Shown: piece by piece, positions 1-64,000 of the stretch
How the letters are laid out: each line of letters opens with the position of its first letter
How positions within the stretch are numbered: the stretch's first letter is position 1
From: Nemertoderma westbladi
Taxonomy: Eukaryota; Animalia; Xenacoelomorpha
Length of the DNA stretch: 64,000 nucleotides
Direction: 5' to 3'
Assembly: GCA_032718475.1 (NCBI GenBank)
Contig: JAUCBJ010004893.1
Coordinates: forward strand, 186,001-250,000
The notes under the pieces: generated by a model
What the model was told of the DNA's origin: nothing
What the model saw: the letters and a program-made list of their open reading frames with translations, nothing else
Databases searched by the model: none
Translations under genes and position numbers: made by a program

Positions 1-995
1 CTGTTACCGGTACTACTGTAGGTAGGTTAGTACCAATTCACAGTTAATAAATACTGCTGTTCTGTGTGCATGACCTACAGCCTTATCAATATTATAAAGT
101 CTGCACTACTAAAGTGTTACAGGTGAGACATGTCCCATTCTGTAGCCCAAACTTATTCGATTTACATGTTACATGTGGGACGTCCCGCCCTGTAACGATT
201 TTTTGTGTTACAGGCTTTTGTTACAGGTGGGACAAAGCTCATGCTGATAAATGTAAAAGCAACTAAAGTCTATTCCATAGTCAATTGTTGCCAAAAATTA
301 TTTCTCACGCAAAAGACCAAGAACTTGGCTATCTTCTGATATTTGAATCTTCATATCAAGTTTGTTAGAACTGATTCTAGAGCATGGTAAAGCAGTGCAC
401 TTGGTGTTACACATGGGACAATCCTAATTGACATAATCGACTCGCACGTATAAAACCAGCCATATCTCTGGTTGTGTTTAGTATTTTTTCGTAAAATCTG
501 GAACATTCCATTTCTTGAAGATTTTCCTTTCAAATAAGAATTTAGTTTATAGAATCCAAATAAAAACCTATTGGTGAATTCAGTTGTTACCGTTTGGGAC
601 AAGTAATTGTCAAAAATAGGGATATATTATCTATTGTTTTATTTAAATATGATATCAATAAAACAATTTGGGAGTTATTCCATTGCATTCCTCTATTATT
701 TATCTTTAAAATGTGCTATAACTTGTTGAATTACACCCAGTAGATGTCAAAATACATCCCCCACAATGCAATGAACTTTTTTGGACAATTGAAAAATCTG
801 CATTTTTTAGTACTAAAAGGTCTGTAAAATCTTTCAAAGTCGGAGTGACAGTATGATTTTTTGTGCATCTGTTGGACCATAAAATTATCTTCAAAAATAT
901 ATATAACTTTACTAGGTTACAAAAAAAATTTCATTCTAAAATTAAGTCGAATCGTGTGGGAAACGTTTTTGGCCACTTTTTGTGAGTTTGGGCCT

Positions 996-1788
996 ACTTT
1001 ACTTTACAGTCCCTGGGATATGGGTCGGTTTATTTGTTTACTTTACAGTCCCTGTGATATGGGTCGGTTTATTTGTTTACTTTACTTTATCCCTGGGATA
1101 TGGGTCGGTTTATTTGTTTACTTTACTTTACAGTCCCTGGGATATGGGTCGGTTTATTTGTTTACTTTACAGTCCCTGGGATATGGGTCGGTTTATTTGT
1201 TTACTTTACTTTATCCCTGGGATATGGGTCGGTTTATTTGTTTACTTTATTTTACAGTCCCTGGGATATGGGTCGGTTTATTTGTTTACTTTACTTTACA
1301 GTCCCTGGGATATGGGTCGGTTTATTTGTTTACTTTACAGTCCCTGGGATATGGGTCGGTTTATTTGTTTACTTTACTTTACAGTCCCTGGGATATGGGT
1401 CGGTTTATTTTTTTACTTTACTTTATCCCTGGGATATGGGTCGGTTTATTTGTTTACTTTACTTTACAATCCGTAGGATATGGGTCGGTTTATTTGTTTA
1501 CTTTACTTTATCCCTGGGATATGGGTCGGTTTATTTGTTTACTTTATTTTACAGTCCCTGGGATATGGGTCGGTTTATTTGTTTACTTTACTTTACAGTC
1601 CCTGGGATATGGGTCGGTTTATTTGTTTACTTTACAGTCCCTGGGATATGGGTCGGTTTATTTGTTTACTTTACTTTACAGTCCCTGGGATATGGGTCGG
1701 TTTATTTGTTTACTTTACAGTCCCTGTGATATGGGTCGGTTTATTTGATTACTTTACTTTACAGTCCCTGGGATATGGGTCGGTTTAT
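996..1788 (+). repeat. Tandem array, 39/41/44-bp units (TTTACTTTACAG|TCCCTGGGATATGGGTCGGTTTATTTG), about 19 copies; amplified ERI1 3' splice site
   Basis: Unit read directly. The last unit runs into the ERI1 exon at 1765. 14 units keep CAG; 5 lack the AG. Confidence 0.95.
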
Positions 1789-1925
1789 GAGAACGCAATG
1801 CGAATTGTCCAGAATCCCGCTGCCCCGATACGCAACTAAGTGGATTAATTTGCGTAAAACCTTCCGTAATTTCTACAAATCTTCCGAAACTAACCCAAAT
1901 ATATCTGTGATGCTGGCCAGTTTCG
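1765..1925 (+). CDS. ERI1: ERI1-family 3'-5' exoribonuclease (DEDDh), penultimate exon (upstream exons not in window)
   Basis: Boundaries tttacag|T ... TTC G|gttagt. Translates xPWDMGRFMRTQCELSRIPLPRYATKWINLRKTFRNFYK...MLASFG, matching the ERI1 pattern WDM..F...QC..S....P.....WIN.RK. Confidence 0.9.
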
Positions 1926-2432
1926 GTTAGTTGTTGATCATAATAATACTTTAAGTAAGTCATTAAACATAAAACATAACTGTAGGATGTGACTTGCGCT
2001 GTTGTTATAACAAACTAGGCTACTGCTATTAACTAATCAACGCACATTATTATCATCTGTAAAGTACATAAATAAATACATTAATTATAATTTTTATAAA
2101 TATACTTTTCTTCAGTTGTATCCATTTTATTATATTAGCGCTAAAAGATATTTTGAGTTGGTTACTGACATTTATTTTGGGGTATTTATGGCCCAGACAG
2201 TAAGAATTTCAGCTATCCTATGCTTCGGGCTACCCTTAGTATATAATGGTACGGCGCCATGGATACAAACCGCAATCGTAGCAATGGATACAAATCGGAA
2301 TTCTGTCGGGACTCTACGCAATCAGAATTAGTCGCCCTTGTGATGAGTAGCGTTCAGGTTTTCACTTTTCGGTCGAAATTGTGTTTATACATTTATCGTG
2401 TTACGTTACTTTTATCTCTATTTATTTAGTGT

Positions 2433-4108
2433 TATATAACGGTTATTTCCATCTTATATAACGGTTATTTCCATCTTATATAACGGTTATTTCCATCTTA
2501 TATAACGGTTATTTCCATCTTATATAACGGTTATTTCCATCTTATATAACGGTTATTTCCATCTTATATAACGGTTATTTCCATCTTATATAACGGTTAT
2601 TTCCATCTTATATAACGGTTATTTCCATCTTATATAACGGTTATTTCCATCTTATATAACGGTTATTTCCATCTTATATAACGGTTATTTCCATCTTATA
2701 TAACGGTTATTTCCATCTTATATAACGGTTATTTCCATCTTATATAACGGTTATTTCCATCTTATATAACGGTTATTTCCATCTTATATAACGGTTATTT
2801 CCATCTTATATAACGGTTATTTCCATCTTATATAACGGTTATTTCCATCTTATATAACGGTTATTTCCATCTTATATAACGGTTATTTCCATCTTATATA
2901 ACGGTTATTTCCATCTTATATAACGGTTATTTCCATCTTATATAACGGTTATTTCCATCTTATATAACGGTTATTTCCATCTTATATAACGGTTATTTCC
3001 ATCTTATATAACGGTTATTTCCATCTTATATAACGGTTATTTCCATCTTATATAACGGTTATTTCCATCTTATATAACGGTTATTTCCATCTTATATAAC
3101 GGTTATTTCCATCTTATATAACGGTTATTTCCATCTTATATAACGGTTATTTCCATCTTATATAACGGTTATTTCCATCTTATATAACGGTTATTTCCAT
3201 CTTATATAACGGTTATTTTCATCTTATATAACGGTTATTTCCATCTTATATAACGGTTATTTCCATCTTATATAACGGTTATTTCCATCTTATATAACGG
3301 TTATTTCCATCTTATATAACGGTTATTTCCATCTTATATAACGGTTATTTCCATCTTATATAACGGTTATTTCCATCTTATATAACGGTTATTTCCATCT
3401 TATATAACGGATATTTCCATCTTATATAACGGTTATTTCCATCTTATATAACGGTTATTTCCATCTTATATAACGGTTATTTCCATCTTATATAACGGTT
3501 ATTTCCATCTTATATAACGGTTATTTTCATCTTATATAACGGTTATTTCCATCTTATATAACGGTTATTTCCATCTTATATAACGGTTATTTCCATCTTA
3601 TATAACGGTTATTTCCATCTTATATAACGGTTATTTCCATCTTATATAACGGTTATTTCCATCTTATATAACGGTTATTTCCATCTTATATAACGGTTAT
3701 TTCCATCTTATATAACGGTTATTTCCATCTTATAAAACGGTTATTTCTATCTTATATAACGGTTATTTCCATCTTATATAACGGTTATTTCCATCTTATA
3801 TAACGGTTATTTCCATCTTATATAACGGTTATTTCCATCTTATATAACGGTTATTTCCATCTTATAATACGGTTATTTCCATCTTATATAACGGTTATTT
3901 CCATCTTACATAACAGTTATTTCCATCTTATATAACGGTTATTTCCATCTTATATAACGGTTATTTCCATCTTATATAACGGTTATTTCCATCTTATATA
4001 ATGGTTATTTCCATCTTATGAAACGGTTATTTCCATCTTATATAACGGTTATTTCCATCTTATATAATGGTTATTTCCATCTTATGAAACGGTTATTTCC
4101 ATCTTATA
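2433..4108. repeat. 22-bp tandem array (TATAACGGTTATTTCCATCTTA)n, about 76 copies, in the last ERI1 intron
   Basis: Period 22, nearly homogeneous; variants cluster at the right end. Confidence 0.97.
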
Positions 4109-4473
4109 TGACCAGTACAGATACAAAATCGTTTATTGTTTTGCTTAGATTCAGGCCAATTGTTGCCTGGTAACCTGGTATTCCTCACATGGGGGTAAAC
4201 TGCAAAGTTAAATTATGTGCTATTGCTTTCTTAGAGTAACGTTACACTGTAACCGACTTTATTACCCCCCACATTAGTGTGAGGAATCGATTTCTGTCTC
4301 TATCAACCCAACACTTCACTCCCATTAATATATTATAATTTTCCCCGATAATATATAACCAGTTTTCATTGCATTAATTGTCTTTATAATTTGACTACCG
4401 GTACCGCTAGAGTCACATCATTTATTTATTTTTACTGAAAATAAACTACCAATTCGATTTGTATTCCCACAAG

Positions 4474-4625
4474 GTATGGAATTTGAAGGCAACGAGCATA
4501 GCGGGTTGGACGATTCTAGAAATATCGCGAGAATTCTGGTCCGAATGTTAGAGGACGGAGCCGTTCCGGACATTAACCAACGCCAGATCTACAAACAATC
4601 CGCAACAAAGGGAAATAAAGTATGA
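4474..4625 (+). CDS. ERI1: ERI1 terminal exon
   Basis: cacaag|GT ATG GAA, phase-compatible with the exon ending at 1925. GMEFEGNEHSGLDDSRNIARILVRMLEDG...KV* contains the ExoIII H-x4-D motif (HSGLDD). Confidence 0.92.
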
Positions 4626-4882
4626 GTTATATAAACCTTAGTGGAGATACCATGTCAGCGTAATCTAGCAACTGTATTACAGAATATCGACTACGAATGA
4701 AGTAAATAAAGTGTTCGAAAGGAATTTACCTGAAGATAATGTTTTTCGCGTAAAATCTATGTAACAGAAATTCCACCGACGTTAATGGTTACGTCGCGTT
4801 TCGGCAACTGTCACGTTTAGGCAACTCAAATTCGCGTTTCGCCAACTGAACAATTACGTTTCACCAACTGCTATAGTTGTGT

Positions 4883-5929
4883 TTAGGCAACTCGTAGTTG
4901 CATTTCGGCAACTCGTAGTTGCATTTCGGCAACTCGTAGTTGCATTTCGGCAACTCGTAGTTGCATTTCGGCAACTCGTAGTTGCATTTCGGCAACTCGT
5001 AGTTGCATTTCGGCTAACTGAAGTTGCATTTCGGCAACTCGTAGTTGCATTTCGGCTAACTGAAGTTGCATTTCGGCAACTCGTAGTTGCATTTCGGCAA
5101 CTCGTAGTTGCATTTCGGCAACTCGTAGTTGCATTTCGGCAACTCGTAGTTGCATTTCGGCAACTCGTAGTTGCATTTCGGCAACTCGTAGTTGCATTTC
5201 GGCAACTCGTAGTTGCCTTTCGGCAACTCGTAGTTGCATTTCGGCAAATCGTAGTTGCATTTCGGCAACTCGTAGTTGCATTTCGGCAACTCGTAGTTGC
5301 ATTTCGGCAACTCGTAGTTGCATTTCGGCAACTCGTAGTTGCATTTCGGCAACTCGTAGTTGCATTTCGGCTAACTGAAGTTGCATTTCGGCAACTCGTA
5401 GTTGCATTTCGGCTAACTGAAGTTGCATTTCGGCAACTCGTAGTTGCATTTCGGCAACTCGTAGTTGCATTTCGGCAACTCGTAGTTGCATTTCGGCAAC
5501 TCGTAGTTGCATTTCGGCAACTCGTAGTTGCATTTCGGCAACTCGTAGTTGCATTTCGGCAACTCGTAGTTGCATTTCGGCAACTCGTAGTTGCCTTTCG
5601 GCAACTCGTAGTTGCATTTCGGCAACTCGTAGTTGCATTTCGGCAACTCGTAGTTGCATTTCGGCAACTCGTAGTTGCATTTCGGCAACTCGTAGTTGCA
5701 TTTCGGCAACTCGTAGTTGCCTTTCGGCAACTCGTAGTTGCATTTCGGCAACTCGTAGTTGCATTTCGGCAACTCGTAGTTGCATTTCGGCAACTCGTAG
5801 TTGCATTTCGGCAACTCGTAGTTGCATTTCGGCAACTCGTAGTTGCATTTCGGCAACTCGTAGTTGCATTTCGGCAACTCGTAGTTGCATTTCGGCAACT
5901 CGTAGTTGCATTTCGGCAACTCGTAGTTG
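4883..5929. repeat. 21-bp tandem array (TTTCGGCAACTCGTAGTTGCA)n, about 50 copies, left arm of the foldback
   Basis: Read directly; explains the FRQLVVA / MQLRVAE / PKCNYEL ORFs. Confidence 0.97.
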
Positions 5930-6619
5930 TCTACTCTATCTACTGAGTCGAACGCGAGTTGAAAAACCAAAATTGAAATGGGGAATAGATAAACAAAGCC
6001 AGGATTTCACTTTTCGGTCGACTTTTTATTGGAATTTTATATGTGAAGATTTTTTATTTTTTTTTAATTTATCTTTATTATGTGTTTTATAGCGCTTATT
6101 TCTGTCTTATAACCTGTACATATACTAATTCGTTTATTGTTTTGGTTAGATTTAGCCCTTCTGTAACCTGTGGTTTTGGTGAAAACCTGGTATTCTTCAC
6201 ATGGGGGTAACTGCCAAGTGAAATATAACGGCAGAAAGTCTGGTATTCTTCACATGGGCCTTGAATTATAAGATCAGGTTGAATTAATAGACTTATAATA
6301 TATCGAATAATATGTAGACATTATATGGAATTATAACATCAGTTTCTATATAACTCGAAGTAGTGTTGGAGTAGGCGTGGGTAAAATAATGTAGAATGAA
6401 AATGAATAATGGGAAACGTAATGAGGCAAAGGTAATAAATAATACTGATTCGCTCTACCCTATGTTGATACAATGCGATGGTGACGTTGAGATTCCATCA
6501 TCTCTATACTGTAGACTCTATACAGTATCCAGTTGGCCTTTGTTTACGAGTTGTCGAACGCATCTATCAGTTTGCCTAAGCGCATCCTGTTAACAGTTGC
6601 CGGAACGCGACTATGAGTT

Positions 6620-7452
6620 TCCGAAACGCGGCTCTAACGCTAGTATCAGTTGCCGAAACGCGGCTCTAACGCTAGTATCAGTTGCCAAACGCGGCTCTAA
6701 CGCTAGTATCAGTTGCCGAAACGCGGCTCTAACGCTAGTATCAGTTGCCGAAACGCGGCTCTAACGCTAGTGTCAGTTTCCGAAACGCGGCTCTAACGCT
6801 AGTATCAGTTGCCGAAACGCGGCTCTAACGCTAGTATCAGTTGCCGAAACGCGGCTCTAACGCTAGTATCAGTTGCCGAAACGCGGCTCTAACGCTAGTA
6901 TCAGTTGCCGAAACGCGGCTCTAACGCTACTATCAGTTGCCGAAACGCGGCTCTAACGCTAGTATCAGTTGCCGAAACGCGGCTCTAACTCTAGTATCAG
7001 TTGCCGAAACGCGGCTCTAACGCTAGTATCAGTTGCCGAAACGCGGCTCTAACGCTAGTATCAGTTGCCGAAACGCGGCTCTAACTCTTGCCGAAACGCG
7101 GCTCTAACGCTACTATCAGTTGCCGAAACGCGGCTCTAACGCTAGTATCAGTTGCCGAAACGCGGCTCTAACGCTAGTATCAGTTACCGAAACGCGGCTC
7201 TAACGCTAGTATCAGTTGCCGAAACGCGGCTCTAACGCTAGTATCAGTTGCCGAAACGCGGCTCTAACGCTAGTATCAGTTGCCGAAACGCGGCTCTAAC
7301 GCTAGTATCAGTTGCCGAAACGCGGCTCTAATGCTAGTATCAGTTGCCGAAACGCGGCTCTAACGCTAGTATCAGTTGCCGAAACGCGGCTCTAATGCTA
7401 GTATCAGTTGCCGAAACGCGGCTCTAACGCTAGTATCAGTTGCCGAAACGCG
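6620..7452. repeat. 32-bp tandem array (GCCGAAACGCGGCTCTAACGCTAGTATCAGTT)n, about 26 copies, right arm of the foldback
   Basis: Read directly; carries AGTTGCCGAAA, the reverse complement of the left-arm core. Confidence 0.95.
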
Positions 7453-7510
7453 ACAACACCGACGTTAATATAAGACGATTATTTATCGAATTCGCTTCAT
7501 TCGAAGCTAA

Positions 7511-8805
7511 GGGGGGTATTACCTGAAGTCTATTATATTTTATTTTTAAAGATACTATGTTGAAATTGTAACAATAATTTGTTATCTTTTTTCTATGAAA
7601 ACTGATTGATTATGGGTAGGTTTTAGGATAGGATTTGGATAGGTTTGTAATTTTGTTTAAAAATATGAAATTTTTCTGCAGGTCGGATTTATCATAAATT
7701 TTATGCAGTTTAAGAAGCTTTTCTTTTTCGAAAATATATTGGTTTTACTATATTTTAGCGAATCATATATTTTACCCCCTACCAAAGTGTTGCAGTTAGA
7801 ATTACACAATCGATTCTAGAACATCCAAATGGCCTTGTTTTACAAAACCAATGCTCACAATAAGTGTAACCCTTTATCTGCTCAACATGATGAAAAATGA
7901 TGACAATTATGAGGAAAAAAGACAAAATTAACTGAGACAAGGGATGTTTTGTACAACTCGTCTCGAGAATCAGCCGTACAAGGGATGTTTTGTACAACTC
8001 GTCTCGAATATCAGCCATACAAGGGATGTTTTGTACAACACGTCTCTAATATCAGCCATACAAGGGATGTTTTGTACAACTCGTCTCGAGAATCAGCCGT
8101 ACAAGGGATGTTTTGTACAACTCGTCTCGAATATCAGCCATACAAGGGATGTTTTGTACAACTCGTCTCGAATATCAGCCATACAAGGGATGTTTTGTAC
8201 AACTCGTCTCGAATATCAGCCATACAAGGGATGTTTTGTACAACTCGTCTCGAATATCAGCCATACAAGGGATGTTTTGTACAACTCGTCTCGAATATCA
8301 GCCATACAAGGGATGTTTTGTACAACTCGTCTCGAATATCAGCCATACAAGGGATGTTTTGTACAACTCGTCTCGAATATCAGCCATACAAGGGATGTTT
8401 TGTACAACTCGTCTCGAATATCAGCCATACAAGGGATGTTTTGTACAACTCGTCTCGAATATCAGCCATACAAGGGATGTTTTGTACAATTCGTCTCGAA
8501 TATCAGCCATAAATTAATGTTAGTCTTGTTTCCACAAATATTATTGGAACTTCGCCGTCCCCTAGAGTAATTTTTTCTCATTTTTAATTTTTTAACAAAT
8601 ACAGTACATTTTTTTAATCTTCGTAAATTTTCAAAAAAAATTCAGGAAAATTTTTATATAAAAATTTCACATTTTGAAAAGTGATGTTTTGTGGTGAAAA
8701 TAACACTCGATGGTGAAAACCAGCATCATCACATAAGAGCCGTTTTATCAACCTACAAAATATATCAAATTTTCCAAAATTCCACTTTCACAGGTAATAC
8801 TCCCC
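7511..8805. mobile_element. Non-autonomous TIR element (Kolobok-like; superfamily tentative)
   Basis: TIRs GGGGGGTATTACCTG / CAGGTAATACTCCCC (14/15), flanked by CTAA and TTAT (possibly a decayed TTAA TSD). Confidence 0.6.
7936..8510. repeat. 41-bp tandem array (ACAAGGGATGTTTTGTACAACTCGTCTCGAATATCAGCCAT)n, about 14 copies
   Basis: Read directly; lies inside the 7511-8805 element. Confidence 0.96.
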
Positions 8806-8969
8806 TTATGTTTACTCCTTGTATCTACTGTATGTAGTTCTAGAAGAATTCCTATTTATTTTTTTACGAATTTTAATACAATGAAATCTTAATAATATTA
8901 TACGGAATTATAATTAGAATGTTATATTAAAATATTTTTTATAAATATGAACGTTGTGTTTTGCTTAAA

Positions 8970-9115
8970 TTCTCCACCACTCCGCGGGGGGGGGGGGGGG
9001 GGGGGGGTGTTAAACATTTAAACATAATTCCCCACCACTCCGCTGGAGGGTGTTAAACATTTAAACATAATTCCCCACCACTCCGCTGGAGGGTGTTAAA
9101 CATTTAAACTTAATT
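8970..9115. repeat. Three copies of an approximately 44-bp unit (CCACCACTCCGCTGGAGGGTGTTAAACATTTAAACATAATT), the first with a poly-G expansion
   Basis: Read directly. Confidence 0.8.
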
Positions 9116-9512
9116 GCCCATCATCATCCATCTAATCTTGAATTAATTTGCCCTACTTAAATCCACGTGATCATGATAAGTACGTCGGATAGAGGAGAGG
9201 CTGACGATAACCACTATACACCCAAATATATACTAATTGCCTTCAACCATCAAAAGTTAAATGTTGCGAAAATTACTAAAGTGGGCCTCTCGTGGGGACC
9301 TAATTGCTTCGCTGCGTTCGTCAACCACACCTTAGGAACGCTATGTAACTAAAGCCGGGTTCACATTGGCGTGTAGATACACGCTACATGGACACGTGGT
9401 AGAGTGTAGATTTATTTCTGAGAAGCGTGTAGGTACCCCAAGGTTGGTGTATCTACACGCTAAATCCTCCTACACGCACACCCCTGTAGCGGGCTCACAT
9501 TGCAGTGTATAC

Positions 9513-10794
9513 TAGGGATGCGACAGAGCTAAAATTTCATCCGGAGCCGGAGCCCGGAGGTTCTCCGGGTTACATTATGAGCTCCGGCCGGAGACGGAGC
9601 CGGAGGTTTGGTGATTGATAATTCAAGTGTATTTTTATAGTAGACATAGACATGTATGTGTTCATGATACAGGGGGGGGGGGGATTTGATGCAAATTCTT
9701 ACTCAATTATCAATTAAGGAAAATGAGCAGTTTACAGTCGCATTCTAGTTGCATTGCTATTCTATTCTAATCAAAACAATAAACTATATTCAATAGAACA
9801 GGTTACAGTTTTATTATTGGGAGTAATCAGCCGATATTTGCGTCGATTTTCTCCTGGATAGGAATGCATTCCGTCCAAAGACTCCCTCATCTGGTGTTCA
9901 ATGGGCTAAAATATATTGTAATGTTTTAGACTTTTCAGTTCACACTCATTACACAAACTCTGTTATATTTATTTCTTACGACTAGACTATCAGTAACTTT
10001 GGTTTGTTGTCAAGTTATTATCGACGCTATTTTTATGGGACATTGTGTAATTAATTTCCAGGAGTTGGTGCAGTTTTCATTATATTGTCATTGATAAACG
10101 ATAAAACATGTACCACCTACCTTACGTACGTAGGCTGGCATAAACCGGATATCTAAAATAATATTAGTAATTTGGATATATCACAACTGTTTAGAGGGTC
10201 CTCGGGCTCTATTTACATTATTGAATCACGAACTGAAATACAATCTCCGCACATAAATATTGTATAACTATTAAAATTATTATTACATAAATTTAATAAA
10301 CATATAATTCTATAATATGAATTAGTTCTAGAATTATAAGTATTTAAACTGATTACTTTATACAAATGAATGAACAGTACCAGCCTGTTGGGGATGGGGT
10401 GGGGGGGGGGGGGGGGGTCAGTGGAATGGGGGTTCTAGAACGAAACGATAGTACATGTATTTAAGATTTTTTAATTAGGGAAGAATATCAATTGAATTAA
10501 CTGAATCATTTCAATATTTTTGTTCAAACATTTAAACAATTTCACAATGGGGGTGGGGGGATATCAGGAAACTTAAAAAAAACTAGCTGTAAATTACTTA
10601 ATGAGTTATTATGTTAATTACTATGATATTTACATTATTCATACATCAGAAAAACTTATTATTTTAATTCGAATTTAAACAATATAAGCTCCGGATTGGC
10701 TCCGGGTTAATTTGCCCGGAGCCGGAACCAGAGCCGGAACTAGAAACTTGGCCCGGAGCTCCGGAGCCGGAGCCGGAGCTATGTCGCATCCGTA
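9513..10794. mobile_element. hAT-type MITE inserted in the first unit of the 33-bp array
   Basis: TIRs TAGGGATGCGACAGAGCT / AGCTATGTCGCATCCGTA (16/18); 8-bp TSD GTGTATAC (9505-9512, 10795-10802); subterminal CCGGAG repeats at both ends. Confidence 0.9.
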
Positions 10795-13700
10795 GTGTAT
10801 ACACCCATGTAGCTGGCTTACATTGCATTGTATACACCCATGTAGCTGGCTCACATTGCAGTGTATACAGCCCTGTAGCTGGCTCACATTGCAATGTATA
10901 CACCCCTGTAGCTGGCTCACATTGCAGTGTATACACCCATGTAGCTGGCTCACATTGCAGTGTATACACCCCTGTAGCTGGCTCACATTGCAGTGTATAC
11001 ACCAATGTAGCTGGCTCACATTGCAGTGTATACACCAATGTAGCTGGCTCACATTGCAGTGTATACACCCATGTAGCTGGCTCACATTACAGTGTATACA
11101 CCCATGTAGCTGGCTCACATTGCAGTGTATACACCCCTGTAGCTGGCTCACATTGCAGTGTATACACGCATGTAGCTGGCTCACATTGCAGTGTATACAC
11201 CCCTGTAGCTGGCTCACATTGCAGTGTATACACCCCTGTAGCTGGCTCACATTGCAGTGTATACACCCATGTAGCTGGCTCACATTGCAGTGTATACACC
11301 CATGTAGCTAGCTCACATTGCAGTGTATACACCCCTGTAGCTGGCTCACATTGCAGTGTATACACCCCTGTAGCTGGCTCACATTGCATTGTATACACCA
11401 ATGTAGCTGGCTCACATTGCAATGTATACACCCATGTAGCTGGCTCACATTGCAGTGTATACACCCTTGTAGCTGGCTCACATTGCAGTGTATACACCAA
11501 TGTAGCTGGCTCACATTGCAGTGTATACACCCATGTAGCTGGCTCACATTGCAGTGTATACACCCATGTAGCTGGCTCACATTGCAGTGTATACACCCCT
11601 GTAGCTGGCTCACATTGCAGTGTATACACCCATGTAGCTGGCTCACATTTCAGTGTATACACCAATGTACCTGGCTCACATTGTAGTGTATAGTATACAC
11701 CCCTGTAGCTGGCTCACATTGCAGTGTATACACCAATGTAGCTGGCTCACATTGCAGTGTATACACCCATGTAGCTGGCTCACATTGCAGTGTATACACC
11801 CCTGTAGCTGACTCACATTGCAGTGTATACACCCACGTAGCTGGCTCACATTGCAGTGTATACACCCATGTAGCTGGCTCACATTGCAGTGTATAGTATA
11901 CACCCCTGTAGCTGGCTCACATTGCAGTGTATACACCCCTGTAGCTGGCTCACATTGCAGTGTATACACCAATGTAGCTGGCTCACATTGCAGTGTATAG
12001 TATACACCCCTGATATACACCCCTATACACCCGCCAGTTCCCAAGAAGGGCAACCTAACACTCTATGGTTCTTTTCGGGGAATCTCATTGATCTCGATTG
12101 CTGCAAAGCTATACAATAGGATTCTATTAAATCGCATCAGGGATCCCATTGAGAGACTGCTCCGTGGAAATCAGAATGGGTTCCGTAAAGGTCGTGGGAC
12201 CATGGAGCCCATTTTGGCACTTAGAAGGATAATTGAAGAGTTATCAAAAAAGAAAGACAGGCATCTGGCTGTTATCTTTGTTGACTTCTTCAAGGCCTTT
12301 GATTCAGTCTCTCGCTCACGTATGTTCAGCATACTTTCATTATATGGGATTCCTGATGAAATTATTGCAGCAATCAGATCAGTATATGATGGTTCGACAA
12401 CATTTGTGTCTACTGTTGACGGTGACACAGAACCATTTGAAGTGTTATGGGGCGTCCTCCAATGAGACACACTTGCACCATTCTTGTTCATTATTGTGGT
12501 TGACTATGTTATACGCATGTCCTTAGATCATTATAATGATGATGGGGTGATGATAACTCCACCTACTGGCTCCAGAAGTCGAGGAAATCCTCCCAAGTAC
12601 CTAACTGATCTAGACTTTGCTGATGACTTAGGAGTACTCTCAGAATCATTAGACGGAGCCCAACGGCTCCTCAGCTCATTAGAACATGCTGCTTCTAGTG
12701 TTGGTCTTTTTATTAACTCCAGAAAGACCAAAATTCTGACAGTTAACTTTGAAAGTCCTCAGCAAGTCTCTGATCGGATGAGCATAAGCTCAAAGGATGG
12801 TATGCTTGAGCACGTGGACGACTTCTGTTACCTGGGATCATGGATCCGGAAGTCAGGTGAGGACCTTCGAATACGTAAGGGAAAGGCATGGGCAGCCTTG
12901 AATAGGCTTTCCAGGATTTGGAAGTCACCGAGAATTAATCGGAAACTTAAGGTCCGATTATTTAGAGCAGCAGTGGTTCCAGTACTCCTTTACGGGAGTC
13001 CATGCTGGGCTCTAACTGCTGAGGACACCAAATCTCTGGATGGCACATTCACAAGAATGCTACGCCGGGTTCATTGTATCAAGTACAATGCACACATCTC
13101 CAACCAGACACTATATAACATTGGAGGTGTCTCATTGGTTCCCCCAAGCTTGACACTAGAACAAAATCGCCTCCGCTTTGCAGGACATTGCTTTCGCCGT
13201 GAGGACCAGCCAGTGCATAATCTTGTACTTTGGCAGCCTCATGGAGTGTATAAGCATGGTGGACAGCCCATGACTTTCTTGAGACGCATCTTAAAGGACA
13301 CTGGCCTTAAAGATGCGGATGATCTAGCAAATGTCATGGGTGATAGGGAATTGTGGCGGTGCAATTTTGTTGACAAGCCGGCACAGCATTCTTAAAAATG
13401 CAGCTGAAATGCAGCATGCCGATCCTTGTTGTATACACCCCTGTAGCTGGCTCACATTGCAGTGTATACACCCCTGTAGCTGGCTCACATTGTAGTGTAT
13501 ACACCCATGTAGCTGGCTCACATTGCAGTGTATACACCCCTGTAGCTGGCTCACATTGCAGTGTATACACCAATGTAGCTGGCTCACATTACAGTGTATA
13601 GTATACACCCCTGTAGCTGGCTCACATTGCAGTGTATACACCCATGTAGCTGGCTCACATTGCAGTGTATACACCCATGTAGCTGGCTAACATTGTAGTG

Positions 13701-16700
13701 TATAGTATACACCCCTGTAGCTGGCTCACATTGCAGTGTATACACCCCTGTAGCTGGCTCATATTGCAGTGTATACACCAATGTAGCTGGCTCACATTGC
13801 AGTGTATAGTATACACCAATGTAGCTGGCTCACATTGCAGTGTATAGTATACACCCCTGTAGCTGGCTCGCATTGCAGTGTATACACCCATGTAGCTGGC
13901 TCACATTGCAGTGTATAGTATACACCCCTGTAGCTGGCTCACATTACAGTGTATACACCCATGTAGCTGGCTCACATTGCAGTGTATAGTATACACCCCT
14001 GTAGCTGGCTCACATTGCAGTGTATACACCCATGTAGCTGGCTCACATTGCAGTGTATACACCCATGTAGCTGGCTCACATTGCAGTGTATAGTATACAC
14101 CCCTGTAGCTGGCTCACATTGCAGTGTATACACCCCTGTAGCTGGCTCGCATTGCAGTGTATACACCAATGTAGCTGGCTCACATTGCAGTGTGTAGTAT
14201 ACACCCCTGTAGCTGGCTCACATTACAGTGTATACACCCATGTAGCTGGCTCACATTGCAGTGTATAGTATACACCCCTGTAGCTGGCTCACATTGCAGT
14301 GTATACACCCATGTAGCTGGCTCACATTGCAGTGTATACACCGATGTAGCTGGCTCACATTGTAGTGTATAGTATACACCCCCGTAGCTGGCTCACATTG
14401 CAGTGTATACACCCCTGTAGCTGGCTCACATTGCAGTGTGTACACCAATGTAGCTGGCTCACATTGCAGTGTATAGTATTCACCAATGTAGCTGGCTCAC
14501 ATTGCAGTGTATAGTATACACCCCTGTAGCTGGCTCGCATTGCAGTGTATACACCCCTGTAGCTGGCTCACATTGCAGTGTATACACCCATGTAGCTGGC
14601 TTACATTGCAGTGTATAGTATACACCCCTGTAGCTGGCTTACATTGCAGTGTATAGTATACACCCCTGTAGCTGGCTCACATTGCAGTGTATACACCCGT
14701 GTAGCTGGCTCACATTGCAGTGTATACACGCATGTAGCTGGCTCACATTGCAGTGTATACACCCGTGTAGCTGGCTCACATTGCAGTGTATACACGCATG
14801 TAGCTGGCTCACATTGCAATGTATACACCCCTGTAGCTGGCTCACATTGCAGTGTATACACCCATGTAGCTGGCTCACATTGCAGTGTATACACCCATGT
14901 AGCTGGCTCACATTGCAGTGTATACACCCCTGTAGCTGGCTCACATTGCAGTGTATACACCCATATAGCTGGCTCACATTGCAGTGTATACACCCATGCA
15001 GCTGGCTCACATTGCAGTGTATACACCCCTGTAGCTGGCTCACATTGCAGTGTATTCACCCATGTAGCTGGCTCACATTGAAGTGTATACACCCATGTAG
15101 CTGGCTCACATTGCAGTGTATACACCCATGTAGCTGGCTCACATTGCAGTGTATACACCAATGTAGCTGGCTCACATTGCAGTGTATAGTATACACCCCT
15201 GTAGCTGGCTCACATTGCAGTGTATACACCAATGTAGCTGGCTCACATTGCAGTGTATACACCCATTTAGCTGGCTCACATTGCAGTGTATACACCAATG
15301 TAGCTGGCTCACATTGCAGTGTATAGTATACACCCCTGTAGCTAGCTCACATTGCAGTGTATACACCAATGTAGCTGGCTCACATTGCAGTGTATAGTAT
15401 ACACCAATGTAGCTGGCTCACATTGCAGTATATACACCCATGTAGCTGGCTTACATTGCAGTGTATACACCAATGTAGCTGGCTCATATTGCAGTGTATA
15501 CACCCATGTAGCTGGCTCACATTGCAGTGTATACACCCCTGTAGCTGGCTCACATTGCAGTGTATACATCCATGTAGCTGGCTCACATTGCAGTGTATAC
15601 ACCCATGTAGCTGGCTCACATTGCAGTGTATACACCCATCTAGCTGGCTCACATTGCAGTGTATACACCCATGTAGCTGGCTCACATTGCAGTGTATACA
15701 CCCATGTAGCTGGCTCGCATTGCAGTGTATACACCAATGTAGCTGGCTCACATTGCAGTGTATAGTATACACCAATGTAGCTGGCTCACATTGCAGTGTA
15801 TACACCCATGTAGCTGGCTTACATTGCAGTGTATACACCAATGTAGCTGGCTCATATTGCAGTGTATACACCCATGTAGCTGGCTCACATTGCAGTGTAT
15901 ACACCCCTGTAGCTGGCTCACATTGCAGTGTATACACCCATGTAGCTGGCTCACATTGCAGTGTATACACCCATGTAGCTGGCTCACATTGCAGTGTATA
16001 CACCCATGTAGCTGGCTTACATTGTAGTGTATACACTAATGTAGCTGGCTCATATTGCAATGTATACACCCATGTAGCTGGCTCACATTGCAGTGTATGC
16101 ACCCATGTAGCTGGCTCACATTGCAGTGTATACACCCATGTAGCTGGCTCACATTGCAGTGTATACACCCATGTACCTGGCTCACATTGCAATGTATACA
16201 CCCATGTAGCTGGCTCACATTGCAGTGTATACACCCATGTAGCTGGCTCACTTTGCAATGTATACACCCATGTAGCTGGCTCACATTGCAGTGTATACAC
16301 CCTTGTAGCTGGCTCACATTGCAGTGTATACACCCCTGTAGCTGGCTCACATTGCAGTGTATACACCCATGTAGCTGGCTCACATAGTAGTGTATAGTAT
16401 ACACCCATGTAGCTGGCTTACATTGCAGTGTATACACCCATGTAGCTGGCTCACATTGCAGTGTATAGTATACACCCCTGTAGCTGGCTCACATTGCAGT
16501 GTATACACCCATGTAGCTGGCTCACATAGTAGTGTATAGTATACACCCATGTAGCTGGCTTACATTGCAGTGTATACACCCCTGTAGCTGGCTTACATTG
16601 CAGTGTATACACCCCTGTAGCTGGCTCACATTGCAGTGTATACACCCATGTAGCTGGCTCACATAGTAGTGTATAGTATACACCCATGTAGCTGGCTTAC

Positions 16701-17722
16701 ATTGCAGTGTATACACCCATGTAGCTGGCTCACATTGCAGTGTATACACCCATGTAGCTGGCTCACATTGCAGTGTATACACCCCTGTAGCTGGCTCACA
16801 TTGCAGTGTATACACCCCTGTAGCTGGCTTACATTGCAGTGTATACACCCCTGTAGCTGGCTCACATTGCAGTGTATACACCCATGTAGCTGGCTTACAT
16901 TGCAGTGTATACACCCCTGTAGCTGGCTTACATTGCAGTGTATACACCCCTGTAGCTGGCTCACATTGCAGTGTATACACCCATGTAGCTGGCTCACATA
17001 GTAGTGTATAGTATACACCCCTGTAGCTGGCTCACATTGCAGTGTATACAGCAATGTAGCTGGCTCACATTGCAGTGTATACACCAATGTAGCTGGCTCA
17101 CATTGCAGTGTATACACCCCTGTAGCTGGCTCACATTGCAGTGTATACACCCCTGTAGCTGGCTCACATTGCAGTGTATACAGCAATGTAGCTGGCTCAC
17201 ATTGCAGTGTATACACCAATGTAGCTGGCTCACATTGCAGTGTATACACCAATGTAGCTGGCTCACATTGCAGTGTATACAGCAATGTAGCTGGCTCACA
17301 TTGCAGTGTATACACCCCTGTAGCTGGCTCACATTGCAGTGTATACAGCAATGTAGCTGGCTCACATTGCAGTGTATACACCCATGTAGCTGGCTCACAT
17401 AGTAGTGTATAGTATACACCCCTGTAGCTGGCTCACATTGCAGTGTATACAGCAATGTAGCTGGCTCACATTGCAGTGTATACACCAATGTAGCTGGCTC
17501 ACATTGCAGTGTATACACCCCTGTAGCTGGCTCACATTGCAGTGTATACACCCCTGTAGCTGGCTCACATTGCAGTGTATACAGCAATGTAGCTGGCTCA
17601 CATTGCAGTGTATACACCAATGTAGCTGGCTCACATTGCAGTGTATACACCAATGTAGCTGGCTCACATTGCAGTGTATACAGCAATGTAGCTGGCTCAC
17701 ATTGCAGTGTATACACCCCTGC
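10795..17722. repeat. 33-bp (38-bp variant) tandem array (GTGTATACACCCATGTAGCTGGCTCACATTGCA)n, interrupted by an RTE; first unit at about 9478-9512
   Basis: Read directly; explains all CEPATWVYTLQ / CIHPCSWLTLQ ORFs; approximately 400-bp higher-order duplication near 16990-17720. Confidence 0.97.
12033..13425 (+). mobile_element. RTE-clade non-LTR retrotransposon, 5'-truncated (RT domain plus C-terminus), one nonsense codon
   Basis: PVPKKGN...FRGISL...QNGFRKGR...FVDFFKAFDSV...GVLQ*DTLAPFLF...LDFADD...FCYLGS...LLYGS...RLRFAGHC; TGA at 12463-12465 where the copy at 36.8 kb has GGA. Confidence 0.93.
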
Positions 17723-18575
17723 AGAACACTTTTTGTTTTATATTATTATTCATTATATTACTCATTCTTATTCATTTAGTAATTTAATAATAGTCGTTTA
17801 TAATACTGTAGTGTGTAATTAAATAGCAAAATCTGAAAAATAGGTTTAATGTTGGAATTTATAGCGGCATATTAACCATTATTCTTTCTTTCGTGCGATA
17901 TGAGATTGATTTGACAACATTCATTTGAAATTATATATATATTTTTTTTTGTTTTGTTTATTATTCTAAATCTACTTACTTTAATTATTTTTTGTGCTAG
18001 AGTGTGTGTAGTTAGGTTTGTACTGTGCAGCAATTGTAAGGAAGGTTATTGTTTCATGTACGATAATAATAATAATAATAATAATAATTACTAAGCAATA
18101 TTCCGACAGCAATAGGGTTGGTGCGCGAAAAAATTGTTGGGCTAGAAACAATCGAATAAGGGGTAACAAGGTACCCTGAATCGAGTGGCGGGGTGTTTTT
18201 TTTGTAAAACCACGTGGAAACGGACCACGTGGATTAAGTAAGCGGGGGGGGGGGGGGGGGGGGGGGGGAGCTAATTTTGAAAATCGGCTGTGATTTGAGT
18301 CTACGTGTGATTGAAATAATCGATCTATGTGATTGAGATAATCGACTACTCCGATAATTTCTTATCTTGTTTTCTATGGAGGGTGATTTTAGATCCATTT
18401 AAATACACATTTAATCTCAATCATTTCACACGTGGCTTATATCAAATGAAAGCGGAGAGTCTTGCGCGTCTATTACCACTACAATTAATTAAATTCATGG
18501 CGATAAGCATTGATTAAATGAATAAATAAACTCGTAGATTGCCTGACTGGTATGCAAGAACTCAACCACTTACGG

Positions 18576-19148
18576 CTTGAGCATGTGGATGACTTCTGTT
18601 ACCTGGGATCATGGATCCGGAAGTCAGGTGAGGACCTTCGAATACGTAAGGGAAAGGCATGGGCAGCCTTGAATAGGCTTTCCAGGATTTGGAAGTCACC
18701 AAGAATTAATCGGAAACTTAAGGTCCGATTATTTAGAGCAGCTGTAGTTCCAGTACTCCTCTACGGGAGTCCATGCTGGGCTCTAACTGCTGAGGACACC
18801 AAATCTCTGGATGGCACATTCACAAGGATGCTACGCCGGGTTCATTGTGTCAAGTACAATGCACACATCTCCAACCAGACACTATATAACATTGGAGGTG
18901 TCTCATTGGTTCCCCCAAGCTTGACACTAGAACAAAATCGCCTCCGCTTTGCAGGACATTGCTTTCGACGTGAGGACCAGCCAGTGCATAATCTTGTACT
19001 TTGGCAGCCTCATGGAGTGAATAAGCATGGTGGACAGCCCATGACTTTCTTGAGACGCATCTTAAAGGACACTGGCCTTGAAGATCTTGATGTAGCAAAT
19101 GTCATGGGTGATAGGGAGTTGTGGCGGTGCAATTTTGTCGATAAGTAG
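18576..19148 (+). mobile_element. RTE copy 2, 3' fragment
   Basis: Near-identical to 12805-13378; followed by TAGTAAGTAAG. Confidence 0.92.
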
Positions 19149-19159
19149 TAAGTAAGCAA

Positions 19160-19270
19160 AGCAAACAGTCGGCCGAAGCCGGAGGCGACCCGAAGGTTCC
19201 TCTTTCGATAGCTGCTACCCAAAGGTAGGGCGTAGGGGTGGGCGCTACTCCTATCCCAAGATTGGTACAT
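19160..19270. mobile_element. Possible SINE fragment
   Basis: GGCGACCCGAAGGTTCC...TAGCTGCTACC...GGGCGCTACTCC resembles invertebrate SINE central domains from memory; not verified. Confidence 0.3.
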
Positions 19271-19619
19271 TGGTAGAAAATGAAAATGCATAAGATGACG
19301 TCATAACAACGCCATAGTTGTGTCTGTATAATTGAAACTAAACGCTCATTATTTATTCTGGTCTATTAGTTCGTTAAATTTCTTGTAAATAATGAATATT
19401 TAATTTATATAGAAACCCGGGAGGTAAAAAAGTTTGTTATTTAATCAAAAATCTCAATATATATACATATATATATATATTATTATTATTTTAATTAGGA
19501 TAGAAATGCATATATTTGCATGCAAAATGGAGACTGTTTAAAATATGAAGTAAAATCAGAGTTTCCCGTTAAAATCAGTTAAAATATATCCCTACTGAGT
19601 ATATCAGTTTATATCACTA

Positions 19620-20360
19620 AGAAGATGCTGCTAAAAGTGATTTAATTACATCATTTTCTCTACTATAAATACTGTAAGCTCGTCGAAGGTGTCCAAACAG
19701 TTTGTCTTCATAGACCTCATTAAACAATCAGAGCGACCTTTCCTATCGGGACATTCTAACAGAAAATGAATTTCTTGTTTCTGATTCCCCACATGTACAG
19801 CGGCTGTCAAAGATATCTCCATAGATTAATCTCATGTCCAAGATTTCCCTATTCTAGTATAATTCCTAAGATAAAAGTTTCTTGCGGTCTAGCACAGGCA
19901 AAGTTCATTGGTAGGAGTTGAGGGGATTGTCTCGTTTTCGCTAAGGTATCATTAAGATTAATGCACTGCTTCCATAAATGTTGGGTGTTTGTGTCTGATT
20001 ATAATGTAGAGTCTCTGGGGTCAAGTTTGTGAGGTCAATTAGGCGCCCCGACCGTTCATTATTCGTCCAAGCAAAATATGCTTTAATAGCACTGATGTGG
20101 GAAAAAAACGATGCTTGTAGTTCATATCACCGTCGGACCATATGGAGTTTATATCTCCGGTTTTCGATAGAAGTTTCAATAAAAATTTTGTTCTAATAAT
20201 TTGACAAAAAATCTCTGGTGGCGGTAGACCACATACTATTTGTAGTTTCTCTCTTTGAGGGTTAAATAAGTTTCCAACTGACTGCTTCAACATAGTCGCC
20301 CATAAGTCGTTCAGTATCTTCATGCAATCGTGAACGAATGCAATAAAACGGAGCAAAATT
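19620..20360 (-). pseudogene. Degraded LINE ORF2 3' end (different family from the RTE)
   Basis: Minus-strand remnants ...KLQIVCGLPPPEI... and RLIYGDIFDSRCTCGESET (Cys motif typical of LINE C-termini); multiple frameshifts. Confidence 0.45.
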
Positions 20361-20527
20361 AAAATCCGCTGTCAACCAGTAGTCCTGTCGTCTCAGTTAT
20401 TAATTATTAAATTAATTACTTATTATTTAATATAACTACAATTATGTAAAGATCGGAAGGCAGTTATTTTGATAGTAAACATATATCAGCTCGAGTTATC
20501 AGAGTAACGGAAGGCTGCATTGAGAGT

Positions 20528-20600
20528 GCGGGGTAATTCAGTTGGTTGAGCGCGGGCCTGGAATCTATTGGTTGTAGGTTCAAGCCCCGCCAGGGACCAC
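20528..20600 (+). mobile_element. tRNA-derived SINE head or tRNA pseudogene
   Basis: A-box TAATTCAGTTGG and B-box GGTTCAAGCC at tRNA spacing; the anticodon stem does not pair. Confidence 0.6.
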
Positions 20601-20732
20601 TCTTCAAATTCCGTATAACTTTTGAGATTAAATATATTATTAATCTTCTCTCTCATTCTATTATTGACCTCGCAAATCCCTATTGATATTTTTCCGAGCT
20701 ATTATGACTAATCTGTGTTATCTAATCTTATG

Positions 20733-21039
20733 TTGTTTTGTCTGCTTCTCAGAAATATAACCTATTAATGATTAGTAAAGGAATTCCGATATAGATATAG
20801 TGCTACCCTGTAGGGAAATCATCAAATATCATCCATCATTCATTGCTCAATTAGGCCTATAGCAGCTATACGCGATCACGTATAATAGCAACTAACAGGT
20901 CGATAAGAATTATAATTAAACTCGCTAATCTGGTACGAGTGGGTGTAAACAACTTCTTGGAAGATATCAGATGAAATTCCGCCAACTCCGTGACTTATAG
21001 ATCAACAACACCCACGACGTTAACGAATCAATGTCTCAC
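20733..21039 (+). repeat. Approximately 305-bp dispersed repeat, copy A (inverted partner at 29545-29852)
   Basis: Reverse complement of 29545-29852 with about 2 mismatches by eye. Confidence 0.9.
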
Positions 21040-21084
21040 GAACAACTAAAATTCGGTCACATATAATTAGCGACAAACAGAGAG

Positions 21085-22652
21085 TGCTTCTTTCCGATAC
21101 TTTCCGCTTCTTTCCGATACTTTCCGCTTCTTTCCGATACTTTCTGCTTCTTTCCGATACTTTCCGCTTCTTTCCGATACTTTCCGCTTCTTTCCGATAC
21201 TTTCCGCTTCTTTCCGATACTTTCCGCTTCTTTCCGATACTTTCCGCTTCTTTCCGATACTTTCTGCTTCTTTCCGATACTTTCCGCTTCTTTCCGATAC
21301 TTTCTGCTTCTTTCCGATACTTTCTGCTTCTTTCCGATACTTTCTGCTTCTTTCCGATACTTTCTGCTTCTTTCCGATACTTTCCGATACTTTCCGCTTC
21401 TTTCCGATACTTTCTGCTTCTTTCCGATACTTTCTGCTTCTTTCCGATTCTTTCTGCTTCTTCCCGATACTTTCCGCTTCTTTCCGATTCTTTCTTCTTC
21501 TTTCCGATACTTTCTGCTTCTTTCCGATTCTTTCTGCTTCTTTCCGATACTTTCCGCTTCTTTCCGATACTTTCCGCTTCTTTCCGATACTTTCCACTTC
21601 TTTCCGATACTTTCCGCTTCTTTCCGCTACTTTCTGCTTCTTTCTGCTTCTTTCCGATACTTTCCGCTTCTTTCCGATACTTTCCGCTTCTTTCCGATAC
21701 TTTCCACTTCTTTCCGATACTTTCCGCTTCTTTCCGATACTTTCCGCTTCTTTCCGATACTTTCCGCTTCTTTCCGATACTTTCTGCTTCTTTCCGATAC
21801 TTTACGCTACTTTCCGATACTTTCCGCTTCTTTCCGATTCTTTCTGCTTCTTTCTGATACTTTCTGCTTCTTTCCGATTCTTTCTGCTTCTTTCCGATAC
21901 TTTCCGCTTCTTTCCGATACTTTCCGCTTCTTTCCGATACTTTCCACTTCTTTCCGATACTTTCTGCTTCTTTCCGATACTTTCCGCTTCTTTCCGATAC
22001 TTTCCACTTCTTTCCGATACTTTCCGCTTCTTTCCGATACTTTCCGCTTCTTTCCGATACTTTCCGCTTCTTTCCGATACTTTCTGCTTCTTTCCGATAC
22101 TTTCCGCTTCTTTCCGATACTTTCTGCTTCTTTCCGATACTTTCCGCTTCTTTCCGATACTTTCCGCTTCTTTCCGATACTTTCCGCTTCTTTCCGATAC
22201 TTTCCGCTTCTTTCCGATACTTTCTGCTTCTTTCCGATACTTTCCGCTTCTTTCCGATACTTTCCGCTTCTTTCCGATACTTTCCGCTTCTTTCCGATAC
22301 TTTCTGCTTCTTTCCGATACTTTCCGCTTCTTTCCGATACTTTCCGCTTCTTTCCGATACTTTCCGCTTCTTTCCGATACTTTCTGCTTCTTTCCGATAC
22401 TTTCTGCTTCTTTCCGATACTTTCCAATACTTTCCGCTTCTTTCCGATACTTTCTGCTTCTTTCCGATACTTTCCGCTTCTTTCCGATACTTTCCGCTTC
22501 TTTCCGATACTTTCTGCTTCTTTCCGATACTTTCTGCTTCTTTCCGATACTTTCCGCTTCTTTCCGATACTTTCCGCTTCTTTCCGATACTTTCTGCTTC
22601 TTTCCGATACTTTCTGCTTCTTTCCGATACTTTCTGCTTCTTTCTGATACTT
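21085..22652. repeat. 20-bp tandem array built from two related decamers (TTTCYGCTTC TTTCCGATAC)n
   Basis: Read directly; explains the K/R/E-rich and F-rich ORFs. Confidence 0.97.
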
Positions 22653-23268
22653 TTTTCTCATCGAAGAAAATTGCTCAGAATCATTTTTCCTGCCCTAAGA
22701 TTATCGATGTTTACCGAATCAGTTTTATTTTTGGCAGTAATCAGCTGTTATTTGCGTCAATTTTCCTTTTAAGTTTTATTTAAGTGTTCGAGGATATTTT
22801 ACACCCTTTAGAATACAGATGAACGAACATAAAGTACTTTAAATAAACGAGGTCTAACTTTTCGCCACAAATATAACTGCACCGCAACTCAAAAATTTAG
22901 AGAAAATTAATTCCCGTTTTTGACCAGTAAAACGCTCGAGGTCCGCGCGATAATGATTTCACAACTTTGGAGACATAATAACATATAGGGGGAACTCTTA
23001 GACCCGGCTGTGGAACTATGGCAGTAATCTTCCTTCAAGGCTATCATCAGATTGCTTAGGCAGTTGTTGTGACAAAGCGGGAAATTTGAATTCACCAAAT
23101 CAAAGAGCAAACCTGTTTTTAAAATAGTTTTTAGTACAAACCAAGGTGTACGTACACCTTGGTACAAACAGACAAAGACACAGCTTAGGCTAGTATAAAC
23201 ATAGCAGCAGCATAGCATAAACATACCAAGCACGTTTTTGTTTAGGCCGATCGTGCGTTTCAGCTGGA

Positions 23269-23970
23269 ATGTTTTCCGTTGGAAGGTTCTTTGTACAAAA
23301 CGCCGTCTCGTTAAACTACAGAACAACTGCCGGTACGTTCGGCCTGACATGTGAATACCGGACAGCGAGGTACACCGTCACCGTACCGATACTGAGTACC
23401 AACTCCTTTAGATTAATAAACTCATACGACCATCAACGCATTAACTGGCGCAGTACCGGTTATTATTACTATCGTTCCTACGCTAAAAATTCCAGGGTTC
23501 GTCCTAACCGGTCGAATAACACAAAACAAGCAGAATGGCGACTGAAGCCCGGCACAATATCGGAATGGGCAGGACGACATACCCCTCATTACAACTCCGC
23601 TCTCTTCTACTCCATCGGCGCGTTTATCCTAATGTTCGGCGCTTCCTTCGCTTGCGTTCCTCTTTATAAAATGTTCTGCCAGAGTTTCGGGTACGGCGGG
23701 ACGGTTCAGGACAACATCGACGCGTCCGGTAAGAAAGTCGCGGGGATGGTCCCCATCGAAGGACGTGACATTCTCGTCACCTTCACCTCGTCTCTCGACG
23801 ATAAAATGCGCTGGGCGTTTAAACCGCAGCAGGATGAGATACTGACGCGGCCTGGGGAGACCGTTCTCGCCTTCTATACCGCCACCAACTCATACGATCG
23901 GCCCATTATAGGGATCGCCACGTACAACGTAACGCCGTGGTTGGCCGGAAAGTATTTCAATAAAATACAG
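23269..23970 (+). CDS. COX11: Cytochrome c oxidase copper chaperone COX11, exon 1
   Basis: ATG at 23269, R/S/T-rich leader, TM segment then FACVPLYKMFCQSFGYGG...WAFKPQQ...PGETVLAFY.A.N...YNVTP..AGKYFNKIQ|gtaatt. Confidence 0.96.
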
Positions 23971-24094
23971 GTAATTTATATGGATGGGTATTATTTTAAG
24001 ATTATTGGAATATAATATTTTAATTATTATATTAAATTTTTGAAAGATCTTACCACTATCAATTATTCCTTGGAACTAAATTTGACAAGGCCGA

Positions 24095-27000
24095 CATTAG
24101 GGCCTCCGACAAGTTTGGTAACACATTCACATGGGCTACATTAGTTTTGTAACACTTTCTCATGCGCCTCAGTTGTTTGGTAACACTTTCACATGTGCCA
24201 TATTAGCTTGGTAACACATGCACATGGGCCACATTCGTTTTGTTACACTTTCTCATGCGCCTCAGTTGTTTGATAACACTTTCACATGAGCCTCAGTTGT
24301 TTGGTAACACTTTCACATGTGCCATATTAGTTTGGTAACACTTTCACATGGGCCACATTAATTTGGTAACACTTTCACATGGGCCACAGTATTTTGGTAA
24401 CACTTTCTTATGTGCCTCAGTTGCTTGGTAACAATTTCACATGTGCCACATTAGTTTGGTAACACTTTCACATGTGCCACATTAATTTGGTAACACTTTC
24501 ACATGGGCCACATTAGTTTTGTAACACTTTCTGGGCCACATTAATTTGGTAACACTTTCACATGGGCCACAGTATTTTGGTAACACTTTCTTGTGTGCCT
24601 CAGTTGCTTGGTAACAATTTCACATGTGGCACATTAGTTTGGTAACACTTTCACATGTGCCACATTAATTTGGTAACACTTTCACATGGGCCACATTAGT
24701 TTTGTAACACTTTCTCATGAGCCTCAGTTGTTTGGTAACACTTTCACATGGGTCTCAGTTGTTTGGTAACACGTTCACTTTCACATTGGCCATATTAGTT
24801 TGGTAACACTTTCACATGTATCATATTAGTTTGGTAACACTTTCACAAGGGCCACAGTATTTTGGTAACACTTTCTTATGTGCCTCAGTTGCTTGGTAAC
24901 AATTTCACATGTGCCACATTACCTTAGTAAAACTTTCACATGTGCCACATTAATTTGGTAACACTTTCACATGGGCCACATTAGTTTTGTAACACTTTCT
25001 GGGCCACATTAATTTGGTAACACTTTCACATGGGCCACATTATTTTGGTAACACTTTCTTGTGTGCCTCAGTTGCTTGGTAAGAATTTCACATGTGGCAC
25101 ATTAGTTTAGTAACACTTTCACATGTGCCACATTAATTTGGTAACACTTTCACATGGGCCACATTAGTTTTGTAACACTTTCTCATGAGCCTCAGTTGTT
25201 TGGTAACACTTTCACAAGGGCCACAGTATTTTGGTAACACTTTCTTATGTGCCTCAGTTGCTTGGTAACAATTTCACATGTGCCACATTACCTTAGTAAA
25301 ACTTTCACATGTGCCACATTAATTTGGTAACACTTTCACATGGGCCACATTAGTTTTGTAACACTTTCTCATGAGCCTCAGTTGTTTGGTAACACTTTCA
25401 CATGAGTCTCAGTTGTTTGGTAACACTTTCACTTTCACATTGGCCATATTATTTTGGTAACACTTTCACATGGGCCACATTAGTTTTGTAACACTTTCTC
25501 ATGAGCCTCAGTTGTTTGGTAACACTTTCACATGGGTCTCAGTTGTTTGGTAACACTCACTTTCACATTGGCCATATTAGTTTGGTAACACTTTCACATG
25601 TGCCATATTAGTTTGGTAACACTTTCACATGTGCCATATTAGTTTGGTAACTCTTTCACATGTGCCATATTAGTTTAGTAACACTTTCACATGTGCCACA
25701 TTGGTTTTGTAACACTTTCTCATGCGCCTCAGTTGTTGGGTAACACTTTCACATGGGCCTAGTTGTTTGGTAACACTTTCACATTGGCCATATTAGTTTG
25801 GTAACACTTTCTCATGGGCCACATTAGTTTGGAAACACTTTCTTATGTGCCTCAGTTGCTTGGTAACAATTTCACATGTGCCACATTACCTTAGTAAAAC
25901 TTTCACATGTGCCACATTAATTTGGTAACACTTTCACATGGGCCACATTAGTTTTGTAACACTTTCTCATAAGCCTCAGTTGTTTGGTAACACTTTCACA
26001 TGGGTCTCAGTTGTTTGGTAACACTTTCACTTTCACATTGGCCATATTAGTTTGGTAACACTTTCACATGTGCCATATTAGTTTGGTAACACTTTCACAT
26101 GTGCCATATTAGTTTGGTAACACTTTCACATGTGCCATATTAGTTTAGTAACACTTTCACATGTGCCACATTGGTTTTGTAACACTTTCTCATGCGCCTC
26201 AGTTGTTGGGTAACACTTTCACATGGGCCTAGTTGTTTGGTAACACTTTCACATTGGCCATATTAGTTTGGTAACACTTTCACATGGGCCACATTAGTTT
26301 TGTAACACTTTCTCATGAGCCTCAGTTGTTTGGTAACACTTTCACATGATCATCAGTTGTTTGGTAACACTTTCACATGGGCCACAATAGTTTGATAAAA
26401 CATACACATGGGCCTGGGCCACATTAGTTTGGAAACACTTTCTCATGGGCCACATTAGTTTGGAAACACTTTCACATGTGCCACATTAGTTTTGTAACAC
26501 TTTCTGGGCCACATTAGTTTTGTAACACTTTCTGGGCCACATTAGTTTGGTAACACTTTCACATGTGTCACATTAGTTTGGTAACACTTTCACATGTGCC
26601 ACATTAGTTTGGAAACACTTTCACATGTGCCACATTAGTTTTGTAACACTTTCTGGGCCACATTAGTTTGGTAACACTTTCACATGGGCCACAGTAGTTT
26701 GGTATCACTTTCTTATGTGCCTCAGTTGTTTAGTAACAATTTCACATGTGCCACATTAATTTGGTAACACTTTCACATGGTCCACATTAGTTTTGTAACA
26801 CTTTCTCATGCGCCTCAGTTGTTTGGTAACACTTTCACATGTGCCACATTAGTTTGGTAACACTTTCTCATGAGCCTCAGTTGTTTGGTAACACTTTCAC
26901 ATGTGCCACATTAGTTCGGTAATACATTCACATGGGCCACATTAGTTTGGTAACACTTTCTCATGGGCCACAGTTGTTTGGTAACACTTTCACATGCGCC

Positions 27001-28465
27001 TCAGTTGTTTGGTAACACTTTCACATGTGCCACATTAGTTTGGTAATACATTCACATGGGCCACATTAGTTTGGTAACACTTTCTCATGGGCCACAGTTG
27101 TTTGGTAACACTTTCACATGTGCCACATTAGTTTGGTACCACTTTCACATGGGCCACATTAGTTTGGTAACACTTTCACATGGGCCACATTAGTTTTGTA
27201 ACATTTTCTCATAAGCCTCAGTTGTTTGGTAACACTTTCACATGTGCCACATTAGTTTAGTACACTTTCACATCATATGTGCGACATTAGTTTGTTAACA
27301 CTTTCTCATGAACCTCAGTAGTTTGGTAACACTTTCTCATGAACGTCAGTAGATTGGTAACACTTTCTCATGAACGTCAGTAGTTTGGTAACACTTTCTC
27401 ATGAACGTCAGTAGTTTGGTAACACTTTCTCATGAACGTCAGTAGTTTGGTAACACTTTCTCAAGAACGTCAGTAGTTTGGTAACACTTTCTCATGAACG
27501 TCAGTAGTTTGGTAACACTTTCTCATGAACGTCAGTAGTTTGGTAACAGTATCTCATGGGCCACATTAGTTTGGTAACACTTTCTCATGAACGTCAGTAG
27601 TTTGGTAACACTTTCTCATGAACGTCAGTAGTTTGGTAACACTTTCTCATGAACGTCAGTAGTTTGGTAACACTTTCTCATGAACGTCAGTAGTTTGGTA
27701 ACACTTTCTCATGAACGTCAGTAGTTTGGTAACAGTATCTCATGGGCCACATTAGTTTGGTAACACTTTCTCATGAACGTCAGTAGTTTGGTAACACTTT
27801 CTCATGAACGTCAGTAGTTTGGTAACACTTTCTCATGAACGTCAGTAGTTTGGTAACACTTTCTCATGAACGTCAGTAGTTTGGTAACACTTTCTCATGA
27901 ACGTCAGTAGTTTGGTAACACTTTCTCATGAACGTCAGTAGTTTGGTAACAGTATCTCATGGGCCACATTAGTTTGGTAACACTTTCTCAAGAACGTCAG
28001 TAGTTTGGTAACACTTTCTCATGAACGTCAGTAGTTTGGTAACACTTTCTCATGAACGTCAGTAGTTTGGTAACAGTATCTCATGGGCCACATTAGTTTG
28101 GTAACACTTTCTCATGAACGTCAGTAGTTTGGTAACACTTTCTCATGAACGTCAGTAGTTTGGTAACACTTTCTCATGAACGTCAGTAGTTTGGTAACAC
28201 TTTCTCATGAACGTCAGTAGTTTGGTAACAGTATCTCATGGGCCACATTAGTTTGGTAACACTTTCTCATGAACGTCAGTAGTTTGGTAACACTTTCTCA
28301 TGAACGTCAGTAGTTTGGTAACACTTTCTCATGAACGTCAGTAGTTTGGTAACACTTTCTCATGAACGTCAGTAGTTTGGTAACACTTTCTCATGAACGT
28401 CAGTAGTTTGGTAACACTTTCTCATGAACGTCAGTAGTTTGGTAACAGTTTCACATGGGCCACTG
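24095..28465. repeat. Approximately 30-bp tandem array (TTGGTAACACTTTCACATGGGCCACATTAGT and variants) filling the COX11 intron
   Basis: Heterogeneous left part with higher-order blocks; homogeneous ATGAACGTCAGTAG variant from about 27310. Confidence 0.95.
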
Positions 28466-28505
28466 TAGGTGTTGGGTAAATAATGTTCTACTTAATTTCT
28501 TTCAG

Positions 28506-28742
28506 TGTTTTTGTTTTGAGGAACAGCTGTTACAGCCGGGAGAGACTGTAGATATGCCGGTGCTGTTCTACATAGACCCCGAGTACGCGGAAGATAAGGG
28601 CTTGGTCTACAGCAACACCATCGGCCTGCAGTACACATTCTTCGAAGCTAAAGAAGGTTTCAACGTCCCACGTCCGGACTTCGAAAAGTATTTATCGGAA
28701 ATACCAAACTCAACTACTGATATTCCTGTACAACCCGCGTAA
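28506..28742 (+). CDS. COX11: COX11 exon 2
   Basis: ttttcag|TGT TTT TGT completes the copper-binding IQ|CFCF motif; EEQ...VDMPVLFYIDP...L.YTFF. Confidence 0.96.
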   Translation, partial: CFCFEEQLLQPGETVDMPVLFYIDPEYAEDKGLVYSNTIGLQYTFFEAKEGFNVPRPDFEKYLSEIPNSTTDIPVQPA

Positions 28743-29544
28743 TTTATGTGTAAACGCAAGGCCGAAAACCACAGCCGTTAACGACAAATTAACGTTAAAT
28801 ACAATAATGTTTTAGATGGAATTGTCTTACCTCTGTAACCTGTTCTTTTCCCTCAATTAGTAATTAACATTAATATAACTCTCTAACTCCAATAGTGGCT
28901 GTCGGTATAGCGTAGGGTAGAGTTTTTTATATGTCGTACTGATTGAATAGTTAAATAAATTTAAAACAAAAATCGTCAGTTCTTAAAAACAAACATTTAC
29001 AAACTGTGTTACATTTTTGGAATCCTTGCATGGTCAGCTTTCTAACAATACCAACAAATCACTATAAGGTTGAAGAATAACTGCGGTGTAACTGGTGCAA
29101 TATCGACGGAGACACCTTTTCTAAACACTTGTAGCTAAAGAATGAAAGCGAAAATAAAACTTCTGGCTCATCCAGTCAGTGGTCGGGAGGTGATATTATT
29201 TGTTTCAAATTTCATGCAATCTCATTAAGATTTGTAGAAAAATTTGGGGAAGGGAGGGGTTTGGGGGCACCGCACGCACAGTTACTCTGGAGTCCCGAAT
29301 AGACGGGGTGGGTGGAAAATTTTTATTATGCTAGTAGTCGGGGTGGTGGAATAAACGTGGTGGGTGGAAAATTTTGAAAACTTAAGGCCTACAGTATACT
29401 TACTTAACATACTTATTGGCATACAGGTACAGTGCGATTAATTACACACCAATAAATTAATAACTTTCACTATAAGATACTATTTTGAGTACCGGTACTA
29501 TTATTTGGTAACATGTAACCGCCCGGACGATACCTGTGCTGTGT

Positions 29545-29852
29545 GTGAGACATTGATTCGTTAACGTCGTGGGTGTTGTTGATCTATAAGTCACGGAGTT
29601 GGCGGAATTTCATCTGATATCTTCCAAGAAGTTGTTTACACCCACTCGTACCAGATTAGCGACTTTAATTATAATTCTTATCGACCTGTTAGTTGCTATT
29701 ATACGTGATCGCGTATAGCTGCTATAGGCCTAATTGAGCAATGAATGATGGATGATATTTGATGATTTCCCTACAGGGTAGCACTATATCTATATCGGAA
29801 TTCCTTTACTAATCATTAATAAGTTATATTTCTGAGAAGCAGACAAAACAAA
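29545..29852 (-). repeat. Approximately 305-bp dispersed repeat, copy B (inverted relative to 20733-21039)
   Basis: Direct sequence comparison. Confidence 0.9.
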
Positions 29853-30794
29853 ATGAATATATTAAATCAATAGCTCGGTGAACAGAACATGGCAGTATTT
29901 CCTGTTATTTAGGTTAGCCTTAGAACCCTACATGAATAATAACTGGCATTTAAACGCAATAAATAATTAATAAATTAAATAATTAACATTTAGAAGAAAT
30001 CAAATATGGTTCATAAATTTGCAAATACATTTTTTTACAATCTTGAGTATTTTTTTGCAATCATATAAAATAATATGTTAGGTAGCCTAATCACAACAAA
30101 ATTATGGAAAGTTATTATCAGCTCAATAAACTTACATAGGCGGAAAGGAATATGTCAAGTCACAAGTTGAATTCCCTGGCGGAAATCCTTGCTACCTCTA
30201 TTAATTGGAGTAAAGTGACATCGACCTGTGACTGTCTACTACTGCCCCAAACCAACACTGACCGTCGCTGAACTGAGGTAAGGCATTGTGGTCTGTATGA
30301 AAGGGATCCCCATATCTGGTTCCATAGATAAGGGCCTTGACTGCGCAGAAGGCTATTACTGCAATCTGCTATACCACAACCACTAATGCTGATGAAGCTG
30401 AAATTGACTCATTCTATTTATATAGATATGGAGCAACTTCTCTCGCGCTTGTCTATTTATTACATTGAGTGAAGTATTGATGATGATGGAGATAAAATAA
30501 CTGGTTTCATTGGTTTATCAAGGGAACTGGAGTTGGGAACATCACCGAGTGAGAATGATTCACCGAGTGATATGGTCGACTTTATTTCTCAGTCTGTCGA
30601 TCACTTAGGTACAATACCGGTACCGGTACCTGTGTAAGGAACTGTTAAATGATCCAATTACACCAGACCATCATAATTGAAAATAAAAATAATAATATAA
30701 ATATAAAGGCCTTTATTTTATATATACCGGTAATATAAATGTGACAGAATCCCATCATTTTATTATTGTCTAAAAAGTTTAAAAAGTAAATCAA

Positions 30795-31931
30795 TTAACT
30801 TGGTTTGCGAGCCACAAAGAATCCACATTTATACTTATATTCCATCATAGAGACGGGGTTATTGATGTAATTACACGGTAAGTTACGGACTTCCTTTACT
30901 AATAGGAAACCGACTCCTCGTACAGCCGTAATCACGTCGTCCCAACACAGTTCCACGCTCTGTTCGCCCGAGATGTCGGAGTAATGGTAGAGCAACGGGC
31001 CGAGGTTAACGAGCAACCCACCGGGTCGCAGAACGAGGTACATCCGTTCGAGGTACTCGATGATGTTGTGCGCTGTGTCCAGGAAGAAACAACTCGCGAC
31101 GATGTGCCAACAGTCCGGCTCGGTGTAGACATCGAGAAAGTCCCCGGCCGTCATGGAGAAGGCGTCGTCCAGGGTGAGGGAGGAAGGCCGGATGTCCGGG
31201 ATGCGGACAGCTCGCAGCTGGTCGGAAGTAGACCAGTTGTTGAACCAGTGGTGCACCCAGGGGTAGATTACAGCGCCGTACCGCGAGGGGGCGCAGTTGA
31301 GCGCGTAATGCGAGCCGAAGAGCATGTAGTAGGAGAACTCGTTACCTTGTGTGGCGTAGCCATGGGCGGCGATATCTAGGGTGAGACGGCCCAGACCGGC
31401 CCCGGGGACCAGCACACTAACTCGTTCCGAGTCCGACACCGGGAACTCTTCCAGTATAGCGTCTACTATCGGTGCGTAACACGCGGCCCTCTCATCCGCT
31501 CCCTCGGCGCTCCAATCCCGCACAAACTGTTTCAACGTGGTCTGTACCTTCTCCATGTCCGCTCGACTGGGTTTCTCTGCGCTTTCCGACGCCGACTGGG
31601 TCTCGAGCGCCCGGTTACTGAACATGTACTCCACGTCCGCTACCAGGGTTTCTAGAAAGTCTGCGTTCGCCGCCACGCACTCCCGTAGTTGTTGGTGGAA
31701 CCGAGGGATATGGCCCATCATAGCGCGATGCGGTTTCTTCATCCGCGCGTAGGATTCTTCCATCTGTCGAACTCGCGCCAATGAATCCTCCCTATAGAAA
31801 CGGAAGTTACGGATTATTTTTCGGACGTGCTTGTTCTCTAGTTCCTCTTCTTTGCTGGACAAAGTTGAAACCGGCGTTAAATTATTGGTGGAATTAATGA
31901 AATCGTTTGTGTTCGGTTCCATGGCGCTCAT
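30795..31931 (-). CDS. CARNMT1: Carnosine N-methyltransferase (N2227-like), single exon, 378 aa
   Basis: KV.TTLKQFVRDWS.EG..ER..CY, VLVPGAGLGRL, QGNEFSYYML, MTAGDF, CFFLDTAHNIIEY, NLGPLLYH motifs. Confidence 0.96.
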   Translation of the reverse strand: MSAMEPNTNDFINSTNNLTPVSTLSSKEEELENKHVRKIIRNFRFYREDSLARVRQMEESYARMKKPHRAMMGHIPRFHQQLRECVAANADFLETLVADVEYMFSNRALETQSASESAEKPSRADMEKVQTTLKQFVRDWSAEGADERAACYAPIVDAILEEFPVSDSERVSVLVPGAGLGRLTLDIAAHGYATQGNEFSYYMLFGSHYALNCAPSRYGAVIYPWVHHWFNNWSTSDQLRAVRIPDIRPSSLTLDDAFSMTAGDFLDVYTEPDCWHIVASCFFLDTAHNIIEYLERMYLVLRPGGLLVNLGPLLYHYSDISGEQSVELCWDDVITAVRGVGFLLVKEVRNLPCNYINNPVSMMEYKYKCGFFVARKPS

Positions 31932-32231
31932 TGTGTAGTCAATCTCTCTACTGCTCTTAAGTCTTGTACTCCTGCCTGCCTACCCCTACAGTGCTACTGT
32001 GCCGCAGTCTACAGATACTATTAGGCTTAGTTCAGTAGTTACGTATTAGTACTGTACCGGCATTACAGTACCGGTACTGCAGTATTACCGGTTGATCACA
32101 ATTTCAACATACTGATGGTGTTTCCAACCGGAAACAGACCAGCCTAACTCAAATAGATATGAATTACGTACCGGTACAAAGAATTACGGTACCGGTATTA
32201 TTGCCCATGCCCACCCCCCCCCCCCCCCCCC

Positions 32232-33724
32232 ATATATTGTCTAATAATAAATATATTGTCTAATAATAAATATATTGTCTAATAATAAATATATTGTCTA
32301 ATAATAAATATATTGTCTAATAATAAATATATTGTCTAATAATAAATATATTGTCTAATAATAAATATATTGTCTAATAATAAATATATTGTCTAATAAT
32401 AAATATATTGTCTAATAATAAATATTTTGTCTAATAATAAATATATTGTCTAATAATAAATATATTGTCTAATAATAAATATATTGTCTAATAATAAATA
32501 TATTGTCTAATAATAAATATATTGTCTAATAATAAATATATTGTCTAATAATAAATATATTGTCTAATAATAAATATATTGTCTAATAATAAATATATTG
32601 TCTAATAATAAATATATTGTCTAATAATAAATATATTGTCTAATAATAAATATATTGTCTAATAATAAATATATTGTCTAATAATAAATATATTGTCTAA
32701 TAATAAATATATTGTTTAATAATAAATATATTGTCTAATAATAAATATATTGTCTAATAATAAATATATTGTCTAATAATAAATATATTGTCTAATAATA
32801 AATATATTGTCTAATAATAAATATATTGTCTAATAATAAATATATTGTCTAATAATAAAATATATTGTCTAATAATAATTATATTGTCTAATAATAAATA
32901 TATTGTCTAATAATAAATATATTGTCTAATAATAAATATATTGTCTAATAATAAATATATTGTCTAATAATAAATATATTGTCTAATAATAAATATATTG
33001 TCTAATAATAAATATATTGTCTAATAATAAATATATTGTCTAATAATAAATATATTGTCTAATAATAAATATATTGTCTAGTAATAAATATATTGTCTAA
33101 TAATAAATATATTGTCTAATAATAAATATATTGTCTAATAATAAATATATTGTCTAATAATAAATATATTGTCTAATAATAAATATATTGTCTAATAATA
33201 AATATATTGTCTAATAATAAATATATTGTCTAATAATAAATATATTGTCTAATAATAAATATATTGTCTAATAATAAATATATTGTCTAATAATAAATAT
33301 ATTGTCTAATAATAAATATATTGTCTAATAATAAATATATTGTCTAATAATAAATATATTGTCTAATAATAAATATATTGTCTAATAATAAATATATTGT
33401 CTAATAATAAATATATTGTCTAATAATAAATATATTGTTTAATAATAAATATATTGTCTAATAATAAATATATTGTTTAATAATAAATATATTGTCTAAT
33501 AATAAATATATTGTCTAATAATAAATATATTGTCTAATAATAAATATATTGTCTAATAATAAATATATTGTCTAATAATAAAATATATTGTCTAATAATA
33601 ATTATATTGTCTAATAATAAATATATTGTCTAATAATAAATATATTGTCTAATAATAAATATATTGTCTAATAATAAATATATTGTCTAATAATAAATAT
33701 ATTGTCTAATAATAAATATATTGT
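32232..33724. repeat. 19-bp AT-rich tandem array (ATATTGTCTAATAATAAAT)n, about 78 copies
   Basis: Read directly; starts immediately after a poly-C tract. Confidence 0.97.
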
Positions 33725-33729
33725 ACAAA

Positions 33730-34300
33730 AAGGCTTTGTCAAATTGAACTCCACACTATCGCATCAAATCAATATTTATATATATCAATATTATTTATAC
33801 TTCTAATTAAGCCACAGAATCAAGAATAGAGTCAATGAAACCGCAATCATCGATTTAGTGGGTGTAGACATCTTCAAATTAGGACTGGAGTGTTTAGTTC
33901 CCGAGTTATTGCCTAAAAGGAGCAGGCCGGCTCCTGGCTGAACCCAGCATTTGAGGGTAAATAGTGATATACAACATACACATTAACATACACCAACTTA
34001 TTAGATCATTGCAAGTCGAATGAGTCTGTTCAATAGCGTATATGCTATATATCGCTTAACGTAATATTAGGTTGGGCCGGCCCCGGCCTGCATCTTTTTT
34101 GCAATATCTCGGGAACTAATCACTCTAGTCCTAATTTGTGGTGTCTACTGCCTACTAAATCGATAATTTATTATCGATCACTACTGATTAAATGAGTCTA
34201 TTCTTGATTCTGTGGCATAATAAAAATGAATCATTTTTAGAGGATTACGTATTTATCGATTTGACGTGATGACGTTGAGTTGAACTATTCTGAAGGTTTC
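33730..34300. mobile_element. Palindromic MITE-like element
   Basis: Long imperfect inverted arms, e.g. CCACAGAATCAAGAATAGAGTCA (33813) vs TGAGTCTATTCTTGATTCTGTGG (34193), and TAGTTCCCGAG vs CTCGGGAACTA. Termini and TSD not resolved. Confidence 0.6.
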
Positions 34301-35899
34301 TGCACCCATTAAGTCGAGAATTGCGGTTCGATTGAGCCTAAGATTTAGTATAAGAAGTTGGGGACAAGAAGTTGGTTAACACGAAAACGGAGTCTATGAG
34401 GCTGTTGGGCACAGTGTCGCTTTCGTGTGAAATATTTAAAGCTATTGGGCTACCACTAAGATAATATATTTTTTGCAATAAAATTTTGCAAAATCACTAT
34501 TGGAATGAAAAAGAACACTTTTTACTAACTTATATAAAAGTTCTCAAACATTTTAGTTTTTGGCCCAGTCTACTAGTCAAGACAGTTTGCCTGTAGGTTT
34601 GCCGCCAAAGCTCACCGTAGCATCATCCCATCATCAACAGATTTAAAGCTTCTGAACACAAATAAACAGGTTTGTAAAATGGCTTACCGCACGTGGATGT
34701 GATGAGAATAGGACCAACTAACTGACACTCCTGTCGAGTCCTGTCTATATTTTATACTGTAGTTCTTACTTGTGACCAAAAATCATTGGACGTAGAGTCT
34801 GAAACCATGGAAACAGCCATTTTGTAGTTCCAAATGGTTGATTCTTGTTTTTTAACATGACGCATTGATAGCTTATTTAAATGGAGCTTTACTGCGTTCG
34901 AAAATTAATTAATTAAAAGCTTCACGCTCACAACTAGGGTTACAATAATAGCACAGTCTAAATAAAGGCTGAACACTGTGAACAGCCGGTACAATTTCTT
35001 CACATTATAGTGTAGTTCATCAAACCTGTTATATGATTCTGTTGGTTAGAGTTGCCGTAATAATTTTTTATAATATAATTCTTACTTGAATTCATGCCTG
35101 TTCTTATTGATAGGTTAATGGGGTATTTCCCACTTGTCAAAGATTTGAAGTTCAAACTTCAAATTGTTTTGACACGTTTTGAGCTCTCACATAATTAATG
35201 CGGTGTATTTTGTTAACAATATAGGATTACACAGAGAATACAACATATTGAAAAACAATTTCAGTTAACATCCCAAATAATATTATTTATAAGCAAATGT
35301 AATAGAAAGACAATAATTACCAACACCTAGTATCCTGCCAGTTTCATACAGTAAGTCTACTTACTACACCAAAACCAGCGCTGGTTACTCACATTCCAAA
35401 TTAGTGATTATCTACGGTAGATCTGTGAAAGTTAAATATTTATGTGTGAACAGGGACGTAGAGGACGATTATTTCAACTTGAGAGTTGAAAGCGGATTAT
35501 AAATATAAGTGGCAGTCATACGAGTACTGTCGTTTACGGACCCAACCCGTGCTTAATAGCATCGGCTCAGAGTAATTTAACAACAATCTAAGTGTTATTG
35601 ATAATGCACAGAGCATGACTTCAGATTAATTAATAGTATATCCGGTATAATTCAATATTGACCTATCTGTTAAGTGCTCATATATGAATGAATGGGTGAA
35701 TTGACAAAGAACTTAGTTCACGTGGAGATGAAAGTAGCTGCTTATTGTAACAGTACCCCCCAGAGTATGGGAATATGGAATAACTTAATAAGTTAAATAA
35801 GTGAGACTGTGTGAGACCATTGTGGGAGTTTTAATGTTAAGTGCATGCATGATCCCGTGCATTATTTTTCGAGCTCGCTCGACTTAATAGTAAGTAGTA

Positions 35900-37860
35900 G
35901 TAGCACGGTCCCGTGCTGTTACACCAGTCGGATAGCACGGTCCCGTGCTGTTACACCAGTCTGCTAGCACGGTCCCGTGCTGTTACACCAGTCGGCTAGC
36001 ACGATCCTGTGCTGTTACACCAGTCGGCTAGCACGGTCCCGTGCTGTTACACCAGTCGGCTAGCACGGTCCCGTGCTGTTACACCAGTCGGCTAGCACGG
36101 TCCCGTGCTGTTACACCAGTCGGCTAGCACGGTCCCGTGCTGTTACACCAGTCGGCTAGCACGGTCCCGTGCTATTACACCAGTCGGCTAGCACGATCCC
36201 GTGCTGTTACACCAGTCGGCTAGCACGGTCCCGTGCTGTTACACCAGTCGGCTAGCACGGTCCCGCGCTGTTACACCAGTCGGCTAGCACGGTCCCGTGC
36301 TGTTACACCAGTCGGATAGCACGGTCCCGTGCTGTTACACCAGTCGGCTAGCACGGTCCCGTGCTGTTACACCAGTCGGATATGCTTTGCAGGACATTGC
36401 TTTCAGTGCAGCCAGTGCATAATCTTGTACTTTGGCAGCCTCGTGGAGTGAATAAGTATGGTGGACAGCCCATGCCTTTCTTGAGACGCATCTTACTACT
36501 AGTACTACTACAGTACTACTAGAATTGGCAAGCTGGACCATGGAGCCCATTTTGGCTCTTAGAAGGATAATTGAAGAGTTATCAAAAAAGAAAGACAGGC
36601 ATCTGGCTGTTATCTTTGTTGACTTCTTCAAGGCCTTTGATTCAGTCTCTCGCTCACGTATGTTCAGCATACTTTCATTATATGGGATTCCTGATGAAAT
36701 TATTGCAGCAATCAGATCAGTATACGATGGTTCGACAACATTTGTGTCTACTGTTGACGGTGACACAGAACCATTTGAAGTGTTATGTGGAGTCCTCCAG
36801 GGAGACACACTTGCACCATTCTTGTTCATAATTGTGGTTGACTATGTTCTACGCATATCCTTAGATCATCATAATGATGATGGAGTGATGATAACTCCAC
36901 CTACTGGCTCCAGAAATCGAGGAAATCCTGCCAAGTACCTAACTACTCTAGACTTTGCTGATGAGATAGGAGTACTCTCAGAATCACTAGAGGGAGCCCA
37001 ACGGCTCCTTAGCTCATTAGAACATGCTGCTTCTAGTGTTTGTCTTTTTATTAACTCCAGAAAGACCAAAATTTTGACAGTTAACTTTTAAAGCCCTCAG
37101 CAAGTCTCTGATCGGATGAGCATAAGCTCAAAGGATGGTATGCTTGAGCATGTGGACGACATCTGTTACCTGGAATCATGGATCCGGAAGTCAGGTGAGG
37201 ACCTTCGAATACGTAAGGGAAAGGAAAGGCATGGGCAGCTTTGAATAGGCTTTCCAAGATTTGGAAGTCACCGAGAATTAATCAGAAACTTAAGGTCCGA
37301 TCATTTAGAGCAGCTGTAGTTCCAGTACTCCTCTATGGGAGTCCATGCTGGGCTCTAACTGCTGAGGACACCAAATCTCTGGATGGCACATTCACAAGAA
37401 TGCTACGCCGGGTTCATTGTGTCAAGTACAATGCACACATCTCCAACCAGACACTATATAACATTGGAGGTGTCTCATTGGTTCCCCCAAACTTGACACT
37501 AGAACAAAATCGCCTCCGCTTTGCAGGACATTGCTTTCGACGTGAGGACCATCCAGTGCATAATCTTGTACTTTGGCAGCCTCATGGAGTGAATAAGCAT
37601 GGTGGACAGCCCATGACTTTCTTGAGACGCATCTTAAATGACACTGGCCTTGAAGATGCGGATGATCTAGCAAATGTCATGGGTGATAGGGAGTTGTGGC
37701 GGCGCAATTTTGTCGACAAGCCGGCACAGCATTCTTATAAATACAGCTGCACTGCAGCATGCCGATGCTAGTAGTAGTGCGATCCCGTGCTGTTACACCA
37801 GTCGGCTAGCACGATCCTGTGCTGTTACACCAATCGGCTAGCACGGTCCCGTGCTGTTAT
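35900..37860. repeat. 32-bp tandem array (TAGCACGGTCCCGTGCTGTTACACCAGTCGGC)n: about 15 copies at 35900-36381 and about 2.5 at 37779-37860, split by RTE sequence
   Basis: Read directly; the unit contains the hairpin AGCACGG-tc-CCGTGCT. Confidence 0.92.
36383..37778 (+). mobile_element. RTE copy 3: short 3'-region fragment (36383-36494), TAC/TAG-rich filler, then a 5'-truncated copy (about 36535-37768) with a (TAG)3 tail
   Basis: High identity to copy 1; FADE in place of FADD, a stop at 37089-37091, and a frameshifting GGAAA duplication near 37220. Confidence 0.92.
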
Positions 37861-39144
37861 TGTATTGTATGCCCGTATTGTGAAATCACACAAAATTATA
37901 AAATTTTTGCATTTATTGGTATATTTCACAGTATTGACAGCTTGTTATTACTTGTTAGGGAGATGGCCTGCTCGGTGCAATAAAGGGTTAAGCATAGAAT
38001 GAAAAGTTATTCCGACCGTTTCTAGTCTCAAGGCCAGGGGATTAGCCGTTATCGAGATTTAGCGCTTCGGATATTGACTATTCGGGTGGAAGACTCGCTC
38101 GAAACAAAAAATTACCCAGATCGAAATCGTTGCTACGTTACAACGAAATCGTTGCTACCCCCTTCGGTCTGTCTATTAAAAAAAGTTTTTGCTTAGCTTG
38201 ATTTATTGCAACTTCCCGACGACTTTGGATAAAAGTAGTTAATATTTCTTCTAGAGCTATCTTTACTATATCCAACAACAAAAGAATCGTATCCGTAGGC
38301 GAACACGCGGCCGAGGTATTCGCGTTTCCGTACGGCGACTCTCGTCGTATGATCATGCGAAATACGCATTTTACGCGATGCCGAGAAAACGGACGCTACG
38401 ACACAGTCGCGTACAAACTGAAAGTCACGTCCTTCTTCACTGTTCCCTATCAGCCAATCAGAGACCGATACACCAATCTCGATTTCGACGGCGAAATTTC
38501 CACCCTACTGAAAAGGCCCCTGAGAAAAAAGTTTACACGTTTGTGTTTGAAGTCTTAAAAAACCGCAAATGGCACATTTCTATTAAGCTTTAGCGATTTT
38601 TATATCTTGTACCATGCCAAAAAAAAGTGCCATGTGCCACATGCTAAAAAGTGTCACTTCTGACACGAATGACATTTCTTTGTAGTCTGTGGGTTAAAAC
38701 TTCTGACCTGCCATTGTCATTTTAGTTTAATCTTGTCATGTAATATCGTCGTAGGATTCTAGTAGTAGTTGAGTCTCTGCAGTATTATTCAGTGATATTT
38801 TTTACTGTTTCTTTTACGCTGTCTTAGATTGCATTAGGTATTGGATTGTACTGATTTAGATAATTTGGATTATTTTATTTATGGATTATTTAGATAATTC
38901 GGGTTATTTTTTATAACGAGATTTAACGAATAATGCATTGACATTAATTATATTTTGAACAGTAAAAATATACATTATGTAATGTTACCGTCAGTGTTTA
39001 TGTTTATACTTCTTGTCTTGTTTGTATTTTCCTATTTTGTGTAATATCCTATAATATTCTCTATTAATTTACTGTCAATAAACACTATACTTAATAAATT
39101 AAATTCACCTAACACTATTGTAATACATTGTAAATAAAGGAACG

Positions 39145-40210
39145 TCTTAAAAGCGACGTAAAAGGGGCGAGCGACGAAAGTAAGCGAGCTTAGCATACAG
39201 GTACCACTAACTCAATCGGTGTGTCTGTTGTTCTGTTGATATGTTGTTCTGTTGTTCTGTCGTTCTGTTGTTCTGTCGTTCTGTCGTGTTCAATTTTAAA
39301 CGTTAATAACTCAGCCAAATGTTAATGAAATCTATCCAAACTTGGTACACATGTAGTCTGGCAAAAGTTTAGAAATTTTCCTAGTTGAATTTACGTGTCG
39401 CCTTCGAGAAGCTAAGATATTAGCAGTTAATTAGTTATAAGTTGGTTAGGGTAAAAACAGCATTTTCAAACTGCCTCTCAAAGGATATTAATTATTTTCT
39501 AGTATAAGATTTAAATAATTATACTTAAAAATTATACATGAGCTTAACAATAAGAATATCTGACTTTCGGTTAACTAAAATAAGTGATAAAGTGTATTTT
39601 CTGACACATTTTTTTTTTTATCGGAGACACTACTTTATCTAAAAAATTAAACGATTTACTTGTATTGAATTTATATTTAATATTTTTAGTTAAACAGCTG
39701 TAATAATTGTCAAATAAGATGTTATTTTATTAATTATCATTAATATGGTGTATAAAAATTGTTATATGAAATATAACAATTAACTGGACGATGAAATGGA
39801 GCTCTGACAATTCCCCCTTCCCCCCTAGCGGCAGACAGAGGAATTGTAAAAATCTGTATGTGTGCAGAATTTTTGATTAAGCAATGCTCTTAGGTTACTA
39901 CTGTACTAACTACCAAACTTCAGATGAATCTGATCGTTGGTTCTAAAATTACAGCTACTTTTTCATTTCTGTCAATTCGCCCCATAGCGACAGACAGAGG
40001 AATTATAGAAGTCTGTAGTGTGTTGAATTTCTAAACTTTTTCTAGACTACATGTGTAGCAAGTTTGGTTCCATTTCATCCATGATTGACCGACTTAGAGG
40101 CGCTCAAACATTCTATCTAGCCACAAACCCAGCCATCCAGCCAGCCAGTCACAAACACACAAACAAACTAACAATAGCTGCAGGAACCCGAGCAGAGCTC
40201 AAGTGATAAT
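39145..40210. mobile_element. Two DINE-1/HINE-like (Helentron-associated) elements in opposite orientation
   Basis: Each has a terminal GC-rich segment, a microsatellite (CTGTTGTT-type at 39225-39290; GGCT/GTTT-type at 40125-40172) and the shared block CCAAACTTG.TACACATGTAGTCT.G.AAAAGTTTAGAAATT (39336+; inverted at about 40026-40069). Confidence 0.5.
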
Positions 40211-40374
40211 TTATATCCTATTAATAGGTATATGACATGCGGTATTCAGCGAATCTCACTACAAAAAAATCCATATCTGTGATTATTTCAGATCAAATTT
40301 ATTGAAATATTAAGGATTCGAATTTACGAAAATTTCACTCAGAAATTTTCGGGGCTTGCAGCAGAAAATTTGCT

Positions 40375-40445
40375 GCTGCAACCGGGTCTCGAACTCGGTA
40401 AATAATAGCATAGCACCTGTGCTCTGACCACTGAGCTACAATGTC
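40375..40445 (-). mobile_element. tRNA-derived SINE head or tRNA pseudogene
   Basis: Minus-strand A-box TAGCTCAGTGG and B-box GAGTTCGAGACC; no intact cloverleaf. Confidence 0.55.
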
Positions 40446-41339
40446 GTACTTTCTGCCACTAAAATAGTAGTAGAAAGACTTTCTGCCACTATTTTAGTGG
40501 TAGAAAGTAATAATAGTGTGCGAAAGCATTACTTTCTTGCACTGTTTTCTACAAAATTTAGTGAAAAAAAGAAGATTTTTCAGATAAAAACAATTAATCG
40601 GTGATTATGTATAAGCTGCTCTGACTTCAAAACATTTCTATGGTTTAAAACTGATCAATTATGAAGACAACCAACCTTTTAAGTTTTGATAATTGAAAAT
40701 CGAAGAACTAAAACATATTCGTTACATTTACATCACGTAAAGTATTATTACTCCAAAAAGCTTACAAGTTTTTAGTTAGAAGATTATTTTAGCTCTTCTT
40801 CGTATCGTAGATTAAATATTATGCCCTAAAGGTATTAAAGTAACTTAAATCCCTGGCTGTAAGTACAGGAAGGTTAAGGCTGTCATCAAATAATCATAAA
40901 ATAGCCGTATATATGATGGTATACGTCCCATGATAAAAATTACAATAGCTGCCGGCAACTAGTTAGAATTCACATAGGAATTATCTATCATTTCTTGCAG
41001 TTCCCGATGGAATTACAACTAACTATCAGGGGGGAGGCGGACTCTGAGATATCGAATGTTTCAATGATCGTCGTCCCATTCGTAGTCAACGCAATAAAAT
41101 ATTGAGATCTTACAACAACTGATGTCAAACATATAATCCCTTCTTCTAATTGCTCCGGGTATCAGATACCTCCAATAATTATTATAATAAATTACAATGA
41201 TTCATACAGAATCGCCAGAACATTGAGCTCCCAAACTAAAGAAATGTATAACTTCCAATTCAGTTTGTCTAAAGTTGGTGGCCTATACTATATATCAACG
41301 ATTTTATGTCAAAGGTTCCACAGCTTCAAAGGTTCCACG

Positions 41340-41890
41340 GGGTCCGTCAAAGGTTCAAAAGAGCTTGCCTTTGTCTATCTGGCACCGTAAATATGAGCAT
41401 CATATCCATTGAATTTGCCTTAAAACTTTGGGATGCAATAGTTGTCCCGACAGTAACTTACGGCTGCTCAACCTTCGCTGACCTCACTAGAGATCAGTTA
41501 ATGGCATTACCTCATGTAAGAAAGACCCGGGGCTTCTATTTTAAAATTTGGTGCGGGATTAGCAAGTTTGCCTCAACGACTCCGATCCTTAATGCTGTGG
41601 ACCATCCAGAACTTTCCACTATTAATCTCTCCTATTTATCAAAAAGGCGGCGAGGCGACGAGTTGGTACACAATTTTTGTCCAATGGTTACCACCATAAA
41701 CTGTGTTCGATTAGCTCTTGTTGGAGGCCTTCTGACTCCTGCCACTGTCGGCTTTGTGGCGCGCCTGCCACAGATATTCTACACTCGTTATAATGCAGCC
41801 TTCTACCGGACGATCCATCCCCTCTTCGTCTCGCTTTTCACTTGCAGTCCTTACAAGACTCACAACTTAATTTCTCTTAATTAATTCTTA
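41340..41890 (+). pseudogene. Degraded LINE ORF2 C-terminal fragment
   Basis: LKLWDAIVVPTVTYGC (LINE 'L....V.P...YG' block) followed by a frameshifted Cys/His-rich tail (NGYHHKLC...CHCRLCG). Confidence 0.5.
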
Positions 41891-42737
41891 CATTAAATTT
41901 GTTAAACTGAGTCCAACGGAAATTTCAACGACACCTCTGAGATCCTTCGATGTGGTGCCATTTTCCCCCGCGTTCTCACGAGATACTTTCATCGACTAAT
42001 TACTGTATTAGGCCTACTTAGTGATCTAAATCTGGAAGTCGATCATCTATATACAAGGCCTACGTTGGCCAAGTATCCTTCTACCATCTATGTACTAGGC
42101 TATCCGGATTGCTAACGCCGCCGCCTCCTTTACAGGGACTAGCTATATGAGATGAAACAGTTTTTTTTTAATAAAAACTGAGTGAACATAAGAGTTGAAA
42201 TTTTTTTGATTTGTAAGGTTTCCAATTACAGAGTAATTTAGTCTGGTTTTACTGTGTTTTGCGCCGTACATCATTATCTAACGAGCAAGGTTTCTTGACA
42301 AGCTGTAAATAATTCAAGTGAAAAAATAAATTATGTAATGAAATAATAATTTAATAACATCTGATAATCATTTAGCTAATTAACTTTACACCTTTTTTTA
42401 ATTACATATTGCGTATTTGTTTCAACAACATAAAACACGTCACAGGGTCAACTAGCATTGTCCAATGGGAATATGCTCCTAAATCATTACCGGTAACCGC
42501 AGAACCACTGAAGTGGCTCGCAAAATACATTTGCATTCGTAAACTGGATTGACCCAACTAATGCCAACACGCTGCTCAAAAGTTCGTATCAGGTCCGGGC
42601 GGGTTTAGGGATGAATAATAATATGACAAAGATTGGCATTACTGTTCACACATATCAACACTGTTACAACAAAAGTATTGCAGGCGACCAACGAACCATA
42701 ACACGTAAACTATTCCACATTAAAGTAAATCAGATAT

Positions 42738-45317
42738 CTATGACGGTATTTGTGTGTTTGTTTTTATGAAGGAGGAAGGTAATCTCCCGTTATGCGACAA
42801 TGATTGCTGACTCTGTAGCCACACCCTGGCCTCGGCTGATCCGGTATCAGTTGAACCCCCTGCGATTGCACCAAAGGAGCCCCAACTGGAGGGAGGTACA
42901 GAATCATCAGATGGAATTACATTAATATTAGTAGCTACAATATCTATATCTGGGAACAGAGGAGAGTTTGGTGCAGCTAAAGTTTCGTTGTTTTCATTTT
43001 CATCAACAATATTACTAATACGTAGCTCGCCGTCAAGGTTATCACTGTCTGGGAAGTGGTTCGCCCCGAAAGAATTACCAAAAAGGTTCTCACCATTGTC
43101 TTCTATTGGTCTGTTAACATCATTTTCAATGAAATGGTTCTTTCCAAATGAATCACCAAAAAGGTTCTCACCATTGTCTTCTATTGGTCTGTTAACATCA
43201 TTTTCAATGAAATGGTTCTTTCCAAATGAATCACCAAAAAGGTTCTCACCATTGTCTTCTATTGGTCTGTTATCATCATTTTCTATGAAATGGTTCTTTC
43301 CAAATGAATCACCAAAAAGGTTCTCACCATAGTCTTCTATTGGTCTGTTATCATCATAATCACCAAAAAGGTTCTCACCATTGTTTTCTATTGGTCTGTT
43401 ATCATCATTTTCAATGAAATGGTTCTTTCCAAATGAATCACCAAAAAGGTTCTCACCATTGTCTTCTATTGGTCTGTTATCATCATTTTCAATGAAATGG
43501 TTCTTCCCAAAAGAATCACCAAAAAGGTTCTCGCCATTGTCTTCTATTTGTCTGTTATCATTATTTTCAATGAAATGGTTATTTCCAAAAGAATCACCAA
43601 AGAGGTTCTCACCATTGTCTTCTATTGGTCTGTTATCATCATTTTCAATGAAATGGTTATTTCCAAAAGAATCACCAAAGAGGTTCTCACCATTGTCTTC
43701 TATTGGTGTGTTATCATCATTTTCCATGAAATGGTTCTTTCCAAATGAATCACCACTAAGGTACTCACCATTGTCATCTATTGGTCTGTTATCATCATTT
43801 TTAATGAAATGGTTCTTTCCAAATGAATCACCAAAAAGGTACTCACCATTGTCTTCTATTGGTCTGTTATCATCATTTTCAATGAAATGGTTCTTTCCAA
43901 ATGAATCACCAAAAAGGTTCTCACCATTGTCTTCTATTGGTCTGTTATCATTATTTTCAATGAAATGGTTCTTTCCAAAAGAATTACCAAAAAGGTTCGC
44001 ACCATTGTCTTCTATTGGTCTGTTATCATCATTTTCAATGAAATGGTTCTTTCCAAAAGAATCACCAAAAAGGTTCTCGCCATTGTCTTCTATTGGTCTG
44101 TTATCATTATTTTCAATGAAATGGTTCTTTCCAAAAGAATTACCAAAAAGGTTCGCACCATTGTCTTCTATTGGTCTGTTATCATCATTTTCAATGAAAT
44201 GGTTCTTTCCAAATGAATCACCAAAAAGGTTCTCACCATTGTCTTCTATTGGTCTGTTATCATCATTTTCAATGAAATGGTTCTTTCCAAAAGAATTACC
44301 AAAAAGGTTCGCACCATTGTCTTCTATAGGTCTGTTATCATCATTTTCAATGAAATGGTTCTTTCCAAATGAATCACCAAAAAGGTTCTCACCATTGTCT
44401 TCTATTGGTCTGTTATCATCATTTTCAATGAAATGGTTCTTTCCAAATGAATCACCAAAAAGGTTCTCGCCATTGTCTTCTATTGGTCTGCTATCATCAT
44501 TTACAATGAAATGGTTCTCTCCAAAAGAAGTACCAAAAAGATTCTCACCATTATCTTCTCTCGGCCTGTTGCCCTCTAATTCTAAAAAAAGTTTTTCACC
44601 ATTACCTTCTCCAGGTCTGCTCTCATGATATTCTATAACGTGGTCCACTTTGGAAGTCTTTCTAAAAAGTTTTCCCATTAAGTCCCCTGTTGGTGGGTTT
44701 TCAACTGGTACTCCAAAGGAAAACATATTCATATCGCTTTCGGCAACGTCATTGCTGTAAGTTGATGTCCCAGCACGATAATTTGTAATAATTTTATAAT
44801 TCTTGAGCATATCGATCGCTGTTATAACCTTTCCCCACAGCTTAGAAATACCAACGGAGAAATTCCAATCTACAAAAAATAAACCCGAATTATTCCTGCC
44901 TCGACGAATATCATCCCGTAGTTGTCGGATGTGGTCTAATAGAAGCCGGATTCTGCCCCGTAACATTTGTGCAGTAGCCAGAATGTTACCAGCCTTTGGC
45001 CCATCATTTATAATTGATTCAGGTGTTGGGCTGGTGGGTTTATTTGAGGTGACAACCGCCGAAGTTGCAGTTTGTCTTTCAATCGCAATGATAGGAGGCT
45101 CCTTTATCTTAATCGGCACATTTAGTTGTATTGATTGATGTTTATTACTGGATGGCCCATCTTTAATATAACCGGTGTCTGTTGGAGGTATGTTACTGGG
45201 AGATGGATCCACAGATGTGAGTGGAACACGTTTAAGTGGCATTGACACGCTCGTGCCAATCAAACACGTTATCACAAAGATAAGAACACAAATAACAATG
45301 TTTATGGAAATCTTCAT
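42738..45317 (-). CDS. Secreted 859-aa orphan protein with about 20 tandem acidic 26-aa repeats (RPIEDNGENLFGDSFGKNHFIENDDN)
   Basis: Signal peptide MKISINIVICVLIFVITCLIGTSVS; about 250 aa unique N-terminal and about 100 aa unique C-terminal open frame; 78-bp unit; the single shortened unit is an in-frame 27-nt deletion. Confidence 0.85.
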   Translation of the reverse strand: MKISINIVICVLIFVITCLIGTSVSMPLKRVPLTSVDPSPSNIPPTDTGYIKDGPSSNKHQSIQLNVPIKIKEPPIIAIERQTATSAVVTSNKPTSPTPESIINDGPKAGNILATAQMLRGRIRLLLDHIRQLRDDIRRGRNNSGLFFVDWNFSVGISKLWGKVITAIDMLKNYKIITNYRAGTSTYSNDVAESDMNMFSFGVPVENPPTGDLMGKLFRKTSKVDHVIEYHESRPGEGNGEKLFLELEGNRPREDNGENLFGTSFGENHFIVNDDSRPIEDNGENLFGDSFGKNHFIENDDNRPIEDNGENLFGDSFGKNHFIENDDNRPIEDNGANLFGNSFGKNHFIENDDNRPIEDNGENLFGDSFGKNHFIENDDNRPIEDNGANLFGNSFGKNHFIENNDNRPIEDNGENLFGDSFGKNHFIENDDNRPIEDNGANLFGNSFGKNHFIENNDNRPIEDNGENLFGDSFGKNHFIENDDNRPIEDNGEYLFGDSFGKNHFIKNDDNRPIDDNGEYLSGDSFGKNHFMENDDNTPIEDNGENLFGDSFGNNHFIENDDNRPIEDNGENLFGDSFGNNHFIENNDNRQIEDNGENLFGDSFGKNHFIENDDNRPIEDNGENLFGDSFGKNHFIENDDNRPIENNGENLFGDYDDNRPIEDYGENLFGDSFGKNHFIENDDNRPIEDNGENLFGDSFGKNHFIENDVNRPIEDNGENLFGDSFGKNHFIENDVNRPIEDNGENLFGNSFGANHFPDSDNLDGELRISNIVDENENNETLAAPNSPLFPDIDIVATNINVIPSDDSVPPSSWGSFGAIAGGSTDTGSAEARVWLQSQQSLSHNGRLPSSFIKTNTQIPS

Positions 45318-46537
45318 TATCAGTTTGTATTGTTAATAATTAATGAGGTTAACAACAAATTAATAAGTTACTTAGTTACATTTACATTATTAGTTACACT
45401 ATAAAATAAAATACATGCAGGTGTAAGTCAGAGCACCGTTCACTGAGCTGGCCATTACTGTCAGATGACATACCTCAGATACCTCCACCCCCACACCCAC
45501 AAACTTTAATAAATAAATATTGTGATTTTTTAGATATTGATCCTAATCTGCGATAGAAAATAATCAGTAGTGAATGAACCCCGATAAAACATCACAATCA
45601 TAAGTTTAACACAAATTAATAAATCATTTTTATCTCTTGAGTTATATAATAAGATAGCTTTCCCAAGGAATAACAACACGCGTCGATTGGTCGGGTCGAT
45701 TATTGGCAACTTCCTGTGATAGGTCGGAATAGTGAGTGCATGTGATACCACCTACCTGAATTCTTGGATAAGTATACGAACTATGATACCAAATCATACG
45801 TGCCATACGACTAATTAATTTCAATTTTTAATTAACTGTGATTGATGGAATATAAAGGTTTTCTATTTAATTTACGGGTTGAACTCAGAAGGAAGATAAA
45901 TCCTTGAACGTGGCTTTAGGCGCGTGCCATATATACAATTACGTAAACATAATTAGTAAACATAACCGAGGCCACTAGCGGTGTGGGGGTGGTGGGTGGA
46001 TAGCAATGGGTGGACATACAACAACCCAATTAGTGGGCGTTCATTGACAAACCTGACCCAACCCGCAGCAAGCTTAATTCGCAGAAATGCACCGGCTTTG
46101 TCAACTATAAGTCGAGCAACCCATAATCTAGCCTCAACAAAAATGTATTTATTTGTAGAAATGTGGACAATACTACATTTAATTAATAATAATTATTAAT
46201 ATCACAAATTATAATATTTCAGTGGATGTAAACATGATATCCGCATCAAATCAATAACCTGATGATAAAAATACAACACATAATAAAATTGTCACAATTA
46301 TCTTGTAATTCATTACTTTCCATTTGTCATAAGAACTGCACAGCGCAAACAATAAAAGCCAAATAAATACAATATTGTAATCAATACACAAACAATATAA
46401 CTTTATTTGATGTCAAACAAACAATTTATTTTGAACACAAATTTCGGTTAGTTTTCTCTCTCTGAGGCTTTACATGTACTGAATAAATATGTTACTAAAT
46501 ACGAATCAATAATTTTACGTGAATTCAATTTTTGTAC

Positions 46538-47322
46538 TATCTCTATCAGGCACCCATGACGCTATGGGAGCTCGCTCTCTATCTCTATCAGGTACCCATG
46601 ACGCTATGGGAGCTCGCTCTCTATCTGTATCAGGTACCCATGATGCTATGGGAGCTCGCTCTCTATCTGTATCAGGTACCCATGACGCTATGGGAGCTCG
46701 CTCTCTATCTGTATCAGGTACCCATGATGCTATGGGAGCTCGCTCTCTATCTCTATCAGGCACCCATGACGCTATGGGAGCTCGCTCTCTATCTGTATCA
46801 GGTACCCATGATGCTATGGGAGCTCGCTCTCTATCTCTATCAGGCACCCATGACGCTATGGGAGCTCGCTCTCTATCTGTATCAGGCACCCATGACGCTA
46901 TGGGAGCTCGCTCTCTATCTGTATCAGGCACCCATGACGCTATGGGAGCTCGCTCTCTATCTCTATCAGGCACCCATGACGCTATGGGAGCTCGCTCTCT
47001 ATCTGTATCAGGCACCCATGACGCTATGGGAGCTCGCTCTCTATCTCTATCAGGTACCCATGACGCTATGGGAGCTCGCTCTCTATCTGTATCAGGCACC
47101 CATGACGCTATGGGAGCTCGCTCTCTATCTCTATCAGGTACCCATGACGCTATGGGAGCTCGCTCTCTATCTCTATCAGGCACCCATGACGCTATGGGAG
47201 CTCGCTCTCTATCTGTATCAGGTACCCATGATGCTATGGGAGCTCGCTCTCTATCTCTATCAGGCACCCATGACGCTATGGGAGCTCGCTCTCTATCTGT
47301 ATCAGGTACCCATGATGCTATG
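46538..47322. repeat. 42-bp tandem array (CTATCTSTATCAGGYACCCATGAYGCTATGGGAGCTCGCTCT)n, about 18-19 copies
   Basis: Read directly. Confidence 0.96.
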
Positions 47323-48136
47323 CGTCGCCTAGGGTCTAATATTGTTGTTTACAATTGTCACATAAAGGCTACCGGTACCTACTTACCAGTAGGCAAAAGA
47401 ACAATACATTAAAACAATAGGTTGTTAATTAAAAAAAACACATTAATGGTAAGGTGTTGATATTAAAATAAATTACAAGTCGCCACGCACCGCAAAATAT
47501 TACTAAGTAAAAAGATTAACATTGTTATAATCGGTACTATCTGATAAACATTATTTATTCTACAATAAGTTAAATAAAATACCTGTGTTTTGAATTAAAT
47601 CTACACAATATTAATACTCAATTATACAACACAGCCTATTAATATACACAAGGCCAGGAGTAGAGACATGGCAGCCACTACTAACATTAAAACAAAACAC
47701 CGCTAAAGAAAACTTAGAAATACAAAATATAGACAATTCAAATTAAAAAACCTACAGCTGGGGACATTTTATTACAAATCCTACAACAAAGTTGTACAAA
47801 ATTATATAATTTATAAACTAGGTAAGTATTTAATATGATATCCTCAATAACATGGTTGGTTCCCATATAACAGTGGCGCACTAGTTTCTAGCGAATAAAT
47901 GTTGGTTTACACCGAACTGCTTCTCTGGTTCCGCGGATTCCAGATAATAAATCGAAATAAAATCTACAACTGATTGTCGAAATTAATTAATTGATTTGTG
48001 CAGATATTGTTTCAATAAAAGCAGCCCAGTTCGTTGTTTAATTGCTACCAATCACATCCACTCAATTACATAATATATAATCGTATATTGCATTGTTTGT
48101 ATGAGTCATCGCATTACTAAAGCGTCTGCTGTTTGT

Positions 48137-48228
48137 CTAGGACGTTTCGAAGCCCATGTAATTCAATAAACTAAAGATTATGAGGCAAAAACAGGACAGT
48201 TTGTAACTCATCCTCCTCGGTTCACATC
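48137..48228 (-). CDS. Otoancorin/stereocilin-like gene, terminal exon (GPI-anchor-type signal)
   Basis: ttttcag|GA TGT... gives (S)GCEPRRMSYKLSCFCLIIFSLLNYMGFETS*: small residues, spacer, hydrophobic tail. Confidence 0.7.
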
Positions 48229-48536
48229 CTGAAAATATGAAAACAATATTGAATTGTAAAATTAGGTTAATTTTAGTAGAAACTACATAATCTTAGCACG
48301 AATTGCATGCATAAACTGGGTCTCCAGTCAGTTTAGATGTAATCCTACATATCTACAAGTAAAGTACTTTACCATTAACCTCAAAATTAATGAAATATAA
48401 TTAACTAACTGATCAAAATTTTATATCATCTTTATTAAATAGTGTCATAGTGAACAACAATATAGTAAGTCATAATCAGCCATTAATCTTAATTAACCTG
48501 ATGTAATCTTAGATTTATCGAACATGATTTCCTCAC

Positions 48537-48675
48537 CTGAAGTTCTTTTTTCTTTACCGAACATCGCATACGCGTCCTCTGGAATGTCAGTTTCGTGATG
48601 ATATTGAACGATCAACAAGTTTCTCAACTGTTCGTAGGTTAATTCCCGACGTTGTCGATTGTGGACTGCAGCGGC
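48537..48675 (-). CDS. Otoancorin/stereocilin-like gene, exon
   Basis: ttccag|AAAVHNRQRRELTYEQLRNLL...KRTS G|gtgagg; the QAAAV...Q...L..EQ...L pattern is typical of the family C-terminus. Confidence 0.8.
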
Positions 48676-48773
48676 CTGGAAGCGAGTAAAATAAATTTGA
48701 ATTTAAACAAATAGACCACGGTAAGTCCGATAAGCAAACATCACAATCACAGCTGATCAGGAGTTAAAATTAC

Positions 48774-48916
48774 CTGTGAAGGAGTTAATTGAGAGAATCG
48801 TTGATCCGGGAACTGGCCCATAATCACTCCGTCAATGGCGGGAATTCCGTACTCAGCGGAAACGAACTCGAAATCGGACCTCGGAACCCTGTTGAGTTCG
48901 CTCAGCGTCAGACCAC
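48774..48916 (-). CDS. Otoancorin/stereocilin-like gene, exon
   Basis: atccag|(G)GLTLSELNRVP...FSQLTPSQ|gtaatt; phase 1 to 0, matching both neighbours. Confidence 0.82.
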
Positions 48917-49179
48917 CTGGATAGGAAATACAAACAATTCAAATAATATCTGGCGTAGGTTAAGTTAAGTACAATCTCACCCACATACTAACGTACGAAA
49001 GGATATAAGGCCTGATCACAAATAGTGTTGGTAATTCAACAAAACAAACACATTATTTTCCATACAAATCTTAATGAGATGATGGGGGCGGTGTCTCAGA
49101 ATTTTGAGATACGATATTCCATGACAGATTAAATCTGGGTCCATAGCGATCATATCAAAATATAGGTAACTGTCAGATA

Positions 49180-49968
49180 CTACTACTACTATTGACATCA
49201 ATGTTGTATAGAGTCTGATTGGAGATGTGTGCATTGTACTTGACACAATGAACCCGGTGTAGCATTCTTGTGAAAGTGACATCCAGAGATTTGGTATCCT
49301 CAGCAGTTAGAGCCCAGCATTGACTCCCATATATGAGTACAGGTACCACTGCTGCTCTAAATAATCGAACCTTAAGGTTCCGTTTTATTCTATGAGATTT
49401 CCAAATCCTGGACAGACTATTTAACACTGCCCATGCCTTCCCCTTACGTATCCGATTCACCAGACTTTCTGATCGGTGATCCCAAGTAGCAGAAGTCATC
49501 CACGTGCTCAAGCAAGCCTTCCCTAGAGCTTATGCCCTTACGATCAGGCATTTCTTGAGGGCTGTCTAGGTTGACTGTCATGATTTTGGTCTTTTTGTAG
49601 TTTACAAAAAAACCAAGACTAGAAGCAACCTGTTCCAATGAGCAGAGGAGCCATTGGGCTCCCTCTAGTGATACCGAGAGTATTCCTAAGTCATCAACAA
49701 AGTGAAGATACCATCACCCCATCATCATTATGATGGTCTAAGGACATGCGTAGAACATTATGAACCACAATTACGAATAAGAATGGTGCAAGTGTGTCAT
49801 CCTGAAGATAGATAGATAAACTCTTTTATTATCGATATGGTGAATATATATATAAATTGCACCAGGCAGTCGATTTAAAATAATTATGTTGTATAGCTTT
49901 GCAGCAATCGACATCAACGAGATTCCTCGAAAAGATCCATGGGTTGCCCTTCTTTGGGGCTGGGACCA
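49180..49968 (-). mobile_element. RTE copy 4 (diverged), internally deleted, 3'-truncated, followed by (TAG)4
   Basis: Minus strand: PAPKKGN...FRGISLMSIAAKLYN [gap] QDDTLAPFLF...HVDDFCYLGS...RLFRAAVVPVLIYGSQCWALT...QTLYNI. Confidence 0.9.
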
Positions 49969-49998
49969 ACTGCTCAGATACGGTCTGTCATACTCATA

Positions 49999-52900
49999 GT
50001 GTCGGATACTCAGCTATGACTCACCCACTACGGCTCCTATCTCAGCCAATATCGGATACTCAGCTATGACTCACCCACTACGGCTCCTATCTCAGCCAGT
50101 GTCGGATACTCAGCTATGACTCACCCACTACGGCTCCTATCTCAGCCAATATCGGATACTCAGCTATGACTCACCCACTACGGCTCCTATCTCAGCCAAT
50201 ATCGGATACTCAGCTATGACTCACCCACTACGGCTCCTATCTCAGCCAATATCGGATACTCAGCTATGACTCACCCACTACGGCTCCTATCTCAGCCAGT
50301 GTCGGATACTCAGCTATGACTCACCCACTGCGGCTCCTATCTCAGCCAATATCGGATACTCAGCTATGACTCACCCACTACGGCTCCTATCTCAGCCAGT
50401 GTCGGATACTCAGCTATGACTCACCCACTGCGGCTCCTATCTCAGCCAATATCGGATACTCAGCTATGACTCACCCACTACGGCTCCTATCTCAGCCAGT
50501 GTCGGATACTCAGCTATGACTCACCCACTGCGGCTCCTATCTCAGCCAATATCGGATACTCAGCTATGACTCACCCACTACGGCTCCTATCTCAGCCAGT
50601 GTCGGATACTCAGCTATGACTCACCCACTGCGGCTCCTATCTCAGCCAATATCGGATACTCAGCTATGACTCACCCACTACGGCTCCTATCTCAGCCAAT
50701 GTCGGATACTCAGCTATGACTCACCCACTGCGGCTCCTATCTCAGCCAATATCGGATACTCAGCTATGACTCACCCACTACGGCTCCTATCTCAGCCAAT
50801 ATCGGATACTCAGCTATGACTCACCCACTACGGCTCCTATCTCAGCCAATATCGGATACTCAGCTATGACTCACCCACTGCGGCTCCTATCTCAGCCAAT
50901 ATCGGATACTCAGCTATGACTCACCCACTGCGGCTCCTATCTCAGCCAATATCGGATACTCAGCTATGACTCACCCACTGCGGCTCCTATCTCAGCCAGT
51001 GTCGGATACTCAGCTATGACTCACCCACTACGGCTCCTATCTCAGCTGAGTGTCGGATACTCAGCTATGACTCACCCACTACGGCTCCTATCTCAGCTGA
51101 GTGTCGGATACTCAGCTATGACTCACCCACTGCGGCTCCTATCTCAGCCAATATCGGATACTCAGCTATGACTCACCCACTGCGGCTCCTATCTCAGCCA
51201 ATATCGGATACTCAGCTATGACTCACCCACTGCGGCTCCTATCTCAGCCAGTGTCGGATACTCAGCTATGACTCACCCACTACGGCTCCTATCTCAGCCA
51301 ATATCGGATACTCAGCTATGACTCACCCACTGCGGCTCCTATCTCAGCCAATATCGGATACTCAGCTATGACTCACCCACTGCGGCTCCTATCTCAGCCA
51401 ATATCGGATACTCAGCTATGACTCACCCACTGCGGCTCCTATCTCAGCCAATATCGGATACTCAGCTATGACTCACCCACTACGGCTCCTATCTTAGCCA
51501 GTGTCGGATACTCAGCTATGACTCACCCACTGCGGCTCCTATCTCAGCCAATATCGGATACTCAGCTATGACTCACCCACTGCGGCTCCTATCTCAGCCA
51601 ATATCGGATACTCAGCTATGACTCACCCACTACGGCTCCTATCTCAGCCAATATCGGATACTCAGCTATGACTCACCCACTACGGCTCCTATCTTAGCCA
51701 GTGTCGGATACTCAGCTATGACTCACCCACTGCGGCTCCTATCTCAGCCAATATCGGATACTCAGCTATGACTCACCCACTGCGGCTCCTATCTCAGCCA
51801 ATGTCGGATACTCAGCTATGACTCACCCACTACGGCTCCTATCTCAGCCAATATCGGATACTCAGCTATGACTCACCCACTACGGCTCCTATCTCAGCCA
51901 ATATCGGATACTCAGCTATGACTCACCCACTGCGGCTCCTATCTCAGCCAGTGTCGGATACTCAGCTATGACTCACCCACTGCGGCTCCTATCTCAGCCA
52001 GTGTCGGATACTCAGCTATGACTCACCCACTACGGCTCCTATCTCAGCCAATATCGGATACTCAGCTATGACTCACCCACTACGGCTCCTATCTCAGCCA
52101 ATATCGGATACTCAGCTATGACTCACCCACTGCGGCTCCTATCTCAGCCAGTGTCGGATACTCAGCTATGACTCACCCACTGCGGCTCCTATCTCAGCCA
52201 GTGTCGGATACTCAGCTATGACTCACCCACTACGGCTCCTATCTCAGCCAATATCGGATACTCAGCTATGACTCACCCACTGCGGCTCCTATCTCAGCCA
52301 GTGTCGGATACTCAGCTATGACTCACCCACTGCGGCTCCTATCTCAGCCAGTGTCGGATACTCAGCTATGACTCACCCACTACGGCTCCTATCTCAGCCA
52401 ATATCGGATACTCAGCTATGACTCACCCACTACGGCTCCTATCTCAGCCAGTGTCGGATACTCAGCTATGACTCACCCACTACGGCTCCTATCTCAGCCA
52501 GTGTCGGATACTCAGCTATGACTCACCCACTACGGCTCCTATCTCAGCCAATATCGGATACTCAGCTATGACTCACCCACTACCGCTCCTATCTCAGCCA
52601 ATATCGGATACTCAGCTATGACTCACCCACTACCGCTCCTATCTCAGCCAATGTCGGATACTCAGCTATGACTCACCCACTACGGCTCCTATCTCAGCCA
52701 ATATCGGATACTCAGCTATGACTCACCCACTACGGCTCCTATCTCAGCCAATGTCGGATACTCAGCTATGACTCACCCACTACGGCTCCTATCTCAGCCA
52801 ATATCGGATACTCAGCTATGACTCACCCACTACGGCTCCTATCTCAGCCAATATCGGATACTCAGCTATGACTCACCCACTACCGCTCCTATCTCAGCCA

Positions 52901-55900
52901 ATGTCGGATACTCAGCTATGACTCACCCACTACGGCTCCTATCTCAGCCAATGTCGGATACTCAGCTATGACTCACCCACTACGGCTCCTATCTCAGCCA
53001 ATGTCGGATACTCAGCTATGACTCACCCACTACGGCTCCTATCTCAGCCAGTGTCGGATACTCAGCTATGACTCACCCACTACGGCTCCTATCTCAGCCA
53101 GTGTCGGATACTCAGCTATGACTCACCCACTACGGCTCCTATCTCAGCCAATATCGGATACTCAGCTATGACTCACCCACTACGGCTCCTATCTCAGCCA
53201 ATATCGGATACTCAGCTATGACTCACCCACTACCGCTCCTATCTCAGCCAATGTCGGATACTCAGCTATGACTCACCCACTACGGCTCCTATCTCAGCCA
53301 GTGTCGGATACTCAGCTATGACTCACCCACTACGGCTCCTATCTCAGCCAATATCGGATACTCAGCTATGACTCACCCACTACGGCTCCTATCTCAGCCA
53401 ATATCGGATACTCAGCTATGACTCACCCACTACGGCTCCTATCTCAGCCAATATCGGATACTCAGCTATGACTCACCCACTACGGCTCCTATCTCAGCCA
53501 GTGTCGGATACTCAGCTATGACTCACCCACTACGGCTCCTATCTCAGCCAATATCGGATACTCAGCTATGACTCACCCACTACGGCTCCTATCTCAGCCA
53601 GTGTCGGATACTCAGCTATGACTCACCCACTACGGCTCCTATCTCAGCCAGTGTCGGATACTCAGCTATGACTCACCCACTACGGCTCCTATCTCAGCCA
53701 GTGTCGGATACTCAGCTATGACTCACCCACTACGGCTCCTATCTCAGCCAATGTCGGATACTCAGCTATGACTCACCCACTGCGGCTCCTATCTCAGCCA
53801 ATATCGGATACTCAGCTATGACTCACCCACTACGGCTCCTATCTCAGCCAATATCGGATACTCAGCTATGACTCACCCACTACGGCTCCTATCTCAGCCA
53901 ATGTCGGATACTCAGCTATGACTCACCCACTGCGGCTCCTATCTCAGCCAATGTCGGATACTCAGCTATGACTCACCCACTACGGCTCCTATCTCAGCCA
54001 GTGTCGGATACTCAGCTATGACTCACCCACTACGGCTCCTATCTCAGCCAGTGTCGGATACTCAGCTATGACTCACCCACTACGGCTCCTATCTCAGCCA
54101 ATGTCGGATACTCAGCTATGACTCACCCACTACGGCTCCTATCTCAGCCAGTGTCGGATACTCAGCTATGACTCACCCACTACGGCTCCTATCTCAGCCA
54201 GTGTCGGATACTCAGCTATGACTCACCCACTACGGCTCCTATCTCAGCCAGTGTCGGATACTCAGCTATGACTCACCCACTACGGCTCCTATCTCAGCCA
54301 GTGTCGGATACTCAGCTATGACTCACCCACTACGGCTCCTATCTCAGCCAGTGTCGGATACTCAGCTATGACTCACCCACTGCGGCTCCTATCTCAGCCA
54401 ATATCGGATACTCAGCTATGACTCACCCACTACGGCTCCTATCTCAGCCAATATCGGATACTCAGCTATGACTCACCCACTACGGCTCCTATCTCAGCCA
54501 GTGTCGGATACTCAGCTATGACTCACCCACTGCGGCTCCTATCTCAGCCAATATCGGATACTCAGCTATGACTCACCCACTACGGCTCCTATCTCAGCCA
54601 GTGTCGGATACTCAGCTATGACTCACCCACTACGGCTCCTATCTCAGCCAATATCGGATACTCAGCTATGACTCACCCACTACGGCTCCTATCTCAGCCA
54701 GTGTCGGATACTCAGCTATGACTCACCCACTACGGCTCCTATCTCAGCCAATATCGGATACTCAGCTATGACTCACCCACTACGGCTCCTATCTCAGCCA
54801 ATATCGGATACTCAGCTATGACTCACCCACTACGGCTCCTATCTCAGCCAGTGTCGGATACTCAGCTATGACTCACCCACTACGGCTCCTATCTCAGCCA
54901 ATGTCGGATACTCAGCTATGACTCACCCACTACGGCTCCTATCTCAGCCAGTGTCGGATACTCAGCTATGACTCACCCACTACGGCTCCTATCTCAGCCA
55001 GTGTCGGATACTCAGCTATGACTCACCCACTACGGCTCCTATCTCAGCCAGTGTCGGATACTCAGCTATGACTCACCCACTGCGGCTCCTATCTCAGCCA
55101 ATATCGGATACTCAGCTATGACTCACCCACTACGGCTCCTATCTCAGCCAGTGTCGGATACTCAGCTATGACTCACCCACTACGGCTCCTATCTCAGCCA
55201 ATGTCGGATACTCAGCTATGACTCACCCACTACGGCTCCTATCTCAGCCAGTGTCGGATACTCAGCTATGACTCACCCACTACGGCTCCTATCTCAGCCG
55301 AGTGTCGGATACTCAGCTATGACTCACCCACTACGGCTCCTATCTCAGCCAGTGTCGGATACTCAGCTATGACTCACCCACTGCGGCTCCTATCTCAGCC
55401 AATATCGGATACTCAGCTATGACTCACCCACTACGGCTCCTATCTCAGCCAGTGTCGGATACTCAGCTATGACTCACCCACTACGGCTCCTATCTCAGCC
55501 AGTGTCGGATACTCAGCTATGACTCACCCACTACGGCTCCTATCTCAGCCAGTGTCGGATACTCAGCTATGACTCACCCACTGCGGCTCCTATCTCAGCC
55601 AATATCGGATACTCAGCTATGACTCACCCACTGCGGCTCCTATCTCAGCCAGTGTCGGATACTCAGCTAAGACTCACCCACTACGGCTACTATCTCAGCC
55701 AATGTCGGATACTCAGCTATGACTCACCCACTACGGCTCCTATCTCAGCCAGTGTCGGATACTCAGCTATGACTCACCCACTACGGCTCCTATCTCAGCC
55801 AGTGTCGGATACTCAGCTATGACTCACCCACTGCGGCTCCTATCTCAGCCAATATCGGATACTCAGCTATGACTCACCCACTACGGCTCCTATCTCAGCC

Positions 55901-56164
55901 AATATCGGATACTCAGCTATGACTCACCCACTACGGCTCCTATCTCAGCCAATATCGGATACTCAGCTATGACTCACCCACTACGGCTCCTATCTCAGCC
56001 AGTGTCGGATACTCAGCTATGACTCACCCACTGCGGCTCCTATCTCAGCCAATATCGGATACTCAGCTATGACTCACCCACTACGGCTACTATCTCAGCC
56101 AATGTCGGATACTCAGCTATGACTCACCCACTACGGCTCCTATCTCAGCCAGTGTCGGATACTC
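49999..56164 (-). repeat. 50-bp tandem array, about 123 copies; amplified exon end plus 5' splice site (GAGTATCCGACACTGGCTGAGATAGGAGCCGTAGTGG|GTGAGTCATAGCT)
   Basis: The first unit on the minus strand is the last 37 nt of exon 56128-56267 plus 13 intronic nt. Confidence 0.97.
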
Positions 56165-56267
56165 CCAATTATAGGGACTCCCATAGACAACCTCAGCAAG
56201 AGACTTCAATGATTGGAGGACTTCGTAAGGACAATTTCGAATCATCCCAACCTTTCTGGCAACCAAT
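56128..56267 (-). CDS. Otoancorin/stereocilin-like gene, exon (absent from the ORF track)
   Basis: ctacag|(R)LVARKVGMIRNCPYEVLQSLKSLAEVVYGSPYNWEYPTLAEIGAVV G|gtgagt; supplies exactly the phase 2 to 1 link needed between the flanking exons. Confidence 0.88.
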
Positions 56268-56403
56268 CTGTAGACAATGGTGACAATTTAATTACAAATT
56301 TATAAAGTTAACTTGACTAAATAAACACTGTTTTAGGAGTTATATATATTAGAGATAAATAAAACCTATTATATAAAACACCAACACTAGTTATTCTACC
56401 AAC

Positions 56404-56699
56404 CTATACTCCTCCGCAGGTATGAGTTTTATATCAGCGGCCGATAAACCGCATATAATTTCCCCCATCGCAGCCAAATGATAACTTTTCAGTTTATCAA
56501 CTGTCACTTTTTGGTCTTTGAGGAATTTCTCTGCCATAAGTCTGGTATGCGTATCAGACCATTCGTAACTCGAGATATATTCAACCACGTCCAGATCTGA
56601 TAAGTCCAAATTACTGAGATCATTGGGAGATGCCACCGTTAACAGAGGCCCCAACTCGCCTATGTGCTGGGGTGTCCACTTTTCAACCCGACCCCACTC
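56404..56699 (-). CDS. Otoancorin/stereocilin-like gene, exon
   Basis: ttttttag|EWGRVEKWTPQHIGELGPLL...LAAMGEIICGLSAADIKLIPAEEY R|gttggt; family motifs G....W.......LG and L..hG..hCGL....I..I. Confidence 0.88.
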
Positions 56700-56834
56700 C
56701 TAAAAAAAACAATTCCCTAGAAGGCCTCCCAATAGACACAAAATGTTCGACCCGAATTCAGTTTATCAGATATGATTCTATATTGGTTATAAATGATATT
56801 AATAAGAAGATAAGGGGATCGCCTCCCCTTAGCC

Positions 56835-57739
56835 CCACCGCACCATCCCGTTGTAGATTAGCCACTAACCTGCACTGCGTTCTCTAACCCCTCCATCCCG
56901 TTGTAGATTAGCCACTAACCTGCACTGCGTTCTCTAACCCCACCATCCCGTTGTAGATTAGCCACTAACCTGCACTGCGTTCTCTAACCCCTCCATCCCG
57001 TTGTAGATTAGCCACTAACCTGCACTGCGTTCTCTAACCCCACCATCCCGTTGTAGATTAGCCACTAACCTGCACTGCGTTCTCTAACCCCTCCATCCCG
57101 TTGTAGATTAGCCACTAACCTGCACTGCGTTCTCTAACCCCTCCATCCCGTTGTAGATTAGCCACTAACCTGCACTGCGTTCTCTAACCCCTCCATCCCG
57201 TTGTAGATTAGCCACTAACCTGCACTGCGTTCTCTAACCCCACCATCCCGTTGTAGATTAGCCACTAACCTGCACTGCGTTCTCTAACCCCTCCATCCCG
57301 TTGTAGATTAGCCACTAACCTGCACTGCGTTCTCCCCACCGCACCATCCCGTTGTAGATTAGCCACTAACCTGCACTGCGTTCTCTAACCCCTCCATCCC
57401 GTTGTAGATTAGCCACTAACCTGCACTGCGTTCTCTAACCCCACCATCCCGTTGTAGATTAGCCACTAACCTGCACTGCGTTCTCTAACCCCTCCATCCC
57501 GTTGTAGATTAGCCACTAACCTGCACTGCGTTCTCTAACCCCACCATCCCGTTGTAGATTAGCCACTAACCTGCACTGCGTTCTCTAACCCCACCATCCC
57601 GTTGTAGATTAGCCACTAACCTGCACTGCGTTCTCTAACCCCTCCATCCCGTTGTAGATTAGCCACTAACCTGCACTGCGTTCTCCCCACCGCACCATCC
57701 CGTTGTAGATTAGCCACTAACCTGCACAGCGTTCTCTAA
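56835..57739 (-). repeat. 50/51-bp tandem array, 18 copies; amplified exon end plus 5' splice site (TTAGAGAACGCAGTGCAG|GTTAGTGGCTAATCTACAACGGGATGG...)
   Basis: The first unit on the minus strand is the end of exon 57722-58129. Confidence 0.97.
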
Positions 57740-58129
57740 CAGACTTTCCTTCTGTGAGTAGGTCCACGGCACGTCTAACCGACTCAGATAGCCGACGCAA
57801 GCATTGAAGTCCCCGGGCTCCATATCCCGGAGTTTGAAGGAGTCCCATATTGTGTTCCCGAAGCCCAGGGCCTTCATCTCCTGGCACTGTGGCCGGTGGT
57901 GCAGACTACGACGTCTTCGGGCACCCTTTCCTCTCATCACCCGGGTGTACGCCACGGCCACCGCCTCCCGACACTGCTGCACCCGTAGGCCGAGATTCTC
58001 CCGTCGCATCACCGGCTGCTCTACAGACAGGGCGTGTTGGCAACGCGATTCCCGTTCCAGACGCCGGTTCCGCTGTTCCATCGAACCGCCCAAGTTGAGT
58101 ATCGCTGGGGCGCGATTCGCAATAATTAC
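57722..58129 (-). CDS. Otoancorin/stereocilin-like gene, most upstream exon visible (5' boundary tentative)
   Basis: ...RRRRS...PQCQEMKALGFGNTIWDSFKLRDMEPGDFNACVGYLSRLDVPWTYSQKESLLENAVQ|gttagt; phase-0 join to the next exon. Confidence 0.85.
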
Positions 58130-59429
58130 CTTCAATGAAATAATATATAATTGCGCTGGAATTTAGGACGGGTCGACCCCAATTATTAGGTAATTAAATA
58201 GTAAGGCGATCGTAAGGTAGGTAAGGGACGGCGTTAAAGTGAAACACCTACCCACAATCCGGGGGGTGGGGGGGTGTGGGGGGTGTGGAGGGGGGTGGGG
58301 GGGGAGGGGGGGGTGGGGGGGGGGGGGGGGATGGCGGGAATGAACGTGATATTGATAAATTAGATCAGGTTGCTACTGTTAACTATAAACAGTTCATTTT
58401 CCTTTAGTGAGACAAAAAGATCCAATATGCATCCATGCTCGACCATCAGCAATCAGAAGTCGGGAATAAAAAACAAATAAAAGTTAACCTGTTTAACAAA
58501 AAGAGAACTAACTATAAAAACAAATTTCCGTTGATGTTAATGAATTCAAGTGGCTCTTATATTTTTGATTTTCAATTTAATAAAATGCATTTCATGGAGA
58601 TCAATAATGCACTCGTACAATATACAATGGTTCATTTCAATAACATCAGATTAGCTGAGAAAGTAAATAGGTAGTTAACAACGAATTGATTTGAATCATT
58701 TGGTCGCATAAACATAAATTGTATAACTGCCTTTAATGGCGTATTCAGTGTGCAACTGCATCATACGCCTGCATCGCACGTCTGAGTATAAGAAAATAAA
58801 ATATTATTATTCAATTATTAAGATAGTGGTGCGCATTCACCGCAATTAAAAAACGTTTACTCCGTTCAAAGTGGTCGCATATGAAATCATTATTGTTTTG
58901 TTTAGAAAATAGCGACACTGTAATCTGATCTTTTAAATTAAAACTAACCGCCCGATAAATTGGATGGCAATTTCAATTTCACAAATTATTATCAAATTAA
59001 GGATTATCATCTGAAATATAACTGTTCGGCGCTCCGAAAAATTTGAATTTTATTTAAATTTTTTGGAGCGCCGCTGATTCACAAATACCTTTGTTTGTTT
59101 ATAGCATTAATACATTTTATTACCATTATACTTTATTTTAGATCGTCATTATGAGTTTATTGCCTTACCGGGCTTCGGTCTATCTGCTGCATAATTATAT
59201 TCCTAATTAATGATACACCTGTGTTTCCTCCCTGGTTTATTAGGTCTCTTATAAGATTTATGTGCACCCCCCCCCCCCCCCCCCTTCCCCTCCCCTCTCG
59301 TGCCTATAATGCCCCCTCCCCCCGCCCCCTCGTGCCTATAATGCCCCCCCCCCACACACAAAAAAAAAAATTTCCACTGGTTATTCAGGTGTTAAAGAAT
59401 TTAGTAAAGTTGCAGTGAACATAGAATAC

Positions 59430-59705
59430 AAAACTCTTGAGGAAACCAAAGGCTCATCTCTCTTGGGTATTACCTATAAGACAAGTGGGCTGGCAGGGAA
59501 GGCCGCCACTCTAACTCCCAAGGGATGGGATACTAACTATCAGACAATATATTCAGTCACCCGCAGCAGAAGCCAAGGTTCCCATTGTGCCCCTTGGTTT
59601 GTATAAAGATGTAAAATTGTACGAAATGCATACAGTCTTTACTCGGATTTGAACCCTCGCCATCCGACACTATGGTGAAGGCAGTTCAGGCGCTGTATTA
59701 TTAAC
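59430..59705 (-). mobile_element. Probable tRNA-derived SINE
   Basis: B-box GGGTTCAAATCC on the minus strand at about 59645-59656, followed by a GC-richer body. Confidence 0.4.
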
Positions 59706-59885
59706 TGAGGTTTAATGGAATTACTAGTGTTTATCTCATTAATGTATATTTTTATTGACAACTGATGCAGATGATGGAAAAGTAAAGAGTATTCCGATCG
59801 ATATGGGTTTAATTTAAGATTATAATTTTGATAATTATAATTATGTGTGTCTCGTTATTCGATATAATATTTGCCGCAGTTACAA

Positions 59886-62800
59886 TAGCACCACCATCCG
59901 CGGGACCAACCTGCGAACGGCAGTCACACACTCGTTGTAGCACACACCAAGTCACATACAAATGTAGCCCTAACCCGCGAACGGCAGTCACACACTCGTT
60001 GTAGCACACACCAAGTCACATACAAATGTAGCCCCAACCCGCGAACGGCAGTCACACACTCGTTGTAGCACACACCAAGTCACATACAAATGTAGCACCA
60101 CCATCCGCGGGACCAACCCGCGAACGGCAGTCACACACTCGTTGTAGCACACACCAAGTCACATACAAATGTAGCCCTAACCCGCGAACGGCAGTCACAC
60201 ACTCGTTGTAGCACACACCAAGTCACATACAAATGTAGCCCCAACCCGCGAACGGCAGTCACACACTCGTTGTAGCACACACCAAGACACATACAAATGT
60301 AGCCCCAACCCGCAAACGGCAGTCACACACTCGTTGTAGCACACACCAAGTCACATACAAATGTAGCCCCAACCCGCGAACGGCAGTCACACACTCGTTG
60401 TAGCACACACCAAGTCACATACAAATGTAGCCCTAACCCGCGAACGGCAGTCACACACTCGTTGTAGCACACACCAAGTCACATACAAATGTAGCACCAC
60501 CATCCGCGGGACCAACCCGCGAACGGCAGTCACACACTCGTTGTAGCACACACCAAGTCACATACAAATGTAGCCCTAACCCGCGAACGGCAGTCACACA
60601 CTCGTTGTAGCACACACCAAGTCACATACAAATGTAGCCCCAACCCGCAAACGGCAGTCACACACTCGTTGTAGCACACACCAAGTCACATACAAATGTA
60701 GCCCCAACCCGCGAACGGCAGTCACACACTCGTTGTAGCACACACCAAGTCACATACAAATGTAGCCCCAACCCGCGAACGGCAGTCACACACTCGTTGT
60801 AGCACACACCAAACCAAGTCACATACAAATGTAGCCCCAACCCGCGAACGGCAGTCACACACTCGTTGTAGCACACACCAAGTCACATACAAATGTAGCA
60901 CCACCATCCGCGGGACCAACCCGCGAACGGCAGTCACACACTCGCTGTAGCACACACCAAGTCACATACAAATGTAGCCCCAACCCGCGAACGGCAGTCA
61001 CACACTCGTTGTAGCACACACCAAGTCACATACAAATGTAGCACCACCATCCGCGGGACCAACCCGCGAACGGCAGTCACACACTCGCTGTAGCACACAC
61101 CAAGTCACATACAAATGTAGCCCCAACCCGCGAACGACAGTCACACACTCGTTGTAGCACACACCAAGTCACATACAATTGTAGCCCCAACCAGCGAACG
61201 GAAGTCACACACTCGTTGTAGCACACACCAAGTCACATACAAATGTAGCCCCAACCCGCGAACGGCAGTCACACACTCGTTGTAGCACACACCAAGTCAC
61301 ATACAAATGTAGCACCACCATCCGCGGGACCAACCCGCGAACGGCAGTCACACACTCGCTGTAGCACACACCAAGTCACATACAAATGTAGCCCCAACCC
61401 GCGAACGGCAGTCACACACTCGTTGTAGCACACACCAAGTCACATACAAATGTAGCACCACCATCCGCGGGACCAACCCGCGAACGGCAGTCACACACTC
61501 GTTGTAGCACACACCAAGTCACATACAAATGTAGCCCCAACCCGCGAACGGCAGTCACACACTCGTTGTAGCACACACCAAGTCACATACAAATGTAGCA
61601 CCACCATCCGCGGGACCAACCCGCGAACGGCAGTCACACACTCGTTGTAGCACACACCAAGTCACATACAAATGTAGCCCCAACCCGCGAACGGCAGTCA
61701 CACACGCGTTGTAGCACACACCAAGTCACATACAAATGTAGCACCACCATCCGCGGGACCAACCCGCGAACGGCAGTCACACACTCGTTGTAGCACACAC
61801 CAAGTCACATACAAATGTAGCCCCAACCCGCGAACGGCAGTCACACACTCGTTGTAGCACACACCAAGTCACATACAAATGTAGCACCACCATCCGCGGG
61901 ACCAACCCGTGAACGACAGTCACACACTCGTTGTAGCACACACCAAGTCACATACAAATGTAGCCCCAACCCGCGAACGGCAGTCACACACTCGTTGTAG
62001 CACACACCAAGTCACATACAAATGTAGCACCACCATCAGCGGGACCAACCCGTGAACGACAGTCACATACTCGTTGTAGCACACACCAAGTCACATACAA
62101 ATGTAGCACCACCATCCGCGGGACCAACCCGTGAACGACAGTCACATACTCGTTGTAGCACACACCAAGTCACATACAAACGTAGCCCCAACCCGCGAAC
62201 GGCAGTCACACACTCGTTGTAGCACACACCAAGTCACATACAAATGTAGCCCTAACCCGCGAACGGCAGTCACATACTCGTTGTAGCACACACCAAGTCA
62301 CATACAAATGTAGCACCACCATCCGCGGGACCAACCCGCGAACGGCAGTCACACACTCGTTGTAGCACACACCAAGTCACATACAAATGTAGCCCCAACC
62401 CGCGAACGGCAGTCACACACTCGTTGTAGCACACACCAAGTCACATACAAATGTAGCACCACCATCCGCGGGACCAACCCGCGAACGGCAGTCACACACT
62501 CGTTGTAGCACACACCAAGTCACATACAAATGTAGCCCCAACCCGCGAACGGCAGTCACACACTCGTTGTAGCACACACCAAGTCACATACAAATGTAGC
62601 ACCACCATCCGCAGGACCAACCCGCGAACGGCAGTCACACACTCGCTGTAGCACACACCAAGTCACATACAAATGTAGCCCCAACCCGCGAACGGCAGTC
62701 ACACACTCGTTGTAGCACACACCAAGTCACATACAAATGTAGCTCACCATCCGCGGGACCAACCCGCGAACGGCAGTCACACACTCGTTGTAGCACACAC

Positions 62801-64000
62801 CAAGTCACATACAAATGTAGCCCCAACCCGCGAACGGCAGTCACACACTCGTTGTAGCACACACCAAGTCACATACAAATGTAGCACCACCATCCGCGGG
62901 ACCAACCCGTGAACGACAGTCACACACTCGTTGTAGCACACACCAAGTCACATACAAATGTAGCCCCAACCCGCGAACGGCAGTCACACACTCGTTGTAG
63001 CACACACCAAGTCACATACAAATGTAGCACCACCATCAGCGGGACCAACCCGTGAACGACAGTCACATACTCGTTGTAGCACACACCAAGTCACATACAA
63101 ATGTAGCACCACCATCCGCGGGACCAACCCGTGAACGACAGTCACATACTCGTTGTAGCACACACCAAGTCACATACAAACGTAGCCCCAACCCGCGAAC
63201 GGCAGTCACACACTCGTTGTAGCACACACCAAGTCACATACAAATGTAGCCCTAACCCGCGAACGGCAGTCACATACTCGTTGTAGCACACACCAAGTCA
63301 CATACAAATGTAGCACCACCATCCGCGGGACCAACCCGCGAACGGCAGTCACACACTCGTTGTAGCACACACCAAGTCACATACAAATGTAGCCCCAACC
63401 CGCGAACGGCAGTCACACACTCGTTGTAGCACACACCAAGACACATACAAATGTAGCCCTAACCCGCGAACGGCAGTCACACACTCGTTGTAGCACACAC
63501 CAAGTCACATACAAATGTAGCCCCAACCCGCGAACGGCAGTCACACACTCGTTGTAGCACACACCAAGTCACATACAAATGTAGCCCCAACCCGCGAACG
63601 GCAGTCACACACTCGTTGTAGCACACACCAAGTCACATACAAATGTAGCCCCAACCCGCGAACGGCAGTCACACACTCGTTGTAGCACACACCAAGTCAC
63701 ATACAAATGTAGCACCACCATCCGCGGGACCAACCCGCGAACGGCAGTCACACACTCGTTGTAGCACACACCAAGTCACATACAAATGTAGCCCTAACCC
63801 GCGAACGGCAGTCACACACTCGTTGTAGCACACACCAAGTCACATACAAATGTAGCCCTAACCCGCGAACGGCAGTCACACACTCGTTGTAGCACACACC
63901 AAGTCACATACAAATGTAGCCCTAACCCGCGAACGGCAGTCACACACTCGTTGTAGCACACACCAAGTCACATACAAATGTAGCCCCAACCCGCGAACGG
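59886..64000. repeat. 64/79-bp tandem array, more than 55 copies, running off the window; probably intronic in the otoancorin-like gene
   Basis: Two length variants interspersed; a higher-order duplication with about 1-kb offset (diagnostic CCCGTGAACGACAG blocks near 61900 and 62900). Confidence 0.96.

Follow-up and report, generated by a model that had tools for sequence, protein, structure and literature searches.

Three tandem arrays in the 64,000 nucleotides of Nemertoderma westbladi DNA that we analysed (the window) repeat, 18 to 123 times over, a 40-55 nt piece of their host gene's own exon-intron junction. The explanation that we hold to be probable is that they are locus-specific minisatellites of the kind called 'mirages', which would have grown by ordinary repeat turnover while the exon-proximal splice site was kept. 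What is new here is the extension of a known oddity beyond lancelets and human genes, and to 123 copies.

Anatomy of the arrays and their host genes

A first-pass annotation of this DNA had described arrays straddling splice sites in two unrelated genes, ERI1 and an otoancorin-like gene, with 19, 18 and about 123 copies. TRF and a unit-by-unit reading confirm that anatomy, and the copy numbers are borne out by TRF and by the units counted (19, 18 and 123). Run on the window, TRF returns the junction arrays at 995-1788 (18.9 copies, period 44), 56843-57740 (17.9 copies, period 50) and 50000-56164 (123.2 copies, period 50). They are listed here with an array at the window's end; a slash marks the exon-intron boundary.

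995..1788, forward strand: ERI1 acceptor array, 19 units of 39-44 nt (TRF and unit-by-unit reading)
56843..57740, reverse strand: donor array A, 18 copies of CAG/GTTAGT, units of 50-51 nt
50000..56164, reverse strand: donor array C, 123 copies of TGG/GTGAGT, 50-nt unit
59886..64000, reverse strand: 64/79-nt end array containing 49 GG/GT or AG/GT donor-like motifs; it probably lies in the otoancorin-like gene's upstream intron

In all three junction arrays the tandem unit spans a boundary of the host gene whose exons are confirmed by homology, and both boundary types are amplified, the acceptor once and the donor twice. The units reproduce the local junction exactly and are absent elsewhere in the window. 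At ERI1 the unit joins 15 nt of intron end to 24 nt of exon start and a 5-nt linker; in array A it consists of 14-19 nt of exon end and 31-37 nt of intron start, and in array C of 37 nt and 13 nt, respectively. A metagenome locus retrieved with a 21-nt query from array C has 65% GC and matches over 22 nt only, and we regard it as a chance hit.

Conservation of the splice sites differs among the arrays. The donor 9-mer is constant in array A (18/18) and array C (123/123), with GT kept in all 17 decoys of the former and all 122 of the latter. At ERI1, ACAG/TCCC is kept in 14 of the 19 units by unit-by-unit reading (CAG is lost in four and has become CAA in one). The count of 19 units stands, but the intact decoys number 13 and not 18, AG being lost in the other five. 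By comparison of units, the true copy is unique at ERI1 and in array A, where position -8 separates the true exon end from 17/17 decoys; in array C, 37 of the 119 decoys of 50 nt have the same exon end as the true copy.

The exons on which these assignments rest are the following.

1765..1925, forward strand: ERI1 penultimate coding exon, starting inside the last array unit (human ERI1 233-281, E 1.3e-13)
4474..4625, forward strand: ERI1 last coding exon (human ERI1 286-322, E 6e-8)
57722..58020, reverse strand: otoancorin-like exon A; donor 57722/57721 firm, acceptor 58020 placed from the start of the profile match
56404..56699, reverse strand: otoancorin-like exon B (sequence model and homology)
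56128..56267, reverse strand: otoancorin-like exon C (sequence model and homology)
48774..48916, reverse strand: otoancorin-like exon D (sequence model and homology)
48537..48675, reverse strand: otoancorin-like exon E (sequence model and homology)
48137..48228, reverse strand: otoancorin-like exon F, the last coding one, whose encoded C-terminus is hydrophobic; only two homolog alignments span its junction

The two ERI1 exons are colinear with human ERI1 residues 233-281 and 286-322; the partner donor of the ERI1 acceptor lies outside the window. Single exons found no match in word-index protein searches, and Pfam, given nine single exons, returned COX11 as the sole name. Unlike the word-index search, an exhaustive protein search recovered homologs, and the six-exon model matches 63 of 65 of them. 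No gap falls within 5 aa of the array A junction in 51/58 spanning homolog matches, or of the array C junction in 55/55. From this homology and the open frame we infer that the array junctions are working splice sites, as they had been called. A search of sequencing runs with 56160-58260 listed no RNA data set, which speaks neither for nor against their use. The earlier count of about 16 coding junctions also agrees with ours, namely 15 firm ones and one acceptor of uncertain position; for exon A there are alternative in-frame AGs up to 58155. A putative signal-peptide exon at 58948-59010 was rejected, as a stop is met when it is joined at the true GT, and the decoy tests described below were run without it.

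Could the arrays, or their lengths, be assembly artefacts, or could the otoancorin-like gene be dead, so that its decoys are irrelevant? The end array does hold an exact 696-nt match at lag 1000, and in the window no match was found for the first 750 positions of the otoancorin-like profile, its N-terminal part. However, the six otoancorin-like exons have GT-AG ends and form a single open frame, and sequence past position 64000 may contain the N-terminus. Among the 122 spacers of array C there are 13 variants; their order is irregular with local clusters, and the longest repeated block is 6 units, a pattern that does not resemble a plain duplication made in assembly. Individual ERI1 units carry private changes. 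We consider artefact or gene death very improbable. Concerted turnover would fit the variant order and the deviating end copies of the arrays.

Junction overlap and the origin of the arrays

Fifteen arrays of at least 14 copies, together with one coding repeat, occupy 49.7% of the window, and most arrays contain no junction. The idea of a genome-wide process of local amplification agrees with this window, where amplification is pervasive. Junction overlap within the window was compared with several nulls. Against a uniform null for 14 arrays, three junction overlaps are observed where 0.18-0.24 are expected (P 0.0007-0.0015; run with 17 junctions, including the rejected signal-peptide junction, and with 15, excluding it). 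The excess falls, however, under genic nulls, which count only arrays in genes and short ancestral introns (5-6 arrays, three observed against 0.5-0.9 expected, P 0.007 and 0.013-0.028). For the ancestral introns, 786 nt of retroelement were subtracted from intron C-D, and intron A-B was taken as 143 nt against a collapsed length of 170 nt, which is slightly generous to the null. By computation, a 44-50 nt unit placed in a 150-nt intron overlaps a junction 34-39% of the time.

These statistics describe one window, picked because of its junction arrays. Since the excess shrinks to P 0.007-0.03 and the window was chosen for the feature, junction targeting, which the first-pass annotation had offered as one possibility, is not established. 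Our literature search for a genome-wide enrichment test of junction bias found none. Most likely the excess has several sources at once, namely the shortness of the ancestral introns, a longer survival of arrays that are anchored at exon edges, and window selection.

We can suggest how such arrays might arise. A small initial tandem duplication, as for other arrays in this minisatellite-saturated genome, would be followed by slippage or unequal exchange, leading to expansion and homogenisation. Duplicates internal to exons would mostly be purged, while a junction duplicate could survive, retaining one intact site and a whole exon. Selection should nevertheless remove junction arrays, and yet their overlap exceeds every null tried; this speaks against the explanation that we prefer.

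An alternative is that mutation itself favours exon edges. Breaks or slippage at junctions (through polymerase pausing, R-loops or nucleosome edges) would seed the duplications, and splice-site choice would be as proposed below. It has in its favour that three of the five arrays in firm gene spans sit on junctions, with P below 0.03 in every null, and that two repeats of the lancelet PGBD5 gene are described as adjoining 5' splice sites (PMC3902484). The end array at 59886-64000 is possibly a fourth junction array, whose true exon would lie past the window end; the otoancorin profile found no match in its three minus frames. But nulls with ancestral intron sizes take away most of the excess, which comes from a single window selected for showing junction arrays, and persistence of anchored arrays predicts an equal excess without targeting. 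Nor do the three array ends have a common signature, with a 5-nt linker at ERI1, an overlap of about 1 nt in A and one of 14 nt in C. On balance, a mutational preference for exon edges seems unlikely. If a junction bias were confirmed genome-wide, it would indicate a mechanism linked to exon edges, acting either by mutation or through array persistence.

A wider proposition, which we find rather unlikely, is that junction-biased amplification acts throughout the genome and converts a considerable part of the splice sites into arrays with up to more than 100 perfect decoys each. As the last decoy donor restores the short ancestral intron exactly, each array would force a switch from intron definition to first-come or exon definition, with acceptors perhaps re-marked by private branch points such as the TTGAT of ERI1. 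If true, hundreds of loci graded in copy number and unit length would amount to a natural titration of splice-site choice.

Splice-site choice among the decoys

The exon-proximal site alone yields a protein colinear with homologs. Every intact decoy leads to a premature stop (152/152, made up of 17/17 in A, 122/122 in C and 13/13 at ERI1), and in all intact decoys this stop sits more than 55 nt upstream of the last junction. Since use of decoys would be destructive, the spliceosome probably passes over them or NMD eliminates their products; it is likely that the decoys are silent and that the exon-proximal site alone is used. That the array extends into the intron while the exon-proximal copy rescues the protein is correct as anatomy, but geometry alone imposes it whenever a junction is duplicated. 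To say that the spliceosome must ignore up to about 120 copies is too strong, as human 6-16 and CBS are described as using their first two decoys as well (PMC1557585). Splicing evidence in the literature cited here covers arrays of 3-26 copies, against 123 in array C.

With arrays taken out, five of the seven introns are 98-308 nt long, and such short introns suggest that this genome uses intron definition. The last decoy donor of array A restores the ancestral A-B intron of 170 nt. Hence intron definition would favour that decoy and choose the wrong site, and use of the exon-proximal one cannot be taken for granted here. Local RNA folding gave the true sites no accessibility advantage (the unpaired score is 0.09 for true donor A, and the two decoys that follow it score 0.22-0.34). 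The choice might instead be made by co-transcriptional, first-come use of donors combined with exon definition, aided by the short exon portions of the decoys, 14-37 nt. NMD would clear the transcripts that leak through. At ERI1 a private branch-point motif may possibly contribute.

1745..1749, forward strand: TTGAT, a branch-point-like YTRAY motif with its A at -17, of putative function

TTGAT precedes the true ERI1 acceptor only, and YTRAY at -14 to -45 occurs in none of the 13 intact decoys. In a branch-point scan, though, just four of nine true acceptors have YTRAY in that interval; the motif is thus dispensable in this genome, which weakens the lead.

It might also be supposed that the arrays are functional, a part of the transcripts using decoys and going to NMD, so that copy number tunes gene dose. 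The stops behind every intact decoy, the constant donor 9-mers and the two nearest decoys used in human 6-16 and CBS would suit such a role. However, any intron-derived repeat is expected to contain stops, homogenisation alone predicts invariant donors, the loss of AG in 5/18 ERI1 decoys argues against pressure to retain it, and ERI1 and the otoancorin-like gene are without evident common regulation. A regulatory role is accordingly improbable. Whatever their origin, junction arrays are ready tests of how the spliceosome of a short-intron genome chooses among identical sites, since intron definition should select one end of an array and exon definition the other. They can also mislead gene predictors and short-read mapping.

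Relation to known junction repeats

Recursive splice sites, or AG/GT ratchet points, consist of a polypyrimidine tract and AG directly before GT. The arrays do not look like them: array A has CAG/GT but is purine-rich upstream, and array C has TGG/GT. Intron gain through tandem duplication has been proposed (Rogers 1989, Zhuo 2007, Gao and Lynch 2009, cited in PMC3087553), and the starting event, a tandem duplication containing splice signals, is shared. Here, in contrast, the duplicates lengthen existing introns and the units have no acceptor-donor pair that could excise. Creation of a new intron was rejected, as the other intron end lies outside the array and the model is colinear with homologs, with no added intron.

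Human junction VNTRs are closer. PMC1557585 describes one in F7 IVS7 (37 bp, 5-9 copies), one in CBS IVS13 (15-20 copies) and one with 25 pseudo-sites in 6-16, and names LAMIN B2 and PDGF as further cases. As here, the true donor stands in the first unit and identical donors follow; the F7 donor TGG/GTG even resembles the TGG/GTGAGT of array C. In F7 mutant constructs the 5'-most of identical donors was alone used (PMC1557585), the same choice that we infer. The human VNTRs described there are donor arrays only, isolated, and in a long-intron genome, whereas here there is an acceptor array too, ancestral introns are short, and three cases lie within 57 kb with about five times more copies.

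Isolated VNTRs, named at first as the precedent, are nevertheless not the closest one, for lancelets have a named recurrent class, the 'mirage' minisatellites. Adh3 and troponin C of lancelets reportedly carry such repeats. Mirages are described in the globins BflGb6 and BflGb9 (PMC3087553) and in PGBD5 (PMC3902484), in donor and acceptor types with normal mRNA. The likeness is considerable: tandem copies of exon-intron boundaries at donors and acceptors, AG or GT signals that many copies keep and some have lost, occurrence in several genes of the same genome, and end copies that deviate from the interior (here at ERI1 and A). The lancelet mRNA was observed, whereas our assignment to the class comes from sequence. 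Lancelets are not near relatives of the host, whose CARNMT1 is 45-46% identical to that of Branchiostoma, as to those of all other animals. Its best CARNMT1 matches, spread over many phyla, show 40-47% identity. The unit size here is within the 10-160 bp reported for mirages, and where the globin and PGBD5 mirages are described with 2-7 copies, ours reach 123.

Splice-site arrays in two genes

The first-pass annotation described three arrays, each straddling a splice site, and all three are borne out at these positions:

995-1788 (+): ERI1 array, 19 units repeating an acceptor
56843-57740 (-): array A, 18 copies of the donor CAG/GTTAGT in an otoancorin-like gene
50000-56164 (-): array C, 123 copies of the donor TGG/GTGAGT in the same gene
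57722-58020, 56404-56699, 56128-56267, 48774-48916, 48537-48675, 48137-48228 (-): otoancorin-like exons A to F

In ERI1, the exon at 1765-1925 begins inside the last unit and matches human ERI1 233-281, while the exon at 4474-4625 matches 286-322. The sequence ACAG/TCCC is kept in 14 of the 19 units; CAG is lost in four and has become CAA in one. The spliced otoancorin-like model matches 63 of 65 homologs. Alignments spanning its successive junctions are ungapped to within 5 amino acids in 51/58, 56/59, 55/55, 45/53 and 2/2 cases, and the arrays lie at the first and third of these five junctions. On a profile of 1110 positions built from 29 full-length homologs, the exons map to positions 756-1080. 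Since positions 1-750 have no match anywhere in the window, the gene probably runs on past 64000. The likeliest start of exon A is 58020; an additional exon upstream of it, first assumed, was rejected. A 64/79-nt higher-order array occupies 59886-64000 and runs off the window end, its minus strand carrying 49 donor-like motifs. From 61745, 696 nt of it match exactly at a lag of 1000. It could possibly be a fourth array of the junction type, or else sequence duplicated locally in the assembly.

Are the arrays genuine? The 122 spacers of array C fall into 13 unit variants whose order is irregular and locally clustered, the longest repeated block being 6 units. The ERI1 units bear private changes, and the units of all three arrays are absent from the rest of the window. 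Together these features argue for real arrays born at their loci, with exact copy numbers taken as assembled.

Genes and repeats around the arrays

The window holds the last two ERI1 coding exons, a two-exon COX11, an intronless carnosine N-methyltransferase, the six otoancorin-like exons and a long repetitive open frame. Sixteen non-overlapping arrays of at least 14 copies each make up 31,802 of its 64,000 bases (49.7%).

30795-31931 (-): intronless carnosine N-methyltransferase, 40-47% identical to its best 120 matches, from many animal phyla
12020-13420, 18560-19140, 36380-37770, 49178-49963: four related fragments, 76-86% alike, putatively reverse-transcriptase-like by their motifs

The divergence of the methyltransferase suggests that the host sits on a long branch and that the collection searched contains none of its close relatives. 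Two of the four fragments lie within minisatellite arrays, and two start at nearly the same point adjoining an array. In COX11, a 31-nt array fills 96% (4352 of 4535 nt) of the single intron (23971-28505) and ends about 42 nt short of the acceptor; with the array removed the intron is about 200 nt. An inverted 315-nt pair, 98% alike, flanks this gene (20730-21044 and 29540-29854). The open frame (42741-45317, minus strand) is a single one of 859 amino acids. Its N-terminus is hydrophobic, and it contains about 19 acidic repeats of 26 aa. The product may be a repeat protein that is secreted, or a precursor of peptides; its top Atlas match (0.81) is a lead only. A 32-nt array matches the opposite-strand flank of a 21-nt array (4793-5929 and 6550-7452), and the two may be arms of a foldback-like element. 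As read from the sequence, an element with short inverted ends (9517-10793) is inserted past copy 1 of a 33-nt repeat family. A 42-nt array at 46537-47322 has three open frames, two of them plus and one minus, and no flanking exon was recognised.

Choosing among identical sites

Splicing at a decoy, that is, at any copy other than the exon-proximal one, would be costly. Every intact decoy introduces a stop that precedes the last junction by more than 55 nt (17/17 in array A, 122/122 in array C, 13/13 in ERI1), and a stop so placed falls under the 55-nt rule for NMD. Hence, if these genes function, the exon-proximal site would have to carry most of the splicing. It had been claimed that this copy alone restores the protein and that the arrays always enter the intron. 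The former stands, as the frames are colinear with homologs and decoys give stops; the latter is geometry: repeating a junction-spanning piece leaves one site with the whole exon and the remaining copies in the intron.

For donors, the site that is transcribed first and adjoins the full exon would be likely to win. Donor decoys carry just 14-37 nt of exon and lack the upstream pyrimidine tract that would let them define separate exons. The choice is not trivial, because the last decoy of array A and the acceptor restore an intron of 170 nt, the size of unexpanded introns in the window, so that intron definition by itself would select the wrong end. Local folding gave no advantage to the real sites. 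For the ERI1 acceptor, distance alone is a weak guide, since the real exon (161 nt) and those from the nearest decoys (205 and 244 nt) are all of ordinary size. A branch-point-like TTGAT, with its A at -17, occurs in the real unit only, and 0 of 13 intact decoys have a comparable motif. As a mark of the real acceptor it is a lead, since it reflects a one-base difference, end copies often differ, and such motifs accompany just 4 of the 9 real acceptors of the window.

Chance, targeting and known mirages

In our null, the arrays were reduced to a single unit apiece (leaving 32,810 nt), same-length units, not wholly coding, were placed, and those crossing a junction by 6 nt or more on both sides were counted. 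It covered 14 independent arrays and 15 junctions; the coding array and the second of the 33-bp arrays were left out. Over the whole window 0.18 overlaps are expected (0.23 GC-matched) against 3 seen, P(≥3) being 0.0007 and 0.0013; for the 5 arrays within gene spans 0.47 are expected against 3 (P 0.007). Ancestral introns appear short: five of seven are 98-308 nt after array removal, and intron C-D is about 310 nt once its array and retroelement piece are taken out. When a 44-50 nt unit falls within a 150-nt intron, its chance of crossing a junction is 34-39%, and with ancestral intron sizes the nulls give 0.6-0.9 expected overlaps for 5-6 arrays (P 0.013-0.028). The excess persists under every null tried, but the window was picked for this feature out of a very large scan, which leaves the earlier suggestion of targeting unproven. 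An array anchored to an exon edge would presumably not be deletable together with its flanks, which could raise the share of junction arrays without any targeting.

The literature searched, largely outside subscription journals, yielded neither a genome-wide test of junction enrichment nor an array approaching some 120 copies. It does contain precedents. In lancelet globin genes, exon-intron boundaries are tandemly duplicated and named "mirages" after Adh3; both boundary types occur, AG/GT is kept in many but not all copies, RT-PCR shows splicing undisturbed, and the origin is called unclear (PMC3087553). PGBD5 and troponin C are further cases (PMC3902484). A third report describes downstream donors of human F7 that are identical and functional yet unused, decoys of LAMIN B2 and PDGF that are not used, and, for 6-16 (25 pseudo-sites) and CBS, additional splicing at the two closest decoys (PMC1557585). 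The three junction arrays are a real and large example of this known mirage-type structure, in which a minisatellite unit spans an exon-intron boundary.

What the first reader, a model, noticed from the sequence alone, without database searches (positions are those of the whole stretch)
49999..56164. About 122 decoy 5' splice sites in a row after one exon
Seen: 6.1 kb of a 7.2-kb intron is (37 exonic nt + G|GTGAGT + CATAGCT)n with the donor intact in the copies inspected, and many units identical to the real exon end. Reading through the first donor gives GGT GAG TCA TAG, an immediate stop, so any decoy use truncates the protein before its GPI signal. The array ends mid-unit against an RTE. 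Inference: an extreme test of first-donor selection, potentially a U1 snRNP sink or a copy-number-dependent expression/NMD dial.
Basis: partly seen in the sequence, partly recalled or inferred. Interest (0 to 1): 0.8.

Follow-up and report, generated by a model that had tools for sequence, protein, structure and literature searches.

The report
Splice-donor "mirage" minisatellite in otoancorin-like gene
In an animal's otoancorin-like gene, the last 37 bases of an exon plus its splice signal are repeated 123 times into the next intron, yet the one assembled transcript (from another individual) is cut at the first signal, so this is likely a large but tolerated example of a repeat type already known from lancelets and several human genes.

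Summary
The array at 50000-56164 has 123 copies of a 50-nt unit (37 exon + 13 intron nt): one real donor and 122 intact copies, filling 6.1 kb of a 7,211-nt intron. The host gene encodes the C-terminal third of an otoancorin/mesothelin/stereocilin-family protein. A public run that behaves as RNA gives one 1,621-nt contig with all five modelled introns removed and the first donor (56128) joined to 48916; no contig from it carried the repeat-unit junction. The kind is known: lancelet 'mirages', and human F7, CBS, IFI6, LMNB2 and PDGF junction-spanning minisatellites, where first-donor choice has been tested by mutation (F7). The scan's earlier, unchecked notes report the same on other DNA: many loci of this genome (up to about 2,100 copies) and at least 17 genomes. 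Half of this window is tandem arrays. A U1 sink or expression dial has no support. Caveats: the RNA is from another individual with unknown array length, contigs drop rare isoforms, and decay of stop-carrying messages would hide decoy use.

The parts
50000..56164 (-). Donor array 1 (the finding): 50-nt unit = last 37 nt of exon C + first 13 nt of the intron; 123 donors (1 real, 122 copies)
56128..56267 (-). Exon C (140 nt); its donor at 56127 is the first of array 1
   Evidence: model; X4 contig covers it and continues into exon D; matches otoancorin-like P0121 residues 1046-1089
48917..56127 (-). Intron C-D, 7,211 nt, GT..AG, with its own pyrimidine-rich acceptor outside the array
49199..49963 (-). 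Degenerate RTE-type LINE fragment in the intron, 78-79% like a younger copy in the window, about 36 nt past the array end
48774..48916 (-). Exon D (143 nt), acceptor joined to the first donor
   Evidence: (loose end of X4 at 56125 is exon D)
48537..48675 (-). Exon E (139 nt)
   Evidence: X4 joints skip 98 and 308 nt with GT..AG ends
47400..48228 (-). Last exon: hydrophobic C-terminal tail (likely GPI signal), stop near 48138, and 3' UTR reaching at least 47400
   Evidence: X4 contigs cover 47835-48227 and 47400-47830
56404..56699 (-). Exon B (296 nt), best match to otoancorin-like proteins
   Evidence: phmmer E 3.3e-19 to P0121, named otoancorin-like; X4 joint skips 56268-56403
56843..57740 (-). 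Donor array 2, not in the finding: 50/51-nt unit with CAG|GTTAGT, 18 donors (1 real at 57721, 17 copies); read-through GTT AGT GGC TAA
   Evidence: X4 loose end at 56701 is exon A's end, i.e. first donor used
57722..58104 (-). Exon A (5' edge uncertain; 58104 is a candidate acceptor); the gene likely continues upstream beyond the window
   Evidence: matches P0121 867-941 and P0122 825-931; homologs are about 1,100-1,200 aa

Best explanation
This is a minisatellite whose 50-nt seed straddles an exon-intron junction of an otoancorin-like gene, likely expanded as a neutral by-product and likely tolerated because the spliceosome uses the most upstream donor, as the one transcript contig shows. Shown: the anatomy, the open frame over six exons, first-donor use at both arrays in one RNA-like run. 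Inferred: the seed duplication arose by slippage or unequal exchange between two GAGTAT hexamers, one 37 nt inside the exon and one just past the array end; the array then grew and homogenised like the other arrays that fill half of this window. Inferred from F7 (PMC1557585): donors are chosen in 5'-to-3' order on the nascent RNA, helped by definition of the 140-nt exon from its own acceptor; the copies have no pyrimidine-rich acceptor of their own. Any leak to a copy meets an in-frame stop within 11 nt and would likely be destroyed by nonsense-mediated decay, so selection has little to act on.
For: One X4 contig (1,621 nt, depth 144) runs unbroken through exons F-E-D-C-B with the exon C end joined to exon D and the exon A end joined to exon B. 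X4 has no depth in introns 56276-56387, 48300-48479, 48930-49109, so it is RNA-like rather than genomic. In bin 50010-50085 X4 depth is 75.8, exactly what 40 nt of that one contig give (144x40/76), and it is 0 at 56080-56107: no unit-junction contig was laid. 31,978 of 64,000 nt lie in 18 tandem arrays; of 16 long arrays, 2 are shown to sit on a donor. GAGTAT stands at both ends of the array. Exon-identical copies: 30 of 62 in the exon-near half, 7 of 60 in the far half, the polarity expected of repeat turnover. Same anatomy and outcome in lancelet mirages (PMC3087553, PMC3902484) and human F7, LMNB2, PDGF (PMC1557585).
Against: X4 is a different sample whose exon variants match X2, not the window; its array length is unknown, and X2's depth suggests about 19 copies, so the 123-copy allele itself was not seen spliced. 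One run only; contigs drop rare forms and decay would hide decoy-spliced messages. In human IFI6 and CBS the next one or two copies are used (PMC1557585 introduction). An unchecked note on another locus of this genome (e1-10614089) reports splicing from an inner copy at similar depth. Two arrays in one six-exon stretch, and many more in the scan's notes, hint that seeding is not random.
Confidence: 0.8

Rival explanations
1. Junction-biased mutation: in this genome, tandem duplication is drawn to splice junctions (for example by breaks or R-loops at paused, co-transcriptionally spliced exon ends, or simply by the higher G+C of exons). The array is still functionless but marks a mutational process. 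This is compatible with the best explanation and differs only in why the seed lies there.
For: 2 of 5 donors of this gene are arrayed; a likely acceptor array at 995-1788; unchecked notes list several multi-array genes in the same genome. Both donor arrays have 52% G+C against 28-47% in most other 2-kb bins.
Against: Given that the window was picked for the first array, one more hit among 11 other known junctions has P about 0.19 (0.09 among 5 donors) under random seeding. 14 of 16 long arrays are not shown to lie on a junction, and the COX11 intron array is interior. The notes are a selected, unchecked set. No genome is held, so no genome-wide count.
Confidence: 0.35
2. Expression dial: each extra donor draws some splicing to a stop-carrying message, so longer alleles give less protein through nonsense-mediated decay, and the length is tuned.
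For: All 122 copies keep the donor and all four tested copy uses give a premature stop; length seems to differ between samples (about 60-138 in X1, about 19 in X2); the title of Lievers 2001, seen in the reference lists of PMC2630376 and PMC1557585, links CBS repeat to reduced activity.
Against: No decoy-spliced or unit-carrying X4 contig. Invariance of the donor is unremarkable: only 7 of 50 positions vary among 119 units, P about 0.18 for none in the 9-mer (computed with 8). In F7 only the most upstream site competes, so copies beyond the first few would add nothing (PMC1557585).
Confidence: 0.07
3. U1 snRNP sink: the nascent intron holds enough U1 to affect splicing elsewhere.
For: 122 sites with 6 Watson-Crick plus 2 wobble matches to the recalled U1 consensus.
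Against: It is the weakest match of the six donors scored (6 against 7-9). Even 100 nascent transcripts would offer about 12,000 sites against about a million U1 per human cell (recalled figure, not for this animal).
Confidence: 0.02
4. Assembly inflation: the true array is much shorter.
For: X1 depth against the 20.2 unique contig gives about 60 copies; X2 about 19; X3 5-37.
Against: X1 depth against the neighbouring 8.7 contig gives about 138; 13 unit variants occur in a non-periodic order; 60 per chromosome on average would fit one long and one short allele.
Confidence: 0.08

Closest known systems
Lancelet 'mirage' minisatellites (Adh3, globins BflGb6/BflGb9, troponin C, PGBD5); PMC3087553 and PMC3902484, matching passages read; the original Adh3 paper not seen
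   Same: [quoted passage not shown]
   Different: 123 copies here against 3-6 for BflGb6; every unit keeps the signal; a different animal (lineage not established by my calls).
Human F7 intron 7 37-bp VNTR; PMC1557585, abstract, introduction and discussion read
   Same: First unit spans the junction; identical downstream pseudo-donors; only the most upstream is used.
   Different: 5-9 copies and 4 exonic nt in F7, against 123 copies and 37 exonic nt here; in F7 two pseudo-sites would keep the frame, here every tested use hits a stop; the scanning rule was tested by mutation there, not here.
Human CBS intron 13 31-bp VNTR c.1444_1467+7(16_21) (PMC2630376 passages); IFI6/6-16, LMNB2 and PDGF minisatellites (known to me only through PMC1557585's introduction)
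   Same: CBS unit is 24 exonic + 7 intronic nt, the same exon-heavy design; LMNB2 and PDGF use only the authentic donor.
   Different: CBS and IFI6 also use the next two copies; all have at most 26 sites.
Otoancorin / mesothelin / stereocilin family (PF06060, PF21058) as host gene
   Same: Exons A-C collinear with residues 867-1089 of starfish otoancorin-like P0121; hydrophobic C-terminal tail.
   Different: 24-41% identity only; no exon hit Pfam directly; the N-terminal two thirds are not in the window; orthology not tested.

Membership tests
Mirage / junction-spanning minisatellite | Head-to-tail repeat whose first unit spans an authentic exon-intron boundary | tested here: met
   boundary confirmed by the X4 contig
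Mirage / junction-spanning minisatellite | Unit of minisatellite size (10-160 bp in the lancelet cases) | tested here: met
   50 nt; range from PMC3087553
Mirage / junction-spanning minisatellite | Splice signal retained in the copies | tested here: met
   122 of 122 copies keep TGG|GTGAGT
Mirage / junction-spanning minisatellite | Regular splicing at the authentic site is not disturbed | tested here: met
   Major isoform only, one run, another individual; minor use cannot be seen in contigs
Mirage / junction-spanning minisatellite | Length differs between alleles | tested here: inconclusive
   Depth ratios about 60-138 (X1), 19 (X2), 5-37 (X3); the tool warns that summed contig depth is no copy number, and 33 records were not shown
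Mirage / junction-spanning minisatellite | Somatic instability (reported for Adh3) | not testable with these tools
   needs single-molecule reads from several tissues
F7-type oriented scanning | Inactivating the first donor activates the next copy only | not testable with these tools
   needs a minigene; shown for F7 in PMC1557585
Intron born from tandem duplication of an AG|GT proto-splice site | Both donor and acceptor come from the repeat unit | tested here: not met
   Acceptors 48917 and 56700 lie outside the arrays, behind their own pyrimidine tracts
Otoancorin/mesothelin/stereocilin | Significant, collinear similarity to named members | tested here: met
   65 hits at E up to 0.001, best 3.3e-19; 9 of the top 10 named otoancorin or otoancorin-like; 5 of 6 scanned carry PF06060 and/or PF21058; Atlas leads agree
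Otoancorin/mesothelin/stereocilin | Direct Pfam hit on the window's protein | tested here: inconclusive
   0 of 4 exons scanned singly (46-120 aa) hit at E 0.1; the pieces are short
Otoancorin/mesothelin/stereocilin | C-terminal GPI signal | not testable with these tools
   hydrophobic tail seen; no predictor available

The most novel reading that the evidence does not exclude
This animal has a mutational process aimed at splice junctions that builds donor and acceptor arrays genome-wide, and at loci such as this one the array length sets gene output by diverting messages into nonsense-mediated decay: a genome-wide layer of length-tunable splice decoys.
Probability: 0.08. Interest if true: 0.7.

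Novelty: new member of a known kind. Interest (0 to 1): 0.2.

Why it matters
As a single locus, little: it adds an invertebrate example, about five times larger than the largest published case I read of (26 sites in IFI6), to a described class and agrees with the first-donor rule. Its use is as material: 122 identical donors with the exonic context copied for 37 nt say that local sequence cannot pick the site, so order along the transcript or exon definition must. Natural long and short alleles of two arrays in one gene would let one measure whether far copies cost any splicing yield. The open question of real interest is genome-wide: whether arrays are seeded at junctions more than chance gives.

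Tried and rejected
No genome is held, so no genome-wide test. The run search listed no holder on record as RNA ('no RNA holder listed'); X4 turned out RNA-like only when laid. RNA structure hiding the copies: local folding at three window sizes gave the first donor no consistent advantage (unpaired probability 0.0006-0.006 for the first, 0-0.016 for 11 copies): rejected as the selector. Recursive splicing or pseudo-exons inside array 1: no AG|GT and almost no pyrimidine-rich acceptor on the sense strand (0.0 per unit): rejected. Origin of the unit from the RTE or another part of the window: no match longer than 11 nt outside the arrays. Word-based homolog search with exon B among longer proteins found nothing, nor did PDB; the full HMMER search did. 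Exon D was matched collinearly in 0 of the 2 homologs (of 65) that had both a C and a D blastp hit; its likeness to the residues after 1089 of P0121 is by eye only. Placing the organism: CARNMT1 top hits are all animals at 40-49%, COX11 gave one unnamed hit at 48%, three window proteins are not in the collection: animal, lineage not established. No upstream otoancorin exon found between 58200 and 64000 by tblastn beyond low-complexity hits. The 24-aa peptide after array 995-1788 had no PDB match. Paper searches returned nothing; PMC10078293 passages were not relevant; ABCA7 and CACNA1C papers were seen only as listings.
Full report
Observation. Tandem Repeats Finder places a 50-nt array at 50000-56164, 123.2 copies, 96% matches. 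On the minus strand it holds 123 TGG|GTGAGT sites, all intact; 119 of 122 spacings are 50 nt and 3 are 51 nt; 37 of 122 copies match the real exon's last 37 nt exactly; there are 13 unit variants in a non-periodic order. Only 7 of 50 positions vary among the 119 units of 50 nt, none in the donor 9-mer, which chance allows (P about 0.18). The array ends mid-unit at 50000; a degenerate reverse-transcriptase retroelement fragment begins about 36 nt further.

Host gene. Six exons on the minus strand (58104-57722, 56699-56404, 56267-56128, 48916-48774, 48675-48537, 48228 onward) give one open frame of 396 residues ending in a hydrophobic tail. Exon B found 65 relatives at E up to 0.001 (best 3.3e-19); 9 of the top 10 are named otoancorin or otoancorin-like and 5 of 6 scanned carry Mesothelin and/or Stereocilin domains. 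Exons A, B and C map in order to residues 867-941, 945-1042 and 1046-1089 of a 1,210-aa starfish protein. So this is the C-terminal third of an otoancorin-family protein; the rest likely lies beyond the window. No single exon hit Pfam directly (0 of 4). The organism is an animal; its lineage was not established.

A second array. The intron after exon A holds an unrelated 50/51-nt array (56843-57740) with 18 CAG|GTTAGT sites, whose read-through also stops after three codons.

Splicing. The run search listed no RNA holder, but run X4, guessed as DNA, behaves as RNA: one contig of 1,621 nt at depth 144 skips the introns 56268-56403, 48676-48773 and 48229-48536 with GT..AG ends; its loose end at exon C continues into exon D and its loose end at exon B continues into exon A's true end. 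Both arrayed introns are therefore cut at their first donor. X4 has no depth in the unique introns. It has none at 56080-56107, and in 50010-50085 exactly the 75.8 that 40 nt of the real exon end give, so no contig with a unit-to-unit junction was laid. Limits: this is one run; its exon variants match X2 and not the window; its array length is unknown; contigs drop rare forms; and decoy-spliced messages would carry a premature stop (residue 275 of 396 for the four copies tested) and would likely be degraded.

Is the length real? DNA contigs of X1, X2 and X3 break where the arrays begin and carry unit-junction contigs at high depth. Summed depth against unique depth gives about 60-138 copies in X1 (possibly the window's source), about 19 in X2 and 5-37 in X3 (unique depth differed between for X1 and X3, 33 records were not shown, and the tool warns that this is no copy number). 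The array is real; that it varies in length is likely, not shown.

Mechanism. Half of the window (31,978 of 64,000 nt) lies in 18 tandem arrays of 19-78-nt units. The hexamer GAGTAT stands at the start of the unit in the exon and again just past the array's end, which fits a seed duplication between short direct repeats (inference; the link between minisatellite birth and short flanking repeats is recalled). Exon-identical units are commoner near the exon (30 of 62) than far from it (7 of 60). Folding gives the first donor no steady advantage in accessibility, and the unit has no pyrimidine-rich acceptor. Since sequence for 37 nt upstream and 13 nt downstream is the same at many copies, position must decide: first come on the nascent RNA, or definition of the 140-nt exon. 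This is inferred from F7, where mutation showed that the copies work but only the most upstream competes, and where stop-codon surveillance did not explain the choice (PMC1557585). Here I cannot separate true first-donor choice from decay of the alternatives.

Is seeding biased to junctions? Under random seeding each junction has about a 1.9% chance of lying in a seed; given that the window was chosen for the first array, one more among 11 other known junctions has P about 0.19. The window alone does not show a bias. A third, unverified acceptor-like array at 995-1788 (14 exact acceptor motifs in 18 units) and the scan's notes point that way.

Known systems. [quoted passage not shown] PMC1557585 lists IFI6 (25 pseudo-sites, two used), CBS (15-20, two used), LMNB2 (10-15) and PDGF (16-18), the last two using only the authentic site. 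The originals of those were not seen, and no supplements were opened. Searches showed no paper on this locus; I did not read the ABCA7 or CACNA1C papers listed, so larger published cases may exist.

Earlier findings of the scan. Unchecked AI notes describe the same on other pieces of this genome, with about 100 to 2,100 copies and mostly first-donor use, and 59 findings in at least 17 genomes hold the search words. None lies near this window. I did not test them; they do not support my reading, but if right, 123 copies is middling for this animal. One (e1-10614089) reports use of an inner copy, which keeps the dial idea alive for some loci.

Verdict. Real, correctly described, and a new member of a known kind: a mirage-type splice-donor minisatellite, likely neutral. 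The U1 sink is implausible by numbers (recalled U1 abundance); the NMD dial is unsupported but not excluded. Interest 0.2.

Noticed in passing
window 995-1788 (+): Array of about 18 units of 39-44 nt, 14 with an exact pyrimidine-rich CAG acceptor motif; the last opens a 24-codon frame to a stop, and a possible 42-nt exon with a good donor lies at 81-122. Possibly an acceptor-type mirage of a gene that starts before the window. No RNA check; no PDB match.
   Followed up: partly
window 59906-64000 (-): 64/79-nt array running off the window's end, likely inside the upstream intron of the otoancorin-like gene; 58 units carry a TTT|GTATGT donor-like motif. Could be a third donor array whose exon lies outside the window.
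   Followed up: partly
window 56843-57740 and 50000-56164: The two donor arrays are unrelated in sequence but both have 50-nt units and 52% G+C, whereas other units in the window range from 19 to 78 nt.
   Followed up: no
window 11991-13430 and 36456-37772: Two retroelement copies (95% identical) each sit between two stretches of one minisatellite (33-nt and 32-nt units), as if inserted into arrays; the fragment in the finding's intron also adjoins an array and begins near the same point of the element as the first.
   Followed up: partly
window 23269-28740 (+): COX11 gene (PF04442) with one intron, 23971-28505, holding a 31-nt x 140 array in its interior, clear of both junctions.
   Followed up: partly
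window 30798-31931 (-): Carnosine N-methyltransferase gene (PF07942, E 1e-95) in one uninterrupted frame, 40-49% identical to listed relatives.
   Followed up: partly
window 42738-45320 (-): 860-codon open frame with a hydrophobic N-terminus and an in-frame 78-nt (26-residue) Asn/Asp/Gly/Phe-rich repeat of about 19 copies; no Pfam hit, not in the protein collection. Could be a secreted or precursor protein.
   Followed up: partly
window 46537-47322: A 42-nt x 19 array begins about where the X4 3' UTR contig of the otoancorin-like gene would end (it runs 90 nt past 47400).
   Followed up: no
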